In this document: one piece after another, positions 1 through 63,409 of the stretch
How positions within the stretch are numbered: the first letter of the stretch is position 1
Layout of the letters: every line of letters starts with the position of its first letter
NCBI GenBank assembly: GCA_947589065.1
Contig: CANPZM010000002.1
Coordinates: forward strand, 1-63,409
From: an uncultured Clostridia bacterium
Lineage (GTDB): Bacteria > Bacillota > Clostridia > TANB77 > CAG-508
Length of the DNA stretch: 63,409 nt
Reading direction: 5' to 3'
Program-made: the position numbers and the translations under genes
The notes under the pieces: generated by a model
The model's database searches: none
The model's input: only the letters and a program-made list of their open reading frames with translations
What the model was told of the DNA's origin: nothing

Positions 1-293
1 TTTTATATTTTTAAAATTAATTTTATTAAAAAATAGATATACCATCAAAAGACTATTTATAGAAATTTTTCTTCCTACAAATAGTCTTTTTAAGTATATC
101 TATTCTTAATATTTTTAAACTATCGTAGGCACAGCAATTTTAGCCTGTACCTACGCCACTTTTAGCAATAGTTACAAGCTCCTACGATGATGATGTAATT
201 GGTTTAAAAATATTTTCAAATTCATAATTACTCCTCTTTTTTTTATATATAAATATTAACATAATCTCTTATTGGTGTCAAATACTTCCTTTA

Positions 294-900
294 CTACTTT
301 ACTATAAACTCTCCTTCAAATTTTTTAGCTCCAAAGGTTTTAGATTTATTATTGTATGATTTCAACATAGTTTTGGTTTCTTCACCTTTTACATAGATTT
401 TTTCGAAATTTCCATCTACAAATATACACATCATATTATCTTTTAATTTTTCACCATCATTACTTGAAAAATCAAAATTGCTAATGTCTATTTCTGATAG
501 TTTCATATTTGAGAACATCCAAGCAAATTTTTTTTTGCGTTTGAAGTAGCAAAACTACTTACATCAACCTTTTTAGCTTTAGAATACAAAAAGCACTTTA
601 CTCATTGAAACTATAGGTTTCTCACTAATTATTGCATATATCTATATGTATACTGTCCATCAATATATTCAGCTCCTTGTTTTAACTCACCATTATATGT
701 TCCTATCTTTTTAACGTTTTACTGATTAGTGTTTTTTATTTCTTGACTATTGCTAGTTGTTTCCTCATTTGATTTTGACTCATCTATTGCTTTATTTTTT
801 ATTACTCCAAATATAATTCCTCCACAAATTACTACAACTGCTAATACCCCGATTAAAGTCTTAACTTTTTCCTTCTTGTATCTTATTTTTTTTTATTTAT
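294..900 (-). pseudogene. Disrupted surface-protein gene, DUF285/BspA-like leucine-rich repeat family remnant
   Basis: Minus-strand reading of 519-900 gives a membrane anchor (KVKTLIGVLAVVVICGGIIFGVIKNK) followed by stops and frame breaks. The only intact piece is the 74-aa ORF 294-518. Its MF..MKLSEIDISNFDFSS pattern resembles the MFxxCxxLxxLDLSxFDTS repeat of DUF285 proteins. No canonical start precedes the anchor. Confidence 0.4.
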
Positions 901-960
901 AATCTTTTCCACCTTTAAAGTTTTCATATATTACTTCTGTTATATCAAAAGTTGTTTTAT

Positions 961-1383
961 CTACGATATATTCTCCATATTTACCAAAATTCTTATCTGG
1001 GAATATAGCTTGCTATCTTTCTGACCATTTTCACCTTTTCTACTACAATAAATTGTAAATAGTATCCACGATAATATACCAACTACAACAAATCGATGAA
1101 TAATAGGGTATAATTTATATCCAAATACTGACTTATAAAAATTTTCAAATGGTATAAAAGCAAATGTAACTAAACCTATTATAAATATTATTAATTCTTT
1201 ATAATTTTTATCTTTTATACATTTAACTACTACTTCAGCAAATGCTCCTATTCCTAATAAGCAATACACTACTAGTACAATCAGCCACACATTGAAAGCT
1301 AATCCCACCATTTGTTCAAACATAATCAACAATCCAAAAAACAACAATAAAACTAATCCACAAATAACTCCAGTACCAGCCAT
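961..1383 (-). CDS. Small polytopic membrane protein, unknown function
   Basis: 140-aa ORF with about four hydrophobic helices. RBS-like ggaggt lies upstream of the ATG. No recognisable motif. Confidence 0.6.
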   Translation of the reverse strand: MAGTGVICGLVLLLFFGLLIMFEQMVGLAFNVWLIVLVVYCLLGIGAFAEVVVKCIKDKNYKELIIFIIGLVTFAFIPFENFYKSVFGYKLYPIIHRFVVVGILSWILFTIYCSRKGENGQKDSKLYSQIRILVNMENIS

Positions 1384-1397
1384 TGTTACCTCCTAAA

Positions 1398-1889
1398 TTA
1401 TTTTTCATTTAAAAATTTTAAACACATCTCAAAAAACTCTATATGACTTTCTGAAAACTCATCATTCTGTATCATATCTTTTATTTCTTCTATACTTGCC
1501 CATTTTGCTTTTTCAACTTCTTCTTGTTGCACTACAATATTTTCTATATTGACATTTTCTTTTAAATAATATAAGTCAACAAAATCATCTTCTTTTTTTA
1601 TTGTTTTAAATAATTGTATATTTTCGCTTTTTACATCAATTCCTAACTCTTCTTTTATCTCTGTTATAATTCCTTGTTTACTACTTTCTCCTGAAACAGG
1701 ATGTCCTCCTGTTGTAGCCCATTTACCATCCTTTTTCACTGCTCTTTTCTGAATCAAAAATTCTCCTGCTTCATTTTGGATAAAAATTACCACTGTAATA
1801 TAATATCTTCCTTTAGGAATAGTTTCTCCGGTAAGAACTGTTTCTCCTGTTAATTTTTTGTTTTCATCATATAAATCTCTCTTTTCCAT
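1398..1889 (-). CDS. NUDIX hydrolase
   Basis: Nudix box visible in GGHPVSGESSKQGIITEIKEELGI (GX5EX7REUXEEXGU pattern). Confidence 0.85.
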   Translation of the reverse strand: MEKRDLYDENKKLTGETVLTGETIPKGRYYITVVIFIQNEAGEFLIQKRAVKKDGKWATTGGHPVSGESSKQGIITEIKEELGIDVKSENIQLFKTIKKEDDFVDLYYLKENVNIENIVVQQEEVEKAKWASIEEIKDMIQNDEFSESHIEFFEMCLKFLNEK

Positions 1890-1935
1890 TCAAAATCCCC
1901 TACAAAAATATATCATATCTTTTAATATTTAAATA

Positions 1936-3090
1936 CTATTTTATTAAATTTATATATGATTTTTCAAACTCTGATAAATCATATCTCTTTTGCCATATAT
2001 CACTAGGAACCATTCTGCTCAAATAATTACTACCATTTACAATTTCTTTTATTTTATCCTTTAATTCTAATGCATTATTTTTAAAAATATAATTATACTC
2101 ATTTCCTTTAGCAATCTCATTAAATGTAGGAATATCATTCAATATAGTATATATTCCCAATGATAAAGATTCCAAAGCCGAGTATCCAAAACTCTCTGAT
2201 TTACTTGGCAAAACTGTTATATCTGCTATTTTGTACACCTCTGCCATATAATCAAATCTTATTATTTTAATGTCTATTTTATTGGTTTCTGCTTTTTCTT
2301 TCAATTCACTTACAAACTTTTCATATTGTTTGTCCAATCCTGTATAAATTATTTGTATTCTATCTTTTTCTTCATCATTTAACAAACAACAAGCATCCAA
2401 TAAGAGCATTGGTTGTTTTTGTATTGGTTCTAATCTGCTAGGAACTATTATTTTAATTTTTTCTTCATTTAATTTATATTGTTCAATTATATCTTCTTTG
2501 TTTTTTTCTGTTTGTATTCTTTTGATATCTATTGCGTGAGGGATAAATTCTATATTACAATCAGTTAACTTACTATATTCATTTGCATAAAACTTTGATG
2601 GTGCAACAAATATTGTATTCTCATTATCTTTGTATCTGTTCATTAATTCTAACATTTTATTATATGAATCTTTTCCCCAAGCAAGTTCATATTCAAAAGG
2701 ATTTGTATGTATCGTAAAAATTCTCTTTTTATCTTTCCAAGCCTCTAAAAACAACAATGAATTTAATTGTATAAAATCATATTTGCTTACATCTATTTTG
2801 TTTTCTAATTTTTCTGCCAAATTCTTATATGCTTCTTCATTTTCAAAATTACCAAAATAGTTTTGAACTACATACTCGTCTGCCTCTCCATCCATATTAA
2901 ACAAATTTATATTAATATAGTTTACGCAATCTTCCACATAACTTTTTCCAGAGAACATAAAAACATCTACTTCATTATTATCATGTGCCAATGAATTTGC
3001 CAAATCCATCACAAATCTTTCTGTACCACCAATTGCCTTATTTGATATTGCCCATGTATTGATTATTGCTATTCTCATTTCTAACAACAT
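1936..3090 (-). CDS. Glycosyltransferase, GT-B fold (GT4-like)
   Basis: N-terminal RIAIINTW...GGTERF and C-terminal PSKSESFGYSALESLSLG (EX7E-type region) are typical of GT4 enzymes. The likely start is MRIAII at 3078. Confidence 0.8.
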   Translation of the reverse strand: MLLEMRIAIINTWAISNKAIGGTERFVMDLANSLAHDNNEVDVFMFSGKSYVEDCVNYININLFNMDGEADEYVVQNYFGNFENEEAYKNLAEKLENKIDVSKYDFIQLNSLLFLEAWKDKKRIFTIHTNPFEYELAWGKDSYNKMLELMNRYKDNENTIFVAPSKFYANEYSKLTDCNIEFIPHAIDIKRIQTEKNKEDIIEQYKLNEEKIKIIVPSRLEPIQKQPMLLLDACCLLNDEEKDRIQIIYTGLDKQYEKFVSELKEKAETNKIDIKIIRFDYMAEVYKIADITVLPSKSESFGYSALESLSLGIYTILNDIPTFNEIAKGNEYNYIFKNNALELKDKIKEIVNGSNYLSRMVPSDIWQKRYDLSEFEKSYINLIK

Positions 3091-4186
3091 CCTCCCTTCT
3101 TTTCCTTATTATCCCTCTACCAACTTTTACTTTTAAATTTTGACTAAACATATTTTGTTCTTTGTGTCCATAATATGCTGATTCTATAACTTCTAAATAA
3201 TTTTCTATTGAATGTATTTCGGAATATCTATATGCATTTTCACTTAAAGTCGAATATGTATCTTTATCTATATTTATCCTACCTGGTTCTACTCCTTTCT
3301 GAAATACAATTCCTATATTTTCATTATTTACAACTTCCGAAAAATCTATCACATCAGATATGATAACAGGTTTTCCCCTTACTATCCCATCAATTAATGA
3401 ATTAGGAACATCCTTTACAATTCTTTTTTGAGGTACAAAAGCCACAAAGTCAGAGCTATCAAATAGTTCAATTAATTTTTTTGTATCATTATGAATATCT
3501 AATAAACTAACTCTATCCCATACTTTTAGCTCTTTTGCTATTTTTTCAAAACTTTCTGTATCGTTATCTCTTAATGGTATTGTAAGAGTAATATTAGGAT
3601 TGTTTTTTAATAACTTTAATATAAACTCTAATCCTCTTTCTCTTACTGCATCGCCTTCTTTATTGTTCCAACTTGCAAATAGTATATTTACATTATCAGG
3701 ATCATATCTTTTATCACTCTTTTTTCTTGAGATTTTTGAAGGTGTAGGTGTTACATCTACTTTTTCTTCTTCTATACCATTCTCAATTAATATTTTTTTA
3801 TGAGCTGGCAATTCTACAAACACTTTTCTTAAATTATTATATTTTTTTAAGTGTTCAGCATATTCTTTAGTAGGTCTTCTGTACATAGATACATATAATG
3901 GATTTCCACTTTTATTTAATAAAATTCTTTTCCATACACAAGGTTCTTCTTCAAAAATATGCACTATTTCATCTCTACTATTTAACATCGCTTTTATTGT
4001 TTCAAAAAAATATCTTACAGGAGAATATACATAGATATTGTCTTTCTTATCTTCCTCTTGTAATGCTTTTTGTCCCATAAATCTTGTTGCAGATATTATT
4101 TTTCCATTATTAGATTTTGATATACTCTCCATTTGATTTGAAACCGCTTCTTTATGTCTTACAAAAAAATCATTTATTATTAACAT
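3038..4186 (-). CDS. Glycosyltransferase-like protein (GT-B C-terminal half)
   Basis: 382-aa ORF in an operon with the GT4 gene. The C-terminal half (SDFVAFVPQ...NSLIDGIVRGKPVIISD) resembles the GT-B nucleotide-sugar binding domain. The N-terminal half is unassigned. Confidence 0.55.
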   Translation of the reverse strand: MLIINDFFVRHKEAVSNQMESISKSNNGKIISATRFMGQKALQEEDKKDNIYVYSPVRYFFETIKAMLNSRDEIVHIFEEEPCVWKRILLNKSGNPLYVSMYRRPTKEYAEHLKKYNNLRKVFVELPAHKKILIENGIEEEKVDVTPTPSKISRKKSDKRYDPDNVNILFASWNNKEGDAVRERGLEFILKLLKNNPNITLTIPLRDNDTESFEKIAKELKVWDRVSLLDIHNDTKKLIELFDSSDFVAFVPQKRIVKDVPNSLIDGIVRGKPVIISDVIDFSEVVNNENIGIVFQKGVEPGRINIDKDTYSTLSENAYRYSEIHSIENYLEVIESAYYGHKEQNMFSQNLKVKVGRGIIRKRREDVVRNENSNNQYMGNIK

Positions 4187-5193
4187 ATTTTATATTCCTT
4201 ATCTATTATTTTAAAAAATTCTTTTATAATCTTTTTTCTATAATCTATATCTTCTTTATACTTATTAACAATAGTATATCTGTCAACTCTAGGTTCTAAC
4301 TCTAAAAAACTTCTTTCAATTATATTTTTTGACAATCCAAATTTATAACTATTTTCAAAAATGTTCATTTTCTTTATTTCATTTAATATTTCATTTACTT
4401 CTCTATTCTGCAATAATGTCATAATTATTATTCCTATCGACACTGACATTCCATGCGGTATATCTATCCTCCTCTCAATTTCTTTTGCCATTATATGTTC
4501 TGATCCACTTTCTGGTCTTCCAGTTCCATATAAATTGGTTATATATCCTGCTATGCCAATAAACTTAAATAGTTTCATATTATTCTCGACAATATCTTCT
4601 AATGAATTATGATTTATAAAATCTAATACTTCACAAAGTAACTTATCTGCTCTATCATATATATTCTTGTCAACTTCTTCATTTATATCTTTATTTGCTA
4701 TCTTCCAATCATATAATGCTGTATAAATTGATAGTACATCTGCTAAACCATAAAGGTTTTCGTTTTTTGAAAGTTTTAAGATTTCATTGTCTATAATTAT
4801 TTTATCTGGCATTTTAGCTTCTAATGTTATTTTTTTATCATTATCTATCAAAGCAACCTTATTTGTGGCATAAGAATTAGTTGATAGCATTGAAGGAATG
4901 CAAGTATATTTTATTCCTGTTTTATACGATAGATATTTTCCAATATCTATTGTACTTCCTCCACCAAAAGTTATTACTTCTTCTATATCTTCTAAATTTT
5001 CTATATACTTATTAATTGAATCAATATCTTTTGTAATATTATGCCAATTTTCAAACTTTAATTGATTGTTCTCTATATTTATTTTTTTTAAAGAAGTAGG
5101 AGAATATATTAATAATGTTTTTTTGTTTTTATTTCTTAAATAATCAGTAATGTTTCTTTCTTCAGCAATATCATAAAAATATTCAGATTCCAT
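4180..5193 (-). CDS. Iron-containing alcohol dehydrogenase family 2, sn-glycerol-1-phosphate dehydrogenase-like (AraM/EgsA-like)
   Basis: GGGSTIDIGKY nucleotide-binding loop, then a metal-ligand-like pattern D...SGSEHIMAKEIE...PHGMSVSIG, as in Fe-ADH_2/G1PDH proteins. Confidence 0.6.
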   Translation of the reverse strand: MESEYFYDIAEERNITDYLRNKNKKTLLIYSPTSLKKINIENNQLKFENWHNITKDIDSINKYIENLEDIEEVITFGGGSTIDIGKYLSYKTGIKYTCIPSMLSTNSYATNKVALIDNDKKITLEAKMPDKIIIDNEILKLSKNENLYGLADVLSIYTALYDWKIANKDINEEVDKNIYDRADKLLCEVLDFINHNSLEDIVENNMKLFKFIGIAGYITNLYGTGRPESGSEHIMAKEIERRIDIPHGMSVSIGIIIMTLLQNREVNEILNEIKKMNIFENSYKFGLSKNIIERSFLELEPRVDRYTIVNKYKEDIDYRKKIIKEFFKIIDKEYKIC

Positions 5194-5202
5194 TTTTCAC
5201 CT

Positions 5203-6309
5203 CTAAATATATTTTTTATACTTTATATTTTCTTTCATTTCATCTACTATTTTTGGTAATTGATTAATTTTTTCCTTATCCGCTACTAATATCACTCCAT
5301 TACAATTTACTATATTTAAATTTTTTACACCTATTGTAACCATTAAGCAATTATTGTTTTCATTATAGATATTCGTTTCTTCTGTATCTTGAACTATTGC
5401 CTGTCCAATTTTTATATTATTATTTTCATCTCTCGCTTTTATTTTAAAGAAATCATTTATACTTCCTATATCCATCCATTCAAATTCGCCCTTTACCATC
5501 TTTATATTATTAGATTTTTCTAATATTCCTTTATCTATTGATATAGGTTGAATCTTACTATAAATTTCTTTAATTATTGTATCTTCTTTTGGTGTATTTA
5601 CATTTTTTTCAATTTTATCTTTATATTTATACAATTCTGATAAATATTTCTTAAAATTATTTAATATTGTTTCAATATTCCATATAAAGATTCCACTATT
5701 CCAATAATATTTACCGCTTTTCAAATATTCTAATGCTTTATCATAATTTGGTTTTTCTCTAAAATTTTGAACTACATTGCAGTTTTGCTTACTATTATAA
5801 TTATATTTTATATATCCAAATCCTGTTGCTGGATATGTAGGCTTTATTCCTATAGTTACTATATTTTCATTATAATTTGCTATTTGCATTCCCTCTACAA
5901 TATTATCTCGTAATCTTTCTTCTTGCTTTATATAATGGTCCGAAGACAGTATTGTCATTATACCATTACCTTTTAAGTTCTTTATTTTTAAAGTCGCATA
6001 AAAAATACACATAGCAGTATTCTTGGCCATTGGCTCACATATTATGTTTTCCCTTGGAATATTGAAATCTATATATCTATTTGCAATTTTCTCTTGATTC
6101 TTATTTATAATAATAAATATATTTTTATATTCAAATAATGGCTCAATTCTTTTTATAGTTTCATTTATCATTATATTCTCTTCATATAAATTTAAAAATT
6201 GTTTTGGTCTATTTTCTGTACTAATTGGCCATAATCTTGTTCCATTTCCTCCCGCCAAAATTAAAGCATATTTGTTTACTTCTTCATATTTATTTTTCAT
6301 ACTCTTCAT
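5203..6309 (-). CDS. Sugar-phosphate nucleotidyltransferase, mannose-1-phosphate guanylyltransferase-like
   Basis: N-terminal LILAGGNGTRLWPIS signature and a ManC-like length without the isomerase domain. Confidence 0.8.
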   Translation of the reverse strand: MKSMKNKYEEVNKYALILAGGNGTRLWPISTENRPKQFLNLYEENIMINETIKRIEPLFEYKNIFIIINKNQEKIANRYIDFNIPRENIICEPMAKNTAMCIFYATLKIKNLKGNGIMTILSSDHYIKQEERLRDNIVEGMQIANYNENIVTIGIKPTYPATGFGYIKYNYNSKQNCNVVQNFREKPNYDKALEYLKSGKYYWNSGIFIWNIETILNNFKKYLSELYKYKDKIEKNVNTPKEDTIIKEIYSKIQPISIDKGILEKSNNIKMVKGEFEWMDIGSINDFFKIKARDENNNIKIGQAIVQDTEETNIYNENNNCLMVTIGVKNLNIVNCNGVILVADKEKINQLPKIVDEMKENIKYKKYI

Positions 6310-6883
6310 CTCTTAATCCTTTTAATAATTCTATATATGTTCTTTTTTCCTGCTTTTCGCCTTCAGCTTCTCCCTTTTCCATTATAGATTGATAACCTTT
6401 TCTTACATAATCTGCAATACCATAATCTTTATATTTATTCAATACTTGTAAAGTCCTTTGCATTTCCTCTAAATCATCTGAAATATGAATTAAATTATCA
6501 AAAAAATATCCATCTATTTTGGAAGCATACTCATCTCTTATTCTTTGTTTTACTGATCTTGCCTCTATACACTGTAGCTTTCCATTACTATCAGTTTTAT
6601 AAGTAGGATTATCAATTTTAAATACAAATGCAACTATTTGATTGTTATTTACTTTCATGCTTTCTATCTTTTCATATATGTATCCACCATCATATGCCTC
6701 TTTATCTCCTTTGTAACAGTCCAGAACAAAATCAGCACATTTATCTTTTAAATCATAAATTCTTACTTGTATAACATCCTCCATAATTGCTATTTTCAAC
6801 ATCATTTCTCGAAAATATTTACTTCCCATATTCCATAATATTCCTACAGGATATTCACTTGTTTTATTTTCTACTACCTGCAT
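6290..6883 (-). CDS. Hypothetical protein, first gene of the glycan operon
   Basis: 197-aa ORF with an RBS (aaaaggag). It overlaps the next gene by 20 nt. No motif recognised. Confidence 0.6.
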   Translation of the reverse strand: MQVVENKTSEYPVGILWNMGSKYFREMMLKIAIMEDVIQVRIYDLKDKCADFVLDCYKGDKEAYDGGYIYEKIESMKVNNNQIVAFVFKIDNPTYKTDSNGKLQCIEARSVKQRIRDEYASKIDGYFFDNLIHISDDLEEMQRTLQVLNKYKDYGIADYVRKGYQSIMEKGEAEGEKQEKRTYIELLKGLRDEEYEK

Positions 6884-7146
6884 TTTATTTCTCCTTTTAT
6901 CTTACAATATTAATGAGTAATTAATATTGATATATTTCCTAAAACTGTATATCTTTTTAAATCTGATGGAATTAATATAGTCATACCGTTCAATTTGCAT
7001 AAACCTTCTAACAAAAAAGAGGCATCACAACACACTCTTGTATTATTGACACCTCTTAAATCTATTCTTTTTGAAATACAATATTTTTGAAATCATACAA
7101 TTCATCTCCTAATATTTGTAATAAACATAAATAGTTTACCGTAAAT

Positions 7147-7174
7147 ATTATATCACGATTTTCTAAATTGTCAA
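7147..7174 (-). promoter_or_regulatory. Sigma-A type promoter: TTGACA, 16-nt spacer, TATAAT
   Basis: Minus-strand TTGACA (7174-7169) and TATAAT (7152-7147) with a 16-nt spacer. It lies upstream of a 20-aa ORF, a terminator-like hairpin and the glycan operon. Confidence 0.6.
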
Positions 7175-7298
7175 ATATTACCTTATTTCTAAGTTTTTTT
7201 AATAATTTTCTAGGTCAGATAATTTTATCTTTTTAGATAGATTAGAAATATATACATCATTTAAATAGTAAAAAACTAACAATATAATTTTTTAACTA

Positions 7299-7331
7299 AT
7301 ATAATAGGAAAGTAGAACTTTTCTATTATAC
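7299..7331 (-). repeat. Module-3-only copy of the intergenic repeat family (AT-rich hairpin)
   Basis: ataataggaaag-tagaac-ttttctattat matches the TATAATAGGAAAG/CTTTCCTATTATA hairpin of the full repeats. Confidence 0.6.
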
Positions 7332-7359
7332 AAAAAAAGCTAGCAATTTAGCTAGCCTT
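7332..7359 (-). terminator. Rho-independent terminator after tRNA-Asn
   Basis: The minus strand reads aaaGGCTAGCtaaattGCTAGCttttttt immediately 3' of the tRNA. Confidence 0.75.
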
Positions 7360-7435
7360 TGGCTCCTCATGTTGGACTCGAACCAACGACCTATCGGTTA
7401 ACAGCCGAGCGCTCTACCAACTGAGCTAATGAGGA
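7360..7435 (-). tRNA. tRNA-Asn (anticodon GUU)
   Basis: The reverse complement is TCCTCATTAGCTCAGTTGGTAGAGCGCTCGGCTGTTAACCGATAGGTCGTTGGTTCGAGTCCAACATGAGGAGCCA. It folds as a cloverleaf with anticodon loop CTGTTAA, a GTTCGAGTC T-loop and an encoded CCA. There is one mismatch at the top of the anticodon stem. Confidence 0.9.
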
Positions 7436-7502
7436 ATATTTTCTCAACGATTTTAATTATATATTATAAAAAAATTTTATGCAATACTTTTAATAAAATT
7501 TA

Positions 7503-8414
7503 TTAGATTATTATTAATTTTATATTATATAGAATAAACGAAATAAGTAATATTATTCCTTCTTTCCTTTGAATTTCTTCTTTATTTGATAATGCAGATA
7601 TTATTAATACTAATGTTATTATTGCTAAAAAAATAAAATCCTGATTATATTGTTCTGAAAATTGTATTGGATTAATTATACTCGTTATACCAAATACTAA
7701 TAATAAATTAAAAATATTTGAACCTATAATATTACCAACTGCAATCTCTTGTGTGTTTTTATTTATTGCTGTTATAGAAGTTACTAATTCTGGTAATGAC
7801 GTACCTATAGCAACAATTGTTATCCCAATTATTTTCTCGCTTATTAGCATTTTCCTTGCTATTAGTGACGCATTTTTTACAACAAAATCTCCTCCATATT
7901 TTAGTAATAATATTCCAACTAAAAATTGAATTATCGATTTTACTATCGAATTATCTTCCTTTTTATTTTCAGTTGTTTTTTTATTAAATATCATCAGTAA
8001 AAAAATAATAAAAAATAATATTAATATTATTCCTTCTACTCTGGTAATCTGCCCATATATGTTACTTAAAAGCTCAACTAAAAGAATAGAAAAAAACATT
8101 AGCATAACAATTGACTTTTCTTTTATATTAATTTTTATTGGCTTAATAACACAAATTATTCCTAAAATTAATAATAAATTATAAATACAACTTCCAATTA
8201 TATTGCCTATCAATAAATCATTATGTCCAATCAATACTGACTCTATACTAACAATTAACTCTGGCAAAGACGTTCCAATTGAGACTATTGTAAGTCCTAT
8301 AACAAATTCAGATATTTTTAGTTTTCTGGCTATACTACTTGACCCATCAACTAAAAAATTTGCTCCTTTTATTAAAAAAATAAATCCAATTATTATAAAT
8401 ATTAAATTTATCAT
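7503..8414 (-). CDS. Sodium/calcium exchanger family (CaCA, YrbG-like) antiporter
   Basis: Two internal repeats each carry GTSLPEL (alpha-repeat signature). The protein is about 10 TM helices long. Confidence 0.85.
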   Translation of the reverse strand: MINLIFIIIGFIFLIKGANFLVDGSSSIARKLKISEFVIGLTIVSIGTSLPELIVSIESVLIGHNDLLIGNIIGSCIYNLLLILGIICVIKPIKINIKEKSIVMLMFFSILLVELLSNIYGQITRVEGIILILFFIIFLLMIFNKKTTENKKEDNSIVKSIIQFLVGILLLKYGGDFVVKNASLIARKMLISEKIIGITIVAIGTSLPELVTSITAINKNTQEIAVGNIIGSNIFNLLLVFGITSIINPIQFSEQYNQDFIFLAIITLVLIISALSNKEEIQRKEGIILLISFILYNIKLIII

Positions 8415-8526
8415 CTTTTCCTCTATTTCTATTTATTCCCTATCACATCTTATTTATTCAATTATTGAATTCTATTTTTATTTATGATATATATTTTTAT
8501 ATAATAAGTGAAAGGAATATTAATAT

Positions 8527-9948
8527 ATGAAAATAGAATTAATTGGTGGATGCACAAAAGATGAATTAGAAAAACGTATTCAAAAAGTCGCTGCTGCTGG
8601 CAAACTTTCAAGATTTCCAGGAAATGTTTATGAAGTTTTAGAAAGTTGCGATAATTATGAAAAAAATTTAAAGTTAATAAAAAGAATCATTGGCATGGGA
8701 CATAAATCTATTATTGAACATGATTATCTAGTTTTTGCATTATGCGATGTTACTCCAATTGTTGAACAAACTATTATTGGAAACAGACTAACTTCTTTTA
8801 CGATTAAATCACGTAGAGAAGTAGATTTTAGAACAGCTGGATTTTATATTCCAGAATTTCGTAATAAAAATCTAAAACCTCACTCTAAAAATTCAGAAAT
8901 AAAAGAAAAATATATTTCTCATATGCAATATTTATTTAATACATATGGTGATCTTGTAGATGCTGGTATTAATGTAGAAGATGCTCGATTTATTTTACCA
9001 TACTCTTTCCATAGTAATATAATTATGGGATTAGATGCTAGAGAACTTGAAAAAATTACTATTTCCTTTTTATATGGTCCATTAAGTAGAATTTCAGAAT
9101 TAAAGGAATTGGGAAATTATTTCTTCAGTATTATCAAAGAATATATTCCTTATTTAGTTCCAAATATAGAAAATCAAACTGAAAATTCAAAAAATCCTTT
9201 TGAATATATGGATAATTTAATTCAGTCTCACACAATAAATATTGCTGATAAGCCAACATTACTTAGCTATACACCAAATTCTGATAATGTAGTTATAAAA
9301 AGTGCTATAATGTATCATTATCAATGTTCTGAAGGAGAAGCTGAATCTATATTAAAACATTGTGAAGAAAAAGACCCTGAATTCAAATCAAAATGTATGA
9401 ATATTATTCTTCATAAAGAAGAAGCACGCGAAATAGAACAAGTAAGTTTTACTTTTCAGATTCCAATATCATTATCTATACTTACTCACTTAACAAGACA
9501 TAGAATGCATTCTCTTCTTGTTCCTGAATTTCTTCCTATGTGGGACTTTGATAATTATATAATTCCAGCATCAATTAAAGCTAAGCCAGAATTAGAACAA
9601 ATATTTATCGAAGCACATAATAAAAATATGATGATGCTAAATGAATTTAAAAAATATGATATAGCTGAAGAAGATTTAATATATTTTTACTTAGGTTGCC
9701 AAATGTTAAATGTAATAACTACAATGAATGGAAGAACTTTACAATGGATTTTGCGTTTACGTTGTTGTAATAAGGCTCAATGGCAAATCAGAGGAATTGC
9801 AAAAGAAATTGCAAAACAAGTAAAAGAAGTTTCTCCTCTTTTAGGTAAAGGTCTAGGAGCAACTTGTATGACTGATTTAGTTTGTAATGAAGGAAAAGAA
9901 AGCTGTGGACTAATAAATAAATTACTAGAGCAACAAGATAATAAATAA
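8527..9948 (+). CDS. ThyX-like (Thy1 family) protein, double length
   Basis: The first half carries HKSIIEH and ARFILP. The second half carries LTRHRMHS and LRLRCCNKAQWQIRGIA. See findings. Confidence 0.6.
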   Translation: MKIELIGGCTKDELEKRIQKVAAAGKLSRFPGNVYEVLESCDNYEKNLKLIKRIIGMGHKSIIEHDYLVFALCDVTPIVEQTIIGNRLTSFTIKSRREVDFRTAGFYIPEFRNKNLKPHSKNSEIKEKYISHMQYLFNTYGDLVDAGINVEDARFILPYSFHSNIIMGLDARELEKITISFLYGPLSRISELKELGNYFFSIIKEYIPYLVPNIENQTENSKNPFEYMDNLIQSHTINIADKPTLLSYTPNSDNVVIKSAIMYHYQCSEGEAESILKHCEEKDPEFKSKCMNIILHKEEAREIEQVSFTFQIPISLSILTHLTRHRMHSLLVPEFLPMWDFDNYIIPASIKAKPELEQIFIEAHNKNMMMLNEFKKYDIAEEDLIYFYLGCQMLNVITTMNGRTLQWILRLRCCNKAQWQIRGIAKEIAKQVKEVSPLLGKGLGATCMTDLVCNEGKESCGLINKLLEQQDNK

Positions 9949-9982
9949 TTTTGTAAATAAATCCATAATTTTCTCAAATACT

Positions 9983-10022
9983 AAAAAAGGAACAATTAAA
10001 AATAAATTGTTCCTTTTTTATT
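9983..10022. terminator. Bidirectional terminator between the ThyX-like gene and murI
   Basis: aaaaaAGGAACAATTaaaaataAATTGTTCCTttttt: a hairpin flanked by an A-run and a T-run. Confidence 0.75.
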
Positions 10023-10032
10023 TTCTTACGTT

Positions 10033-10773
10033 TTATCTTTGTTCTAAAATTTCAAAAAACCTTTCTTTTTTTTCTTTTGAATTTTGTGAATCTATAAATT
10101 CAATTTTTCCATTATTATTTTCTAATAATCCATTTTCCTCTAGTACATACTTCAAATGCTGTGCTAATTTGGGTGCACCATCAAAAAAAGTAACATTTCC
10201 TAATATTTCTTTTATTTCATTTTTTACTAATGGATAATGTGTACACCCTAAAACGACATTTTCTACTCTATTTTTATATTGTAATAAATTTTCTTTTAAA
10301 TATTTTTTTATTTGTTCTTTTTCATCTTTTTCTATAAGATTAGCCAACCCTATACATGGTAGTAATACTGTCTTTTCATTATCATATTTGTGAAATAAAA
10401 TTTGAAATTTTTCGCTTTCAATAGTTCCTCTTGTTGCCATTACAAGTGTTTCCTTATCATTTGCATAATCATGCACCATTTTATAAGCTGGTTCAATAGC
10501 AATAATTGGAAGATTGCTGTATTTTTTTCTCAAAAAGTCTACAGCTTTAGCGCTAGCCGTATTACATGCAATAACTATCACTTTACAATTTCTATCTATT
10601 AACATGCTAACAATATTGTCACAAATCTCTATAATTTCAGTATCATTTTTATCTCCATAAGGATTATTTTTTGAATCACTATAATATATATAATCTTCAT
10701 TTGGTAGTATTTTTACTATTTCTTTTAATACTGTAGATCCTCCAATTCCTGAATCAAATATTCCTATATTCAT
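10033..10773 (-). CDS. murI: Glutamate racemase
   Basis: IGIFDSGIGG, ACNTAS and GCTHYP catalytic-cysteine motifs. Confidence 0.92.
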   Translation of the reverse strand: MNIGIFDSGIGGSTVLKEIVKILPNEDYIYYSDSKNNPYGDKNDTEIIEICDNIVSMLIDRNCKVIVIACNTASAKAVDFLRKKYSNLPIIAIEPAYKMVHDYANDKETLVMATRGTIESEKFQILFHKYDNEKTVLLPCIGLANLIEKDEKEQIKKYLKENLLQYKNRVENVVLGCTHYPLVKNEIKEILGNVTFFDGAPKLAQHLKYVLEENGLLENNNGKIEFIDSQNSKEKKERFFEILEQR

Positions 10774-10941
10774 GCCTAGTTTTATTCCCTTCTAATCACA
10801 AATCAGATTGGAAAAAAATTAAATTTTTCAAAGATAGTTTTACTATTAAATCACGTTTTAAATGGATTTCAACATATTCAAAATTATAATTATTTTCCAC
10901 ATTCGTTATTTTTAATTTAATATATATTATCACAAAATAAT

Positions 10942-12624
10942 TTAGCTATCAATTTTTTCATTTTTTTTACCTTTTCTTAATATAAAAATAATTATAACTA
11001 AAGTCATTCCATAAAGGACTATTATCAAAGTGTTAAAACCTCCTGCAAAAGGTAGTTCAAAAGATTTCCTATTTACTATCTTTATAATCTTATTTTCATC
11101 ATATTCACCACTTGTCGAATTTACTTCTACTTTTATTGGTGATGAAAGTAAATTATAATGTTTCTGTTTTCCATCTTCTTCATATGTTGGTGACTCTATC
11201 TCTGTCACAAAATATTCAGTTTTTCCAAGTTCAGCTGATACATCATCATTACCGTACTTTAATCCTTCAAATATTACATTACCATTTTCATCAGATATTC
11301 CAACTATATCAATATCCTCACTATTTTTTATAAATATATCATTTTTAGCATTTTCTCTTGTTGTTGATATTTTAAATTTTGCGCCCTTTAAAGGATTCCC
11401 ACTATTATCAATTTTCTTTAATATCAACTTTCCAGTATGTACTTCTGCTAAATCTGTTATCGATTCTGTAATACTTTCTTCAATACCTTTTTCATTTATA
11501 TAATTCGTATATTTAATTTTAGCTTTATTTTCTAATGCTTTTCCATAATTAATTTTATTATTAAATTCTGTATAATAAATAATTTCAACTGTTTCTTTTC
11601 CTTTTAAATTCTTAGTATCAAAATCTACAATCATTTCATTATTTTCAAATTTGATTGTATAGTCTTTATTTTTATCAAGATTATCTATAATTACACTATC
11701 TTCTATATAATTTAAGTCATTAGGCAAAGTATCAATTATTGAATAAGTTTTCATTTTCTCAATAATATTCGGAATTGATGCAGTTATTTTCCATTCAACT
11801 TTTTCTTTAGAGTATGCACCGACAGATTTTCCATACCCATCTCCTATTTTTACCTGTTTTTTTATCTCAGGTTTTTCATTACAAACGTCAAAACTAAACG
11901 AAGTATTATTAGGTGTTACAGTAAATTCTTTATTATCTAACTGGTTCAAAATATAACCTTCCTGTGTTTTCATTTCTATAAGCCTATAATCTCCAACTGG
12001 TAAATCATTAATAATAATTTTTCCTTCTTCATTTGTAACCAATTCTCCTTCATAATCATATTTTTCATAATCATATTTTTCATAATCATTTTGTTTTTTT
12101 ATCTGTAATTCCCAAACTATTCCTGATAAAGGAATTCCTTTATTATCATATTTTGTAAGTGTTACATCTCCATAGACTGTTATATTTTTAGGATATACCA
12201 TAACATCATAATCCCACGAATTTCCATCATCATTTGTTCTTGGTAAATCAATCATAAAACTTTCAGTTTTCGTTTGTACATTTTTTGGAACTTTTGTCTC
12301 AATTACTAAATATCTTCCTAATTCCAAATTTTCAAATTTAGCCTCTCCATTTTTATTAGTAGTTTTACATATCTTTAGTAATGTATCCAATTTTTCTTCT
12401 TCTATCTCATGTTCTAATTCATCAACCTCTTTATTTAAATTTTCTTCATCTAATTTATATATTGTAAATTCTACATTTTCTAATGGAATATTTTGTTCTG
12501 GATTTTTTCCGTTTCCATATGCATTTTCATATTTTATTATTGTTAATGATGCTTTTCTCGTTTCATCTATCAACGGTTCTGACTTTGCTAATGTAATTCC
12601 CATATAAAAAAATATTATTAACAC
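10942..12624 (-). CDS. Major (backbone) pilin, SpaA-like isopeptide pilin
   Basis: Pilin motif WDYDVMVYPKN (YPKN lysine), E-box-like YRLIEMKTQEGY and RYLVIETKVPKN. The C-terminal sorting signal is ELPFAGG, then a hydrophobic helix, then RKGKK. The signal peptide appears to start upstream of the called GTG (see findings). Confidence 0.8.
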   Translation of the reverse strand: MLIIFFYMGITLAKSEPLIDETRKASLTIIKYENAYGNGKNPEQNIPLENVEFTIYKLDEENLNKEVDELEHEIEEEKLDTLLKICKTTNKNGEAKFENLELGRYLVIETKVPKNVQTKTESFMIDLPRTNDDGNSWDYDVMVYPKNITVYGDVTLTKYDNKGIPLSGIVWELQIKKQNDYEKYDYEKYDYEGELVTNEEGKIIINDLPVGDYRLIEMKTQEGYILNQLDNKEFTVTPNNTSFSFDVCNEKPEIKKQVKIGDGYGKSVGAYSKEKVEWKITASIPNIIEKMKTYSIIDTLPNDLNYIEDSVIIDNLDKNKDYTIKFENNEMIVDFDTKNLKGKETVEIIYYTEFNNKINYGKALENKAKIKYTNYINEKGIEESITESITDLAEVHTGKLILKKIDNSGNPLKGAKFKISTTRENAKNDIFIKNSEDIDIVGISDENGNVIFEGLKYGNDDVSAELGKTEYFVTEIESPTYEEDGKQKHYNLLSSPIKVEVNSTSGEYDENKIIKIVNRKSFELPFAGGFNTLIIVLYGMTLVIIIFILRKGKKNEKIDS

Positions 12625-12673
12625 AATTAAAAATAATAATATTAGTGTTTTTTTACTTCTACAATCTTTTCTT

Positions 12674-13486
12674 TTAATAATTTTTATATTCTCCTTTCAT
12701 CTTTATTACCTTAAAAATTAAACAAATAATAATCAATGCTATAATCACAATTATAAGAGTCCTATTTAAAATCAAATTTTTATTATAATGCTTATTTTGC
12801 CAATTTATATCATCTATTATTTCATCATCTGTTCTAGCACCTGTTACAACTAATCTATGAGTATTTATATATCTAGGTGTACACGTAACAAGTGTTACTA
12901 ATTCCTCATTTTCATAAATTTTTAAATTTTGCGTTTCTGTCGGTAAAATTGTTCTAATTTCTTTTATTTTATAATTAAATATGTTATCAAGATATTTTAT
13001 ATAAAAATAATCACCTATTTCTAATTTATCTAAGTCATCAAAAAAAACTGCTTTAGAAATTCCATTATGTCCAACTAGCACAGAATGAGTTCCTTTTTTT
13101 CCAGTTGGTAAAGACGTATTTAATAAATGCCCAATTCCTTTCTGCAACACATCATCTGTTGTTCCTTCATAAATTGGTAAATTTACATTTATTTTTGGAA
13201 TATGAATACTCCCTATTTCTTTACTATCTTTCAAAATCTGCAATTGGCTATACTGTCCATTACTATTGACAGCACTAAAGTTATTATTTTCATATAAGTC
13301 TTTATTATAATCATCAGAATTTTTTTTAATTACATTAATTTCCTCATCTGCTAAATTATTTACCTCTAGTTCGTATTTCTCAATTTCTAAATTTTGCTTT
13401 TTTATAGATATAGTTTTGGAAAATGTAAAATATAATAACAAGAAAATACTTGATACCAAAATTAAATTTATTAAAATTTTTTTCAT
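12674..13486 (-). CDS. Class C (pilus-assembly) sortase
   Basis: N- and C-terminal membrane helices, VLVGHNG histidine, TLVTCTP catalytic cysteine, RLVVTGAR arginine. The ORF overlaps the upstream pilin stop (ATGA). Confidence 0.88.
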   Translation of the reverse strand: MKKILINLILVSSIFLLLYFTFSKTISIKKQNLEIEKYELEVNNLADEEINVIKKNSDDYNKDLYENNNFSAVNSNGQYSQLQILKDSKEIGSIHIPKINVNLPIYEGTTDDVLQKGIGHLLNTSLPTGKKGTHSVLVGHNGISKAVFFDDLDKLEIGDYFYIKYLDNIFNYKIKEIRTILPTETQNLKIYENEELVTLVTCTPRYINTHRLVVTGARTDDEIIDDINWQNKHYNKNLILNRTLIIVIIALIIICLIFKVIKMKGEYKNY

Positions 13487-15687
13487 TTTTTATTCACCAT
13501 TTTTATTTTCATTATCAGAATTCCTATAATTAAACTACATAAAACCCAAAAATATATAATATTTAAAATATTAAATTTTTCACCACAATTAGGTAATATG
13601 AATAAAGCTGTATCATTCACTGTAAACTCATGACTTTCATTTTCTCCTGTTACTTTAAAATTAATTTCTTTTCCATTTAAACTATATCCATCAGGTGCTT
13701 TAGTTTCAATTAATTGATATTCACCCTCATATAAATCTTCAAATGTTATATAACCATTTTCATTTGTGATTAATTTTTTTATTTCATCACCTTTACTATA
13801 TTTTTTATCAGTATCTACATAAATATCGATTTTTGCATATAAGGTAAATTCCGCTCCTTGAAGCATTTTGCCTGCTGTCCCTCTTTTTATAATTTTTACT
13901 GTACCTAAAATTAATTCATATATAACCTGTATATCATAATCTTTATCTATCCCATAAATATTAAATTGCTCATTATTAATTGCTCTATCTTTTGATTCAG
14001 TATTTACAGATATTGATTTTAGTTTATAACCTTTTTTTGGCTGATATGTTATTTTTATATCTTTTCCCATTGGAATTTTACTATTTCCTTGTGTAATAGT
14101 TCCATTTGTAGCCGATGTTGTAATTTTTGCATATAATTCAACATCTACAGAGTTTGATTTTTTAGATACATTTTCTTGGCTTCTTTTTATATTACTTGTC
14201 ACAAAATTTGAAACAATGCATTTATCTTTTGCCGAAGAATAATAATTTTTCATATTAGAATTTGCCTTTTTTCTAACATTAATCTTTATTGTAAATTTAT
14301 TATTATAAAAATTCGCATCTTTAATAATAGTGTCTTTGGCTTTTATTTTTATTTCGTTGTTTTTTATAGTAGTACTAAACCAACTTAATCTATTTGCATT
14401 AGTATCATCTGTAATACTAATACTTCCGCAAATTTCTAAGCACTCTGCTAAATTATCTATCATTTCAAAACTATCATAATAAAAATTATTATCCTCAGCA
14501 GGTATATATTGTTCTACTGTATAAGTAAATTCATCTTCACAATATACTATTTTTTTATCAACTTCTTTTGTAGGTATAGTATACTCAAAAGGTGCTAATG
14601 AAGATGAATTTAAATTAAATCCAAAATTGTCTCTCCAATTTAAAACTGGATTAATAATGTCTCTTGATGAAAGTCCTAGTGTAGAATTTTCATTTGTGTA
14701 TGTAAAAGAATATTGTGTTCCAGAAAAAAGCGTTGAGCACCAGAAGTCTCTATCATTTCCGTCACAATATTGATTAGTATTAGTGCATTCAACTTTTGAT
14801 GTATTAAATGTATCTAACTTTGATGTTGAGTTCTTATAGATATTATCAAATCCTGATATTGGTAATAAATATTCACCACCATCCATATCTTGAAAAGTAT
14901 TATGCCCTTTTACATTAATCAACGTATGCGTATTATGCTTAAAAAAAGATATTGTAAATTTTGGTTTTGATATTGCAGGTAAAGCAGTTAATTGTATACT
15001 AAAATCTTTTGTGCTAAAACAAATTGTAGGATAATTAACTCCCTTTAAGCCAGATATTGCTTTATTAGTGCCTGGTTGCAAGTATTCCCAATCTGAAAGA
15101 GTAATTCTCATGTCAATTATTTGACCATTATATTTTCCAACATTACCATATGTAATCCAAATATTATTTTTTTGACTTACTGACGTCAATCTAGCACTTT
15201 GATAATTACCATATTTACTAAATGCTGTACTACCATCAAATAATAAATCATCAGCAGGATAATTCGTCATACCATTAGTTTCTATTATTGTTGTCACTCC
15301 ATTAATAAATTTTGGAGCCCATCCATAACTTACTGAAAATTTTGAATTAGCACTAAGAACTTCTGCTTTTCCAGCACTTATAGTACTAAAATTACTATTA
15401 ATTATATTTGCGTGCTTTGTCTGTTTTTTCTTGGAATTTTCAGTATTTAGATTTTCCTTATTTGGCTCGTTAGTTGTAGTCTTTTTCTCATCTGTTTTTT
15501 CTTTTTCAATAGTTTCTTCTGTTTTGATCAACTCATCTTTTTTCTCTTCATTTATATTATTTTCATTTTCTATTGTTTCGTTTTCTACTTCATTTACTAC
15601 TATATCTTGCATTTCATTATTCGTTTCTTCTAATATGCTTTTTTTTTCTTCAGTTTCTGCAGTATTTGCCAAAACATTAATTGACAA
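13483..15687 (-). CDS. Pilus tip/adhesin subunit (sortase substrate)
   Basis: Acidic low-complexity N-terminal region, large central domain, C-terminal CnaB-like domain with E-box YQLIETKAPDGY. The sorting signal is LPNCG, then a hydrophobic helix, then KIKMVNKK. The called start is TTG. Signal-peptide coding continues upstream to 15744 (see findings). Confidence 0.7.
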   Translation of the reverse strand: MSINVLANTAETEEKKSILEETNNEMQDIVVNEVENETIENENNINEEKKDELIKTEETIEKEKTDEKKTTTNEPNKENLNTENSKKKQTKHANIINSNFSTISAGKAEVLSANSKFSVSYGWAPKFINGVTTIIETNGMTNYPADDLLFDGSTAFSKYGNYQSARLTSVSQKNNIWITYGNVGKYNGQIIDMRITLSDWEYLQPGTNKAISGLKGVNYPTICFSTKDFSIQLTALPAISKPKFTISFFKHNTHTLINVKGHNTFQDMDGGEYLLPISGFDNIYKNSTSKLDTFNTSKVECTNTNQYCDGNDRDFWCSTLFSGTQYSFTYTNENSTLGLSSRDIINPVLNWRDNFGFNLNSSSLAPFEYTIPTKEVDKKIVYCEDEFTYTVEQYIPAEDNNFYYDSFEMIDNLAECLEICGSISITDDTNANRLSWFSTTIKNNEIKIKAKDTIIKDANFYNNKFTIKINVRKKANSNMKNYYSSAKDKCIVSNFVTSNIKRSQENVSKKSNSVDVELYAKITTSATNGTITQGNSKIPMGKDIKITYQPKKGYKLKSISVNTESKDRAINNEQFNIYGIDKDYDIQVIYELILGTVKIIKRGTAGKMLQGAEFTLYAKIDIYVDTDKKYSKGDEIKKLITNENGYITFEDLYEGEYQLIETKAPDGYSLNGKEINFKVTGENESHEFTVNDTALFILPNCGEKFNILNIIYFWVLCSLIIGILIMKIKMVNKK

Positions 15688-16057
15688 AAAATTAAATATA
15701 ACTAATAGTAATAATATTATAAAAATAATTCTTTTTATGTATTTTCACTCCTTTTTTGTTTTATTACTACTACTAACTTTTAAAAATGGAATACAGTTAT
15801 CGAATCAAATTTAATTTAGAAATTTAAAATTATTTATATAAAAATTTTTGAAATAAAAATATAACTTAAAATATTAGAAAAAATATGCACATATTATACA
15901 TGCATATTTTTCTCATTTCAAGTATTTTAGGCAATTTCATAATTTTTCTCTCGACCTTTTTTTATTTTCTTTTACAATTTTTGATTTTTTAATCGTTTTT
16001 ACATTTTTTTTTACTATTTAATACTTTCTATTTATAAATTAAGTTTTATCTAGTTTA

Positions 16058-16924
16058 TTAATTATTATAATTTTTACTTTTAAATCTATTCAATAGTGAG
16101 TTTCTCAACATTGCACTATTAAAGCTATATGGATTTTTATTTTTAACCTTTTCTTGCTTTTCTTTACTATAATAGCTTTGCATAGTTAAATAATTTACAT
16201 TTTTGTTTAAGACTTTCTTATTATTTTCATATGGAATTTTAAATAATACTTTTGTTCCACTCATATCAGATAAATATTTTTCTATTTCATCTATAGTTGT
16301 ATCTTCAATTATTTCTTTTACTTTACCCGTAAAAATATCAATAACACTAGATTTTATCTGCATTTTTGTACTTTTATCTACCATATTATCAGTTATTAAA
16401 ACTTCTTTTACATTATACTTTTTTGATAACTTTATTATATTATTTTGAAATTCTGTACGATTATTTTTCTCGCTAAAAATAATAAAAACATGTTCCCTTT
16501 GATATGTATCTCTAAGTTTTCTATCCTTCCAATTAAATTTTGTATATTCATACGAATAGCCTAATTTTTTTATATCCTTTACCAGTTCCATATTTCTTTT
16601 TTTATAATATTTAAATATAGTATCAACGCCATTAGGCATATTTTCTACTAGTTTTCTTTCAGTATCAAAAGGTTTAAATACACTAATAAACGCAAGTTGT
16701 TCATTATGTGATAAATCATAAATTGAAAAACCAATACTTGACATTAGATTTCTAATATCATTTTTTCTTTTAATATCTCGTGCATTTATAAGATATTCAT
16801 AAAATTCCTCTGCTTTTTCCTTTCCAAAAAAATTATCCAAATACATTACCCAAAAACTTATTGGAATATCAAAATCTAAATTATCCAATAGATATTCCTT
16901 GTTAGTTTTCATATTTTTCTTCAT
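16058..16924 (-). CDS. Hypothetical protein (288 aa), no recognisable domain
   Basis: Long ORF with an RBS (aaaggaggaattt) upstream. Lys/Asn-rich. I recognise no motif. Confidence 0.6.
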   Translation of the reverse strand: MKKNMKTNKEYLLDNLDFDIPISFWVMYLDNFFGKEKAEEFYEYLINARDIKRKNDIRNLMSSIGFSIYDLSHNEQLAFISVFKPFDTERKLVENMPNGVDTIFKYYKKRNMELVKDIKKLGYSYEYTKFNWKDRKLRDTYQREHVFIIFSEKNNRTEFQNNIIKLSKKYNVKEVLITDNMVDKSTKMQIKSSVIDIFTGKVKEIIEDTTIDEIEKYLSDMSGTKVLFKIPYENNKKVLNKNVNYLTMQSYYSKEKQEKVKNKNPYSFNSAMLRNSLLNRFKSKNYNN

Positions 16925-17155
16925 AAAAATTCCTCCTTTTATTATTGCTTATAAAGAGGAACAAATGAATTAAAAAAAACATCTAAGATAACTTTTCTTA
17001 AATGTTTTAAGTTATCCTTATCGTTCTAGCTTTAGCACCTAATTAAATAGGTTGCTGCGTAGTCAACGTGCTAGTCACTCGTACGCTCTTTATAAGGTTT
17101 TATTAAATTTTATTTATTATACATCAAATCTTTCTAAAAGTCTATATAAATTAAA

Positions 17156-18148
17156 TTAAATATCTTTATCTTGTTTTTCCAATTTATATTGCTTAAGTAT
17201 CCAATCTAATGCATTTTCTCCATCTCTTATTTCTGGAATTTTAGATAATAAGCTATCAAAATCTTCGTGTTCACTCCTAATTTTATAATATAATTCAGCA
17301 ACCATTTTTTCTCTGTCTTCCTTTTTTCCATTATGAATTCTTCTATGGCAATTTGGACACAAATTTATTAAGTTCATTTCATTATTTATTACATCTTTAG
17401 GAAACTCTTCATTATTTCTTCCATTAAATTGCTGTATTAAATGATGTTGCTCATAATAATTCAAACCATTTTCTTTTACAAATGTTGTATGATTTTCGTG
17501 TTTAAATTTTGGTGATGTTTGTAAAGAACATCGTGAAATTGTATTCATGTGATTTATTAAAGATTCAAGACTAATCATCTTATGTTTTTTAGTTTCATTT
17601 TCTAAGTCATCAATAAGTTTCTTTTGATAATAATCTTGTTTTCCGTTTATTATCTTTTCTTGTAAAAAATCTTCCTTTAAATGTTGTTTACCTTGAAAGT
17701 TATTTATTCCATACTCTTCACGCAACTTATCCTCTGAAAACTTTTCTCTTCCATCTTTCACACACATTGCCGTTTTTAATTTTAATAAAATCCCTGGAAT
17801 TTTTTCATTTGAATCATTATCGTTAGGATTTTTTTCTTCATCATATTCATAGTAGAAACAATTTTCATTTTCATTCTTTTTGTAAGCATCAATAACTTCA
17901 CATTTTAATAAAATTCTGTTCATTCTATCTGGAAGATTTGTATAATATATATATGCTATATCACCTTTTTCAACTTTTAAATTTCCACTATTTTTCCATA
18001 AGAATCCCGCATATTCATCATTATCGTTTTCTTCCTTTAGTTTTTCGAAATTAAAAGTTTCAAAATTTGCTGGAAATAAGTGAAACTTATAATGTGCCTT
18101 TTTTCCATCTTTTACACTTTCAAATTTTGATATTTTCTTATTACTCAT
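17156..18148 (-). CDS. HNH endonuclease with an N-terminal, possibly PUA-like (EVE/ASCH-type) domain
   Basis: The C-terminal HNH motif reads YYEQHHLIQ...NLINLCPNCHRRIHNG. The N-terminal ~110 aa (GDIAYIYYT...RILLKCEVIDAY) is reminiscent of the EVE/ASCH beta-barrel, but this is an unverified impression. Confidence 0.7.
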   Translation of the reverse strand: MSNKKISKFESVKDGKKAHYKFHLFPANFETFNFEKLKEENDNDEYAGFLWKNSGNLKVEKGDIAYIYYTNLPDRMNRILLKCEVIDAYKKNENENCFYYEYDEEKNPNDNDSNEKIPGILLKLKTAMCVKDGREKFSEDKLREEYGINNFQGKQHLKEDFLQEKIINGKQDYYQKKLIDDLENETKKHKMISLESLINHMNTISRCSLQTSPKFKHENHTTFVKENGLNYYEQHHLIQQFNGRNNEEFPKDVINNEMNLINLCPNCHRRIHNGKKEDREKMVAELYYKIRSEHEDFDSLLSKIPEIRDGENALDWILKQYKLEKQDKDI

Positions 18149-18270
18149 AAACTTTCCTCTTAATTTTTTTCATATATTTTAGTACTTACAACTATTGTGG
18201 TTGCAAAAAGTAAAAATTCTAAGTAAAACTTTTGATTTTTATATAATTGCAACCATTTATTAAAATTCAA

Positions 18271-18708
18271 TTATAATCTATTATATTCTTCATCCGTAAC
18301 AGGTTCAAGCCATTCATTAGAAGTATTTTCTCCTGGTACTTCTACTGCAATATGACTAAACCAAGAATTTGCTTTTGCACCATGCCAATGTTTTACATTA
18401 GCTGGAATTACAACAATATCTCCTACTTTTAAACTTTGTGCTTTTTTTCCTTCTTCTTGATACCATCCTTCTCCTTCAACACAAATTAAAACTTGACCTC
18501 CACCCTTTTCTGCTTTATGAATATGCCAATTATTTCTACATTTAGGTTCAAAAGTTACATTTGCAAAACTTATTCCATTTTCAGTTTTAGCAAGTTGTTT
18601 TAAATATGAATTTCCTATAAAATATTTTGCAAAATTTACATTTGGTTCTCCCATTCCAAAAGCACCACCATGGGTTTCTGTAAAATTTTCATTTATCTGA
18701 TTTTCCAT
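18271..18708 (-). CDS. Cupin domain protein
   Basis: The cupin motifs WHIH...GGGQVLICVEGEGW and GDIVVIPANVKHWHGA are present. Confidence 0.8.
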   Translation of the reverse strand: MENQINENFTETHGGAFGMGEPNVNFAKYFIGNSYLKQLAKTENGISFANVTFEPKCRNNWHIHKAEKGGGQVLICVEGEGWYQEEGKKAQSLKVGDIVVIPANVKHWHGAKANSWFSHIAVEVPGENTSNEWLEPVTDEEYNRL

Positions 18709-18735
18709 TATACATCAATTCCTTTCTTTTTATAT

Positions 18736-19269
18736 CTATTTATATTCAACAATTTCTGATAAATCTTTTCTAATCTTGTGCATAGGTGAAGGTATACAAT
18801 CGTCAGTCTTATATCCTAATGGAATAAGGCATATTGGTTCAATATTGGCATCTAAATTAAATTCTTCTTTTAAAATATTTTTATCAAACATCTCTATCCA
18901 TATATTGTTTACTCCAAGATTTGTAGCCTCTAGCATCATGTGAGTAGCAACTATACAAGCATCCATTTCATAAGTTGAATAATCACCTTTTGACCATGCA
19001 ATGTTTTTATCACTTGCTACAATTATACAAACTGGTGCATTATATCTGCATGGACTTGCTTTATCTATTTTTTCTAATCCTTCTTTAGATTTAACTACAT
19101 ATATCTTTTGTGGTTGACTGTTTTTTGCTGTAGGAGCTAGATTCCCTGCCTCTAATATTTTATTTATCAACTCATCATTAATCACATCATCTTTAAATTT
19201 TCTAGCTGCAAATCTTTCTCGAATAACTTTTTCGAATTCCATTTTAATCCTCCATTTTTTTGTTAACAT
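18736..19269 (-). CDS. Nitroreductase family protein
   Basis: RFAARKF...ILEAGNLAPTAKNSQP signature. The likely start is MEFEK at 19242. Confidence 0.85.
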   Translation of the reverse strand: MLTKKWRIKMEFEKVIRERFAARKFKDDVINDELINKILEAGNLAPTAKNSQPQKIYVVKSKEGLEKIDKASPCRYNAPVCIIVASDKNIAWSKGDYSTYEMDACIVATHMMLEATNLGVNNIWIEMFDKNILKEEFNLDANIEPICLIPLGYKTDDCIPSPMHKIRKDLSEIVEYK

Positions 19270-19272
19270 ATT

Positions 19273-20025
19273 CTAATAATTTAAACTATTAACCCAGTCT
19301 GTTACTTCACTCTGTGATGTAGTAAGTCTTTCTCCATCTAGCCAATTAACATTTTTGTAATTACTTTTGAAGTAATTAACACTTGTAGATATTCCAGAGC
19401 TTCCTGATGTACAAAATGGAATAACTGTTTTTCCACTCAAATCATAATTATCTAAAAATGTTAAAATTATTCTTGGTGCATCTCCAAACCAAATTGGATA
19501 ACCTAAGTAAATTACATCATAAGAATCTGTATCAATAGTATTTGAAATTTCTGGTCTAGCAGAAGAGTCGTTTTGTTCTTTTGTAGCTCTGCTATTGTTA
19601 TTATTATAGCTTAAGTCTTCATCAGTATATTGTTCCTTTGGTTCTATTTTTATTAAGTCTCCACCTGTTGCATCTTTTATATATTCTGCAACTTTTTCGG
19701 TAGTTCCTGTTGCAGAAAAGTAAATGATTGCTATTTTTTGATTGTCAGAAGTTTCACTATTTACTGTATTATCTGTTGCATTATCTAATGTATTTTCTGC
19801 TGTATTATCTACAATATTATCTACAGTATTTTCTACAATATTGGATACACTATTTTCTTCAACATTATTCTCATTTTCATTCATATTTGCATTTGAATTT
19901 AAATTATTATTAGCATTATTTGATTCATTAGAATTATTAGAACTAACTAACCAAATACTAACTCCTGCCACAATTGCCACAATTGCAATTATCGCAATTA
20001 TTAAAGCTATTATCTTTTTATTCAT
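19273..20025 (-). CDS. Membrane-anchored flavodoxin-like protein
   Basis: N-terminal TM helix and an Asn/Asp-rich low-complexity linker. The flavodoxin core follows: IAIIYFSATGTTEKVAEYI...YLGYPIWFGDAP...PFCTSGSSG. Confidence 0.8.
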   Translation of the reverse strand: MNKKIIALIIAIIAIVAIVAGVSIWLVSSNNSNESNNANNNLNSNANMNENENNVEENSVSNIVENTVDNIVDNTAENTLDNATDNTVNSETSDNQKIAIIYFSATGTTEKVAEYIKDATGGDLIKIEPKEQYTDEDLSYNNNNSRATKEQNDSSARPEISNTIDTDSYDVIYLGYPIWFGDAPRIILTFLDNYDLSGKTVIPFCTSGSSGISTSVNYFKSNYKNVNWLDGERLTTSQSEVTDWVNSLNY

Positions 20026-20100
20026 TATTATTTTCCTTCTTTCTTAATTTTTTTTTACATCCTTTTGAAAATAATTTTTAAATTCCTCCTTTGCTCTAAT

Positions 20101-20709
20101 CTATAATAATTTTATTATGCTTTCATACGCCATTTCATATATTGAAAAAAACTTGAATGGAACTTCAGCATCTCTCATAGCCTCTTTTTGCTTATCTGTA
20201 GCACGAGTATATGGATAAAGCCCATACATTAATGGGAAAAATGAAAAAATAAATTTTTCTTTTTCATCTTCTGACATGTTTTTAAAAAATTTATCTAAGC
20301 ATTTTTTTATTAATTTTAATGATGCTCCATAACTTTTTTTAAAGTCTACTAATTGCTCCATACGGCTATTAGCTTCCATATCATATAAGTTCATTGAAAT
20401 CAATTTTAAAAGTTGTTCTCTTTTTTCAATTGATTTTGCTATTTGATTAGCAAATTCTACTTTATCTAATTTTTCATTTTTAACATATATATCTTCTAAA
20501 TCTATTAACCACCTTTGATATTCTCTTTTTAAAAGTGCCAAAAATATTTCTTCTTTGGTCTGAAAATAATTATAAATAGACGGTCTTGAAAATGTAGTTT
20601 TTTCACTTATATCTTTAAGTGTTATTTCTTTAAAACTTTTTGTTTGATATAATTCTTCACAAGCATTTATAATTTCATCTTTTCTTTCATTTGATGACTT
20701 AATTTCCAT
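20101..20709 (-). CDS. TetR/AcrR family transcriptional regulator
   Basis: N-terminal HTH: FKEITLKDISEKTTFSRPSIYNYFQTKEEIFLALL. Confidence 0.88.
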   Translation of the reverse strand: MEIKSSNERKDEIINACEELYQTKSFKEITLKDISEKTTFSRPSIYNYFQTKEEIFLALLKREYQRWLIDLEDIYVKNEKLDKVEFANQIAKSIEKREQLLKLISMNLYDMEANSRMEQLVDFKKSYGASLKLIKKCLDKFFKNMSEDEKEKFIFSFFPLMYGLYPYTRATDKQKEAMRDAEVPFKFFSIYEMAYESIIKLL

Positions 20710-20726
20710 TTAATCCTCCCCTATCA

Positions 20727-21515
20727 TTAAATGCTTTTTATAATACTAATTGTATTCATCGTATTAGGGAATCCTATATAAGGTAGACATTGTAACATTG
20801 TAGCTAGTAATTTTTCTTTTGAATTACCTATCTTTATATTTCCCAATACATGAGCTTTTATTTGAGTATCTGCTCTCATTGTTGTTAATCCAACTAATAC
20901 AAGTAATTCTCTTGTTTTAATATCTAATCCTTTTCTTGTATAAAAATCTCCAAAGCCAAACTCTGTTAAATATTTTGGAATTTCTGGTACATCAGGATAT
21001 TTTTCTTTTATCTCATCTCCATATATAGGATTTTGAATATTAAAACCTTTTTCAAATCTTGTTTCATCTGCTACTGTTCCCATATTTTCTAATGGTAATT
21101 TGATTTCTCTTGACTTAAAAACTTCATTCATTGTACTAACTGCATTTAATGTTCTTGGAAATCCTATAAAAGGTGCTAATTGATAAATAGATTCTCTTAT
21201 TTCTATAGGTGTAGCTCCTACATTTAATGCTGCATTTATATGTGCTGATAATTGTGGTAAAGTTTGTAAAACTGCTAAAATTGTTACTGTAATTAATTCT
21301 CTTTCTTTCATGTTTAGTTCTTCACTACTATGAAACACATCTCCAAATATAAATCTTCTTAAAATTTCCATTAATTCATGATCTATTTCTTTATTTGCAT
21401 CTGGCAATTCTCCAAATAATTTGTTAAAAACTTCTTTGCTTTCTTCAAATCGATTCATTTTTACCCCTTCTTTCTCTGACATATTGTCAGCAACATAATA
21501 TAATATTGCTGACAC
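20727..21515 (-). CDS. Carboxymuconolactone decarboxylase (CMD/AhpD-like) family protein, two-domain
   Basis: Two CMD-like repeats (ELITVTILAVLQTLPQLSAHINAAL and ELLVLVGLTTMRADTQIKAHVLGNI). The likely start is MNRFEES at 21458. Confidence 0.75.
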   Translation of the reverse strand: MSAILYYVADNMSEKEGVKMNRFEESKEVFNKLFGELPDANKEIDHELMEILRRFIFGDVFHSSEELNMKERELITVTILAVLQTLPQLSAHINAALNVGATPIEIRESIYQLAPFIGFPRTLNAVSTMNEVFKSREIKLPLENMGTVADETRFEKGFNIQNPIYGDEIKEKYPDVPEIPKYLTEFGFGDFYTRKGLDIKTRELLVLVGLTTMRADTQIKAHVLGNIKIGNSKEKLLATMLQCLPYIGFPNTMNTISIIKSI

Positions 21516-21542
21516 AATGTCAATATATTTTTTAATTTAAGT

Positions 21543-22136
21543 TTATTTTTCGAACCTAGCTGTTATACTGTCACTTTCTTCTAAATTAGGGAAATTATCT
21601 ATATGCCCTATTTTTGTATAGCTATAATTTGTATTAAAAGATTTATAAAAAATAACTAAACAATTATTATTATAAAGCATTATATCTCCACATTGTATAT
21701 GTTCAGGATTTAATGGATTTGTAGGCAATGAATTATCCATATATACATATTTTTCATTTCCATTTAATTCATTCATAATAAATTCTTGTGGCAATTGATT
21801 TATAAAAGTTTGTGCTGTTTCATTTTTTTCAATTGTCGCAATATATTCTTCATTATTTATACTTACTTTAATATTCATAACATCTTCCATAGTATCATCT
21901 ACCTCATTATCATTATTATATTTCACATCATTTTGGGTTTCATTAGAATTAGAAATAACATTTTCAGGTATAACATCAGGAGCTGGTTCCTTTATAATAC
22001 TTTTTCCAATTACTAAATATATAGTAATACCAATAATTGCTATCAATATAATAACTAAAACTGCAATAAATATCTTTTTATTCATTTTCATCATAATTTT
22101 TATCTTTCTTTTTATTATTTTTTTATAGTATATCAC
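21543..22136 (-). CDS. Membrane-anchored cyclophilin-like fold protein
   Basis: TM anchor followed by ATIEKNETAQTFINQLP...NGNEKY...GDIMLYNNNCLVIFYKSF. This pattern is typical of the cyclophilin-like superfamily proteins often found next to flavodoxins. Confidence 0.6.
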   Translation of the reverse strand: MIYYKKIIKRKIKIMMKMNKKIFIAVLVIILIAIIGITIYLVIGKSIIKEPAPDVIPENVISNSNETQNDVKYNNDNEVDDTMEDVMNIKVSINNEEYIATIEKNETAQTFINQLPQEFIMNELNGNEKYVYMDNSLPTNPLNPEHIQCGDIMLYNNNCLVIFYKSFNTNYSYTKIGHIDNFPNLEESDSITARFEK

Positions 22137-22197
22137 AAAATTTAAAAGATTAGCTTAAAAAAACTAATCTTTTAAATTAACTATGTATTCTTGATAA

Positions 22198-23268
22198 TTA
22201 TTTCTTTTTTTCTAATTCTATAATTACTTCATCACCATTTGATTTAAAAAGATGTACTTTTAAAGTATCTGTAGCATCATAATTTGTTAAATTAAACGTA
22301 TTATAATATGTTACAGTTCCATCATCTTTAACACATATTTCTCCATCTCCGTCAGATCTTTGAGCTGGATAAAATTTTATTCCTTTTGAATTTTCTACAC
22401 ATTCTTTCTCATTCCAAGTTATACCATCACAATTGCTTAAATAAATTTTAAAAGCAGTATTTGAAACTTTAGCACTTTCCAATATATAATTATTATCACT
22501 AATAGATTTTAATTTATATTCAACAATATTGGATTTTGCCATTTTACTAGGTACATCTATTTCAAAGCTCCATTCTCCTTTAAATATTGTACATTGTTCT
22601 TCTCCATTTATCCAATGTCTATTTCTAATTCTACTAAACGTCACCTTCAATTTTTTAGATGCAGGAAATTCCACTGGATTTCCTGTTGCTGTCAAATAAA
22701 ATTTTATCTCATTATCATTTATTTTTTTATCTGTTTCACCATACGCGCCCTTATAACTATCATATTTTTCCTTAGCTTCTTGCTCTGTTTTATATAAAGA
22801 TGTCATTTCTTCTGATTCAATTTCTCTTGTTGCAAAAACCTTTTCATCCTTTTCATTAACTACTTTTAAATCCATGATATCCAATTTTCCTTCATTTGAT
22901 AACATATCTTCTACATTATAATTACTGTCAAATTTTATATTAATACTCATATCAAAATTATTATCATCTATTAAAAAAGATTCTATACTTGTACTAATTC
23001 CATTTGCTTCCTCATATTTAGTATTTACATCACTATAATATCCACTATTAACTGCAGTTTGAATGCCATCACTACTATTAGCTCCAAACTTATTAATTAT
23101 TTTTGTTGCAGCAAACACCATTCCTGTCATTGAAAGTGCAATACATGCAACTATTCCTATACCCTTTCCAATATTTATTTGTCTCCTATTCATTACTATA
23201 TCCTCCTCTTTTACATTAGATATAGCTATTTTCATTTTTACCTTTTCAAAAATTTTATTATTATTCAT
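22198..23268 (-). CDS. Putative anti-sigma factor (DUF4179-like single-pass membrane protein)
   Basis: Overlaps the stop of the ECF sigma gene. It has a short cytoplasmic N-terminus, one TM helix (IGIVACIALSMTGMVFA) and a large extracytoplasmic domain. Confidence 0.6.
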   Translation of the reverse strand: MNNNKIFEKVKMKIAISNVKEEDIVMNRRQINIGKGIGIVACIALSMTGMVFAATKIINKFGANSSDGIQTAVNSGYYSDVNTKYEEANGISTSIESFLIDDNNFDMSINIKFDSNYNVEDMLSNEGKLDIMDLKVVNEKDEKVFATREIESEEMTSLYKTEQEAKEKYDSYKGAYGETDKKINDNEIKFYLTATGNPVEFPASKKLKVTFSRIRNRHWINGEEQCTIFKGEWSFEIDVPSKMAKSNIVEYKLKSISDNNYILESAKVSNTAFKIYLSNCDGITWNEKECVENSKGIKFYPAQRSDGDGEICVKDDGTVTYYNTFNLTNYDATDTLKVHLFKSNGDEVIIELEKKK

Positions 23269-23800
23269 ACAATCTAACCTCTTTTTTTATTTTATTTCTA
23301 ATTCTATATAATCTCTGTTTTACACTAAATTGAGAAATTTTTTGTTCTCTAGCTATATCTTTAATCGATTTAGAAGAATAATAAAAATCTAAAAATACCT
23401 TTTTATCAATTTCTTTTATGCTCTCTAATTTCTTTTCTATTCTATTAATTTCTTCCATACTATTTTCCAAAAAGTCAATTTTATCATAGCTATACAAAAT
23501 GTTTTCATAATCAGAAATATCAACATTAACTTTTATTTTTCTCAAATATTGTCTTACTACGTTTCTTGTTATTCCAGCAATATACGAACTTAAATGTTTG
23601 TTAATATCTAATTTACTTGTATTGTTCCATAATATAAAAAATACCTCAGAAACTATTTCTTCTTTATCTTCATTATTCAAAATATCTTTTGCCATATTAT
23701 TTATAATAGTAACAATATAAGGTGAATATTTATTTATTATTTTTTCTAAATCAAGTTCATTATTTTTTATATAATCTTTTATTTTTTTACAATCGTCCAA
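23261..23800 (-). CDS. ECF-type sigma-70 family RNA polymerase sigma factor
   Basis: Region 2 (EEIVSEVFFILW) and region 4 HTH (SIKDIAREQKISQFSVKQRLYRIRNKI). Confidence 0.85.
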   Translation of the reverse strand: MDDCKKIKDYIKNNELDLEKIINKYSPYIVTIINNMAKDILNNEDKEEIVSEVFFILWNNTSKLDINKHLSSYIAGITRNVVRQYLRKIKVNVDISDYENILYSYDKIDFLENSMEEINRIEKKLESIKEIDKKVFLDFYYSSKSIKDIAREQKISQFSVKQRLYRIRNKIKKEVRLYE

Positions 23801-23926
23801 TTTAGATCTAAACTCCTTTTGACTTTAAGATACCTTACATCTTTATATTGCTTAAATTTAAAAAAAGGTAACACTTTTATGTAATAATATTTTTTATTAT
23901 AACTTATCAATCATTTATATAACTAA

Positions 23927-24077
23927 GAACAAAAGCGGATATTATTAACATTTTCGCTATTTACGACATTTTAAGGTCCGCGTCTTTGTTCGTCCGCGAA
24001 AAATTGTATAACAATTTTTCTGTGGAATGCTTTATATCATAGGAAATTCATAGAACTTTCCTATGATATAAAAAAAA
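23927..24077 (-). repeat. Intergenic modular repeat, full copy A
   Basis: gaacaaaagcggat...ggtccgcgtctttgttcgtccgcGAAAAATTGTataACAATTTTTCtgtggaatg...tatcatagg-loop-cctatgata. The strand given is the one on which the modules read M3-M2-M1. Confidence 0.9.
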
Positions 24078-24110
24078 GACAAATAATTTCAATTATCTGC
24101 CTTATTTATG

Positions 24111-25073
24111 CTAACTAAAAAAACTAATTTGATTATCAATTTTTAGCCAACTTTTTTGATTAGTCTCTGTTATTTTATCTTCTGGTTCTAATTCTCCAAT
24201 TAAAAATGGAGAATTAAGATTATGCTTTTTTATATTTTCTTTTACCAGTTCTTGATTTGCATTTGCATAACAGTATTTGCACAAATGCATACAAGTATTA
24301 TATGCACCTATGTCATTTCCTAATAAGCAACTACAACCATTTCTTTTACTATTGTTATTTGGTACATTCAAATTACTGTCTATTGCCTTTTCAACTATTT
24401 CTTTACTCATACAACCAGTTATGTCTAGCCCATAATCTTTTAAGAAATTATTTTCGCAACAAGAATGTATTATTATATTATTCTGCTTTCCTATCTTTGA
24501 AAAAGCTGTTGCTATTTGAATTTGTTCCTGTTCATTCGGTGGTCTTAAATCTGGTGAATTTATTTTTACCTTTTTATACATATCTAAGAAACTAATAGTA
24601 CAATCTTCAGTATAACCTTTAAGCTCACATAATAATTTATCAAAACATCTAATGTGCTTATTTACATCAAATTTTTCATTTATAAATATTGGATCATAGC
24701 GAAGTGCAACTGAATTTTTTCCAAAATACTCTGATAACCTCTTGAAATCACTAATTACTTGCTTTTTATCTGGAACATTAGGTTCTATATCTTTTCCATA
24801 AGGTGTAATAGTCACAAACCAAAATTGCTTATATGAATCTAATAATGATAAATTTTGAATTAAAGGATGCGGATTTTTAGTACAAAAAGCAAGACAATCA
24901 ACTACATTAGGATTTAAAATATATTTAGTTACTTGATGCCTATAATATGGATTCCTAACATATACAAAACCTTCTTGTATTCTATTTAATAACCACTTAG
25001 AATAAAAAGCCGGTATATCAGTTCTCATCCCCGTATTTATTATCATATCTAATTTTCCTTTTTTTCTAAACAA
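24111..25073 (-). CDS. DUF1848 domain protein (Cys-rich C-terminus)
   Basis: MIINTGMRTDIPAFYSKWLLNRI...FVYVRNPY N-terminus and a C-terminal cysteine cluster (CSCLLGNDIGAYNTCMHLCKYCYAN), as in DUF1848. The likely start is at 25046. Confidence 0.65.
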   Translation of the reverse strand: MFRKKGKLDMIINTGMRTDIPAFYSKWLLNRIQEGFVYVRNPYYRHQVTKYILNPNVVDCLAFCTKNPHPLIQNLSLLDSYKQFWFVTITPYGKDIEPNVPDKKQVISDFKRLSEYFGKNSVALRYDPIFINEKFDVNKHIRCFDKLLCELKGYTEDCTISFLDMYKKVKINSPDLRPPNEQEQIQIATAFSKIGKQNNIIIHSCCENNFLKDYGLDITGCMSKEIVEKAIDSNLNVPNNNSKRNGCSCLLGNDIGAYNTCMHLCKYCYANANQELVKENIKKHNLNSPFLIGELEPEDKITETNQKSWLKIDNQISFFS

Positions 25074-25095
25074 TTTTTAATATATTCTTTTATTT

Positions 25096-26340
25096 TCAAC
25101 AATTTTTTTCTCCACATAATTTTTTCTTCATAAATTTTAGTATTACATATAAACATATCTGTACAAATCCAAAATACCATAAAACATAATTAATGTGCAT
25201 GTGCATATATGAATGTGCCTTTGCCAAAACAAACCAAGATAAAGTTGTTAACAAAAAATAAATAAACATTATAATGTCTCTTCCATAATTTTTTTCTTTT
25301 TTTATTGCATTGTAAATTAGTATTGCTATCGTAGCTACAAATAATAAATTAAAGTATTCTCCTTGAACACCTAATATAATATCCGTAGACCAAATAAAAT
25401 AATGATTTACTACTTCTAGTACATTCGATTTTAATGAAGAATTTATCTTTTCATTAAAATTATTATTATAAGAACCTGCAAATGTTCTTCTTAATACATC
25501 ATTTCTATATATTTGATTTAATCCTTCTACTATATTTCCATTTCCTCTTACTACACTATGACATAGTATCGCCACGATAAATCCTAATAAACATACTATA
25601 CTAACTACTATTGTAGTTTTTAAAATCTCTTTTCTATTATCTTTTTTTCTTGAATCAAAAATATCAAATATAAAGAATGATACAGTCATCATCATAATTG
25701 ATGATATATATTCATATCCACATAAACATTTCACAAAAATTGCTAAAAATATTGCTGGCACTATTATTTTTTTCTTAGAATAGTTCATTGATAATATTAA
25801 AGCTAATAATACAGGTAAAAACCATGTGAATTCTACCCAATATAAATTTCTCGCAAATGCAGATATCCATGGGGATGTTAAAAATGTTATATAAAATATT
25901 ACTCCCAATAATGAATTATATTTTTTTGATATCAAATAGCTTATTAATAAAAGTACAATTGTTAATAATGTACAAGTAATTAGTTTTAAACCAGCAACAG
26001 ATATATGTAATTTATTGTATAAAAAAGAAAAAAAGTGTCCTTGTAGACCAAATTGTGATGTGTAATCTGTAATAATTATATTGCCTTTAGATTCATCATA
26101 ATTACTTAATGATTTTTCCATCTGTGGAACATTTCCAACAAATTTAGCAACATTACCATCTTCTCTTATTCTTGCTAAACCATAAGCACTTGGATTTATA
26201 TTATATTCATCTTTGCATAATTTAGTAAGTACTAAAAATTCAGAATCATTTTGAAATTTCTCAAAATTTATTTTACCGTATCCTAAATATCCTTTTCCAA
26301 AATTAAGTATCATTAATATTAATAAAAATGCTGCAAACAT
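25096..26340 (-). CDS. Polytopic membrane protein, unknown function (possibly glycan-related)
   Basis: 414 aa with more than 8 hydrophobic helices. No motif recognised. Confidence 0.6.
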   Translation of the reverse strand: MFAAFLLILMILNFGKGYLGYGKINFEKFQNDSEFLVLTKLCKDEYNINPSAYGLARIREDGNVAKFVGNVPQMEKSLSNYDESKGNIIITDYTSQFGLQGHFFSFLYNKLHISVAGLKLITCTLLTIVLLLISYLISKKYNSLLGVIFYITFLTSPWISAFARNLYWVEFTWFLPVLLALILSMNYSKKKIIVPAIFLAIFVKCLCGYEYISSIMMMTVSFFIFDIFDSRKKDNRKEILKTTIVVSIVCLLGFIVAILCHSVVRGNGNIVEGLNQIYRNDVLRRTFAGSYNNNFNEKINSSLKSNVLEVVNHYFIWSTDIILGVQGEYFNLLFVATIAILIYNAIKKEKNYGRDIIMFIYFLLTTLSWFVLAKAHSYMHMHINYVLWYFGFVQICLYVILKFMKKKLCGEKNC

Positions 26341-26473
26341 ATATATATATATATATATTTAAGCGTTTTTTCCTTTATTTTCATTACAGCTCTCCTTGTT
26401 ATTTTCAATTTTTCTATATACACTGCAAATATTATAGTTAATATATAACTATATCTAAAAAAACATAAAAAAA

Positions 26474-26548
26474 TGGCTGGGGTAGTAAGATTCGAACTTA
26501 CGAATGTCGGAGTCAGAGTCCGATGCCTTACCGCTTGGCGATACCCCA
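26474..26548 (-). tRNA. tRNA-Gln (anticodon CUG)
   Basis: The reverse complement is TGGGGTATCGCCAAGCGGTAAGGCATCGGACTCTGACTCCGACATTCGTAAGTTCGAATCTTACTACCCCAGCCA. It forms a clean cloverleaf with anticodon loop CTCTGAC and an encoded CCA. Confidence 0.9.
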
Positions 26549-26565
26549 ATATTTTCAATTTTTTT

Positions 26566-26620
26566 GCAATGTAAGTTTTTTATATAACAGGAAATTTTTA
26601 CTTTACTATTATATAGAAAA
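26566..26620 (-). repeat. Partial, degenerate copy of the repeat family (M3 plus the caatgtaag flank)
   Basis: tgcaatgtaagttttttatataacaggaaatttttactttactattatata aligns with the M3 end of copy E. Confidence 0.6.
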
Positions 26621-26652
26621 TAATACTAGTTATCTTTTCATAACTAGTATTA
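26621..26652 (-). terminator. Terminator after eno
   Basis: The minus strand reads AATACTAGTTATgaaaagATAACTAGTATTattttct. Confidence 0.7.
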
Positions 26653-26679
26653 TACACTTAAACATTATATTTATCAAGG

Positions 26680-27948
26680 TTAGTTTCTCAAAATATCGTC
26701 TATATTTAATAATCTATTATATTTAGCTACCCTATCTGTTCTAGCAGGAGCACCAGTTTTTATATAATCTGTCCCACATCCAACAGCCAAATCAGAAATA
26801 AATGTATCTTCTGTTTCTCCAGATCTATGTGATACAATCGTTTTCATTCCAGCCGTCTTTGCAATTTTAATTGTATCAATTGTCTCTGTAACAGTACCAA
26901 TTTGATTTGGCTTTATTAATATTGAATTTGATGCTCTTTGTTTTATCCCTTTAACTAATCTAGATTGATTAGTAACATATAAGTCATCTCCTACTATCAT
27001 TATTTTGTTTCCTATTTTGGCTTGTAAATCTGCCCACTCTTTCCAATCATCTTCAGCTAAACCATCCTCAATTGAAATAATTGGATATTTATCTATTAAC
27101 TCAACTAAATAATCTATCATTTGATCAGAACTTTTATATTTATCAGTTTTCCAAAATAAATATCCATCTTTAGCAATTTTTACAGCCTCATTTTTCATTT
27201 CAGTTGCAGCAATATCTAGTGCAATTCCAAAATCTTGTCCTGGCTCAAACCCTGATTTTATTATAGCATCAATTATATATTTGATTGCATCTTCATCTTC
27301 ATCCAAATTTGGAGCAAATCCTCCTTCATCACCTACTCCAACACTATACCCTTTTATTATAAGTATATTTTTTAATGTATTATATACTTTTACACATTTC
27401 TTAATCATTTCTAAAAAGCTATCTTCTCTTTTTGGTACAATCATAAATTCTTGAATGCTTAAATTATTTGCTGCATGCTTCCCACCGTTCAAAATATTTA
27501 GCATAGGAACTGGTAAACGGTTTGCTGTAAGTCCACCTATATACGTAAATAGAGGTATTCCTAAAGACCTTGACGCAACTCTAGCAATAGCCATTGATGT
27601 AGCAATAGTAGCATTTGCACCCAATACGCTTTTATCTTCAGTACCATCAATATCAATTAAAGTATTATCAATGTCAATCTGATTATATACATTTTTACCA
27701 ACTATTCCCTTTCTTATTTTTCCATTAACATTTTTTATTGCATTTTTTACACCTTTACCATTAAATCTTTCCTTATCTCCATCTCTCAATTCCACAGCTT
27801 CATATTTTCCTGTAGATGCTCCAGATGGTGCTATTGCTTTTGCAGAAAAGCCTCCATCTGTAATCACTTCAACTTGGACAGTAGGATTACCACGTGAGTC
27901 TAGCACTTCCAATCCTTTTATTTCTTGAATTTCCAAAAAATCTCTCAT
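26680..27948 (-). CDS. eno: Enolase
   Basis: Full-length match to the enolase pattern (EVLDSRGNPTV, SHRSGETED, IKTGAPARTDRVAKYN). Confidence 0.97.
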   Translation of the reverse strand: MRDFLEIQEIKGLEVLDSRGNPTVQVEVITDGGFSAKAIAPSGASTGKYEAVELRDGDKERFNGKGVKNAIKNVNGKIRKGIVGKNVYNQIDIDNTLIDIDGTEDKSVLGANATIATSMAIARVASRSLGIPLFTYIGGLTANRLPVPMLNILNGGKHAANNLSIQEFMIVPKREDSFLEMIKKCVKVYNTLKNILIIKGYSVGVGDEGGFAPNLDEDEDAIKYIIDAIIKSGFEPGQDFGIALDIAATEMKNEAVKIAKDGYLFWKTDKYKSSDQMIDYLVELIDKYPIISIEDGLAEDDWKEWADLQAKIGNKIMIVGDDLYVTNQSRLVKGIKQRASNSILIKPNQIGTVTETIDTIKIAKTAGMKTIVSHRSGETEDTFISDLAVGCGTDYIKTGAPARTDRVAKYNRLLNIDDILRN

Positions 27949-28070
27949 TATTTTTCACCTCAATAATATTATCTACAGAATTGTTAATTTTAATACAATT
28001 AAATAATTCAGACTTTATAGATAAGCACATTCTCAATATTTTTTATATTTATGAGGCAAAAAAAAAGAAC

Positions 28071-28859
28071 TCAAGGTTCCTTTCTTTTCATATAATCTGA
28101 ATCCAAAATAATATCATCATCTGTTTTTTGTAATTCCTTCATTTTCTCTACTCTATCAAATAAGTCATTTGACTTTTTTGTTTTTTTGGTCTTTTTTTCT
28201 TTCACATTTCTTGTTTTCTCAGGCCTTTCTTCTGCTTGAGAAGCAATTGCAGCTTCTAGTGTTAATGTTCTTTCATAATCAACAATATTATGAACATTTT
28301 TTATATAAACATTACATTTATAGCTTGTATTATGTTTTTTTTCAAATTCTATTAAATCACTATTCAAGTATTTTTGAACTATCTGTTTTTCTTCTTTTGT
28401 TTGCAAGTCAGAATCAAGTTCTAAATTTTTATATCTCCATATAATATGTCTTTCATATGGTGAAAATTCCGAATTTTTTCCTAAATTTTCATATCCATAT
28501 TCAACATTAAATACAGAATTTTTAATAGTAATAGTCAAATTTGTCCATAATTCAGATTTAGTTTCTCTATGGAGATTACGTAACTTTTTTATATCTGAAT
28601 ATAAACTTTGAATAACACTATTATAGCTTTCTTCATCAATATTAAACATTGAAGGTATCTGATATACATTTACAGGATTTCTTTTTAAAATTCCTTTTGG
28701 GAAATAATAAAAGTACATTTCACCAATCGGTTTTTCAAAAGGTTCTTCAATTATAGATGCATATAAATGCACTGAATCCCATTTCTCTGGAATCATATAA
28801 AATAATTTCTTTTGTATTTCTTCAAAAATGATTCCTTCTTGCTTAGTAGAAGCTAACAT
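28071..28859 (-). CDS. YezG/DUF600-like immunity-protein homologue with a Lys-rich C-terminal extension
   Basis: IFEEIQKKLFYMIPEKWDSVHLYASI...GEMYFYYFP...YQIP..FNIDEESY...LYSDIKKLR...WTNLTITI...FNVEYGYENL..SEF...W follows the DUF600 (TIGR01741) pattern IPxxWEKVY...GEvxFYY. Confidence 0.6.
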   Translation of the reverse strand: MLASTKQEGIIFEEIQKKLFYMIPEKWDSVHLYASIIEEPFEKPIGEMYFYYFPKGILKRNPVNVYQIPSMFNIDEESYNSVIQSLYSDIKKLRNLHRETKSELWTNLTITIKNSVFNVEYGYENLGKNSEFSPYERHIIWRYKNLELDSDLQTKEEKQIVQKYLNSDLIEFEKKHNTSYKCNVYIKNVHNIVDYERTLTLEAAIASQAEERPEKTRNVKEKKTKKTKKSNDLFDRVEKMKELQKTDDDIILDSDYMKRKEP

Positions 28860-28871
28860 TTTTCCCCCTAT

Positions 28872-30398
28872 TTATTTTTCTATTAAACTTTCTCCTGTCA
28901 TTTCACTAGGTTTTTCTAATCCCATTAAATCAAGCATTGTAGGTGCCAAATCAGCTAATCTTCCCTCTTTTAACTTTGCTTCCTTTCCAATTAAAACAAG
29001 TGGAACTGGATTGGTTGTATGTGCTGTATGCAATTCTCCTGTCTTATAATCTATCATCTGCTCAGCATTTCCATGATCAGCAGTAATTAATAATATTCCT
29101 TCATTATTATTAATTGCATCAACTATTTTAGCAACACATCCATCCAATGCTTCTAATGCTTTTATTGTAGCTTCAATATTTCCTGTATGACCAACCATAT
29201 CAGGATTTGCAAAATTTAATATTATACTATCATATTTTCCAGAATTAATTGCTTCAACAACATTATCAGTAACCTCAAAAGCACTCATTTCCGGCTTTAA
29301 ATCATATGTTTCAACTTTTGGTGAAGGAATCAAAATTCTATCTTCTCCTTCATATTGTCTTTCTTCTCCACCATTAAAGAAAAATGTAACATGTGCATAT
29401 TTTTCAGTTTCAGCTATACGTAATTGTGTTAATCCTTTTTTACTTATATATTCTCCAAAAGTATTTTTTATATCATCCTTTTTAAATGCAATATGAACAT
29501 TTTCAATTGTACTATCATAATTTGTAAAAGTAACAAAATAAGTTTTAAAATAATTTCTTTCAAATTCTTTAAAGTCTTTATCAACTAGTGTTCTCGTGAT
29601 TTCTCTTGCTCTATCTGGTCTAAAATTAAAGAAAATAACTGAATCATTTTCTGAAATTGTAGCTATAGGAACGTCATTTGAGCATATAACCGTTGGTTTT
29701 ACAAATTCATCAAATATTTCTTTCTGGTATGAATCTTCAATTGCAGCAGACACAGAAGAAAATTTTTCTCCCTCTCCTTTTACAAGAGCATCATATGCTT
29801 TTTCAATTCTTTCCCATCTTTTATCTCTATCCATGGCATAAAATCTTCCACAAATAGAAGCTATCTTTCCAACACCTTTCTCCTTCATCTTATTTTCTAA
29901 TTCTGCTAAATATCCTTCTCCAGAAACAGGTGGCGTATCTCTACCATCTAAGAAGCAATGAACATATACATCTTCAAAATCTCTTCTTTTAGCAAGCTCT
30001 AATAAAGCATACAAATGTCTTTGATGACTATGTACACCTCCATCAGATAATAATCCCATGATATGCAATTTAGAATTATTCTTTTTACAGTTGTCAATTG
30101 CAGTAACAAATTCAGGAATACTGAAAAAATCTCCATCTTCTATTGATTTTGTTATTCTCGTTAATTCTTGATATATTATTCTTCCTGCACCTATATTTGT
30201 ATGTCCAACTTCTGAATTTCCCATTTGTCCTTCAGGAAGTCCTACATCTAATCCACTTGTATGTAAAATAGTATTTGGATATTGCTTTAATATATTATTA
30301 ATATTTGGAATATTAGCAAGTTTAACGGCATTTCCTTCCTCTTTCTCATTAATTCCAAAACCATCTAATATCATCAACATTGTAGTTTTCTTTTTCAT
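28872..30398 (-). CDS. gpmI: 2,3-bisphosphoglycerate-independent phosphoglycerate mutase
   Basis: LMILDGFG, GNSEVGHTNIGAGR and ADHGNAE motifs; 508 aa. Confidence 0.96.
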   Translation of the reverse strand: MKKKTTMLMILDGFGINEKEEGNAVKLANIPNINNILKQYPNTILHTSGLDVGLPEGQMGNSEVGHTNIGAGRIIYQELTRITKSIEDGDFFSIPEFVTAIDNCKKNNSKLHIMGLLSDGGVHSHQRHLYALLELAKRRDFEDVYVHCFLDGRDTPPVSGEGYLAELENKMKEKGVGKIASICGRFYAMDRDKRWERIEKAYDALVKGEGEKFSSVSAAIEDSYQKEIFDEFVKPTVICSNDVPIATISENDSVIFFNFRPDRAREITRTLVDKDFKEFERNYFKTYFVTFTNYDSTIENVHIAFKKDDIKNTFGEYISKKGLTQLRIAETEKYAHVTFFFNGGEERQYEGEDRILIPSPKVETYDLKPEMSAFEVTDNVVEAINSGKYDSIILNFANPDMVGHTGNIEATIKALEALDGCVAKIVDAINNNEGILLITADHGNAEQMIDYKTGELHTAHTTNPVPLVLIGKEAKLKEGRLADLAPTMLDLMGLEKPSEMTGESLIEK

Positions 30399-30543
30399 TT
30401 TTTATTCCATTCCTTTCTAATGCACAAATCCCTTTTGAAAAAATAAACTTTATTAAAGAATTTTTTTAGTCACTAATTTATGCTCTTTGTATCTACTTAT
30501 ATTTTAAATAATTTAACACATACTAATTTTTAATCAAATAATC

Positions 30544-31296
30544 TTAATTATTAAAATTTACTATTTTAGCAAATTCTTCTGGAACTAAACTTGCCCCACC
30601 AACTAATCCTCCATCAATATCTGAAGTTTCAAATAATTCTTTAGCATTAGAAGATTTTACACTTCCTCCATATTGAATTATTATATTGTCAGCAACTTTA
30701 TCTCCATACAATTTTCTAATTTCATTTCTAATAGATTTTATAGCATTATTTGCATCATCTGAAGTAGCTGTCTTGCCAGTTCCTATTGCCCATATTGGTT
30801 CATAAGCTATTATAACTTTATCTATTAATTCATCATCTAATCCATCCAAAGCAAGTCTAGTTTGTTTAGTAATAACTTCTTCTGCTAAAGCTGATTCACG
30901 TTGTTCTAAAGTTTCACCAACACAAAGTATTGGATTTAATCCATTAGCAAAACTTGCTTTTATTTTTTTATTAACAGTTTCATCAGTTTCAGCAAAATAT
31001 TGTCTTCTCTCTGAATGACCTATAATAACATATTCTACATTAATTGATTTCAACATTTTTGCAGAAATTTCACCTGTATATGCTCCTTTTTCTTCAAAAT
31101 GCATATTTTGAGCACCTATTTTTATATTTGTTCCTTGTGCTGTCATTAGTGCATAAAACAAATCTGTATATGGAACACAAAGAATTACCTCATTTTCAGT
31201 ATCCTTAACCAACTTTGATAAAGATTCAATATACCCAATCGTCTCATTTGGAAGCATATTCATTTTCCAATTTCCCGCAATAACTTTTCTTCTCAT
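30544..31296 (-). CDS. tpiA: Triosephosphate isomerase
   Basis: AGNWKMN, IGHSERR, AYEPIWAIGTG and GGASL motifs. Confidence 0.96.
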   Translation of the reverse strand: MRRKVIAGNWKMNMLPNETIGYIESLSKLVKDTENEVILCVPYTDLFYALMTAQGTNIKIGAQNMHFEEKGAYTGEISAKMLKSINVEYVIIGHSERRQYFAETDETVNKKIKASFANGLNPILCVGETLEQRESALAEEVITKQTRLALDGLDDELIDKVIIAYEPIWAIGTGKTATSDDANNAIKSIRNEIRKLYGDKVADNIIIQYGGSVKSSNAKELFETSDIDGGLVGGASLVPEEFAKIVNFNN

Positions 31297-31333
31297 AAAA
31301 CCTCCAATTCAAAATAAATTAATCTATTTTATA

Positions 31334-32011
31334 TTATTTTAAATATTGATATGATGTTAAGTAGCCTTTTTCATTAAAAATAAATTTTATTGTATTATCT
31401 ACGTTTTCAGCCTCATAAGCTCCTTCATATTTTGCCTTATCTAATTTTTCTGTATCAGTTTCATCATTGATAAAAATTGCATCAGCAGTAATCTCTGTTG
31501 TACCATCATCCTTTTTTTCTTGTGAAACAGGATAATAATATAAAGTTTTTTCTATATCTGTATCGAAGACAAATGCCTTATTTGATAGCGAATAAAATTT
31601 ATTTTTATTCTTATCAAATGATACTTTTTTCTTTCCAAAATATTCTTCTGTAATTGAATTAACTGTTTGTGTATTAATTATAAATTTGCCATTTCTTGTT
31701 GTATCTAACATAGTAGCATATCTTTCAACAGCAACATTTAAAGCAAATCTAATCATATCATCATTAGAAAATTTTTTTACTTCATTTGATACAGATAACC
31801 CCATCATTCCTATTAAATATTCATCATTCTTTGAAATAAACTTAATCCTTTGATTTTCAGATATATTACCTCTTCTTCCATATGATGGTTGTTGCTGTGA
31901 TTGTGTCTGTGATTGTGATGTATCTTTTTTGCTTTTCTTTTTCAAATTAAATCCTATTATTCCACCAACAATTAATATTGCTACGATTAAAACTATTATT
32001 ACTTTCTTCAT
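31334..32011 (-). CDS. Membrane-anchored hypothetical protein inserted between pgk and tpiA
   Basis: N-terminal TM helix (VIIVLIVAILIVGGIIGF), a Gln/Ser-rich linker and a ~170-aa domain with no recognised motif. Confidence 0.6.
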   Translation of the reverse strand: MKKVIIVLIVAILIVGGIIGFNLKKKSKKDTSQSQTQSQQQPSYGRRGNISENQRIKFISKNDEYLIGMMGLSVSNEVKKFSNDDMIRFALNVAVERYATMLDTTRNGKFIINTQTVNSITEEYFGKKKVSFDKNKNKFYSLSNKAFVFDTDIEKTLYYYPVSQEKKDDGTTEITADAIFINDETDTEKLDKAKYEGAYEAENVDNTIKFIFNEKGYLTSYQYLK

Positions 32012-32031
32012 AAAAATTCTCGCTCTCTATC

Positions 32032-33258
32032 TTAATTATCTTGAAGTGCTTCAATACCTGGTAGTTTCTTACCTTCAACAAATTCAAGTGATGCACTACC
32101 TCCAGTTGAAATATGTGTAAATTTATCTGCTAACCCTGCTTTCTCAATTGCAGCAGCTGAATCTCCTCCACCAACAACTTTAATTGCATCCAAATCAGCT
32201 AATACTTTTGCAATAGAATTTGTTCCAACTGCAAATTGATCAAATTCAAATAATCCCAAAGGTCCCATCCAAATTACAGTTTTAGCTTTACGTAATTCAT
32301 CCGAATACAATTTTATTGTTTCCTCTCCAATATCAAATCCTTCCCAATCATCTGGAATTTCAGTATATTTAACATTTTTACTTTCTGTATTTGGATCAAA
32401 TTCTTTACCTACTTTTGTATCTACAGGCAATAATAATTTTACACCTTTATTTTTTGCCTTTTCCATAATTGTTTTAGCTAAGTCTAATTTATCCTCTTCA
32501 CAAAAAGATTTTCCAACATTATATCCCATTGCCTTTATAAAAGTATATGCCATTGCCCCACCAATAAGTAGAACATCAACCTTTTCAATTAAAGCTTCTA
32601 TTGGTCCAATTTTATCAGAAACTTTTTTACCACCTATTATTGCCATAAAAGGTTTTTCAGGATTTTGAATAGCATTTCCTAGAAAAGTTAATTCCTTTTC
32701 AATTAAAAAACCAGAAACAGCAGGTAAATAATCAGCAACTCCTGTTGTAGAGCTATGTGCTCTATGTGCTGTTCCAAAAGCATCATTTACATATACATCA
32801 GCTAGCTCAGCAAATTTTTTAGACAATTCTGGATCATTTTTTTCTTCTCCAGGTTCAAATCTAACATTTTCAAGTAAAATTACTTCACCTTCATTTAAAT
32901 TAGCTACTAAAGATTTAGCTGATTCTCCAACAACATCTGTAGCAAGTTTTACTTCTTGACCTAATAATTTAGATAATTCTTTTGCAACAATATCTAGTGA
33001 AAATTCAGGTTTTACCTCTCCTTTTGGTCTTCCTAAATGTGAACATAGAATAACTTTTGCATGATTATCTATTAAATATTTTATAGTAGGCAATGCAGCT
33101 ACAATCCTTCTATTATCTGTAATAACTCTATCCTCATTATATGGAACATTAAAATCACATCTAACTAAGACTTTCTTACCAGTTACATCAATGTCTCTAA
33201 CTGTTTTTTTATTCATAAAATTTATATTCCTCTCTAAAAAATTTCTTAAAATTTTCAT
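32032..33258 (-). CDS. pgk: Phosphoglycerate kinase
   Basis: [15 protein letters not shown] and GGGDSAAA motifs. The likely true start is MNKKTV at 33216, which has an RBS. Confidence 0.96.
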
Positions 33259-33299
33259 ATAGGGATTACATTTTAGTAATCCCTACAACATATCATTTA

Positions 33300-34331
<1,032 letters not shown>

Positions 34332-34466
34332 TTAAATAATTTTATTAAGGTTACAATTAACCATGCTTATTCTATATCAAAAGATATAGAATTGCAATAC
34401 TTTATTATATTTTTCCCTAACGTATTTTTTTTATAACAATTATAGAAACTACTTGATATTTTTTTA

Positions 34467-34617
34467 CAACAAAAGCGGACATTATTAACCTTTTCGCTGT
34501 CTATAACATTTTAAAGTCCGCGTTTTTGTTCGTCCACGAAAAATTGTATAACAATTTTTCTGTAGAATGCTTTATATTATAGGAAGTTCAGAGAACTTTC
34601 CTATAATATAAAAAAAA
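34467..34617 (-). repeat. Intergenic modular repeat, full copy B
   Basis: caacaaaagcggac...gtccgcgtttttgttcgtccacGAAAAATTGTataACAATTTTTCtgtagaatg...tattatagg-loop-cctataata. Confidence 0.9.
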
Positions 34618-34649
34618 TGCCACATTTAAGTAGCATTTTAGAATTTATA

Positions 34650-35261
34650 TTATTTATTTTTTCCTATTTTTAAAATATTGAAAAATCCCTTTATTGATAT
34701 ATCTTGAAATAAGAAATCATGGAATTGTGTTAAAACTTTAATAGTTTTAGGTGATAAATTAAAAGCAATTTCCACACCTGTTTCAGGGAAAATTAGGGAT
34801 TTAATTTTAGACCAAAGACCTGTTTTGGTTGTAGGTAAATTATCAGCAAGTGAATCGGCATATTCATCTAAATCATATCCAATAGCACCGCTTTGAACTT
34901 GTTCTTGATTAATATATCCTCCAACATAGTCTGATTGACTTTGAGCACTATTCTGCGTTCCGAATAATCCTCCCATATATCCTCCAGCTTTAGGTAATTC
35001 CATAGAACCAGCTATACTACCAGCATCTTCTTTTATTTTTTCTTTTGAATTTTGGTTTTTTTCGGCATTTCCAGCTTGATTTTGCACTCCACCAAAATTA
35101 TTATCAATTTGGCTATTTACAGGAATTCCAAACTTTCCATATACTCCATTAGCATTTTCTGTTTGTTGATTTTGAACTTGTGTTTCTTCACCATTAAAAA
35201 TTCCTATACTTCCTGCTTGTTCAGTAGTATCTTTATTCATTTCATATTCTATCTTTCCCAT
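34650..35261 (-). CDS. Hypothetical Gly/Gln/Asn-rich protein
   Basis: 203-aa ORF with an RBS (aaggaggaaatt). The first two-thirds are low complexity and the C-terminus is amphipathic. No motif recognised. Confidence 0.5.
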   Translation of the reverse strand: MGKIEYEMNKDTTEQAGSIGIFNGEETQVQNQQTENANGVYGKFGIPVNSQIDNNFGGVQNQAGNAEKNQNSKEKIKEDAGSIAGSMELPKAGGYMGGLFGTQNSAQSQSDYVGGYINQEQVQSGAIGYDLDEYADSLADNLPTTKTGLWSKIKSLIFPETGVEIAFNLSPKTIKVLTQFHDFLFQDISIKGFFNILKIGKNK

Positions 35262-35383
35262 AATTTCCTCCTTAGTAGAAATTAATTTTACCTACCTAAT
35301 TCTTTTATACTATATAAAGCATAATTATTCAAGGTATTTTAATGTTGTTTTTGTAACATTTATATTTCATTTTGTTTACAACT

Positions 35384-36676
35384 TCAATCTATCAAAAAGG
35401 TTTCACACGCATTTTTTACCTTTATTTTAACAATTTTTCCTATATTTTCAGCCTTTAAATGACTTTTTACCATTATATAATTACCTGTATGTCCTTTTAT
35501 TAATAACTTATCCTCTTGTTCTTCAAATAGCACTTCTACTTCTTTTCCAACATAAGACATCAAATATTCTTTCTCATTTTTTTCTGAAAGTTCAATTAAT
35601 TTTTTACTCCTAGCTTCTTTAATATTTCCATCAACTTGATTTTTCATTTTTTCAGCTACTGTACCTTTTCTAGGTGAAAATTTAAATACATGCGTCTTAT
35701 AAAACTTTATTTCTTTTAAAAATTCATATGTTTTTTCGAAATCATCTTCGCTCTCATTTGGAAAACCTACAATTATATCTGTTGTTAATATTACATCACT
35801 ATATAAATTTCTTAATAGCTTTACAACATTTCTAAACTGTTCTGTAGTATACTTTCTATTCATTTCCTTTAAAGTTTTATCACATCCACTTTGTAAAGAA
35901 AGATGAAAATGATGACACATTTTTTCAATATTTTTTAATCTTTTGCAAAAATTTTCAGTAATAATCAATGGTTCTAATGACCCTAGTCTAATTCTTTCAA
36001 TACCATCTATTTTGTTAATATCTTCTAGTAAATCAATTAATCTATATTCATTTTGAAAATCCAAGCCATAAGCTGAAACTTGTATACCTGTTATTACAAC
36101 TTCCTTGATTCCTTTTTCAGCTATCTGACTAATTTCTTCAATTACACTTTCTGGCTTTCTACTGCATATTCTTCCTCTAGCATAAGGAATAATGCAATAA
36201 CTGCAAAAGTTATTACATCCATTTTGAACTTTTATTACTGCTCTTGTTTTTTCTGTATATGTAACATTACCAAAATCATAATAGTAATTTGTATCCTTTT
36301 CTTCCTGTACTTCATTTCCCTCAAAATATGCATCAATATATTGAGCTATATTAACTTTTTGTACATTTCCAAGAACTAAGTCAACTTCTGGCATCTTCTC
36401 TAGTTCTTCTTTAGCTGTTTCAGCATAGCATCCAACAGCAATAATTAAAGCATTTTTATTAATTTCCTTAGCACGCCTTATCATCTGTCTAGATTTTCTA
36501 TCTGAAATATTTGTCACACTACAAGTATTAATTACATATACATCAGCCTTTTGCTCTGGTTGAACAATCTCAAATTTATCCATTAATTTTTGTATCATTC
36601 CATTTGTTTCATATTGATTAACTTTACATCCTAATGTAAAAAAAGCAACTTTTTTCATTTTATTTCCTTCTAACAA
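35384..36676 (-). CDS. mtaB: Radical-SAM methylthiotransferase, MtaB-like (tRNA t6A37 methylthiolation)
   Basis: N-terminal FFTLGCKVNQYE (UPF0004), radical-SAM CNNFCSYCIIP and a C-terminal TRAM-like domain. The likely start is MKKVAFF at 36658, after AGAAGGAAA. Confidence 0.8.
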   Translation of the reverse strand: MLEGNKMKKVAFFTLGCKVNQYETNGMIQKLMDKFEIVQPEQKADVYVINTCSVTNISDRKSRQMIRRAKEINKNALIIAVGCYAETAKEELEKMPEVDLVLGNVQKVNIAQYIDAYFEGNEVQEEKDTNYYYDFGNVTYTEKTRAVIKVQNGCNNFCSYCIIPYARGRICSRKPESVIEEISQIAEKGIKEVVITGIQVSAYGLDFQNEYRLIDLLEDINKIDGIERIRLGSLEPLIITENFCKRLKNIEKMCHHFHLSLQSGCDKTLKEMNRKYTTEQFRNVVKLLRNLYSDVILTTDIIVGFPNESEDDFEKTYEFLKEIKFYKTHVFKFSPRKGTVAEKMKNQVDGNIKEARSKKLIELSEKNEKEYLMSYVGKEVEVLFEEQEDKLLIKGHTGNYIMVKSHLKAENIGKIVKIKVKNACETFLID

Positions 36677-36726
36677 TGTAAGTATTTTTTATATAATAGG
36701 AAAGTAACTTTCCTATTATATAAAAA
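36674..36726 (-). repeat. Partial copy of the repeat family (M3 plus the caatgtaag flank)
   Basis: caatgtaagtattttttatataataggaaagtaactttcctattatataaaaa lies between the mreB stop and the mtaB start. Confidence 0.75.
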
Positions 36727-36758
36727 TACTCTACCATAACTTAGTAGAGTATTGCAAA

Positions 36759-37748
36759 TTATTTTCTATCTATCATATCTAAATTATCTAAAGCTTTTCC
36801 TGTGCCAAGTGCCACACATGAAACTGCATCTTCTGCAATCATTACATTTATTCCAGTACGCTCTTGCAATAATTTATCTAATCCGTCAATTAAGCATCCA
36901 CCACCAGTCATGTAAATTCCTCTATCACTAATATCTGCTGCAAGCTCTGGTGGAGTTTTTTCTAATACAGAATGAACAGCATCTATTATCATATTTGTTG
37001 GTTCTTCTAAAGCTTCCATCATTTCACTTGAGTGAATAGTAATTGTTCGTGGTAATCCTGAAATCAAATCTCTACCACGTATATCCATTTCTACATCTTG
37101 AATCTTTGGATATACACATCCCACATTTACTTTTAAATCTTCGGCTGTTCTTTCACCTATCATAACATTATGTTTTCTTTTTATATATCTAACTATAGCC
37201 TCATCAAATTTATCTCCTGCTACTTTGATTGAAGAACTAACAACAGAGCCACCTAAAGAAATAACTGCAATATCAGTAGTTCCCCCACCAATATCAACTA
37301 TCATATTTCCACATGGCTTAGATATATCTATTCCTGCGCCAATTGCTGCAGCAATTGGTTCTTCAATCAAATATACTTTTCTTGCACCTGCATTTGATGC
37401 TGCATCTATAACAGCTTTCTTTTCCACTTCAGTTACCTGAGAAGGAATACATATCATTATTCTTGGAGCAAATAAAAACTTTCCACCAATTTTATTAATA
37501 AAATATTTAAGCATTTTTTCTGTAACCGTGTAATCGGATATAACGCCATCTCTAAGAGGTCTTGTTGCTACTATATTTCCTGGTGTTCTTCCAAGCATTC
37601 GTCTTGCCTCATGTCCAACAGCTAAAACTTCACCATTTGTATTATTTACAGCAACAACTGAAGGTTCTCTTAAAACAATTCCCTTACCTTTTATATAAGC
37701 AATTACTGTCGCTGTTCCTAAATCAATACCAATATCTTGTCCAAACAT
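36759..37748 (-). CDS. mreB: Rod-shape determining protein MreB/Mbl
   Basis: Actin-fold motifs DIGIDLGTA, DIGGGTTD and MTGGG. Confidence 0.93.
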   Translation of the reverse strand: MFGQDIGIDLGTATVIAYIKGKGIVLREPSVVAVNNTNGEVLAVGHEARRMLGRTPGNIVATRPLRDGVISDYTVTEKMLKYFINKIGGKFLFAPRIMICIPSQVTEVEKKAVIDAASNAGARKVYLIEEPIAAAIGAGIDISKPCGNMIVDIGGGTTDIAVISLGGSVVSSSIKVAGDKFDEAIVRYIKRKHNVMIGERTAEDLKVNVGCVYPKIQDVEMDIRGRDLISGLPRTITIHSSEMMEALEEPTNMIIDAVHSVLEKTPPELAADISDRGIYMTGGGCLIDGLDKLLQERTGINVMIAEDAVSCVALGTGKALDNLDMIDRK

Positions 37749-38029
37749 CAGAATCTTCCTTTCCTTTTACATGTCGTTTACAAATTTGTTACGATTATAT
37801 TACACTTCGTCTGAAAATTCAATCCTTTTCAAAACATTTTTCAATTTTTAATCTTTTCTTATAGCTATTATACTTTATTTTGTATTCTTTATATTAAAAA
37901 TATTCCAATTTATTCTATATATTCCAAATATTTTGCCCAAATATTTTTTCATCATCACTCTTAAAGTAATTCGTTGAAAGTATATTAATAATTGATTTTC
38001 AGCAAATTATGTGAGATAATAACTATATT

Positions 38030-40369
38030 ATGGAAAAAGTATATTTAGAAAAATTAGAATTTAATAAAATATTAAAAATGTTATCCAACTTTGCTACCAC
38101 TTCCTCAGGAAAACAAGCTTGCTTGGATTTATGCCCAATTACTAATAAAGATAAGGTTGAAAAATTATTATCTGAAACTTCAGAAGCTTTAGTTCTTTTA
38201 TATAGAAAAGGTCAACCTCCGATAAAAGAATTTACAAAAATTGAAGAAATATTATTAAACTTAAAAAATGAAAATTCTCTTTCTGCAAAATCTTTACTAG
38301 AAATAACATCTGTTCTTTCAATTTCTAGAGAATTAAAACAATATTATTTTGAAAATCCATTAAACAGCTCTGACATTCTTACAAATTATTTTAACAACTT
38401 ATACACTAATAAAAAAATTGAAGATAAAATTTTTAGTTCAATTATCGATGAAAATACTATTAATGATAATGCTTCTGATGAACTATGTAAAATTAGAAAA
38501 CAAACAAAAAGTGTTCAAAAAGAAATTAAAAATAAATTACAACACTTTCTTACATCCAAGTATCTACAAGAACCAATTATTACTATAAGGCAAAATCGTT
38601 TCGTAGTTCCAGTAAAGTCTGAATATAGAGAAAATGTCAAGGGATTTACCCATGATATTTCTGCAAGTGGTTCAACAATTTTTATAGAACCTTTAGCCGT
38701 TTTTGATTTAAATAATACATTATCAGATTTACTTCACAAAGAAACTATAGAAATAGAAAAAATTTTACAAAAACTATCCGCTCTATTTTTTGACATAATT
38801 GATGATTTAGAAAACTCTTATAATTTAATTTGTCACATTGATTTTATTTTTGCAAAAGCAAATTTTTCTAAAAATATAGGTGGAAATTGTCCAACCATAA
38901 ATAATGAAAAATTCATTTATCTATATCAAGCAAGACATCCACTTTTAGAAAAAGATATTGCTGTACCAATTTCTTTGGAAATAGGCAAAAATTTCAACAC
39001 ATTATTAATAACTGGTCCCAATACAGGCGGAAAAACTGTAACACTTAAGACTGTTGGGCTATTAGTAGCAATGGCAATGAGTGGATTACACATACCAGCT
39101 TCAGAAAAAAGTTCAATTTATATTTTTGACAATATTTTTGCTGATATTGGAGATGAACAAAGTATTTTAGAATCTTTAAGTACATTTTCATCACACATTA
39201 CCAATATTGTAAACATTTTAGAAAAATCAACATCAAATAGTTTAATACTATTAGATGAATTAGGTTCAGGCACAGATCCTGTTGAAGGTGCAAGTTTAGC
39301 AATTAATATCTTAGAAGATTTAAGACAAAAAAATATTATAACATTAGCAACTACTCATTATCATGAATTAAAAGAATATGCTCTACTTACTTCCAAAGTA
39401 GAAAATGCAAGTTGCGAATTTGATATAGAAACATTATCACCAACATATAAATTATTAATAGGTGTTCCGGGTAAAAGTAATGCTTTTGAAATAAGTAAAA
39501 AACTTGGACTTCCTGAACACATATTAAATAATGCAAAAAAATCAATAAATGAAAATACTGCAAAAATAGAAGATTTATTAAAGCAAATATACAATGATAA
39601 ATCATTTATTGAAAAAGAAAAAGAAAAAATAATTCATAATTCTGAAGAAATAGAAAATTTAAAAGTGTCTTTAGAAAATGAAAAAGCAGAATTAGAAAAT
39701 AATAAAAAGGAATATATTTCAATATATAAGCAACAAGCACGAGATATATTACTTTCAGCAAAGGAAGATGCTAATAATATTATTAAAGAAATGGAATCTG
39801 AAAAATCTAATTCTAAAAAATTAAATTCACTTAGAAATACTTTAAATAAAAAAATAAATAACTTTGGAAACAATGAAACAGTAGAACCTATAGAAACAAA
39901 GCCATTATCTGAAAGTGAAATATTGCCTGGAGCAGTAGTATTTGTCCCATCTTTCAACAAGAATGGAACCATATTAACACATTTAAATCAATCAAAAAAA
40001 TTTAATATTCAAATTGATAATATCAAAACTACGTTATCACTTTCACAAGTTACACATCCTAAAGATTTACACAATGATTCAAAAATAATGCAAAAAAAAT
40101 CCACTGTATTCACACCAAAAAAAGTGGAAACTGAATTAAACGTTATCGGATTAAATATTGAAGAAGCAAATTATCTTGTTGACAAATTTTTAGATAATAG
40201 CATAATGTCAAAACTAGAATTTGTAAGAATCGTTCATGGAAAAGGTTCTGGTATTCTTGGAAAAGGTATTCAAAAATACTTAAAATCACATCCACATGTA
40301 AAATCTTTCAGATATGGAACATATGGTGAAGGTGAAATGGGCGTAACTATAGTAGAATTAAAAAAATAA
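38030..40369 (+). CDS. mutS2: Endonuclease MutS2
   Basis: MutS ATPase core (ITGPNTGGKT, LLDELGSGTDP) and a C-terminal Smr domain (LNVIGLNIEEA...VRIVHGKGSGILG). Confidence 0.93.
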   Translation: MEKVYLEKLEFNKILKMLSNFATTSSGKQACLDLCPITNKDKVEKLLSETSEALVLLYRKGQPPIKEFTKIEEILLNLKNENSLSAKSLLEITSVLSISRELKQYYFENPLNSSDILTNYFNNLYTNKKIEDKIFSSIIDENTINDNASDELCKIRKQTKSVQKEIKNKLQHFLTSKYLQEPIITIRQNRFVVPVKSEYRENVKGFTHDISASGSTIFIEPLAVFDLNNTLSDLLHKETIEIEKILQKLSALFFDIIDDLENSYNLICHIDFIFAKANFSKNIGGNCPTINNEKFIYLYQARHPLLEKDIAVPISLEIGKNFNTLLITGPNTGGKTVTLKTVGLLVAMAMSGLHIPASEKSSIYIFDNIFADIGDEQSILESLSTFSSHITNIVNILEKSTSNSLILLDELGSGTDPVEGASLAINILEDLRQKNIITLATTHYHELKEYALLTSKVENASCEFDIETLSPTYKLLIGVPGKSNAFEISKKLGLPEHILNNAKKSINENTAKIEDLLKQIYNDKSFIEKEKEKIIHNSEEIENLKVSLENEKAELENNKKEYISIYKQQARDILLSAKEDANNIIKEMESEKSNSKKLNSLRNTLNKKINNFGNNETVEPIETKPLSESEILPGAVVFVPSFNKNGTILTHLNQSKKFNIQIDNIKTTLSLSQVTHPKDLHNDSKIMQKKSTVFTPKKVETELNVIGLNIEEANYLVDKFLDNSIMSKLEFVRIVHGKGSGILGKGIQKYLKSHPHVKSFRYGTYGEGEMGVTIVELKK

Positions 40370-40425
40370 AATTAATTTTCTCCACTACAGACGGACTTGC
40401 CAATAATTTCGGATTTTTAAACAAT

Positions 40426-40469
40426 AAAAAAGGGCTACAAATCTCTAAATAAGATTTAGCCCTTTTTTA
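40426..40469 (+). terminator. Terminator after mutS2
   Basis: aaaaAGGGCTAcAAATCtctaaataaGATTTAGCCCTttttt. Confidence 0.75.
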
Positions 40470-40474
40470 TTTCT

Positions 40475-40601
40475 ACTTTCCTATTACATAATAAATTCAC
40501 ATTCCACAGAAAAATTGTTATACAATTTTTCGCGAACGAACAAGACGTGGACTTTAAAATATTAAAAATATTGAAAATGCCAATAATGTCCGCTTTTATT
40601 C
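40475..40601 (+). repeat. Intergenic modular repeat, copy C (inverted relative to the others; M3 half only)
   Basis: The plus strand reads ctttcctattacata...attccacaGAAAAATTGTtatACAATTTTTCgcgaacgaacaagacgtggac...gtccgcttttattc. It ends 10 nt from the lexA stop. Confidence 0.85.
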
Positions 40602-40610
40602 TTTCTATTA

Positions 40611-41315
40611 TTACATTTTTCTAAATACACCAGCAACTTTTCCTAATATTTTGCAATCAGGAACTATTATTGGTTCCATTGTAGAATTTTCTGGTTGTAA
40701 ACGAATATAATCTTTTTCTTTATAAAAAGTTTTAACTGTAGCTTCGTCTTCAATCAAAGCAACAACTATTTCTCCATTTGAAGCAGTATTTTGTCTCTTT
40801 ACTAATATGTAGTCACCATCTAAAATACCAGCTTCTATCATGCTTTCACCTCTAACAGTAAGCATAAAGCTTTCACTATTTCCTACAAAGTCAATTGGAA
40901 TTGGGAAAGTATCTGTAACATTTTCTACTGCTAATATTGGTGCTCCAGCAGTAATTTTTCCAATAACAGGAACTTCAACTAACTCTTTTTCAGCATATAC
41001 TTCTTTATTGCTTGGCTTAAAAGTTTCTTGTCCTTCTAATGCACCACCCTTTAATAATTTTAATGTTCTACCTTTTTGTTGTTCTTTTTTGATATATCCT
41101 TTTTCTTCTAACTGATTTAAATAACCATGAACAGTTGCTGTAGATTTTAAATCAACTGCTTTACCAATTTCTCTAACTGAAGGTGGATATCCCTTAGCTT
41201 TTATTTGTTTTTCAATAAATTTTAAAATAGCTTTTTCTCTTTTATTAAGCATGTTTGGATCTTTCTTTTTCACAATCATCACTCCTATATATTTTATTGT
41301 TTTTGATAATATCAT
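40611..41315 (-). CDS. lexA: LexA repressor
   Basis: Winged HTH ([21 protein letters not shown]), AG cleavage site (KITAGAP) and the S24 peptidase Ser/Lys region (VRGESM...VKT). The likely start is MIVKKK at 41279, after AGGAG. Confidence 0.92.
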
Positions 41316-41340
41316 ACATTTTTTTGTTTGTCAAACAAAA
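41306..41340 (-). promoter_or_regulatory. lexA promoter (TTGACA, 17-nt spacer, TATTAT) with an overlapping 19-bp perfect palindrome
   Basis: Minus-strand TTGACA at 41334-41329 and TATTAT at 41311-41306. The palindrome TTTTGTTTG-T-CAAACAAAA at 41322-41340 covers the -35. Confidence 0.55.
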
Positions 41341-41496
41341 GTTTTCTAATTTTTGTATTATACCATTTTTTGTTACCTCGTTGTTATTGTTTTGTAAAAT
41401 TGTAATCAAAAAATAACTATATTGATAAGTTATTTTGTTGAAAATAGTAAAATTAAATATTATAATTTTTATAAATTAATAATTTAGGAGAAGAAA

Positions 41497-42510
41497 ATGG
41501 ATTTTACAAAAGATATTTATATTAATAAAGATGAAATTGTTGAAAATTCTGAAATTGTTTTACTCTATAAAGGATATTTATTTGAAAATAACAGAGTAGA
41601 TAATGTTTATATTTCTTATGGATATGGAGATTTATGGGAAAATAAATCAGAAATTAAAATGAAATCATCAACCTATGGATATTTAGCAACAATGAATATT
41701 GAAAATGGAGAAACACTTCAATTTTGTTTTAGAAATGATTCAGGACAGTGGGATAATAATAATGGTCAAAATTATATTTTACCAATAAAAGAAAAAAATG
41801 ATATTTTAGAATTTGAGGCTATTCCGGATACACGAAAAGACGTAGAAATAAATATCGTTGACATTCCTAATCCAATACCTCAGGTAGAAAATAATTTGGA
41901 AACATCAGTGGTATCTTCAAATTCAGTATCTTTTGCTGATACAATGACCGTAAAAACTGTTGATGATTCTACTGTTTTAAATAACACACAATTTACTGAA
42001 TCTTCTGAAGTCCAAGATTCTACTACTTTAAATAGTACACAGTCTACTGAAACTTCTGAAAATGAAAATATCTTATGGGAAACAATTTCTAATGTTGAAG
42101 AAAAAATTCAAAATAATAATACATATGAACAAAATATAGAATCAAGTGCTGATTCAGTAACTTTACCAGGAATACAATCTGAAGATTATACAGACACTTC
42201 TTCTATTTCAGCATTTTCAGAAATTACACAACAAGCAAAAGTTCAATCTGCTAAAGCTTTTGACGAAGACAAAGTTACAGCAGGTTCAGTATATGTAAAT
42301 TCTATTGTAAATGATATAGATGAACAAACTGACATTCAAGTTGAAGAACAACCATTAATTACTGGTGACTTATATATTCAAAAATCACTTGTAACAACAG
42401 ATGAAAATGAATTAACAGTTCCAACAATTTTTGATAAAATAAAATTATTCTTTAATAAAATGTTTAAACTTGTAAAATCAGTGTTTACAACAAACAGCGA
42501 TGAAGATTAA
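41497..42510 (+). CDS. Protein with an N-terminal CBM25/CBM53-like (starch-binding-type) domain and an acidic Ser/Thr-rich tail
   Basis: YISYGYG..W...........G...ATMNIENGETLQFCFRNDSGQWDNNNGQNYILPI resembles the W...F.F....WDNN.G.NY signature. There is no signal peptide. The C-terminal end is an amphipathic helix. Confidence 0.5.
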   Translation: MDFTKDIYINKDEIVENSEIVLLYKGYLFENNRVDNVYISYGYGDLWENKSEIKMKSSTYGYLATMNIENGETLQFCFRNDSGQWDNNNGQNYILPIKEKNDILEFEAIPDTRKDVEINIVDIPNPIPQVENNLETSVVSSNSVSFADTMTVKTVDDSTVLNNTQFTESSEVQDSTTLNSTQSTETSENENILWETISNVEEKIQNNNTYEQNIESSADSVTLPGIQSEDYTDTSSISAFSEITQQAKVQSAKAFDEDKVTAGSVYVNSIVNDIDEQTDIQVEEQPLITGDLYIQKSLVTTDENELTVPTIFDKIKLFFNKMFKLVKSVFTTNSDED

Positions 42511-42521
42511 AAATTTTATAT

Positions 42522-42556
42522 AAATCAGAGCTATAAAAAAATAGTTCTGATTTTTT
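42522..42556 (+). terminator. Terminator after 41497..42510
   Basis: aATCAGAGCTATaaaaaaATAGTTCTGATtttttt. Confidence 0.75.
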
Positions 42557-42580
42557 ATGCGTAATACATCTTGCTTCGAA

Positions 42581-42635
42581 ATGTAAATGAGGACGGAGAA
42601 TTTGACAAATTCTTCGTCCCCATTTACATACTTTT

Positions 42636-42637
<2 letters not shown>
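42581..42637. terminator. 49-nt near-perfect palindrome followed by a T-run (second, unusually long hairpin)
   Basis: ATGTAAATG-a-GGACG-g-AGAATTTG-a-CAAATTCT-t-CGTCC-c-CATTTACAT, then acttttttaat. It lies directly 3' of the obg stop on the other strand. Confidence 0.5.
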
Positions 42638-43952
<1,315 letters not shown>

Positions 43953-44975
43953 TTACTCTTTAAAATAATCTAATTTCATTGCTTCTTTAACTTTTAACAT
44001 AACATTTTTTGCCTTTTCTCTTGCTTTTTCAGTTCCTTTAATTAATATTTCATCAACTAGTTCTGGATGTTCTTCATAATATTTTCTCTTTTCTCTAATA
44101 GGTCTTAAATATTCTGAAATATTTTTTGCTAATTGTTTCTTACAAGCAACGCATCCTCTACACCCTTCTTTGCACTCTTTACATGCTGTTTCATATTCAT
44201 CTTTTGAACTAAATAAATTATGATAATATGCAACCATGCATACTTCTGGATTTCCCTTGTCATCCTTTCTAATTCTATTTGGATCAGTAACTGCACTCAT
44301 TACTTTACTAGTAATTTCTTCTTCAGAATCAGAAAGATATATAGCATTTCCAAGAGATTTACCCATTTTTTCATTTCCATCTAAACCTTTTATCCTTTTA
44401 GTTTGAGATAAATATGCTTCTGGTTCCCTTAATATTTCTCCATAAATGCTATTAAATTTACGAACAATTTCTCTACATTGTTCTATCAAAGGTAATTGAT
44501 CTTCACCTACTGGCACAATTGTAGCATCAAATGCAGTAATATCAGCAGCCTGGCTTACTGGATATCCTAAAAATCCATATGTTACACTTTCTCCAAATAT
44601 TTCTTTTTTCTGTGCAATTTCTGTTTTTACTGTTGGATTTCTTTCTAGTCTTGCTATTGTAACCAAATTAGAATAAAACACTGTTAGCTCCGCTACTTCA
44701 GGTATCATTGATTGTAAATAAATAGTAGCTTTTTCAGGATCTATTCCAACAGATAAATAATCTATAACAACTTCTCTTACATTTTTTCTTACCTTTTCCG
44801 GATTATTAAAATTATCAGTTAATGCTTGAACATCGGCAACTAATATATAGCATTCATCAACTTCATTCTGCATTTTTACTCTATTTTTTAGAGAACCAAA
44901 ATAGTGACCTATATGCAATTTTCCTGTTGGTCTATCGCCAGTTAGCATTATTTTCTTTTCCATATATAAAATCAT
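43953..44975 (-). CDS. trpS: Tryptophan--tRNA ligase
   Basis: Class I HIGH (GKLHIGHY) and KMSKS-like (KMGKS) motifs, with TrpRS length. The likely start is MEKKIM at 44963. Confidence 0.93.
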   Translation of the reverse strand: MILYMEKKIMLTGDRPTGKLHIGHYFGSLKNRVKMQNEVDECYILVADVQALTDNFNNPEKVRKNVREVVIDYLSVGIDPEKATIYLQSMIPEVAELTVFYSNLVTIARLERNPTVKTEIAQKKEIFGESVTYGFLGYPVSQAADITAFDATIVPVGEDQLPLIEQCREIVRKFNSIYGEILREPEAYLSQTKRIKGLDGNEKMGKSLGNAIYLSDSEEEITSKVMSAVTDPNRIRKDDKGNPEVCMVAYYHNLFSSKDEYETACKECKEGCRGCVACKKQLAKNISEYLRPIREKRKYYEEHPELVDEILIKGTEKAREKAKNVMLKVKEAMKLDYFKE

Positions 44976-45100
44976 TCCCTTCTATTTGAAAAATATTATA
45001 TAAATTAATGTATCATTTCAAAATAAATATATTCACACCATAAAACTATTATCAATTATACTTTAATTTCAGCAAATTTACAAGTAAGCTCTTTTTTTAT

Positions 45101-45129
45101 TTGAAAATTATGTCAATTTATGTTATACT
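45101..45129 (+). promoter_or_regulatory. Strong sigma-A type promoter for the 54-aa ORF
   Basis: TTGAAA (45101-45106), a 17-nt spacer ending in tgt, then TATACT (45124-45129). Confidence 0.6.
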
Positions 45130-45162
45130 TTACCTACATCAATTCAATAGGAGGTATTTACC

Positions 45163-45327
45163 ATGTTAGAAGAAAAACAGAAATGTGGTCACACTCAAAA
45201 GCAAAATGAAACTCCGAAAAAAGAAAAGCCATATTTCGGCGAATCTCCTGATGACTTGGAAGCCCTGTTGACAGACTTTATTGACTGTCGAGCAACAAGA
45301 GTGTCATCATCTAAGGCTGAAATTTAG
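45163..45327 (+). CDS. Unannotated 54-aa hypothetical protein (MLEEKQKCGHTQKQNETPKKEKPYFGESPDDLEALLTDFIDCRATRVSSSKAEI)
   Basis: ATG preceded by ataGGAGGtatttacc, its own promoter and a GC-rich terminator. The region is visibly richer in G+C than its flanks. The ORF is below the size cutoff of the ORF track. Confidence 0.6.
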   Translation: MLEEKQKCGHTQKQNETPKKEKPYFGESPDDLEALLTDFIDCRATRVSSSKAEI

Positions 45328-45333
45328 CCTCCT

Positions 45334-45366
45334 CACCGCGTGAATTTGTTCACGCGGTGTTTTTCT
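45334..45366 (+). terminator. Rho-independent terminator of the 54-aa ORF
   Basis: CACCGCGTGAAtttgTTCACGCGGTGttttt. Confidence 0.85.
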
Positions 45367-45392
45367 TCATATACTCGAATTCAATTAATATA

Positions 45393-45542
45393 GAACAAAA
45401 GCGGACATTATTAATATTTTTGCTATTTATGACATTTTAAAGTCCGCGTCTTTGTTCGTCCGAGAAAAATTGTGTAACAATTTTTCTGTGTAATGTTAAT
45501 TTTTTATATAATAGGAAAAAAACTTTCCTATTATATAAAAAA
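45393..45542 (-). repeat. Intergenic modular repeat, full copy D
   Basis: gaacaaaagcggac...gtccgcgtctttgttcgtccgaGAAAAATTGTgtaACAATTTTTCtgtgtaatg...tataatagg-loop-cctattata. Confidence 0.9.
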
Positions 45543-45613
45543 TTCCTTCTTACTTGATATAATATTACGATTTACTAACCGTAAATAATAATCAAAAAGA
45601 AGGAATTTATAAA

Positions 45614-46996
45614 TTAAATTTCGATTTTTTCTCTAATCCAATTTACTAAATCATCAATTTTTATTCTAACTTGCTCCATTGTATCTCTATCTCTTATAGT
45701 AACCTCATTATCCTCTAATGTATCAAAATCAATTGTTACGCAATAAGGTGTACCTATTTCATCTTCTCTTCTATATCTTTTTCCTATACTTCCTGCATCA
45801 TCAAAGTCACACATAAAATATTTTGAAAGTTTATTATATACATCTAAGGCTTTATCATTTAATTTCTTAGATAATGGTAATACTGCTACCTTATATGGAG
45901 CTAAAAATGGATGAAGTTTTAATACAGTTCTTACGTCACCTTCAGCAATTTCCTCTTTTTCATAACTATTGCATAAAAATGCAAGTAAAACTCTATCAGC
46001 ACCAAGTGATGGCTCAATTACATATGGTACATATTTCTCATTTGTTTCAGGATCTTGATATGACATATCTTGTTTTGAATGGTTCATATGTTGTGTTAAA
46101 TCATAATTTGTTCTATCAGCAATTCCCCATAATTCTCCCCAACCAAATGGAAATTTAAATTCTATATCTGTAGTTGCATTACTATAAAAAACTAATTCCT
46201 CCGGTGAATGATCTCTTAGTCTTATATTTTCCTTTTTCATACCTAAACTTAATAACCAATTTTCACAAAAATCTTTCCAATATTTATGCCATTCTAAATC
46301 AGTACCAGGTTTGCAGAAAAATTCAAGTTCCATTTGTTCAAATTCTCTTGTTCTAAATATAAAGTTTCCAGGTGTAATTTCATTTCTAAAAGCTTTACCA
46401 ATTTGAGCTATACCCATTGGAATTTTCTTTCTAGAAGTTCTTAATACATTTTTAAAATCTACAAATATTCCTTGAGCTGTTTCTGGTCTTAAATATATTT
46501 CAGATGTAGTATCTTCAGTAACACCTTGAAAAGTTTTAAACATTAGATTAAACTTTCTGATATCTGTAAAATTAACTTTTCCACATTTAGGGCAAGGTAT
46601 TTGATTTTCATTAATAAAATCAATTAACTCCTTATCTGTCATTCCATCTGCAATCATATCTTTACCCTGTTCATGAGCCCATTCCTCGATTAATTTATCA
46701 GCTCTATGTCTAGTTTTGCAGTCTTTACAATCAATCAAAGGATCTGAAAATCCCCCAACATGACCTGATGCAACCCATGTTTCAGGATTCATAAGTATTG
46801 CTGCATCTAATCCTACAATATTAGGTTGTTCTTGTATAAATTTTTTTCTCCAAGCTGATTTAATATTATTTTTTAGTTCATTTCCCAAAGGTCCATAATC
46901 CCACGTATTAGCTAATCCTCCATATATTTCAGAGCCAGCATAAATATATCCTCTTGCCTTACATAAATTAACAATTTCCTCCATGTTTTCTACCAT
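45614..46996 (-). CDS. glyQS: Glycine--tRNA ligase (dimeric class II GlyQS type)
   Basis: Class II motifs ([38 protein letters not shown]) and a C-terminal anticodon-binding domain. An RBS AAGGAGG precedes the ATG. Confidence 0.94.
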
Positions 46997-47061
46997 AAAT
47001 ATTCCTCCTTTTTATTAAATCTTGGGATAAAATTAACATTTATATAAAATTAATATTTATA

Positions 47062-47210
47062 GAACAAAAGCGGACATTATAAACATTTTGGCTGTTTATA
47101 ACATTTTAAAGTCCACGTCTTTGTTCTTCCGCGAAAAATTGTATAACAATTTTTCTGTGCAATGTAAGTTTATTATATAATAGGAAAGTTTTACTTTCCT
47201 ATTATATAAT
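47062..47210 (-). repeat. Intergenic modular repeat, full copy E (inside the glyQS leader)
   Basis: gaacaaaagcggac...gtccacgtctttgttcttccgcGAAAAATTGTataACAATTTTTCtgtgcaatgtaag...tataataggaaag-loop-ctttcctattata. It abuts the T-box terminator at 47211. Confidence 0.9.
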
Positions 47211-47432
47211 AAAAAACTTTCATCCCACAAAGGGACGAAAGTAACTTCCGCGGTTCCACCCTATTTGATCATTAATGATCCACCTTAATTAAAATTTGCT
47301 CCAAAGTTCCATCCTATACATTTTAATACTAGATTTCACCATCCTAGTTCTCTTTAATTAAAATTGTACATTCATTCTTTTTCAACGCAATATTAGTATA
47401 ATTATTTTATTCTCTTATGACATTTTTGTCAA
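47211..47432 (-). promoter_or_regulatory. T-box leader of glyQS with its promoter
   Basis: Minus-strand promoter TTGACA (47432-47427), 17-nt spacer, TAAAAT (47409-47404). T-box sequence aaatagGGTGGaACCGCG at 47249-47266. The terminator actttcgtccctttgtgggatgaaagtttttt is at 47211-47242. Confidence 0.85.
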
Positions 47433-47463
47433 TTACTTATTCACATATTTTTTTATAAATGCC

Positions 47464-47673
47464 TGTGGATAAAACTTTTGAAATTTAAGCGCTTTATGCA
47501 CTTTTTTTAAAAAATTACAAAAATATTTCTGAAAAAACATAGAGTTTAGAAGGTTTTTGCCTTTTACGTAAACTTTTTGTAACATTTCTCGCACATTTTT
47601 ACACAGTGTGGATAATGTGGATAACTTTGTTAATAACCTATTTCAACACTATTTTTCGACATAGTTATTCACA
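47464..47673. promoter_or_regulatory. DnaA-box cluster (three perfect boxes and one near-consensus box)
   Basis: TGTGGATAA at 47464-47472, 47607-47615 and 47616-47624 (the last two are abutting). TTATTCACA at 47665-47673 lies in the opposite orientation, with one mismatch to TTATCCACA. Confidence 0.6.
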
Positions 47674-47968
47674 GGTTTACTTAAGTATACATTTTAAGTT
47701 TACAGAATATTTTTATTTTTTCATTTTATGTGCACAGCATTTTTTGTTTTTGATTTTTACTTATTGGCTACTAAAAACTTATATAATAGAAAACTTTGGA
47801 AATATTTATCTATATTAGATATTTTTCCTTTTCTTGCCTTTAAAATTGACAATACTAAACTGAATTAATTTTATTTCTTTTTATATTTAATGTCATAAAA
47901 ATTTATAGTATTTTTTTATTAAATATAGCTATATTTAATTTGAATTTATGAAAGGAACTTGATTTATT

Positions 47969-48766
47969 ATGAAAAAAAATCGTAAAATTTTTTTATTTTC
48001 ATTCATAGCAATAATTTTACTAACATCTGTAATAGTATATGCACAAACATCATTTGATACTCCTGTTGAAGATGTAAAAACAGTTAGTGCTGAAATGATT
48101 AATATATCTAAAGATGTACTAAAAAAATTGGACTCTACTGAACAAATCACTAATACTGAAGTAGTATATGATGAGCTACAAAATAAAAATTTTTATAAAG
48201 TTTCTAATTCAAAATATACCATCAAACTTGATGAAGCTAAAAATTTAGTAGGAGTTTACAGTATTACAACAAATCCAATCACAACTAAAAAAGTAGCTAC
48301 TAAAGAAGATGCAAAAACAATGATAACAAATAAATATAAAGAACTAAATTTGCCAGAAGAATATGAATTATCTTATTTAGAGAAATTTGATGATGAAATA
48401 TGGCAAGCAAATTTTGAAAAAAATTATAATGGAATATATAACAAATACGAATCTGTAAAAATCTTTTTTATTCCAGAAAATAACGAAGTTGTAGCATTCA
48501 CTATATTTAATGAAAAAGCTGATTCTTCTGTTGTTTCTGTAAAAAAAGATGATGCTATTTTAACAGCAGAAAAAAGTTTAGATATTAATAAATCTGATGT
48601 AGTATCTGCAACATTAAGTATGGAAAAGGCAAACAATTACTATGATAGCCAAAATGCAGATACATCTATACATCCATCATGGGTATTGCAAATGTCTGAT
48701 AATTCAATAGTTTATGTTGATGCAACTAACAATAATGTTATTGGAGGTGACTGTATAAATGAATAA
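47969..48766 (+). CDS. Secreted protein with PepSY-like domains
   Basis: Signal peptide (IFLFSFIAIILLTSVIVYA). The C-terminal VSVKKDDAILTAEKSL...VYVDATNNNVIGG follows the PepSY pattern. The central part (KYKELNLPEEYEL...YNGIYNKYESVKIFF) is paralogous to the ectodomain of 49371..50804. Confidence 0.65.
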   Translation: MKKNRKIFLFSFIAIILLTSVIVYAQTSFDTPVEDVKTVSAEMINISKDVLKKLDSTEQITNTEVVYDELQNKNFYKVSNSKYTIKLDEAKNLVGVYSITTNPITTKKVATKEDAKTMITNKYKELNLPEEYELSYLEKFDDEIWQANFEKNYNGIYNKYESVKIFFIPENNEVVAFTIFNEKADSSVVSVKKDDAILTAEKSLDINKSDVVSATLSMEKANNYYDSQNADTSIHPSWVLQMSDNSIVYVDATNNNVIGGDCINE

Positions 48767-49367
48767 AAAAATAGTTTCATGTATTATTTTAATTTTGATT
48801 ATTTTAACATGTTTAACATCTACTGCTCATGCTTCTGCAAGTGCTAAAGTTTTTTCAAATGGAAAAAGTGGTACATACAAAAACTGTGGTGTATATGCAG
48901 TTGACGGTTTTGCAACTCTTGGATATTCTTGCACATCTAGCATGGGATCTATAACTAAAAGTTCAATGCTTAGTTGGATAAAAAATACAGGAAATGGATA
49001 TGCAATGTATGTTCATACATTTGGCGGAAGTGGATATTTTAATGATTATAATGGAAATTCTATAACAACTTCAGACATATCTGGTAATTGGGATTTTGTT
49101 TATATAGATTCATCTTATAGTGCTAAAACATCAGCATTAGCTAATGCATTCCATACAACAGGATATTCTAATAGATGTTTTTTAGGTTGGAGTGGTGCAG
49201 TTACAACTGGTAATGCTGAAAAATTTAATTATTATTTTTGGTTAGATAATGTTGGACACACAACCATAAGACTTGCAGCTATAAATGCTTCCACTGGTGT
49301 TCCTGGCTCTGGAACAACACCAACAAAACTATATGGAAGTACAACATATAAAGGAACAGCTAGATAA
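48759..49367 (+). CDS. Secreted hypothetical protein, Gly/Ser/Thr/Tyr-rich
   Basis: Signal peptide (IVSCIILILIILTCLTSTAHASA). It overlaps the upstream stop by 8 nt. No confident family assignment. Confidence 0.6.
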   Translation: MNKKIVSCIILILIILTCLTSTAHASASAKVFSNGKSGTYKNCGVYAVDGFATLGYSCTSSMGSITKSSMLSWIKNTGNGYAMYVHTFGGSGYFNDYNGNSITTSDISGNWDFVYIDSSYSAKTSALANAFHTTGYSNRCFLGWSGAVTTGNAEKFNYYFWLDNVGHTTIRLAAINASTGVPGSGTTPTKLYGSTTYKGTAR

Positions 49368-49370
49368 AAT

Positions 49371-50804
49371 CTAGCTGCTCCTTTTATTATCTATTGTTTT
49401 ATCTTCATTTCCTATTATCTCTCCTGTGCAAGCATCAATTAATATGCTCGAGTCTTTATCTAATTTCCATACCATTCGCGTTTTTACATCTATTTTTAAT
49501 AGTTCAATACCAATTCTATTCTCTATATTTATCTCTTCATCTAAAATATTACTTTTTACGTTATTTTTTATCATTTCTATAGATAAATTAATATCTGAAG
49601 CATTAATACCATTTTCTTTAAATATTCTTTGAGCAGTTTCTTTTGAAATCAATACACTATTTGCCTCACATGGTATGTCATAAACATATATTGCTTGTAT
49701 TTTATTATCAATTAATGATATCGTGACACTTTCATATTTGTTAAAAATTTTATCATATTTTTTAGCAAAAACCCTATTTTCTATTCCATTAATTTTTTCG
49801 TTCTTAAATAATTCATAATTATTTGGCAATTTTAAGTCAGAGTACATATCTTTTACATCACTAATTGAATTTGATTTTTCTAAAGTATAGTTATTGTATA
49901 TAGCCAAATTACCATTTTCTGCATCAATTTTCATTAAAAATCCGTTATCATCATCTGTAACTGTCCAACAAACCTTACAAATTTGAAAATCTCTAACCAA
50001 TTTCAATTGTTCTGATTTAACATTTGCTTCTTTACCTAAAATGCTTAAGTATTCATTAATCTTATTTACCGCCTCTTCTCTAGAAATAATACCATTTCCT
50101 TCAGGTATTTCTTCTTTTACATCAGATAAAGTAAAAGTAGATTTCCTAAATGTATTTTGATAAATTTTAATTGTAGCATATACCATACCACCTACTAATC
50201 CTGCACTCAAACATAGTATTAGAACAACTTTTACTATATGTCTATACTTGTAGCTGATGTCAGGATATTCACTTGAGATTTTTTTCCTAAATTCTATTTT
50301 TGCTCTATGCAAAAGTGATTTAAAACTTGCTTCACTCTTTCCCATAATTTTAGCAGCATCTTTATATGTCTTTTCATTTCTATAAACAAGCAAAATTGCT
50401 TCTCTATAATTATCTGGTAATTCACTAAGAATTTTAGAAACTACATTAGATATTTCTTTACTTTCATTAACTTCATATGGATTATCACTTTCCAAACTAA
50501 GAAAATCAGCAATATGTTCATCAAATTTTTCATGTCTTCTTTTATTCTTTCTAGCATAATCATAAATAATTTGCTTTGCCTTTAACAAAATAAAACAATA
50601 AAACGAACCAGCATTTTCATTATATTCATCAATGCATTCATAAACTTTCATAAAAATATCATGTATCAAATCTTCTTCATCTTCAACTTTTCCAATTTTG
50701 TAATAAATATAAATACGCACTTTTTCCTTATATTTTTCATAAATTTCATCGAAATTTTTATAATATTTATTTCCTAAATTTTTTACACCATTATTTTCTT
50801 TCAA
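49371..50804 (-). CDS. Single-chain ECF-like sigma factor fused to a TM helix and an extracytoplasmic PepSY-like domain
   Basis: Sigma region 2 (EDLIHDIFMKVYECIDEY) and region 4 (LPDNYREAILLVYRNEKTYKDAAKIMGKSEASFKSLLHRAKIEF). A TM helix follows (VVLILCLSAGLVGGMVYATI), then ~270 aa ending ILIDACTGEIIG. Confidence 0.75.
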   Translation of the reverse strand: MKENNGVKNLGNKYYKNFDEIYEKYKEKVRIYIYYKIGKVEDEEDLIHDIFMKVYECIDEYNENAGSFYCFILLKAKQIIYDYARKNKRRHEKFDEHIADFLSLESDNPYEVNESKEISNVVSKILSELPDNYREAILLVYRNEKTYKDAAKIMGKSEASFKSLLHRAKIEFRKKISSEYPDISYKYRHIVKVVLILCLSAGLVGGMVYATIKIYQNTFRKSTFTLSDVKEEIPEGNGIISREEAVNKINEYLSILGKEANVKSEQLKLVRDFQICKVCWTVTDDDNGFLMKIDAENGNLAIYNNYTLEKSNSISDVKDMYSDLKLPNNYELFKNEKINGIENRVFAKKYDKIFNKYESVTISLIDNKIQAIYVYDIPCEANSVLISKETAQRIFKENGINASDINLSIEMIKNNVKSNILDEEINIENRIGIELLKIDVKTRMVWKLDKDSSILIDACTGEIIGNEDKTIDNKRSS

Positions 50805-50894
50805 TAAACTTCCCTACTTTTTTAAAATTTTTTTATTTTTTGCGAAACTTTTTTCAAAATAAAACGTAATATATTATATAGAGGTTTTTAAGTT

Positions 50895-51485
50895 ATGTTG
50901 TCAATCTTTATTTTTAGTAAAAGCCAAAAATATATTAATACTTTGATTACTAGCCTAAGTTCTATACATGAAATAAAAATTCTAGGCTTTTCAACTAATA
51001 TAAGTTCACATAGTTTTGATTACTGTAATTATGTACAATCAGACATCATAATCGCCGATTCAGACTTTAAAAAATACATTAATGATAACATTCAATATAA
51101 TTATTACTTTATAACTATATCACAAATAAATAATTTAGACATCAAAAAAGTATATAACATTATTACTAAACTTATTCTTGACTATAAAATACAGTATAAA
51201 TTGAATTTATCTAATATTAAACATTCATCACTTTTTAAATTACTCAATAGTAACTTTAATAATAATCTATCTGGTACCGAATATTTACTAGATTATATGT
51301 CTTACTGGTATAATATTTATCATTTAAAAATGCAAGACGAAACTTTTTATGAATCTATAATACATGCCTTGTCAGAAAAATATAATATAAATTCTAATAG
51401 TATAATTTGGAATATAAATTCTTCGGTTAGCAATACTTCTCAAAACAAATTATCTAAAGATTTTAATATGCTAGAGGTAATATAA
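50895..51485 (+). CDS. Hypothetical protein, possible degenerate receiver plus Spo0A_C-like HTH
   Basis: The N-terminal region (IFIFSKSQ...IIIADSD) is weakly receiver-like but lacks the clear acidic pocket. The C-terminal LSGTEYLLDYM...YESIIHALSEKYNINSNSIIWNI loosely follows the Spo0A C-terminal pattern. This is a weak assignment. Confidence 0.35.
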   Translation: MLSIFIFSKSQKYINTLITSLSSIHEIKILGFSTNISSHSFDYCNYVQSDIIIADSDFKKYINDNIQYNYYFITISQINNLDIKKVYNIITKLILDYKIQYKLNLSNIKHSSLFKLLNSNFNNNLSGTEYLLDYMSYWYNIYHLKMQDETFYESIIHALSEKYNINSNSIIWNINSSVSNTSQNKLSKDFNMLEVI

Positions 51486-51507
51486 AATAATATACATTCA
51501 TAGTGTA

Positions 51508-51615
51508 TTAGAAGTATTACTCCTGCAAGCCATTTTAATAGAAGATTGAAAGTTTTATACATAGCGATCTAACTATTATAAAAACCAACTTGGCTTGCAG
51601 AATTAATATTTCTAA
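51508..51615. repeat. 24-nt imperfect inverted repeats enclosing 60 nt (108-nt hairpin or MITE-like unit)
   Basis: ttagaagtattactcctgcaagcc (51508-51531) is matched against the reverse complement of ggcttgcagaattaatatttctaa (51592-51615). 21 of 24 positions match, including a perfect 10-bp core CTGCAAGCCA/TGGCTTGCAG. Confidence 0.6.
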
Positions 51616-51682
51616 CTCTATTGGAAATATCTTATAATTAACTCATCATATAATATGCAATCCCGAACTTCATATTATATAC

Positions 51683-51712
51683 AAAAATAGACACATACAG
51701 TGTCTATTTTTG
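51683..51712. terminator. Bidirectional terminator between 50895..51485 and the ABC transporter
   Basis: aaaaatAGACACatacaGTGTCTattttt. Confidence 0.75.
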
Positions 51713-51751
51713 TTTCTATTAATTATACATATATTTATATTTCTAAACTTT

Positions 51752-54337
51752 TTATTCAGTCCTTAAAGCCTCAACAGGATCCTTTTTACTAGCAACTTTA
51801 GCAGGAATCAATCCAGCTATCATAGTTAAAAGCATACTAATAAATATCAATACTACAGCACCTAATATAGGTAATTTAGCTAAATTTGAAACATCAGCAA
51901 ATTTTTTAATAACAATATTAATTGGAATTGTAAGTAAACATGTAACACCAATACCTATTAAGCCAGCAACTAATCCAATAATAAATGTTTCTGCATTAAA
52001 TACTCTTGATATATCCTTCTTAGATGCACCTATACTACGTAAAACTCCTATTTCTTTTATTCTTTCTAGTACAGAAATATATGTTATTATTCCAATCATA
52101 ATTGAAGATACAATTAATGATATTGCTACAAATGCAATTAATACATAACTAATCATATTAACTATAACTGTTACAGATGTCATCATTGTTGCAACCATAT
52201 CCGTATATTCAATAACATCTTCCTCTTTACCTTCATCTCTTTTCATTTGATTATATTTTTCAATATCAGCAGTTATTTTGTCTTTACTTTCAAAATCTAC
52301 AGGATATATATTAATTGAATAAGGAGAATCTACATCGCAAATTCCTAATGTAGCAATATTTTCTTCATAAGTTGCATCTGCCATTTTTGAATATGATGCT
52401 ATTACACCTGCTAATTCTTCTTTGCTTAATTTAGCATATTCTGCTTGTTCTTCTGGACTTAATTTTGAATAATCAAATCCATTAGAACTGCTTTGTGAAT
52501 TATCATCAAATTTTCTACCTGTAAACACATTAACTTCTGGATTATCAAGTTGTTCTTTAGCAATCTTTGTTTTATTTATTTCATTTATTATATGCTCTGT
52601 AAGTTCTTTTTTGTATCCAATCATTCCCATATCACCCATTGAAGTTGAAGTTGCTTCTTCTTTTGGTTTTACTACTCCGACTATTTTTACTTCTAGAGCT
52701 TTACTAATCTTATCTTTTAAATATTTTTCATCATTTTTTCTGCTAGCCCAAATCTTTCCTTGTTTTTCATAATAATCCGTATTTAAAAGAATTTTATATG
52801 TTAATCCTAGAAAATCTTCACTTCTATACGTTTCATCCTGTAATTCATCTAGCTCCTCACCATCAATTATCTTATGCATTTTTTCAGTAATTTCAGCTTG
52901 ATCTTTTATTCCTAATGAATATAAACTATAATCACTTATTTCATTATTTTTATTAACTACAAGAATTACTTCTTTATAATCTTGTGGCCATTCTCCAGAA
53001 ATTAAATCATATTGTGACTTTAATAATTCATCATTGTCTATCATTTCAGTCCAAATATCCATTGACTGTCCCATCATGTAATTTGAATTATCTGAAGATT
53101 CAACCATTCCAAGCTTTTCAAAAGTAGTTGCTGGATTTACTTGAACAACACCATCTGATGTATCTGATTTGTAAATATTTAAAGTAATATTATAACCATA
53201 CTGTACTGCATTTGAACATTTCTTTATATCATTGTCAGTTTCATCAATATACTTCTTAAAATCTTTTAAATTGTTTCTTTGCACTTTTTTTGAAATTGTA
53301 TCAAAAACTTCACCAATTATTTGTCTTGAATGAATTTTATCATCATTATACTCTTTTTCGTCCTGATTCATAAACACTTCAAGCATCGAACTAGCATCAA
53401 CACTTTCTTCAACAATGGTAAGAGGATAATTAGATAAAGTATCTTCTTGAACTTTATCTATATATTTTTGCACACCATTAGATAAAGAAAGAATAAGTGC
53501 TATTCCAATAATTCCAATACTTCCAGCAAAAGCTGTTAAAAAAGTTCTACCCTTTTTTGTCATCAAGTTGTTTAAACTCAAAGACAATGCAGTAAAAAAT
53601 TTCATAGATGTTTTTCCAGTTTTAGATTTTAAATTCTTTTCTTTTTTTCTATCAGCTTCTGTAAATGGATTTGAATCACTAATAATTTTTCCATCCAAGG
53701 CTTTAATTAATCTAGAAGAGTATTTTTCTGCTAAATCTGGATTATGTGTTACCATTACAATTAATTTATTCTTAGATATATTTTTCAATATTTCCATTAT
53801 CTGAACGCTAGTTTCAGTATCTAATGCTCCTGTAGGTTCATCTGCTAGAATGATATCAGGATCATTTACTAGAGCTCTTGCAATTGCAACTCTTTGCATC
53901 TGTCCACCAGACAATTGATTTGGTTTTTTATGAATTTGATCTTTCAATCCTACATCTTCTAAAGCTTTAATTGCTTTTTTCTTTCTTTCTTTTCTTCCTA
54001 CTCCGGATAAAGTAAGTGCCAATTCTACATTAGACAAAACAGTTTGATGAGGTATTAAATTATAGTTTTGAAAGACAAAACCAACCGAATAATTTCTATA
54101 TGCATCCCAATCTTTATCCTTAAAATCTTTTGTAGATTTTCCATTGATTATTAAATCACCATCTGTATATCTGTCTAGTCCTCCTATAATATTTAAAAGA
54201 GTTGTTTTTCCACATCCACTTGGTCCAAGAATTGAAACAAATTCACTTTTTCTAAATTCTATATCAATTCCTTTTAAAGCTTTTACAGTCATCTCACCAG
54301 ACAAATAATTTTTAGTTATACCTTTTAACTGTAACAT
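51752..54337 (-). CDS. Fused ABC transporter ATP-binding/permease protein (MacB/FtsX-type)
   Basis: N-terminal Walker A GPSGCGKTT, signature LSGGQMQR and Walker B ILADEPTGALD. A TM helix, a large extracytoplasmic domain and a C-terminal FtsX-like 3-TM bundle follow. Confidence 0.9.
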   Translation of the reverse strand: MLQLKGITKNYLSGEMTVKALKGIDIEFRKSEFVSILGPSGCGKTTLLNIIGGLDRYTDGDLIINGKSTKDFKDKDWDAYRNYSVGFVFQNYNLIPHQTVLSNVELALTLSGVGRKERKKKAIKALEDVGLKDQIHKKPNQLSGGQMQRVAIARALVNDPDIILADEPTGALDTETSVQIMEILKNISKNKLIVMVTHNPDLAEKYSSRLIKALDGKIISDSNPFTEADRKKEKNLKSKTGKTSMKFFTALSLSLNNLMTKKGRTFLTAFAGSIGIIGIALILSLSNGVQKYIDKVQEDTLSNYPLTIVEESVDASSMLEVFMNQDEKEYNDDKIHSRQIIGEVFDTISKKVQRNNLKDFKKYIDETDNDIKKCSNAVQYGYNITLNIYKSDTSDGVVQVNPATTFEKLGMVESSDNSNYMMGQSMDIWTEMIDNDELLKSQYDLISGEWPQDYKEVILVVNKNNEISDYSLYSLGIKDQAEITEKMHKIIDGEELDELQDETYRSEDFLGLTYKILLNTDYYEKQGKIWASRKNDEKYLKDKISKALEVKIVGVVKPKEEATSTSMGDMGMIGYKKELTEHIINEINKTKIAKEQLDNPEVNVFTGRKFDDNSQSSSNGFDYSKLSPEEQAEYAKLSKEELAGVIASYSKMADATYEENIATLGICDVDSPYSINIYPVDFESKDKITADIEKYNQMKRDEGKEEDVIEYTDMVATMMTSVTVIVNMISYVLIAFVAISLIVSSIMIGIITYISVLERIKEIGVLRSIGASKKDISRVFNAETFIIGLVAGLIGIGVTCLLTIPINIVIKKFADVSNLAKLPILGAVVLIFISMLLTMIAGLIPAKVASKKDPVEALRTE

Positions 54338-54416
54338 ATTTCCTCCTTTTAGAAATATTTTGTTTTTATATTATATATTAAAAATATTACATTATCAACT
54401 ATTACCTTTTATTTTA

Positions 54417-54565
54417 GAACAAAAGCGGACATTATTAACATTTTTGCTATTTATGACATTTTAAAGTCCGCGTCTTTGTTCGTCCGCGAAAAATTGTACA
54501 ACAATTTTTCTGTGGAATGTTAATTTTTTATATAATAGGAAAGAACTTTCCTATTATATAAAAAA
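54417..54565 (-). repeat. Intergenic modular repeat, full copy F
   Basis: gaacaaaagcggac...gtccgcgtctttgttcgtccgcGAAAAATTGTacaACAATTTTTCtgtggaatg...tataataggaaag-aac-tttcctattata. Confidence 0.9.
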
Positions 54566-54607
54566 TAACAACATTAGAATAATAAACTAATGTTGTTATT
54601 TTTTATA

Positions 54608-54775
54608 TTATTTAATCTCAATATTTTTTAAAGCATACCTTATGCATTCATTAATTAAAAAATTCACTGAAAATAGATTATTTTTTCTTTTTATTTGTCT
54701 CAACTGTTCCAATAAATCTTCTTCAATTCTACATGTAAATTGTTCATATTCTGCTTTTTTCCTGATTATAAACAT
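54608..54775 (-). CDS. Unannotated 55-aa ribbon-helix-helix (CopG/Arc-like) protein
   Basis: MFIIRKKAEYEQFTCRIEEDLLEQLRQIKRKNNLFSVNFLINECIRYALKNIEIK shows a beta-strand / helix / helix pattern. An RBS GGAGGTG lies 8 nt upstream. The ORF is below the track cutoff. Confidence 0.55.
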   Translation of the reverse strand: MFIIRKKAEYEQFTCRIEEDLLEQLRQIKRKNNLFSVNFLINECIRYALKNIEIK

Positions 54776-54813
54776 ATTTTTTTCACCTCCACGGTGAATT
54801 ATATCTACTAAAA

Positions 54814-54954
54814 TTAGTGCAATCGTCTCATGTATACATTTATTAATTCATCAATTTTATGACTTTGAGCAAGAATCTCTTCATAATTTTTTCCAGCTTC
54901 AATCATTTCATTTAGCTTCTTCTTTTGTAATTCTATTTTCTCCTTTATTGACAT
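54814..54954 (-). CDS. Unannotated 46-aa Spo0E-like aspartyl-phosphate phosphatase family protein
   Basis: MSIKEKIELQKKKLNEMIEAGKNYEEILAQSHKIDELINVYMRRLH follows the Spo0E pattern (I...R..L........+++..SQ.LD.LI..Y). An RBS AAGGTG and a TTGACA/TATTAT promoter lie upstream. Confidence 0.6.
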   Translation of the reverse strand: MSIKEKIELQKKKLNEMIEAGKNYEEILAQSHKIDELINVYMRRLH

Positions 54955-55090
54955 AGAATCACCTTCTTCTTTTGTAAATTATAATATAAATAATTAGAAA
55001 AATTTGTCAAAATTTGTTGTTTACATATATTTTTTTTATTTTATAATCGAAAAATAGATTTATTTTACCAGTACAAACAGTATTTTACTT

Positions 55091-55140
55091 TTGTAAGTTT
55101 TTCTATAATAGGAAGTTCAGAGAACTTTCCTATTATAGAA
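55091..55140 (-). repeat. Partial copy of the repeat family (M3 plus the tgtaag flank)
   Basis: ttgtaagtttttctataataggaagttcagagaactttcctattatag. The loop matches the loop of copy B. Confidence 0.7.
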
Positions 55141-55175
55141 AAAAATTCACTTCTTTACCCGAAGTGAATTTTTTT
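55141..55175 (-). terminator. Terminator after the GGGtGRT gene
   Basis: The minus strand reads aaaaaAATTCACTTCgggtaaaGAAGTGAATTttttt. Confidence 0.8.
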
Positions 55176-55194
55176 CATTAATATTATTTATAAT

Positions 55195-56196
55195 TTATTT
55201 CATAGCTTCTTCTACTGCAACAGCAACAGCAACAGTTGCACCAACCATTGGATTATTTCCCATACCAATTAGTCCCATCATTTCAACATGAGCTGGTACA
55301 GATGAAGAACCCGCAAATTGTGCATCTGAATGCATTCTTCCCATAGTATCAGTCATACCATAAGAAGCTGGTCCAGCAGCCATATTATCAGGATGTAATG
55401 TTCTTCCTGTTCCACCACCAGATGCAACAGAAAAATATTTTTTGCCTGCTTCTATTCTTTCTTTTTTATATGTTCCTGCAACTGGATGTTGGAATCTTGT
55501 TGGATTTGTTGAATTTCCAGTAATAGAAACGTCAACATCCTCTAACCACATTATAGCTACACCTTCTCTAACATCATTTGCACCATAGCATCTAACTTTT
55601 GATCTTTCTCCATTTGAATATGGTATTTCTTCAACTATTTTCACTTTACCAGTAAAGAAATCAAATTCAGTTTTTACATATGTAAATCCGTTAATTCTTG
55701 AAATTACTTGTGCTGCATCTTTTCCCAAACCATTTAAAATAACTCTTAATGGTTCTTTTCTAACTTTATTAGCTGATTTTGCTATACCAATAGCACCTTC
55801 AGCAGCAGCAAAAGACTCATGTCCTGCCAAAAAAGCAAAACATTTTGTTTCTTCTGATAATAGCATTGAAGCTAAATTTCCATGTCCTAAACCAACTTTT
55901 CTATCATCTGCAACAGAACCTGGAATACAAAAAGCTTGTAATCCTTCTCCAATAGCTTTTGCAGCATCAGCAGCTTTTGTGCAACCTTTCTTTATAGCTA
56001 TTGCTGCACCTAAAGTATATGCCCAACATGCATTTTCAAAACAAATTGGTTGAACTCCTTTTACCATATCATAAGGATTAAATCCTTTTTGTTTGCAAAT
56101 TTCTAGAGCATCTTCAAAATCTTTTATTCCGTATTTATCCATCACTGGCTTAATTTGATTTATTCTTCTTTCATAACTTTCAAATGTTACTGACAT
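55195..56196 (-). CDS. GGGtGRT family protein (function unknown)
   Basis: Contains the eponymous SGGGTGRTLHPDN motif, the conserved tail MGRMHSDAQFAGSSSVPAHVEMMG and a C-terminal AVAVAVEEA. Confidence 0.85.
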   Translation of the reverse strand: MSVTFESYERRINQIKPVMDKYGIKDFEDALEICKQKGFNPYDMVKGVQPICFENACWAYTLGAAIAIKKGCTKAADAAKAIGEGLQAFCIPGSVADDRKVGLGHGNLASMLLSEETKCFAFLAGHESFAAAEGAIGIAKSANKVRKEPLRVILNGLGKDAAQVISRINGFTYVKTEFDFFTGKVKIVEEIPYSNGERSKVRCYGANDVREGVAIMWLEDVDVSITGNSTNPTRFQHPVAGTYKKERIEAGKKYFSVASGGGTGRTLHPDNMAAGPASYGMTDTMGRMHSDAQFAGSSSVPAHVEMMGLIGMGNNPMVGATVAVAVAVEEAMK

Positions 56197-56271
56197 TTAA
56201 AATTCCTCCTTCTATTATATTCGTGCAAAATTTCAATCATCAAATATTACACTTCTATTCTTTTATGCTTT

Positions 56272-56964
56272 TTATTCTTTACGTGGATCAATCTTTTTAA
56301 CAGCTTCATCAAATCTTCCATAAGTTCCTGAAGCCTTTTCGATTGCTTCCATTGGATCTACGCCAGCTTTGATTGCATCCATCATTTTTCCCATATGAAC
56401 ATATTTATAACCAATTATTAAGTCATTTTCATCTAAACCAATTTCTACTATGTATCCTTCTGCCAAATTTAAGTATCTTGGTCCTTTTGAAGCACTTGAA
56501 TATATTGTACCAACTTGACTAGTATGACCTTTTCCTAAATCTTCTAATCCTGCTCCTACTGCTAAACCACCTTCTGAAAATGCAGATTGAGATCTACCAT
56601 AAACGATTTGTAAAAATAACTCTCTCATTGCAGTATTTATTGCATCACAAACTAAATCTGTATTTAATGCTTCTAATATAGTTTTTCCAACTAATATTTC
56701 ACCAGCCATTGCAGCTGAATGAGTCATTCCTGAACATCCTATTGTTTCAACTAATGCTTCTTGAATTATTCCATCTTTAATATTTAAAGTTAATTTACAT
56801 GCACCTTGTTGTGGAGCGCACCATCCAATACCATGAGTAAATCCTGATATATCTTTTATTTCTTTTGCCTTTACCCATTTTCCTTCTTCAGGTATTGGTG
56901 CTGGTCCATGATCAACTCCCTTTGCAACTTTGCACATATTTTCCAATTCTTGTGTATAAATCAT
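56272..56964 (-). CDS. NifU/IscU N-terminal-like domain protein, usual partner of GGGtGRT
   Basis: GIGWCAPQQGACKLTLNIKDGIIQEALVETIGCSGMTHSAAMAGEILVGKT follows the IscU scaffold Cys pattern. Confidence 0.65.
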   Translation of the reverse strand: MIYTQELENMCKVAKGVDHGPAPIPEEGKWVKAKEIKDISGFTHGIGWCAPQQGACKLTLNIKDGIIQEALVETIGCSGMTHSAAMAGEILVGKTILEALNTDLVCDAINTAMRELFLQIVYGRSQSAFSEGGLAVGAGLEDLGKGHTSQVGTIYSSASKGPRYLNLAEGYIVEIGLDENDLIIGYKYVHMGKMMDAIKAGVDPMEAIEKASGTYGRFDEAVKKIDPRKE

Positions 56965-57081
56965 ATTTACCTCCTACTATTAATTGTTATATTTAACCAT
57001 TGTCATTCTATCATAATTCATTTTGGCTTTCAACATGTTTTGTCTGCCTCAATTTATTATAATACCAAATTTCCAATAGCA

Positions 57082-57225
57082 GAACAAAAGCGGACATTAT
57101 TAACATTTTCGCTATTTATGACATTTTAAAGTCCGCGTCTTTGTTCGTCCGCGAAAAATTGTATAACAATTTTTCTGTGGAATGCTTTCTATTATAGGAA
57201 GTTCATAGAACTTGCCTATTACATA
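57082..57225 (-). repeat. Intergenic modular repeat, full copy G
   Basis: gaacaaaagcggac...gtccgcgtctttgttcgtccgcGAAAAATTGTataACAATTTTTCtgtggaatg...tattatagg-loop-cctattaca. Confidence 0.9.
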
Positions 57226-57259
57226 AATTAAGCATTGCGTTATTGCAATGCTTTTTATA

Positions 57260-57739
57260 TTATTTCTTTATAGCTAAAATTTTATATCTCATAACTCCAT
57301 CCGGTGCTTCAACTTCAACTGTTTGACCCTTTTTAGCTCCAAGTAATGCAATTCCCATTGGTGATTCATTTGAAATTTTATTTTGTGTTAAATCTACTTC
57401 TGTAGATCCAACAATTGTATATATAAGATCTTCATCAAACTCTTCATCATGAACAGTAACAATATTTCCAACTTGAACTGTCTTTGTATCAATTTCTGAT
57501 TCATCAATAATTTTTGCAAATCTAATTTTATTTTCCAATTCTGCAATTTTATTTTCGTTAGCTGCTTGTGCACCTTTTGCTTCATCATATTCAGAGTTTT
57601 CTGATAAATCTCCAAATCCCAATGCTACTTTGATTCTTTCAGCTATTTCTGTTCTTTTTTCTGTTTTTAAATATTCTAATTCTTTTTCTAAATTGTCATA
57701 TCCTTCTTGTGTTAATAGTATTTCCTTATTTTCCTCCAT
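57260..57739 (-). CDS. greA: Transcription elongation factor GreA
   Basis: LT.EGY..L..EL.YL....R.EIA..I..A...GDLSENSEYDEAK and a C-terminal FKBP-like domain. Confidence 0.94.
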   Translation of the reverse strand: MEENKEILLTQEGYDNLEKELEYLKTEKRTEIAERIKVALGFGDLSENSEYDEAKGAQAANENKIAELENKIRFAKIIDESEIDTKTVQVGNIVTVHDEEFDEDLIYTIVGSTEVDLTQNKISNESPMGIALLGAKKGQTVEVEAPDGVMRYKILAIKK

Positions 57740-57857
57740 AATTACTAATCATCCCTTTCTAAAGCAAAATTTTCTCTATATGTTCTATAGATTTTGTAAA
57801 TTCCAATACACTGAAATCATACTAACGGCAACATAATAGTCCTTTTAAATTAATTTG

Positions 57858-58781
57858 TCAAGTCTTTTTTATACATTGTTTTATTTCATTAAATTGTATT
57901 TTTCCATTATTGCCTATAAAATACCTAATTCCAATCTTATCCTTATCTAATATTTTTTTTAAATCATAAAATGATGTCTTATAATATAACATACTTTCAT
58001 AAAAAATTTCTTCATTATAATTATGAAATTTATTTAGCAATTTTATATATTTATAAGGAAGATTTAATTTATAAAAAACTATTGTTATACCATTTTTGTT
58101 CTCAAATTTTTCTTTCGTAAACTGCACTAAAATGCTATTAATTCTAAATCTACATTCACTTAATTCTTCATTATTAAAGTCTAAATTTAATATTATATCA
58201 GAGTACAATCCTGCTTTCTTTTTATTTCTTGAAATATTTATTATTATTCCATACTCATCATATAAAAAGCGTTCTAAAACTTCATATTTATCTATTTTAT
58301 TTGTAATTATATTTAATACCTTACATCTTTGTGCTAGTATTTTTATATTTTCAAAATTTATATCTGAATCTTCATTTGTCAAAACTGTAATTTCAATTTC
58401 TTCAATTTTCCTGTTTTGAACATATGCAATCTTATTTATTATGTCACATGTTAAATATTTATATAACCATTTTCCTAGCAAAATTTCATAATCTTTTTGT
58501 CTCAAGATTTTTATAAATCTATCATTATTAATGAATAAATCTGGTGCAACAACTGTTTTTGAATTTATGCTTTGCATTTTTTTAAATAAGTTTGTAATAA
58601 TTCTTTCATTTAAAATATCATTTTCTAAACAAGTAACTTTTAAGTAATTTTTCTCGCTTTTTATATATCCAAAAAAGTTTAAAATTTTATATAAAATTTT
58701 TTTAAATAATTTAGGTAACTTTTTTGATGTAATATCTAAATAAGAATTTAAATAATCAATATAAATAACATTTTCGTTCAA
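57858..58781 (-). CDS. Hypothetical protein (307 aa)
   Basis: Long ORF between aspS and greA. Lys/Ile/Asn-rich, with no motif recognised. Confidence 0.55.
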   Translation of the reverse strand: MNENVIYIDYLNSYLDITSKKLPKLFKKILYKILNFFGYIKSEKNYLKVTCLENDILNERIITNLFKKMQSINSKTVVAPDLFINNDRFIKILRQKDYEILLGKWLYKYLTCDIINKIAYVQNRKIEEIEITVLTNEDSDINFENIKILAQRCKVLNIITNKIDKYEVLERFLYDEYGIIINISRNKKKAGLYSDIILNLDFNNEELSECRFRINSILVQFTKEKFENKNGITIVFYKLNLPYKYIKLLNKFHNYNEEIFYESMLYYKTSFYDLKKILDKDKIGIRYFIGNNGKIQFNEIKQCIKKT

Positions 58782-58825
58782 ATAATCACCTTTATAATTA
58801 TTATGAAGGTGATTTAAATATATGA

Positions 58826-60595
58826 TTATTTTCTTTCATTTATTTTTATATGAATTTCATCTAATTGCTTCTCACTAACACTTGATGGTGCACCCATTAA
58901 TAAATCTTGTGCCTTTGCATTCATTGGAAAAGCTTGAATTTCTCTAATTGTTTCCTCACCTGCTAGTAACATTATAATTCTATCAATTCCAGGTGCAATT
59001 CCAGCATGTGGTGGTGCTCCATAATGAAATGCATTATACAAAGCAGAAAATTTTCTCAAAATTTCATCTTCTTGATACCCAGCAATTTCAAAAGCTTTTA
59101 TCATTGCTTCTGGTGAATGATTTCTTACAGCTCCAGAAGCAAGCTCTATTCCATTTCCTACAATATCATATTGATATGCCAAAATTTCTAATGGTTCTTG
59201 TTCTTCTAGGGCTTTTAAACCACCTTGTGGCATAGAAAATGGGTTATGACAAAACTCAATTTTTCCATCATCAACTCTTTCATACATTGGAAAGTCTACT
59301 ATCCAACAAAATTTATAAACAGATGTATCAATTAATCCTAATCTTTTACCTAATTCATCTCTTATCTGTCCCGCTAATTTTGAAGCAATAGGTTCATGTT
59401 CAGCAATAAAAAATATTGCATCACCAGCCTCAGTTTTAGCCCTTTTAAGCATTGCTTCTCTTGATTCATCATCAATAAATTTGGCAATTGGACCTTGAAG
59501 AGTCCTATCTTCATTTACTTTTAGCCATGCTAAGCCTTTTGCTTTACATTCATTTATTGCAAAATCTGTCATTCCTTCAAATAACGTTCTAGGTTCATTT
59601 CCTCCCTTTGGAACAGAAATAATTCTAACTTGCTTTCCATTAAATACTTTCAAATCTATCTTTTCAAAAATATCAGTAACATCACAAATTTCAAGTGGAT
59701 TTCTTAAATCAGGCTTATCTGTTCCATATTTCATCATTGCTGTCTTAAATGGAATTCTTGGGAATGGATATTCTGCAATCTTCTTGTTTGAAAATTTTTT
59801 AAATACATTATATATAACTTCTTCCATAACTTCGAATACATCTTCCTGTGTTGCAAAAGCCATTTCCATATCTAGTTGATAAAATTCACCAGGTGTTCTA
59901 TCTGCTCTCGCATCTTCATCTCTAAAACAAGGAGCTATTTGGAAATATTTATCTATACCTGAAACCATAAGTAATTGTTTAAACTGTTGAGGTGCTTGTG
60001 GAAGTGCATAAAATTTTCCAGGGTATATTCTGCTTGGTACTAAATAATCCCTTGCACCTTCAGGTGATGAGCTTGTAAGAATTGGAGTTTGCACCTCTAG
60101 AAAGTCCTTTTTTATCATTTCTTCTCTCATAAATTGAATAACTTTTGATCTCAATATTAAATTATTTTTTAATTTTTGATTTCTTAAATCTAGAAATCTA
60201 TACTGCAATCTTAAGTCCTCACGAACTTCCCTACTTGTTTCAATTTCAAAAGGTAAAGGCTTCGTTCTTTTTCCTAATATTTCAACTTTTTCCGCAAATA
60301 ATTCTACAAGACCTGTATTTATTTTTTTATTAATTGTTTCTTCATCTCTTAGTCTAACTACTCCTTCAACAGAAATAGTTGATTCTACTGGTATTCTAGA
60401 TATCAAATCCACTAGTTCTTGATTTCCAGATGCAACTACTTGTGTAATTCCATATTGATCTCTTAAATCTACAAAAAGTACACCACCTAAATCTCTGATT
60501 GTTTGTACCCAACCAGCTAGTTTAATATGTTCACCTACATTTTTTTCTCTAATAGTATTACAGTCATATGTTCTGTATTTATTCATTCTTATCAT
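58826..60595 (-). CDS. aspS: Aspartate--tRNA ligase
   Basis: N-terminal OB fold (GWVQTIRDLGGVLFVDLRDQYG) and class II motifs (FRDEDARADRTPEF, GGLDR-like GIDRI). 589 aa including the GAD insertion. Confidence 0.95.
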   Translation of the reverse strand: MIRMNKYRTYDCNTIREKNVGEHIKLAGWVQTIRDLGGVLFVDLRDQYGITQVVASGNQELVDLISRIPVESTISVEGVVRLRDEETINKKINTGLVELFAEKVEILGKRTKPLPFEIETSREVREDLRLQYRFLDLRNQKLKNNLILRSKVIQFMREEMIKKDFLEVQTPILTSSSPEGARDYLVPSRIYPGKFYALPQAPQQFKQLLMVSGIDKYFQIAPCFRDEDARADRTPGEFYQLDMEMAFATQEDVFEVMEEVIYNVFKKFSNKKIAEYPFPRIPFKTAMMKYGTDKPDLRNPLEICDVTDIFEKIDLKVFNGKQVRIISVPKGGNEPRTLFEGMTDFAINECKAKGLAWLKVNEDRTLQGPIAKFIDDESREAMLKRAKTEAGDAIFFIAEHEPIASKLAGQIRDELGKRLGLIDTSVYKFCWIVDFPMYERVDDGKIEFCHNPFSMPQGGLKALEEQEPLEILAYQYDIVGNGIELASGAVRNHSPEAMIKAFEIAGYQEDEILRKFSALYNAFHYGAPPHAGIAPGIDRIIMLLAGEETIREIQAFPMNAKAQDLLMGAPSSVSEKQLDEIHIKINERK

Positions 60596-60703
60596 CCCTT
60601 TCGCAAAAATTTATTTTATAGAGAAAATATAAATTAGAATACAATAATAAATTTTTCATATAATATTTTCTTAAACTTAGAAATATACTTTATTATGCAT
60701 TTT

Positions 60704-60738
60704 TATACAATAGAAAAGTAAAACTTTCCTATTACATA
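60704..60738 (-). repeat. Degenerate module-3-only copy of the repeat family
   Basis: tatacaatagaaaagtaaaactttcctattacata lies immediately 3' (in the gene-sense direction) of the aspS T-box terminator. Confidence 0.5.
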
Positions 60739-60979
60739 AAAAACTTTCATCCCTGCAAGGGACGAAAGTTTTTTCCGTGATACCACCCTAATTGGATAAA
60801 TCAATATTTACCCCACTCTATAAAAATAGCTCCAACATGTTTCATAATTATTTCCATCCAGATTATTTTCAGCCAAGATAATCTTCTCTGTAGGATTTTC
60901 TATCATAATTACTTTGTGTTATCTACACTAAATATTTTCTAATACAAATTATTTTAAACAGTTTTTCCAAAAATGTCAA
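60739..60979 (-). promoter_or_regulatory. T-box leader of aspS with its promoter
   Basis: Minus-strand promoter TTGACA (60979-60974), 17-nt spacer, TAAAAT (60956-60951). T-box sequence aattagGGTGGtAtCACGG at 60775-60795. The terminator actttcgtcccttgcagggatgaaagtttttt is at 60739-60770. Confidence 0.85.
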
Positions 60980-60998
60980 TATTTATTCAACAATTTTA

Positions 60999-62108
60999 TT
61001 AGTCATATGTGTACCATAAGCCTTCATTTCTTAATCTTCTAATAGTCTGTTCGTGTTCAGCATTTGTTTTTGAAAAATAGATATTTCCATTTTTATCTGC
61101 AACAAAGAAAATAGCATCAGTATCTTTTGGTTCTACAACTGCTTTAATTGAAGATTCACTCATCATACAAATTGGTCCAACAGGAATTTTTCCTGCCATT
61201 TCTGAACTACGAGTATTATAAGGATTATATTGTGATATTTCACTTGATGTTAAATCCCTATCTCCCATGTCTATTTTAAATGCGTAATATGTAGTAACAT
61301 CACTTTGTAATGCCATATTTCTATTTAATCTATTATAAAATACTCCTGCAACTTCTGCTCTACTTTCATGATTTTTAGCCTCAAGTTCAACTATAGAAGC
61401 TAAAGAAAGTAATTCATGAACTGATAAATCATTTTGTTGAATTTCTGCCTTTAATGGTTCTAAAACGGAATTCATTTTGTCTAACATTTTTTCAAAAATA
61501 ATTTCTGCTTTTTGAGTTTTATCAGCAAAAGTATAAGTATCTGGATACAAATAACCTTCTAATGGATAATATATACCATCATTTTTTATGTCTTTACTAA
61601 TAAACCAATATTTATCAATTAAGGAATCTATATATTCATCATCTTTTAGTAATTGATATACATCTTGTTCTGTATTATCAGTTTTCTTCGCAATTTCAGA
61701 AGCAATCCATCTCATATTCTTGCCTTCTAAAAAAGTTATTGTTACTGTTTCATCAACAATATTCCCATTTTGTAATTTTTCTATTATTTGGCCTACATTC
61801 ATATTCTTATCTAATTCATATTTTCCAGCCTGCATTGAAGTTTTACCATTTAGTTTACAATAAATTTTAAAAGCATTTGCATCTTTTATTAATCCTTTTT
61901 GTTCTAAAATTTCTGAAATTCCAATTACACCTGTTCCAGAAACTATATCTACAACAACTTTTTCACTGTCTGATTGTACAGAGCTTAAATTTGATCTATA
62001 CCATATTATTGCACTCATTCCTAATATTATTACTAAAATTAATAATACAACAATTACCTTAGGTATAATTGAATTTTTTTTCTCTTGTTCCTCAAATTCT
62101 TCTTCCAT
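60999..62108 (-). CDS. mltG: Endolytic murein transglycosylase MltG (YceG-like)
   Basis: N-terminal TM helix, LysM-like domain and the catalytic region LASIVELEAKNHESRAEVAGVFYNRL...LQSDVT. Confidence 0.88.
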   Translation of the reverse strand: MEEEFEEQEKKNSIIPKVIVVLLILVIILGMSAIIWYRSNLSSVQSDSEKVVVDIVSGTGVIGISEILEQKGLIKDANAFKIYCKLNGKTSMQAGKYELDKNMNVGQIIEKLQNGNIVDETVTITFLEGKNMRWIASEIAKKTDNTEQDVYQLLKDDEYIDSLIDKYWFISKDIKNDGIYYPLEGYLYPDTYTFADKTQKAEIIFEKMLDKMNSVLEPLKAEIQQNDLSVHELLSLASIVELEAKNHESRAEVAGVFYNRLNRNMALQSDVTTYYAFKIDMGDRDLTSSEISQYNPYNTRSSEMAGKIPVGPICMMSESSIKAVVEPKDTDAIFFVADKNGNIYFSKTNAEHEQTIRRLRNEGLWYTYD

Positions 62109-62179
62109 GGTTCATTAAATTCCTTTCTTAATTCTTTAATAAAATTTAATACATTAAATTTCAAGTTTTCACTTCATTT

Positions 62180-63238
62180 TTACATTATAATATTACTAAC
62201 ATTTTTCAAAATTTGTCCATCCATACTAGGCTCATTTACAACTATTAAACAAATCCTCATATCATTTAAATATGCTTTTAATTCTTTAAGAAATTTATAA
62301 TAATTTTCATTATTATTTACTTTAGTTATATCAATTTTTACTCCTACATCTTTTCCTTTTAATTTAGCAACTTCTGATAAAGCATCTTTCAAGATTTTCT
62401 TAATTTCCACTTTTCTACTGTCTGAATTAGATATTATTTCATCAAATTTTTTATAAGTTTTATCTGTTATTTTTATTAAAGAAGCATCTTTGATATCAAA
62501 ATTAGAATAATCCTCTTTATTTGTACGTTCCCTTTCAGTTTGCTCATTAACTAGCCTAAAGCTTCTTATATATCCAACAGCATAATCAGAAGATTTTATC
62601 TTAACCCAACTGCTATTCATCTTTTCAATAATAGTAACTTTATCACCTTGTTTCAACTGTTGTACATTTTTAGATAAATTAGTCATCTTATACTTTAAAT
62701 CTGTATCTCTATTAATTGTAGCTACAACTTTCTCTTCATTTAACCTTTCTATATTTACTCTCTTTTTATCTGGCAAATATTCAACATCAATATTATAAAC
62801 ACGTTCTAATTCTGAAATTGGGAAATAATATAAATTATTATGTTTTAAAAGTGTTCCTCTTATTTTATATCTAGTATCATTTATAAAACTGTGATATTCA
62901 TTTTCAGTAATTTCCAAAACTTGATTATTTGAAATTGAAATATACTTTCTTTGGTTGTCATTTATTTGTTCATAATACATTTCATTATCAAAATAATTTT
63001 TCATATCATCTTCTGATAAGTAAACTATTTTATTTTCATCTATATAAATATCATTTACCAGCTCTATATTAGTTTCATTTTGAATTGAAACTTGAATTTT
63101 CCCTTCGTCATCTCTTTCAAAATAAGCTGCATACCTAAATATTGTCCATATTAAAATTAATAAAATAACTACTAATGCAATCTTAAAAATTAGACTATTT
63201 CTTTTTAATCTTAGCCTATATTTTCTTCTATCTACCAT
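62180..63238 (-). CDS. Membrane-anchored protein with an SH3-like domain
   Basis: TM helix (IALVVILLILIWTIF) and an SH3_3-like segment (LKQGDKVTIIEKMNSSWVKIKSSDYAVGYIRS). The remainder is unassigned. Confidence 0.5.
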   Translation of the reverse strand: MVDRRKYRLRLKRNSLIFKIALVVILLILIWTIFRYAAYFERDDEGKIQVSIQNETNIELVNDIYIDENKIVYLSEDDMKNYFDNEMYYEQINDNQRKYISISNNQVLEITENEYHSFINDTRYKIRGTLLKHNNLYYFPISELERVYNIDVEYLPDKKRVNIERLNEEKVVATINRDTDLKYKMTNLSKNVQQLKQGDKVTIIEKMNSSWVKIKSSDYAVGYIRSFRLVNEQTERERTNKEDYSNFDIKDASLIKITDKTYKKFDEIISNSDSRKVEIKKILKDALSEVAKLKGKDVGVKIDITKVNNNENYYKFLKELKAYLNDMRICLIVVNEPSMDGQILKNVSNIIM

Positions 63239-63409
63239 TTTTTACTCCTATTTTTTAATTTTATTTGCCTTAACCTATTTTTTTAAATAATAATGCAGAT
63301 TTTTCCATTTATAAATAATTTATATCATAAATATTTTTATTATTAAATAGAAATCTGTAAATTTATTTATTTTTTCAAAAAAGTCTTTATTTTTCAGTAT
63401 TTTTATGCT

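Follow-up and report, generated by a model that had tools for sequence, protein, structure and literature searches.

What kind of sequence recurs in front of and behind unrelated housekeeping genes, without coding for anything, at twelve places in a 63,409-nucleotide stretch of DNA from an uncultured Clostridia bacterium (the window, meaning the whole stretch that was analysed)? The initial annotation listed seven full and five truncated copies of a repeat with three hairpin modules, M1, M2 and M3, and this list holds. A profile built from the seven full copies finds them with nhmmer at E-values of 1e-36 to 1e-47 and returns the other five as partial or M3-only matches, and an independent repeat finder recovers the same families in the window (Table 1). 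Over M1, M2 and the linker, the full copies are 84-98% identical to each other (mean 91%), in keeping with the ~85-95% first given. The element proper measures 143 nt in five copies, and its M2 palindrome alone occurs 7 times in the window, compared to 0.00 expected from 100 shuffles. The copies are dispersed and all 12, full and truncated, are intergenic; as annotated, no ORF lies within the 143 nt of the window copies and no transposase was found near them in the window. Contigs from short reads end inside the element. The M1/M2 core has a G+C content of 0.42-0.47 versus 0.23 for the non-coding DNA of the window. It had been called the most G+C-rich non-coding sequence present, and selection was argued from this, but both tRNAs, both T-boxes and a SAM riboswitch are richer; the argument is wrong as stated, and the core is simply enriched.

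Table 1. Copies of the element and adjoining features in the window (nhmmer column: matched interval, with strand where given)
Feature	Position	Strand	nhmmer match	Modules and context
M3-only copy	7299..7331	-	7299-7339, partial/M3-only	directly 3' of tRNA-Asn terminator 7332-7360
Full copy 1	23927..24069	-	23926-24076, full (+)	143 nt; M3 24033-24069, M2 23998-24020, M1 23927-23991; DUF1848 gene on one side, sigma-factor gene on the other
Host intrinsic terminator of gene 24111-25073	24070..24101	-		hairpin + T8; adjoins copy 1
Truncated copy	26556..26614	-	26556-26620, partial/M3-only	M3, linker, first 9 nt of M2; 3' of terminator 26615-26648, just upstream of tRNA-Gln; linker variant that of copy 5
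Full copy 2	34467..34609	-	34467-34616, full (+)	M3 34573-34609, M2 34538-34560, M1 34467-34531; upstream of GAPDH promoter
Host terminator of gene 34650-35261	34610..34636	-		hairpin + T8; adjoins copy 2
Truncated copy	36675..36721	-	36675-36725, partial/M3-only	M3 + linker; 3' of mreB terminator 36722-36750
Host terminator of mutS2	40427..40468	+		hairpin + T6; adjoins copy 3
Copy 3	40469..40601	+	40602-40471, full (-)	M3 without 5' arm, M2 40509-40531, M1 40538-40601
Full copy 4	45393..45536	-	45392-45542, full (+)	M3 about 45505-45536, M2 45464-45486, M1 45393-45457; downstream of class II aaRS gene 45614-46996
Full copy 5	47062..47210	-	47061-47213, full (+)	M3 47174-47208, M2 47133-47155, M1 47062-47126; between T-box terminator and ribosome-binding site of aaRS gene
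T-box leader	47211..47394	-		Rfam, 93.3 bits; terminator + T-run 47211-47242 adjoin copy 5
Full copy 6	54417..54559	-	54416-54565, full (+)	M3 54529-54559, M2 54488-54510, M1 54417-54481; 3' of terminator 54560-54597 of small ORF
M3-only copy	55095..55138	-	55095-55144, partial/M3-only	3' of terminator 55139-55175, GGGtGRT-family gene
Full copy 7	57082..57224	-	57081-57231, full (+)	M3 57188-57224, M2 57153-57175, M1 57082-57146; 3' of greA terminator 57225-57256
M3-only copy	60697..60737	-	60700-60753, partial/M3-only	directly 3' of T-box terminator 60738-60769; upstream of aspS
Second T-box leader	60755-60934			81.4 bits, just under gathering score

The defining property of the element is its position immediately 3' of intrinsic terminators, in a fixed orientation. 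A hairpin and T-run adjoin all 12 window copies, including two T-box terminators and one tRNA terminator, and the terminators are left intact. The initial annotation took the element antisense to transcription and missed this junction; the "A-run" that it counted as part of the element is the complement of the host terminator's T-run and not repeat sequence. Across the window and the further loci, at least five Ts are present in the 8 nt upstream of 55 of 58 unique left junctions (16.5% in the control), and upstream of 42 of the 58 lies a hairpin with an energy of -6 kcal/mol or lower (9.5% in the control), with mean hairpin energies of -9.5 versus -2.6 kcal/mol. The junction always has the same form, a T-run followed directly by M3, and this T-run is able to pair with the A-run behind M3. 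Since the element lies 3' of the U-tract, the terminated transcript does not contain it. In 59 of the 76 cases with a called neighbour, the gene upstream has the same orientation as the element; some of the exceptions follow leaders, or small or uncalled genes missed by the ORF filter. Copy 3, described as inverted in the first reading, lacks the 5' arm of M3 and is the sole + strand copy in the window. It follows the + strand gene mutS2, so orientation tracks the upstream gene, and its distal end adjoins the stop codon of the convergent lexA. By a rough count, M3 or a full copy stands behind ~12 of the ~18 gene-strand terminators that can be recognised in the window.

Taken in the direction of the upstream gene, the modules follow the order M3, an A-rich linker ending in TGCACA, M2 and M1. 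M3 is a long perfect hairpin (ATATWATAGGAAA..TTTCCTATWATAT), which is predicted to form a perfect duplex of ~20 bp together with its flanking runs, and M2 is an A+T-rich palindromic hairpin. M1 is a long hairpin closed by GAACAAA/TTTGTTC around a variable loop of ~35 nt, and with the TTTTGTTC tail behind it resembles a terminator. The hexamer GCGGAC is present twice. All three hairpins fold on both strands, whether RNA or DNA is modelled (z-scores of -6.3 to -9.0), just as three conserved hairpin modules had been proposed, and all three are conserved through compensatory change. Of the 17 pairs of M3, 8 show changes in both partners, and pairing is kept in 96% of cells, compared to at most 62% in slid controls; M1 of type A has compensatory changes at 4 of 13 pairs and pairing in 94% of cells, compared to 34-51%. 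Between subtypes, the inner stem of M1 is built from at least eight different complementary sequences, and at least six different palindromes occupy the position of M2. Wobble mismatches are symmetric between the strands (15 on the strand first read, 11 on the other). The covariation lies between subfamilies, that is, among copies that proliferated, and single copies decay without strand bias, collecting unpaired and truncating changes. This combination argues that the structure serves the spreading of the element and not a host RNA function.

The family occurs only in a clade of uncultured gut Clostridia with very low GC content. Relatives are found in ~15 metagenome-assembled genomes and form at least six subtypes, with copies of up to ~190 nt. 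Modules have been shuffled between the subtypes: types A and B share M2 but differ in M1, types A, E and C share M1 but differ in the M2 palindrome, and M2 is present alone inside another MITE in L037. Together with the M3 modules that occur alone, these combinations uphold the modular description. Each genome has its own homogeneous subtype, and copies within a genome are closer to one another than to the orthologous copy elsewhere.

Orthologous sites differ in the presence or absence of the element. For example, the site of copy 5, in the gap between T-box terminator and ribosome-binding site, is empty at 80 of 80 orthologous loci (67-88% amino acid identity), and the site of the truncated copy at 36675..36721 is empty in L032. 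Another site is empty in L026 and filled in L052, with a flank identity of 86-92%. Downstream of greA, at the site of copy 7, species with 93-96% GreA identity carry a different MITE. This other MITE bears terminal inverted repeats (TIR) and occupies the same kind of site as the element; in L150, a type E copy is nested within its loop. The site of copy 2 is also occupied in L003, by that genome's own subtype; in this orthologous copy, from a species with 67-78% nucleotide identity, M3 and M2 are much better conserved than the flanks. The exact junction and the apparent lack of a target duplication are drawn from between-species comparisons of empty and filled sites: no direct duplication flanks the seven window copies or appears in three such comparisons. 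Tandem junctions, in which TTGTTC is joined directly to M3, are present at eight loci.

On the best reading, the element acts like a small genomic parasite from a family not yet described rather than like a regulatory RNA. In favour of a selfish over a regulatory nature are the unrelated housekeeping genes that flank the copies, the likeness of copies within each genome, the strand symmetry of the wobble mismatches, the short-read contigs that end inside copies and the lack of an Rfam match. We consider it rather probable that it represents a new family of selfish mobile repeats, non-coding and non-autonomous, which depend on structure and home to terminators. Such a repeat would integrate directly 3' of a hairpin and T-run, in a single orientation, whether the terminator is that of a gene, a tRNA or a T-box leader. 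New copies also insert behind an older copy, at its M1-plus-TTTTGTTC tail, giving tandem and nested arrays. The element is probably mobilised in trans, by an enzyme able to recognise nucleic acid in folded single strands. An HUH/Y1-type single-stranded DNA transposase of the IS200/IS605 or REP-RAYT kind is a candidate, and a recombinase acting on folded strands could be another. The A-run next to M3 would pair with the T-run of the target, and post-terminator sites may serve as a safe haven. Of course, this reading has its weak points: no mobilising enzyme was found in the 0.5 Mb of window plus loci, and the high occupancy and the L003 orthologous copy also fit a selected host function. Nor is the geometry that of IS608-type ends, since M3 begins directly at the boundary and its hairpin does not resemble the one at the other end.

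The element has no Rfam match at gathering or at permissive thresholds (E up to 10), where it gives only chance miRNA-like hairpin matches, in agreement with the initial annotation, which knew no riboswitch or small RNA family to match it; the families that Rfam finds in the window are T-box, two tRNAs and the SAM riboswitch. No phage or plasmid match of the element was found. The 0.5 Mb of window plus loci, which covers only ~8 kb at each copy, yielded neither a multi-copy ORF nor a Y1 transposase, an RT-like ORF or an IS with matching ends, and tblastn with an IS200 TnpA query found nothing in the ~8 kb around copies. A single-copy HUH enzyme would be easy to miss. Terminal inverted repeats are absent: the ends, ATATWATAGGAAA on the left and GTCCGCTTTTGTTC on the right, are not complementary in any subtype, and the end motifs (ATATWATAGG... 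and ...TTTGTTC) are unrelated. M3 starts with ATAT, ACAT or GCAT, with no conserved GTAG-type motif.

One could consider instead a host-beneficial DNA or RNA module of terminator architecture, spread by recombination and kept by selection, although we give this a small chance. The module might be a BIME-like protein-binding or insulator site, an RNase III substrate formed on read-through by T-run, M3 and A-run, or a back-up terminator made of M1 and TTTTGTTC. About two thirds of the recognisable gene-strand terminators carry M3 or a full copy (a rough figure), the hairpins are kept by compensatory change, M3 forms its ~20 bp perfect duplex with the flanking runs, and the L003 orthologous copy retains M3 and M2 far better than its flanks, all of which would fit a selected function. 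However, the element lies past the U-tract and hence outside the terminated transcript, and in close relatives the orthologous sites, among them those at the T-box and greA, have no insert or hold an unrelated MITE. Each genome having its own homogeneous subtype also speaks against such a function, as does the accumulation of unpaired and truncating changes in single copies. The location of copy 5 between a T-box and its aaRS gene means that M1 is no efficient terminator.

The truncated copies raise the possibility of spread through RNA. M3, with or without the linker, stands alone next to the terminator in 5 of the 12 window copies and at four further loci, and the distal end points of such copies are variable. 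Two of these carry the subfamily-specific linker of a full copy and so are truncated derivatives; M3-only copies in general probably derive from full ones in this way. At five loci, copies lack just the last 11 nt or half of M1; truncation from the opposite end is present as well, at 40469 in the window and at four loci. Truncations mostly keep the terminator-proximal end and fit an RNA-mediated mechanism at least as well as the mobile repeat proposed above.

In a "bacterial SINE," a transcript of the strand first read would run M1, M2, M3 and A-run, a nick or free 3' end at the terminator T-run would anneal to the A-run and prime reverse transcription by an RT of the host or of a retroelement, M3 would be the 3' recognition hairpin, and incomplete cDNA synthesis would leave copies with M3 but without M2 and M1. 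The variable distal ends of the many M3 copies, the two shared linkers, the copies shortened only within M1 and the constant junction of M3 with a T-run able to pair with the A-run all speak for this process. Known retroelements also target terminators or hairpins, as in group IIC introns and, as published, DGR homing (PMC3240598). However, no RT was found in the ~8 kb around copies, the strand in question has no conserved promoter and variable host DNA upstream of the element, and it shows no excess of G-U-compatible mismatches (15 vs 11). The copies truncated at the opposite end also count against it, and we know of no comparable mechanism for a non-intron RNA in bacteria. RNA-mediated spread is unlikely, and we are doubtful of its specific form, a SINE-like retroposon whose RNA, ending in M3 hairpin and A-run, is copied by target-primed reverse transcription from a T-run primer. 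If true, it would explain the fixed orientation, the exact junction of T-run and M3 and why so many copies lack their distal part.

Two further explanations are less plausible still. A multi-copy small RNA gene or a riboswitch-like cis leader of the downstream genes could account for the strong predicted folding, for a co-oriented downstream gene in 54 of 74 copies and, in principle, for alternative pairings through the duplicated GCGGAC, but it is very improbable: the downstream functions are unrelated (sigma factor, GAPDH, trpS, aaRS, ABC transporter, NifU-like), copy 3 has only a convergent stop codon downstream, wherever the actual promoter of the downstream gene can be seen it stands past the element, no conserved promoter is found within or upstream of the element, Rfam gives no match, and copies 84-98% identical stand at unrelated loci while being absent from orthologous ones. 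A classical MITE, an internally deleted DDE-type IS moved by cut-and-paste, would likewise be small, without ORF, A+T-rich, multi-copy and intergenic, and a TIR-bearing MITE is present at the same kind of site in related genomes, yet this origin is most unlikely given the unrelated ends, the absence of visible flanking duplications at copies and in between-species empty/filled comparisons, the strict orientation to the target, which is unusual for DDE MITEs, and the lack of an IS with matching ends in 0.5 Mb.

The element does not match several known classes. No riboswitch, small RNA or leader family of Rfam reaches its gathering score. Against a group IIC intron stand the length of 143 nt, the lack of an ORF and the lack of a group II intron model match (E up to 10), although the terminator position and sense orientation are those of such introns. 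The element is not itself an intrinsic terminator: on either strand, M3 has its T-run before and an A-run after it, and M1 has a 35-nt loop and a T-tract paired with GAACAAA. An extragenic palindrome, M3, is present as in REP/REPIN sequences, and the GTAG-like tetranucleotide is absent. For integron attC sites, the ends do not fit the core-site consensus RYYYAAC / GTTRRRY by eye, and the flanking core housekeeping genes have their own promoters and leaders.

How, then, does the favoured mobile repeat compare with known systems? The bcr1 repeats of the Bacillus cereus group are ~155 nt long, intergenic, structured and near gene ends, with a TTTAT target duplication and MITE-like ends. The element is likewise a short, structured intergenic Firmicutes repeat near gene ends, with no such duplication visible and without such ends. 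Non-autonomous IS200/IS605 elements (PATEs) and the REP/REPIN-RAYT system have no TIR, no target duplication, hairpins at or near the ends, single-orientation insertion by a short target and extragenic palindromes at gene 3' ends, and are moved in trans by a single-copy HUH enzyme. The element resembles the IS200/IS605 type in having no TIR, no visible duplication, subterminal hairpins and one orientation 3' of a short target. Unlike PATEs, its two end hairpins, M3 and M1, are unrelated in sequence, M3 stands at the boundary without an IS608-type spacer, and no TnpA-encoding partner was found in the window and loci; nor was a Y1 transposase or RAYT found in ~8 kb per copy, or a GTAG-type tetranucleotide. 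Group II introns of bacterial class C (IIC) target the position right behind the stem-loops of intrinsic terminators, in sense orientation, recognise structure more than sequence and use post-terminator sites as a low-cost refuge. They are ribozyme-plus-RT retroelements of roughly 0.7-2 kb, whereas the element has 143 nt, no ribozyme domains and no ORF.

IS1272/TnSha1 of staphylococci integrates into DNA hairpins, mostly transcription terminators, shows low primary-sequence specificity and makes no target duplication (Furi et al. 2016, PMC4923244). It is an autonomous IS with inverted repeats that cuts in the stem, deletes part of the hairpin and inserts in both orientations (PMC4923244); the element differs in its fixed orientation and in leaving the terminator intact. 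BOX and RUP of Streptococcus pneumoniae, with which the initial annotation compared the element, have terminal inverted repeats and target duplications (Croucher et al. 2011, PMC3049150), so the comparison stands for the general kind and fails on these two features. BOX is also modular and forms composites with T-box leaders, and these elements insert into one another; SPRITE, which has AAAA/TTTT ends, is enriched near gene 3' ends and terminates in a hairpin and T-rich tract (PMC3049150), much as M1 is a hairpin followed by a T-rich tract. Like SPRITE, BOX and RUP, the element is shorter than 200 nt, A+T-rich, non-coding, multi-copy, strongly folding and limited to a narrow clade. It has no evident sequence relation to them and a different host clade, and it does not share the terminal inverted repeats, target duplications or AAAA/TTTT ends published for them. 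None of the three is reported to start exactly at a terminator T-run in a fixed orientation, and unlike them the element is built of three separate hairpins, each of which covaries.

Every copy of the repeat in the window, read in the sense of its upstream gene, has the same setting: a gene or leader, a hairpin, and a T-run are followed, from the very next base, by the M3 hairpin. M3 is followed by an A-rich linker that ends in TGCACA, next by the M2 palindrome and GCG, and finally by M1, closed by a GAACAAA/TTTGTTC stem. In five copies, the element proper measures 143 nt. The hairpins in front of the full copies are intrinsic terminators that all differ from one another. An nhmmer profile of the seven full copies of the initial annotation recovered exactly these seven as full copies (E 1e-36 to 1e-47) and also its five partial copies, and an independent repeat finder returned identical families. 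The M2 palindrome occurs seven times, with zero expected, M1, M2, and linker are 84-98% identical in pairwise comparison, and the copies make up an estimated ~14% of the non-coding DNA of the window.

The window has a G+C content of ~26% and a strongly negative GC skew on the plus strand, and its minus strand carries nearly all of the genes. Six of the seven full copies had therefore been read antisense to transcription, and the "A-run" once assigned to M3 is the complement of the host U-tract. The sole plus strand copy sits behind the only relevant plus strand gene, and at its far end it meets the stop codon of lexA, a convergent gene; the element thus requires no downstream gene.

Positions of the copies (first coordinate) and of other features in the window and, where named, in related loci
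Feature	Position	Strand	Terminator in front, or remark
Full copy 1	23927	minus	DUF1848 gene
Full copy 2	34467	minus	unnamed gene
Full copy 3	40469	plus	mutS2
Full copy 4	45393	minus	class II aaRS gene
Full copy 5	47062	minus	T-box leader (Rfam 93.3 bits)
Full copy 6	54417	minus	small ORF
Full copy 7	57082	minus	greA
Partial copy	7299	minus	tRNA-Asn
Partial copy	26556	minus	unnamed 422-aa ORF (26680-27948)
Partial copy	36675	minus	mreB
Partial copy	55095	minus	GGGtGRT-family gene
Partial copy	60697	minus	second T-box
T-box	47228-47394		
Second T-box leader	60755-60934	minus	upstream of aspS (58826-60595); 81.4 bits, just below the Rfam gathering score of 93
46-aa ORF	54814-54954	minus	Spo0E-like sporulation regulator (Pfam E 1e-8)
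55-aa ORF	54608-54775	minus	no family; owns the terminator adjoining copy 6
54-aa ORF	45163-45327	plus	no Pfam family
Terminator	45334-45359	plus	strongest G+C-rich terminator of the region
SAM riboswitch	17015-17098	minus	58 bits
Terminator-like hairpin	near 16979		no M3 behind it (rough scan)
12-nt repeat array	19767-19870		inside ORF 19273-20025
TIR repeat, locus L149	2540-2760		behind greA terminator
TIR repeat, locus L150	2500-3000		behind greA terminator
Insertion, loci L068 and L069	~2300-2490		T-box terminator to aaRS start codon

Several neighbors of the copies were also recorded. The second T-box shares 83% identity in its terminator region with the T-box at 47228-47394, and an M3 hairpin follows it as well. 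The 46-aa and 55-aa ORFs lie between copy 6 and an M3-only copy. The 54-aa ORF, followed by its terminator, lies within the 417 nt that separate copy 4 from trpS, a stretch where everything else is on the minus strand; trpS itself showed no T-box in its upstream region. The hairpin just downstream of the SAM riboswitch is among the few intergenic gene-strand terminators of the window that lack M3. The array of ~7 head-to-tail 12-nt units (TATTATCTACAR-like) implies a four-residue protein repeat.

The target of the element is sharply defined. At least five T residues are found in the 8 nt before the left junction in 55 of 58 unique junctions, compared to 16.5% of random positions, and a hairpin of -6 kcal/mol or lower lies just upstream of 42 of them, compared to 9.5% of random positions and 9.3% of random T-runs. 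At its right end (M1 hairpin plus TTTTGTTC), the element itself resembles such a target, and new copies begin directly behind the M1 end of older ones, giving tandem or nested arrays in eight related loci (L001, L002, L003, L006, L013, L021, L035, and L060). Two copies are found within a larger hairpin, in its T-rich loop (loci L008 and L150, the latter inside another MITE), which suggests that the recognized feature is a T-run beside a stem arm. In predicted folds, this T-run can pair with the A-run 3′ of M3, lengthening M3 to ~20 bp.

Comparison with related genomes indicates that the copies are insertions. For example, none of the 80 orthologous loci compared (67-88% protein identity) has a copy in the spacer between T-box terminator and RBS, and locus L071 shows the compact ancestral arrangement of the T-box/aaRS spacer. 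With flanks that are 86-92% identical, locus L052 has a copy and L026 has none, and behind mreB, locus L032 lacks the M3-only copy. Synteny downstream of the aaRS gene is not conserved, which leaves copy 4 without an empty site for comparison, and the L044 ortholog of the ABC-transporter locus has M3 only and other neighbors. Copy 2 and a copy in L003 share a site with different terminators, and each has the subtype signature of its own genome in the M3 and M1 loops, which points either to independent hits on a hot spot or to homogenization within genomes. No direct duplication was seen at any junction, and the element has no terminal inverted repeats.

Other insertions share these neighborhoods. 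In species whose GreA is 93-96% identical and whose gene order is unchanged, the region downstream of greA contains a different MITE, which has TIRs; in L150, a type E copy lies within the loop of this MITE. This repeat, right behind the greA terminator, is ~170-200 nt long with long terminal inverted repeats (for example, GCACATAATAAATATATTTTTTCTTCCTTGTGGGTCGCAACTCT ... GGTCGCTTCGCGTCAGAAAAGAATATATTTATTATGTGC); it occurs in L149, L150, L151/L152, and L153/L155. The window does not contain it, and Rfam offers no match to it. Its ends start with TTGCACA, a motif also preceding M2. Locus L037 has the M2 palindrome alone in the central loop of a MITE unrelated to the element and akin to this TIR repeat. 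The unrelated insertion in L068 and L069, a direct duplication of TTTTATAAGTTTTAACGTATAAAAATACGCTGGCAACTTATAAAA, means that the T-box-aaRS spacer was colonized more than once.

Relatives of the element were gathered by a scan with the M2 pattern, one genome per species, followed by nhmmer, which gave 82 matches in the 449 kb of 64 loci (L001-L064). The scan itself used M2, so its invariance across these loci is an artefact and is not counted as evidence; real M2 variation is visible in copies found incidentally. All sources are MAGs of uncultured Clostridia, Eubacteriales, or Clostridium sp., except for L038, titled uncultured Bacilli, and the samples come from rabbit, chicken, buffalo rumen, and other guts. 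The common architecture exists in at least six subtypes. Type A is that of the window; in type B, M1 is extended to AACAAATCT..GCTTC..GCTAGACCTT[loop]AAGGTCTAGC GAAGC TAGATTTGTT, and sub-variants show GAGAAC/GTTCTC and AGCACT/AGTGCT; the M2 palindrome is a different one in types C, E, and F (CAAATTTTAC/GTAAAATTTG, CAAATTTTT/AAAAATTTG, GAGATTTTCA/TGAAAATC, and CAAATTTAT/ATAAATTTG); and type D is short. Elsewhere, GCGGGC/GCCCGC and CGGAAAGCC/GGCTTTCCG are among the inner stems of M1. Types A and B have M2 in common and differ in M1, while A and E share M1 and differ in M2. Modules are thus recombined among subtypes, in agreement with the modular build proposed initially.

The repeat also breaks short-read assemblies of this uncultured clade, so copy numbers from MAGs are underestimates. 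A strain-level search for empty sites, by exact look-up of the GreA, GAPDH, and sigma-factor proteins, led to only two low-coverage samples, with contigs ending inside or before the element; the ENA contigs with identical GreA (L065 and L066) stop inside it, right after M2.

Covariation supports the hairpins described initially. In a 48-sequence alignment, M3 has both-sided changes in 8 of 17 pairs and 96% of cells paired; its covariation score is reached by none of 500 shuffles, and slid controls are at most 62% paired. In A-like M1, changes are compensatory in 4 of 13 pairs, and 94% of cells are paired compared to 34-51% in slid controls. Across subtypes, the M1 inner stem and M2 arms are swapped wholesale for other complementary sequences, and the M1 loop keeps its length (~30-37 nt) and not its sequence. 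Folding is equal on both strands, as RNA or DNA (z -6.3 to -9.0). G-U-type mismatches show no asymmetry (11 on the gene-sense strand, 15 on the opposite), a result that neither separates an RNA from a DNA nor singles out one strand as active.

One could consider a host function: the element might bind a protein, let RNase III cut read-through RNA, or act as a back-up terminator. Occupation of about two thirds of the recognizable gene-strand terminators in the window speaks for it, though the count is rough since the terminator finder is permissive inside genes. Pairing is kept in proliferating lineages while single copies decay without strand preference, the pattern expected if the fold serves spreading and not a host RNA. 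A host role is considered unlikely. The main rival mechanism, RNA-mediated copying primed by the T-run, would explain why many copies keep only the terminator-proximal part, but copies truncated at the other end also exist and the sampled DNA offers no RT or promoter in support; this mechanism is considered improbable.

Other readings were rejected or are unlikely. By Pfam, the 20 flanking proteins are unrelated housekeeping genes, and the promoters of downstream genes, where recognizable, lie beyond the element, so it is not the leader or operator of a regulon. An sRNA gene family is unlikely because no conserved promoter exists in or before the element, the weak 9/12 matches inside it being no more frequent than in shuffles. 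M3 has its T-run on the wrong side for a terminator, and M1 cannot be an efficient one, as copy 5 sits between a T-box and the aaRS gene under its control. Phage, plasmid, and viral collections contain no match, giving no support for such an origin, and Rfam gives nothing beyond chance hairpin matches, whether at gathering score or with E values of up to 10. By the defining features tested, the element does not fit a classical MITE, REP, group II intron, attC site, terminator, or any Rfam family; it shares some but not all features of IS200/IS605-type derivatives.

In the favored reading, an enzyme recognizing folded single strands would mobilize the element in trans. The element lacks inverted ends, shows no duplications, has hairpins at both ends, and is strictly oriented by a short, structure-defined target, traits shown by single-strand (HUH/Y1) transposons and their non-autonomous derivatives. 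Terminator homing is likewise a property of group IIC introns. It is also known from IS1272 (PMC4923244). In the 0.5 Mb of window and loci, no gene for a mobilizing enzyme was seen: all-against-all BLASTP of the ORFs of the loci gave no multi-copy ORF, tblastn with an IS200 TnpA sequence no match, and a YADD motif scan nothing. The ORFs behind truncated copies, named by reading their sequences, are presumably host genes (cyclophilin-like, RecN-like, and deacetylase-like).

Two aminoacyl-tRNA synthetase genes have copies inside their T-box-controlled 5′ UTRs, and these copies may alter gene expression. The element could also be used as a strain marker or a natural probe of terminator positions, and interest in it would grow if a mobilizing enzyme or RNA intermediate were shown. 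No published description was found in the literature searched. We class the element, a modular repeat of an uncultured clade that homes to terminators, lacks TIRs, and has three hairpins, with the small interspersed bacterial repeats such as BOX, RUP, and SPRITE; SPRITE, too, is found near gene 3′ ends and terminates in a hairpin followed by a T-rich tail (PMC3049150). Bacteria commonly carry small non-autonomous repeats, but a target rule this sharp is rare among them: a fixed orientation, a start at the base after the terminator T-run, and a 3′ end that recreates the target. The element adds a non-coding 143-nt case to the few that recognize terminator structure, such as group IIC introns and IS1272.

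Follow-up and report, generated by a model that had tools for sequence, protein, structure and literature searches.

A BOX element (A1B2C1) sits between two T-boxes in the trp leader of S. pneumoniae, where it is co-transcribed and regulation is retained (Croucher et al. 2011, PMC3049150). The repeat copy considered here, copy E in the glyQS leader of an uncultured gut bacterium of the Clostridia, resembles it in being a small, modular, hairpin-rich interspersed repeat inside a T-box-controlled leader. The two differ in that BOX lies between two T-boxes, bears terminal inverted repeats with target duplications, and has another sequence and another host. Co-transcription has been reported for BOX in the trp leader, whereas for copy E it is deduced from the sequence, and no post-terminator placement rule like that of the present family has been reported for BOX. 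A repeat in a T-box leader is not new in kind, and copy E is a second example beside the pneumococcal BOX. SPRITE, a terminator-like repeat enriched at the 3' ends of genes (PMC3049150), is also AT-rich, about 150 nt long, located near gene 3' ends or between convergent genes, and equipped with a hairpin and a U-rich tail; however, SPRITE is itself terminator-like, whereas the present repeat sits behind a pre-existing, unrelated terminator and has three hairpins (HP1 to HP3), of which HP3 is, judged by its energy, poor as a terminator.

Insertion 3' of intrinsic terminators is a habit of group IIC (class C) introns (Zimmerly and Semper 2015, PMC4424553, citing Robart et al. 2007). The present repeat shares with them an oriented insertion directly behind terminators, whatever the gene, but the ribozyme domains and the reverse transcriptase are absent from its 150 nt and the likeness lies in targeting only. 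To our knowledge, oriented insertion at the T-run edge of a terminator has so far been known only for these introns. Other extragenic palindromes include the REP/BIME mosaics of enterobacteria and the palindrome-associated elements derived from IS200/IS605. HP1 is, like REP/BIME, an extragenic palindromic unit that stands alone or is combined with other modules, and the repeat as a whole resembles IS200/IS605-derived elements in having no terminal inverted repeats, no obvious target duplication, hairpins near its ends and a single orientation. Unlike REP, HP1 is AT-rich and has no GTAG-type head, and the 20 scanned ORFs that flank copies include no transposase, RAYT, TnpA or mobilising enzyme of another kind; nor do we know of strict adjacency to terminator T-runs as a described REP property. 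In the B. subtilis thrS leader, hairpins 5' in the mRNA of a T-box-controlled synthetase can raise its stability, an effect that HP1 to HP3 might possibly have as well, but the thrS hairpin is the leader's own terminator and not an inserted repeat.

The glyQS leader and its repeat copy

The window (the whole 63-kb stretch of DNA analysed, 63,409 nt, with a GC content of 26%) carries on its minus strand, in this order, a promoter (47432-47404), a T-box leader (47394-47228), the T-box terminator, copy E (approximately 47213-47062), a stretch of 65 nt, the Shine-Dalgarno sequence (SD) and the start codon of glyQS (ATG at 46996); the same order had been given in an initial annotation, and each of its parts is present within a few bases. 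The promoter is of the sigma-A type (TTGACA-17-TAAAAT, 11 of 12 matches in the promoter scan), and its hexamers recur at the homologous spot in a relative (L005) and upstream of the T-box of aspS in the window. The T-box leader matches Rfam RF00230 with 93.3 bits (E = 4e-19), just above the gathering score of 93. Sequence reading and alignment to relatives place its specifier GGA (Gly) at 47310-47308, followed by A at 47307, and its T-box motif GGUGGAACCGCG at 47260-47249; the specifier thus matches the regulated synthetase, and the motif provides the UGGN bulge of the family in the form UGGA, which is compatible with the U73 discriminator that tRNA-Gly should have. The attenuator terminator (47242-47211, -16.2 kcal/mol) is made of an 11-bp stem (47242-47216) and a T6 run (47216-47211), and the strand CUUUCGUCCC is common to terminator and antiterminator, so that the two structures are mutually exclusive and the former ends in a U-run.

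Downstream of the repeat, the 65-nt spacer (47061-46997) is AU-rich and holds the SD GGAGG at 47008-47004. The gene itself (45614..46996, minus strand) encodes an intact, full-length glycine--tRNA ligase of the alpha2 (dimeric) type with 460 aa (NF003211, 699.9 bits, E = 1.4e-210); its nearest relative, 88% identical, comes from a MAG, and an exact-protein look-up returned no record of the ligase of the window. The window covers 63 kb of the genome, and a second GlyRS gene elsewhere is conceivable. The promoter scan (threshold 9 of 12 matches, with no fewer than 4 in either hexamer) listed no minus-strand site from 47062 to 46996, which bears out the earlier statement that no convincing -35/-10 pair lies between the repeat and the ATG.

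Copy E is matched by the profile of its family at 47216..47059 (nhmmer, E = 1e-43, minus strand). HP1 (47213-47169) is a 21-bp perfect AT-rich palindrome that includes three T of the terminator T-run, and it is followed by a linker, CTTACATTGCACA (47168-47156), that is present also in some HP1-only copies. HP2 (47155-47133), which reads GAAAAATTGT-TAT-ACAATTTTTC, shows the strongest conservation of all, is confined to this lineage and has the highest depth of all modules in rabbit-gut sequencing runs. HP3 (47126-47062) is a long interrupted hairpin with a terminator-like 3' tail, GAACAAAG..GUGGAC..(35 nt)..GUCCGC-UUUUGUUC, and its loop contains a putative promoter-like site, ATGTTA-17-TATAAT (47104-47076, 9 of 12 matches), at which the family consensus, as seen in copies C, F and G, reads ATGTCA-17-AATAAT. 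Relative to the consensus, copy E has 13 substitutions, the most among six full copies (the others have 4-11); the insertion is thus probably not recent, and the T-box is nevertheless undecayed. To the eye, HP1 with its linker looks like a Xer dif site and HP3 like a LexA box, but both likenesses were dropped as AT-rich coincidence, and an old repeat copy in the 65-nt spacer (AAATGTTAATTTTATCC) found no support in an nhmmer scan of the window.

A comparison with orthologous glyQS leaders that lack the insertion had been proposed, and such leaders do exist: in two relatives (L002 and L009) the distance from the T-run of the T-box to the ATG is about 45 nt, against 213 nt in the window. A third relative (L005) has at the same position a decayed remnant of HP1 and linker (E = 2e-4 in a small search), and two others (L001 and L003) have unrelated hairpin inserts between T-run and ATG. 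In this clade, the attenuator-to-SD stretch therefore appears, from these alignments, to have repeatedly taken up palindromic inserts. The same T-box lies straight upstream of glyQS in L001-L003, L005 and L009, and L008 and L010 have no such leader; in the closest relatives (L001-L009), the T-box of glyQS scores below the Rfam gathering score that its counterpart in the window reaches. These relatives show that glyQS would normally depend on read-through of the T-box. With the nhmmer profile, no repeat copy was found in 80 related glyQS loci. The site of copy C gave no second comparison of filled and empty states, its downstream synteny being unconserved in relatives.

The repeat family and its placement

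To describe the family, we aligned six co-linear copies of about 150 nt each, which show a mean column identity of 84% and a consensus fold of three hairpins; a profile built from the six finds a seventh on the plus strand that is truncated at its 5' end, and altogether the window holds seven full and five HP1-only members. Similarity on this scale far exceeds what chance would give. Besides copy E, the full copies on the minus strand, as delimited by nhmmer, are A (23923..24079), B (34464..34619, upstream of gap), C (45390..45546, between convergent genes and 67 nt past the stop codon of glyQS), F (54413..54569) and G (57078..57233, after greA). The plus-strand copy D (40475..40603), truncated within HP1, lies straight after the mutS2 terminator between the convergent mutS2 and lexA. 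The HP1-only members, all on the minus strand, are located after the terminator of tRNA-Asn (7293..7338), past the terminator of eno, on the upstream side of tRNA-Gln (26559..26623, with linker), between the stop codon and terminator-like hairpin of mreB and the RBS of mtaB (36666..36730, with linker), 3' of a terminator hairpin after the gene at 55195-56196 (55100..55145), and directly 3' of the T-box terminator of aspS (60743-60700). The last one had been described before as an M3-only copy at 60704-60738, and it is indeed there.

The members share a rule of placement. With one simple detector applied to minus-strand members (copies C and D being judged by eye), 10 of the 11 adjoin a terminator-like site within 14 nt, compared with 6.65% of intergenic positions (binomial P = 1.7e-11). 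The eleventh is copy C, which lies 3' of an 11-bp long-range stem and T6 after glyQS, and copy D on the other strand follows the mutS2 terminator. Copies A, B, F and G lie 3' of the terminators of their upstream genes and copy E lies 3' of the T-box terminator; all five HP1-only copies are found 3' of terminators as well (of tRNA-Asn, eno, mreB, the gene at 55195-56196 and the aspS T-box). The junction is uniform in members with intact HP1, consisting of the stem, 5-8 mostly T and then HP1, and the orientation is that of the terminated gene in 7/7 full copies, including the lone plus-strand copy. Three of four related metagenome copies are behind a hairpin with T-run, the fourth (L081) being behind a hairpin without one, and both metagenome copies with a clear upstream ORF (n = 2) are co-oriented with it. 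The uniform junctions would favour site-specific insertion over mere survival of random insertions. Terminator-adjacent placement could also partly reflect selection rather than insertion specificity.

Since T-box attenuators are intrinsic terminators of the ordinary kind, the rule explains why both T-box leaders of the window (2/2, glyQS and aspS) are occupied; the terminator of a SAM riboswitch is unoccupied. The insertion in glyQS, which had been presented as an isolated curiosity, is not one, as it follows the family-wide placement 3' of intrinsic terminators, just as in aspS. The aspS T-box leader (60934-60755, minus strand; at 81.4 bits and E = 6e-18 short of the gathering score) has a promoter (60979-60951) with the same hexamers as that of glyQS, the ORF downstream of this T-box and its HP1 copy encodes AspRS, and no promoter was found 3' of the HP1 copy in the leader. 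The HP1 plus linker copy before mtaB ends 8 nt before the start codon, abutting the RBS. Judged by their positions, these two further members, in the aspS leader and before mtaB, must lie in what would be 5' UTRs. Copies C and D sit between convergent genes, which argues that the family is not a general promoter donor, and the genes downstream of B, F and G have strong promoters of their own past the repeat.

To which class of element the family belongs was also explored. A search of Rfam 15 gave no family for the repeat, with only chance-level miRNA matches to the HP1 palindrome (E of at least 0.07). A classical MITE was rejected, as terminal inverted repeats are absent and the left end (T-run/ATATAATAGG) and the right end (GTCCGCTTTTGTTCT) are not complementary; the flanks of the seven copies show no direct repeat in common, and empty sites are available only in other species, in which the spacers have diverged. 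A group II intron remnant was rejected too, since no Rfam intron or ribozyme matched at the gathering or at a permissive threshold and the 150 nt hold no ORF. The exact HP2 core had 0 matches in viral contigs, and blastn of copies E and A against plasmid and phage records returned nothing; a relaxed regular expression for HP1 was too permissive to be of use with relatives.

In rabbit-gut metagenomes, which hold the glyQS locus, sequencing depth is 2.5-5 over the unique flanks and 1300-1500, or about 300 times as much, over the repeat, which indicates several hundred copies in that community. Taken with the density of copies in the window, this ratio would suggest a few hundred copies for the complete genome. 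The HP2 core was found in only four metagenome contigs, all with a different long HP3; they represent a sister family with the same HP1, linker and HP2, and one of them (L083) keeps the right end of the family in the window, GTCCGCTWTTGTTCT. Rabbit-gut unitigs also join HP1 to other flanks. By these results the family is modular. As in REP/BIME, HP1 occurs both alone (5 times) and in composites (7), with variants HP3a and HP3b. We class the family as a previously unreported variant of small interspersed repeats, lineage-restricted and non-coding. The terminator rule explains the leader insertions and points to terminator-recognising insertion by a 150-nt element without an obvious enzyme. A bolder proposal goes further: the family would be a mobile element of an undescribed, non-autonomous kind, with the 3' edge of terminator T-runs as its homing site and with one fixed orientation, T-box and riboswitch attenuators would be systematic collateral targets, and copy E would have been turned by selection, through substitutions that improve its structure, into a functional component of the mRNA of glyQS. 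We regard this whole proposal as tentative and rather improbable; if true, such collateral hits would turn simple attenuator leaders into composite 5' UTRs.

Proposed expression of glyQS through copy E

We assign a probability of roughly 0.55 to the reading that copy E is a tolerated passenger of the 5' UTR, present because its family would target terminators. This builds on direct observations, namely the anatomy of the locus, the family membership of copy E, the placement of members next to terminators, the empty sites, and the intact T-box, promoter and ORF. The glyQS and aspS leaders would have been hit like any gene end, by a full copy in glyQS and an HP1-only copy in aspS, and the untouched upstream T-box would still gate RNA polymerase. 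Polymerase that reads through would transcribe the repeat, giving a glyQS leader of about 400 nt composed of the T-box, three extra hairpins and an unstructured 65-nt spacer with the SD. Because the T-box terminator (47242-47211) is transcribed before the repeat, the termination decision would precede the synthesis of HP1 and tRNA sensing should stay unaffected. HP3, with its U-rich tail, is the only module that could halt polymerase, and it would terminate weakly at best. Negative feedback is built into the control of a synthetase by a T-box, and any read-through lost at HP3 would be offset by it, as less GlyRS would leave more uncharged tRNA-Gly and this would give more antitermination. Tolerance of the repeat could thus be explained by the earlier decision, the weakness of HP3 and the feedback compensation together.

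The initial annotation had stated that every read-through mRNA must carry the repeat. This is the most likely reading, given that the T-box and its promoter are intact, that the promoter scan lists none 3' of the repeat and that glyQS in relatives normally depends on T-box read-through; the co-transcription is inferred. The glyQS locus was found in none of the RNA runs in which it was sought. Two repeat-carrying runs were discarded as RNA evidence, since they are assemblies of unknown kind, one of which, with 174-kb contigs, is DNA and has no glyQS locus; a joint in X22 that "skips 300" was discarded as transcript evidence, as it rests on 37 letters of a diverged relative. For annotation, the locus calls for caution, in that riboswitch leaders in repeat-rich genomes can far exceed the match of the covariance model.

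An unlikely alternative is exaptation, in which copy E would serve the glyQS mRNA as a 5' stabiliser or processing platform, for example by blocking 5'-3' decay once an endonuclease has cut the leader, and would be kept by selection. Condon, Putzer and Grunberg-Manago are said to have described in 1996 such a case in the processed thrS leader of B. subtilis, with a terminator hairpin as the 5' stabiliser that blocks decay. Copy E has the most substitutions among the six full copies and yet the best fold (-54.4 kcal/mol, compared with -42 to -50 for others and -20.6 for the decayed copy D). Its six substitutions in HP2-HP3 shift the minimum free energy from -24.3 in the consensus to -30.3, a value matched by only 0.4% of 1500 random six-substitution mutants in what is a post hoc test, and three of the changes, at 47100, 47094 and 47081, restore pairing in the apical HP3 stem. 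However, two of the six substitutions are common to copy B and may be subfamily marks rather than traces of selection in place, the metagenome copies often have the letter of E at 47100, and relatives get by with a 45-nt spacer and no such module. The stability of HP3 bears as well on a slightly less probable idea, in which HP3 is an effective intrinsic terminator, a constitutive one in series with the T-box attenuator, so that glyQS would be lowered substantially and its feedback permanently induced. The lower stem GUGGAC/GUCCGC followed by UUUUGUUCU has the look of one, the 3' strand in copy E pairs continuously over 16 nt (-13.9 kcal/mol, the most stable in the family), the variant HP3b in L081 ends in T11, and terminator-like repeats such as SPRITE exist (PMC3049150). 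But this hairpin extends over 47 nt and contains either an 8-nt bulge or a long loop, and it yields -0.15 to -0.30 kcal/mol per nt compared with -0.29 to -0.60 for the terminators that precede members; being at or below the weakest real terminators here, HP3 is disfavoured as a terminator, and the terminator scan makes no call on it. Moreover, no good promoter follows downstream for glyQS, a presumably essential gene, and a harmful HP3 should have weakened in copy E, whereas it has been strengthened.

One letter of copy E, at 47081, bears both on the apical stem of HP3 and on a possible promoter inside it. The suggestion that the repeat supplies a separate promoter, raised before as an alternative to co-transcription, finds no site downstream of the repeat, the only region that the initial annotation had inspected for one, but survives in the form of the weak 9 of 12 site within HP3, which would start transcription at about 47069 in the right arm of HP3 and give a basal mRNA independent of the T-box with a 5' UTR of about 70 nt. 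Such a transcript would have no HP3 left arm and would thereby escape HP3 termination; the -10 of the site is made perfect by an A>T change at 47081 that is unique to E among the copies of the window, and homologous sites (ATGTCA-17-AATAAT) are present in C, F and G. We hold this to be about as doubtful as an effective terminator in HP3. The -35 has only 3/6 matches and there is no TG extension; from base composition we estimate that a perfect TATAAT arises by chance every few hundred bases or so, and promoter-like sites in the 26% GC window occur at chance density (14 observed, 14.7 expected from shuffles). The change at 47081 also completes the apical stem of HP3, which offers another reason for it, transcription from copies C and D would run into convergent genes, and the T-box and its promoter are undecayed, though decay might follow a bypass.

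With the passenger reading preferred among these, the glyQS locus represents a compact natural experiment, in which a presumably essential, feedback-regulated gene would be expressed through a whole repeat and relatives with empty sites serve as controls. The glyQS T-box system works in vitro with purified components, so that a terminating, stabilising or neutral effect of the repeat is directly measurable. An assembly artefact, in which a collapsed repeat wrongly joins a T-box leader to glyQS, might be suspected from the excess depth of the repeat and the lack of a single unitig that spans copy E, but it is very improbable and was rejected. The T-box lies directly upstream of glyQS in the five relatives named above, and independent rabbit-gut unitigs match the window with 0 differences both at 46957-47110, from glyQS to E-specific letters of HP3, and at 47180-47395, from HP1 to the T-box. 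Both junctions of copy E are therefore covered by exact unitigs, which argues that the insertion is not an artefact of assembly.

Insertions between the T-box terminator and glyQS in relatives

Some related glyQS loci carry inserts in the same slot, between the T-box terminator and the Shine-Dalgarno (SD) sequence, as copy E of the HP1-linker-HP2-HP3 repeat family. At L001 (300-418), the slot holds two tandem copies of a hairpin repeat with the unit GTTGTCAAAA-(G/A)GRGACGTCC-YYTTTGACAA, which is unrelated to the window family, and a different long hairpin insert occupies it at L003 (2870-3000). It thus seems that this slot of glyQS is a repeated landing site for palindromic repeats. At L005, from a species with 87% GlyRS identity, the position corresponding to that of copy E by orthology contains a decayed HP1 and linker (TATTATAGTAAAGTTTTTTAAACTTTTTATAATATAAATACTTTGCACAGGAAATT, 2918-2973); this remnant stems either from an old insertion common to both species or from an independent hit.

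The glyQS and aspS leaders of the window share identical promoter hexamers (TTGACA-17-TAAAAT, at 47432-47404 and 60979-60951, respectively), and their T-box/terminator segments are 83% identical (glyQS 47209-47267 vs aspS 60736-60794). Members of the repeat family are present at both of these T-box attenuators, and none is found at the SAM riboswitch attenuator (RF00162, 58 bits; 16950-17098, minus strand), which has its own terminator with a T8 run and lies upstream of ORF 16058-16924, an ORF with no match in NCBIfam. On the minus strand of the glyQS leader, the first bases past copy E, UAUAAAUAUU (47051-47061), are predicted by both the MFE and centroid folds to form a long-range helix with AAUAUUUAUG (46994-47003), which spans the glyQS start codon. 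The predicted helix is AU-only, and its formation over the start codon may be due to chance.

HP1 upstream of mtaB

The interval between mreB and mtaB (36658-36753, minus strand) comprises a terminator-like hairpin (36753-36725), HP1 and linker, and the SD sequence and ATG (36658) of mtaB, the latter only 8 nt past the HP1 and linker. The listed TTG start of mtaB at 36676 is probably wrong. The mtaB mRNA must either contain HP1 within its 5' UTR or have its 5' end inside HP1.

Abundance of the element and a sister family

The element (window 47044-47228) was examined in runs X1-X4 and X21. In rabbit-gut metagenomes, its summed unitig depth exceeds that of the unique flanks by a factor of about 300. 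Many element copies are found in another assembly, X21 ("organism A", contigs up to 174 kb), which does not contain the glyQS-leader locus.

A sister family on four metagenome contigs (L081:8050-8330; L082:1150-1420; L083:4800-5100; L084:3780-4000) has HP1, linker and HP2 as in the window family and a different, long HP3, which in L083 is nested ahead of a right end, GTCCGCTATTGTTCT, identical to that of the window family. Three of the four copies are preceded by a terminator hairpin with a T-run, and the hairpin upstream of the L081 copy lacks the T-run.

Other features of the window

A 54-aa ORF (MLEEKQKCGHTQKQNETPKKEKPYF..., 45163-45327, plus strand) with a good SD lies between copy C and trpS, convergent to glyQS; its GC content looks higher than that of the neighbouring DNA. 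The ORF has a strong, GC-rich terminator (45334-45359, plus strand; 11 bp, 7 GC). A T-box is absent from trpS. On the minus strand, a 250-aa ORF (19273-20025) includes at least six units of a tandem repeat with a period of 12 nt (units resembling TATTATCTACAA, 19767-19870).
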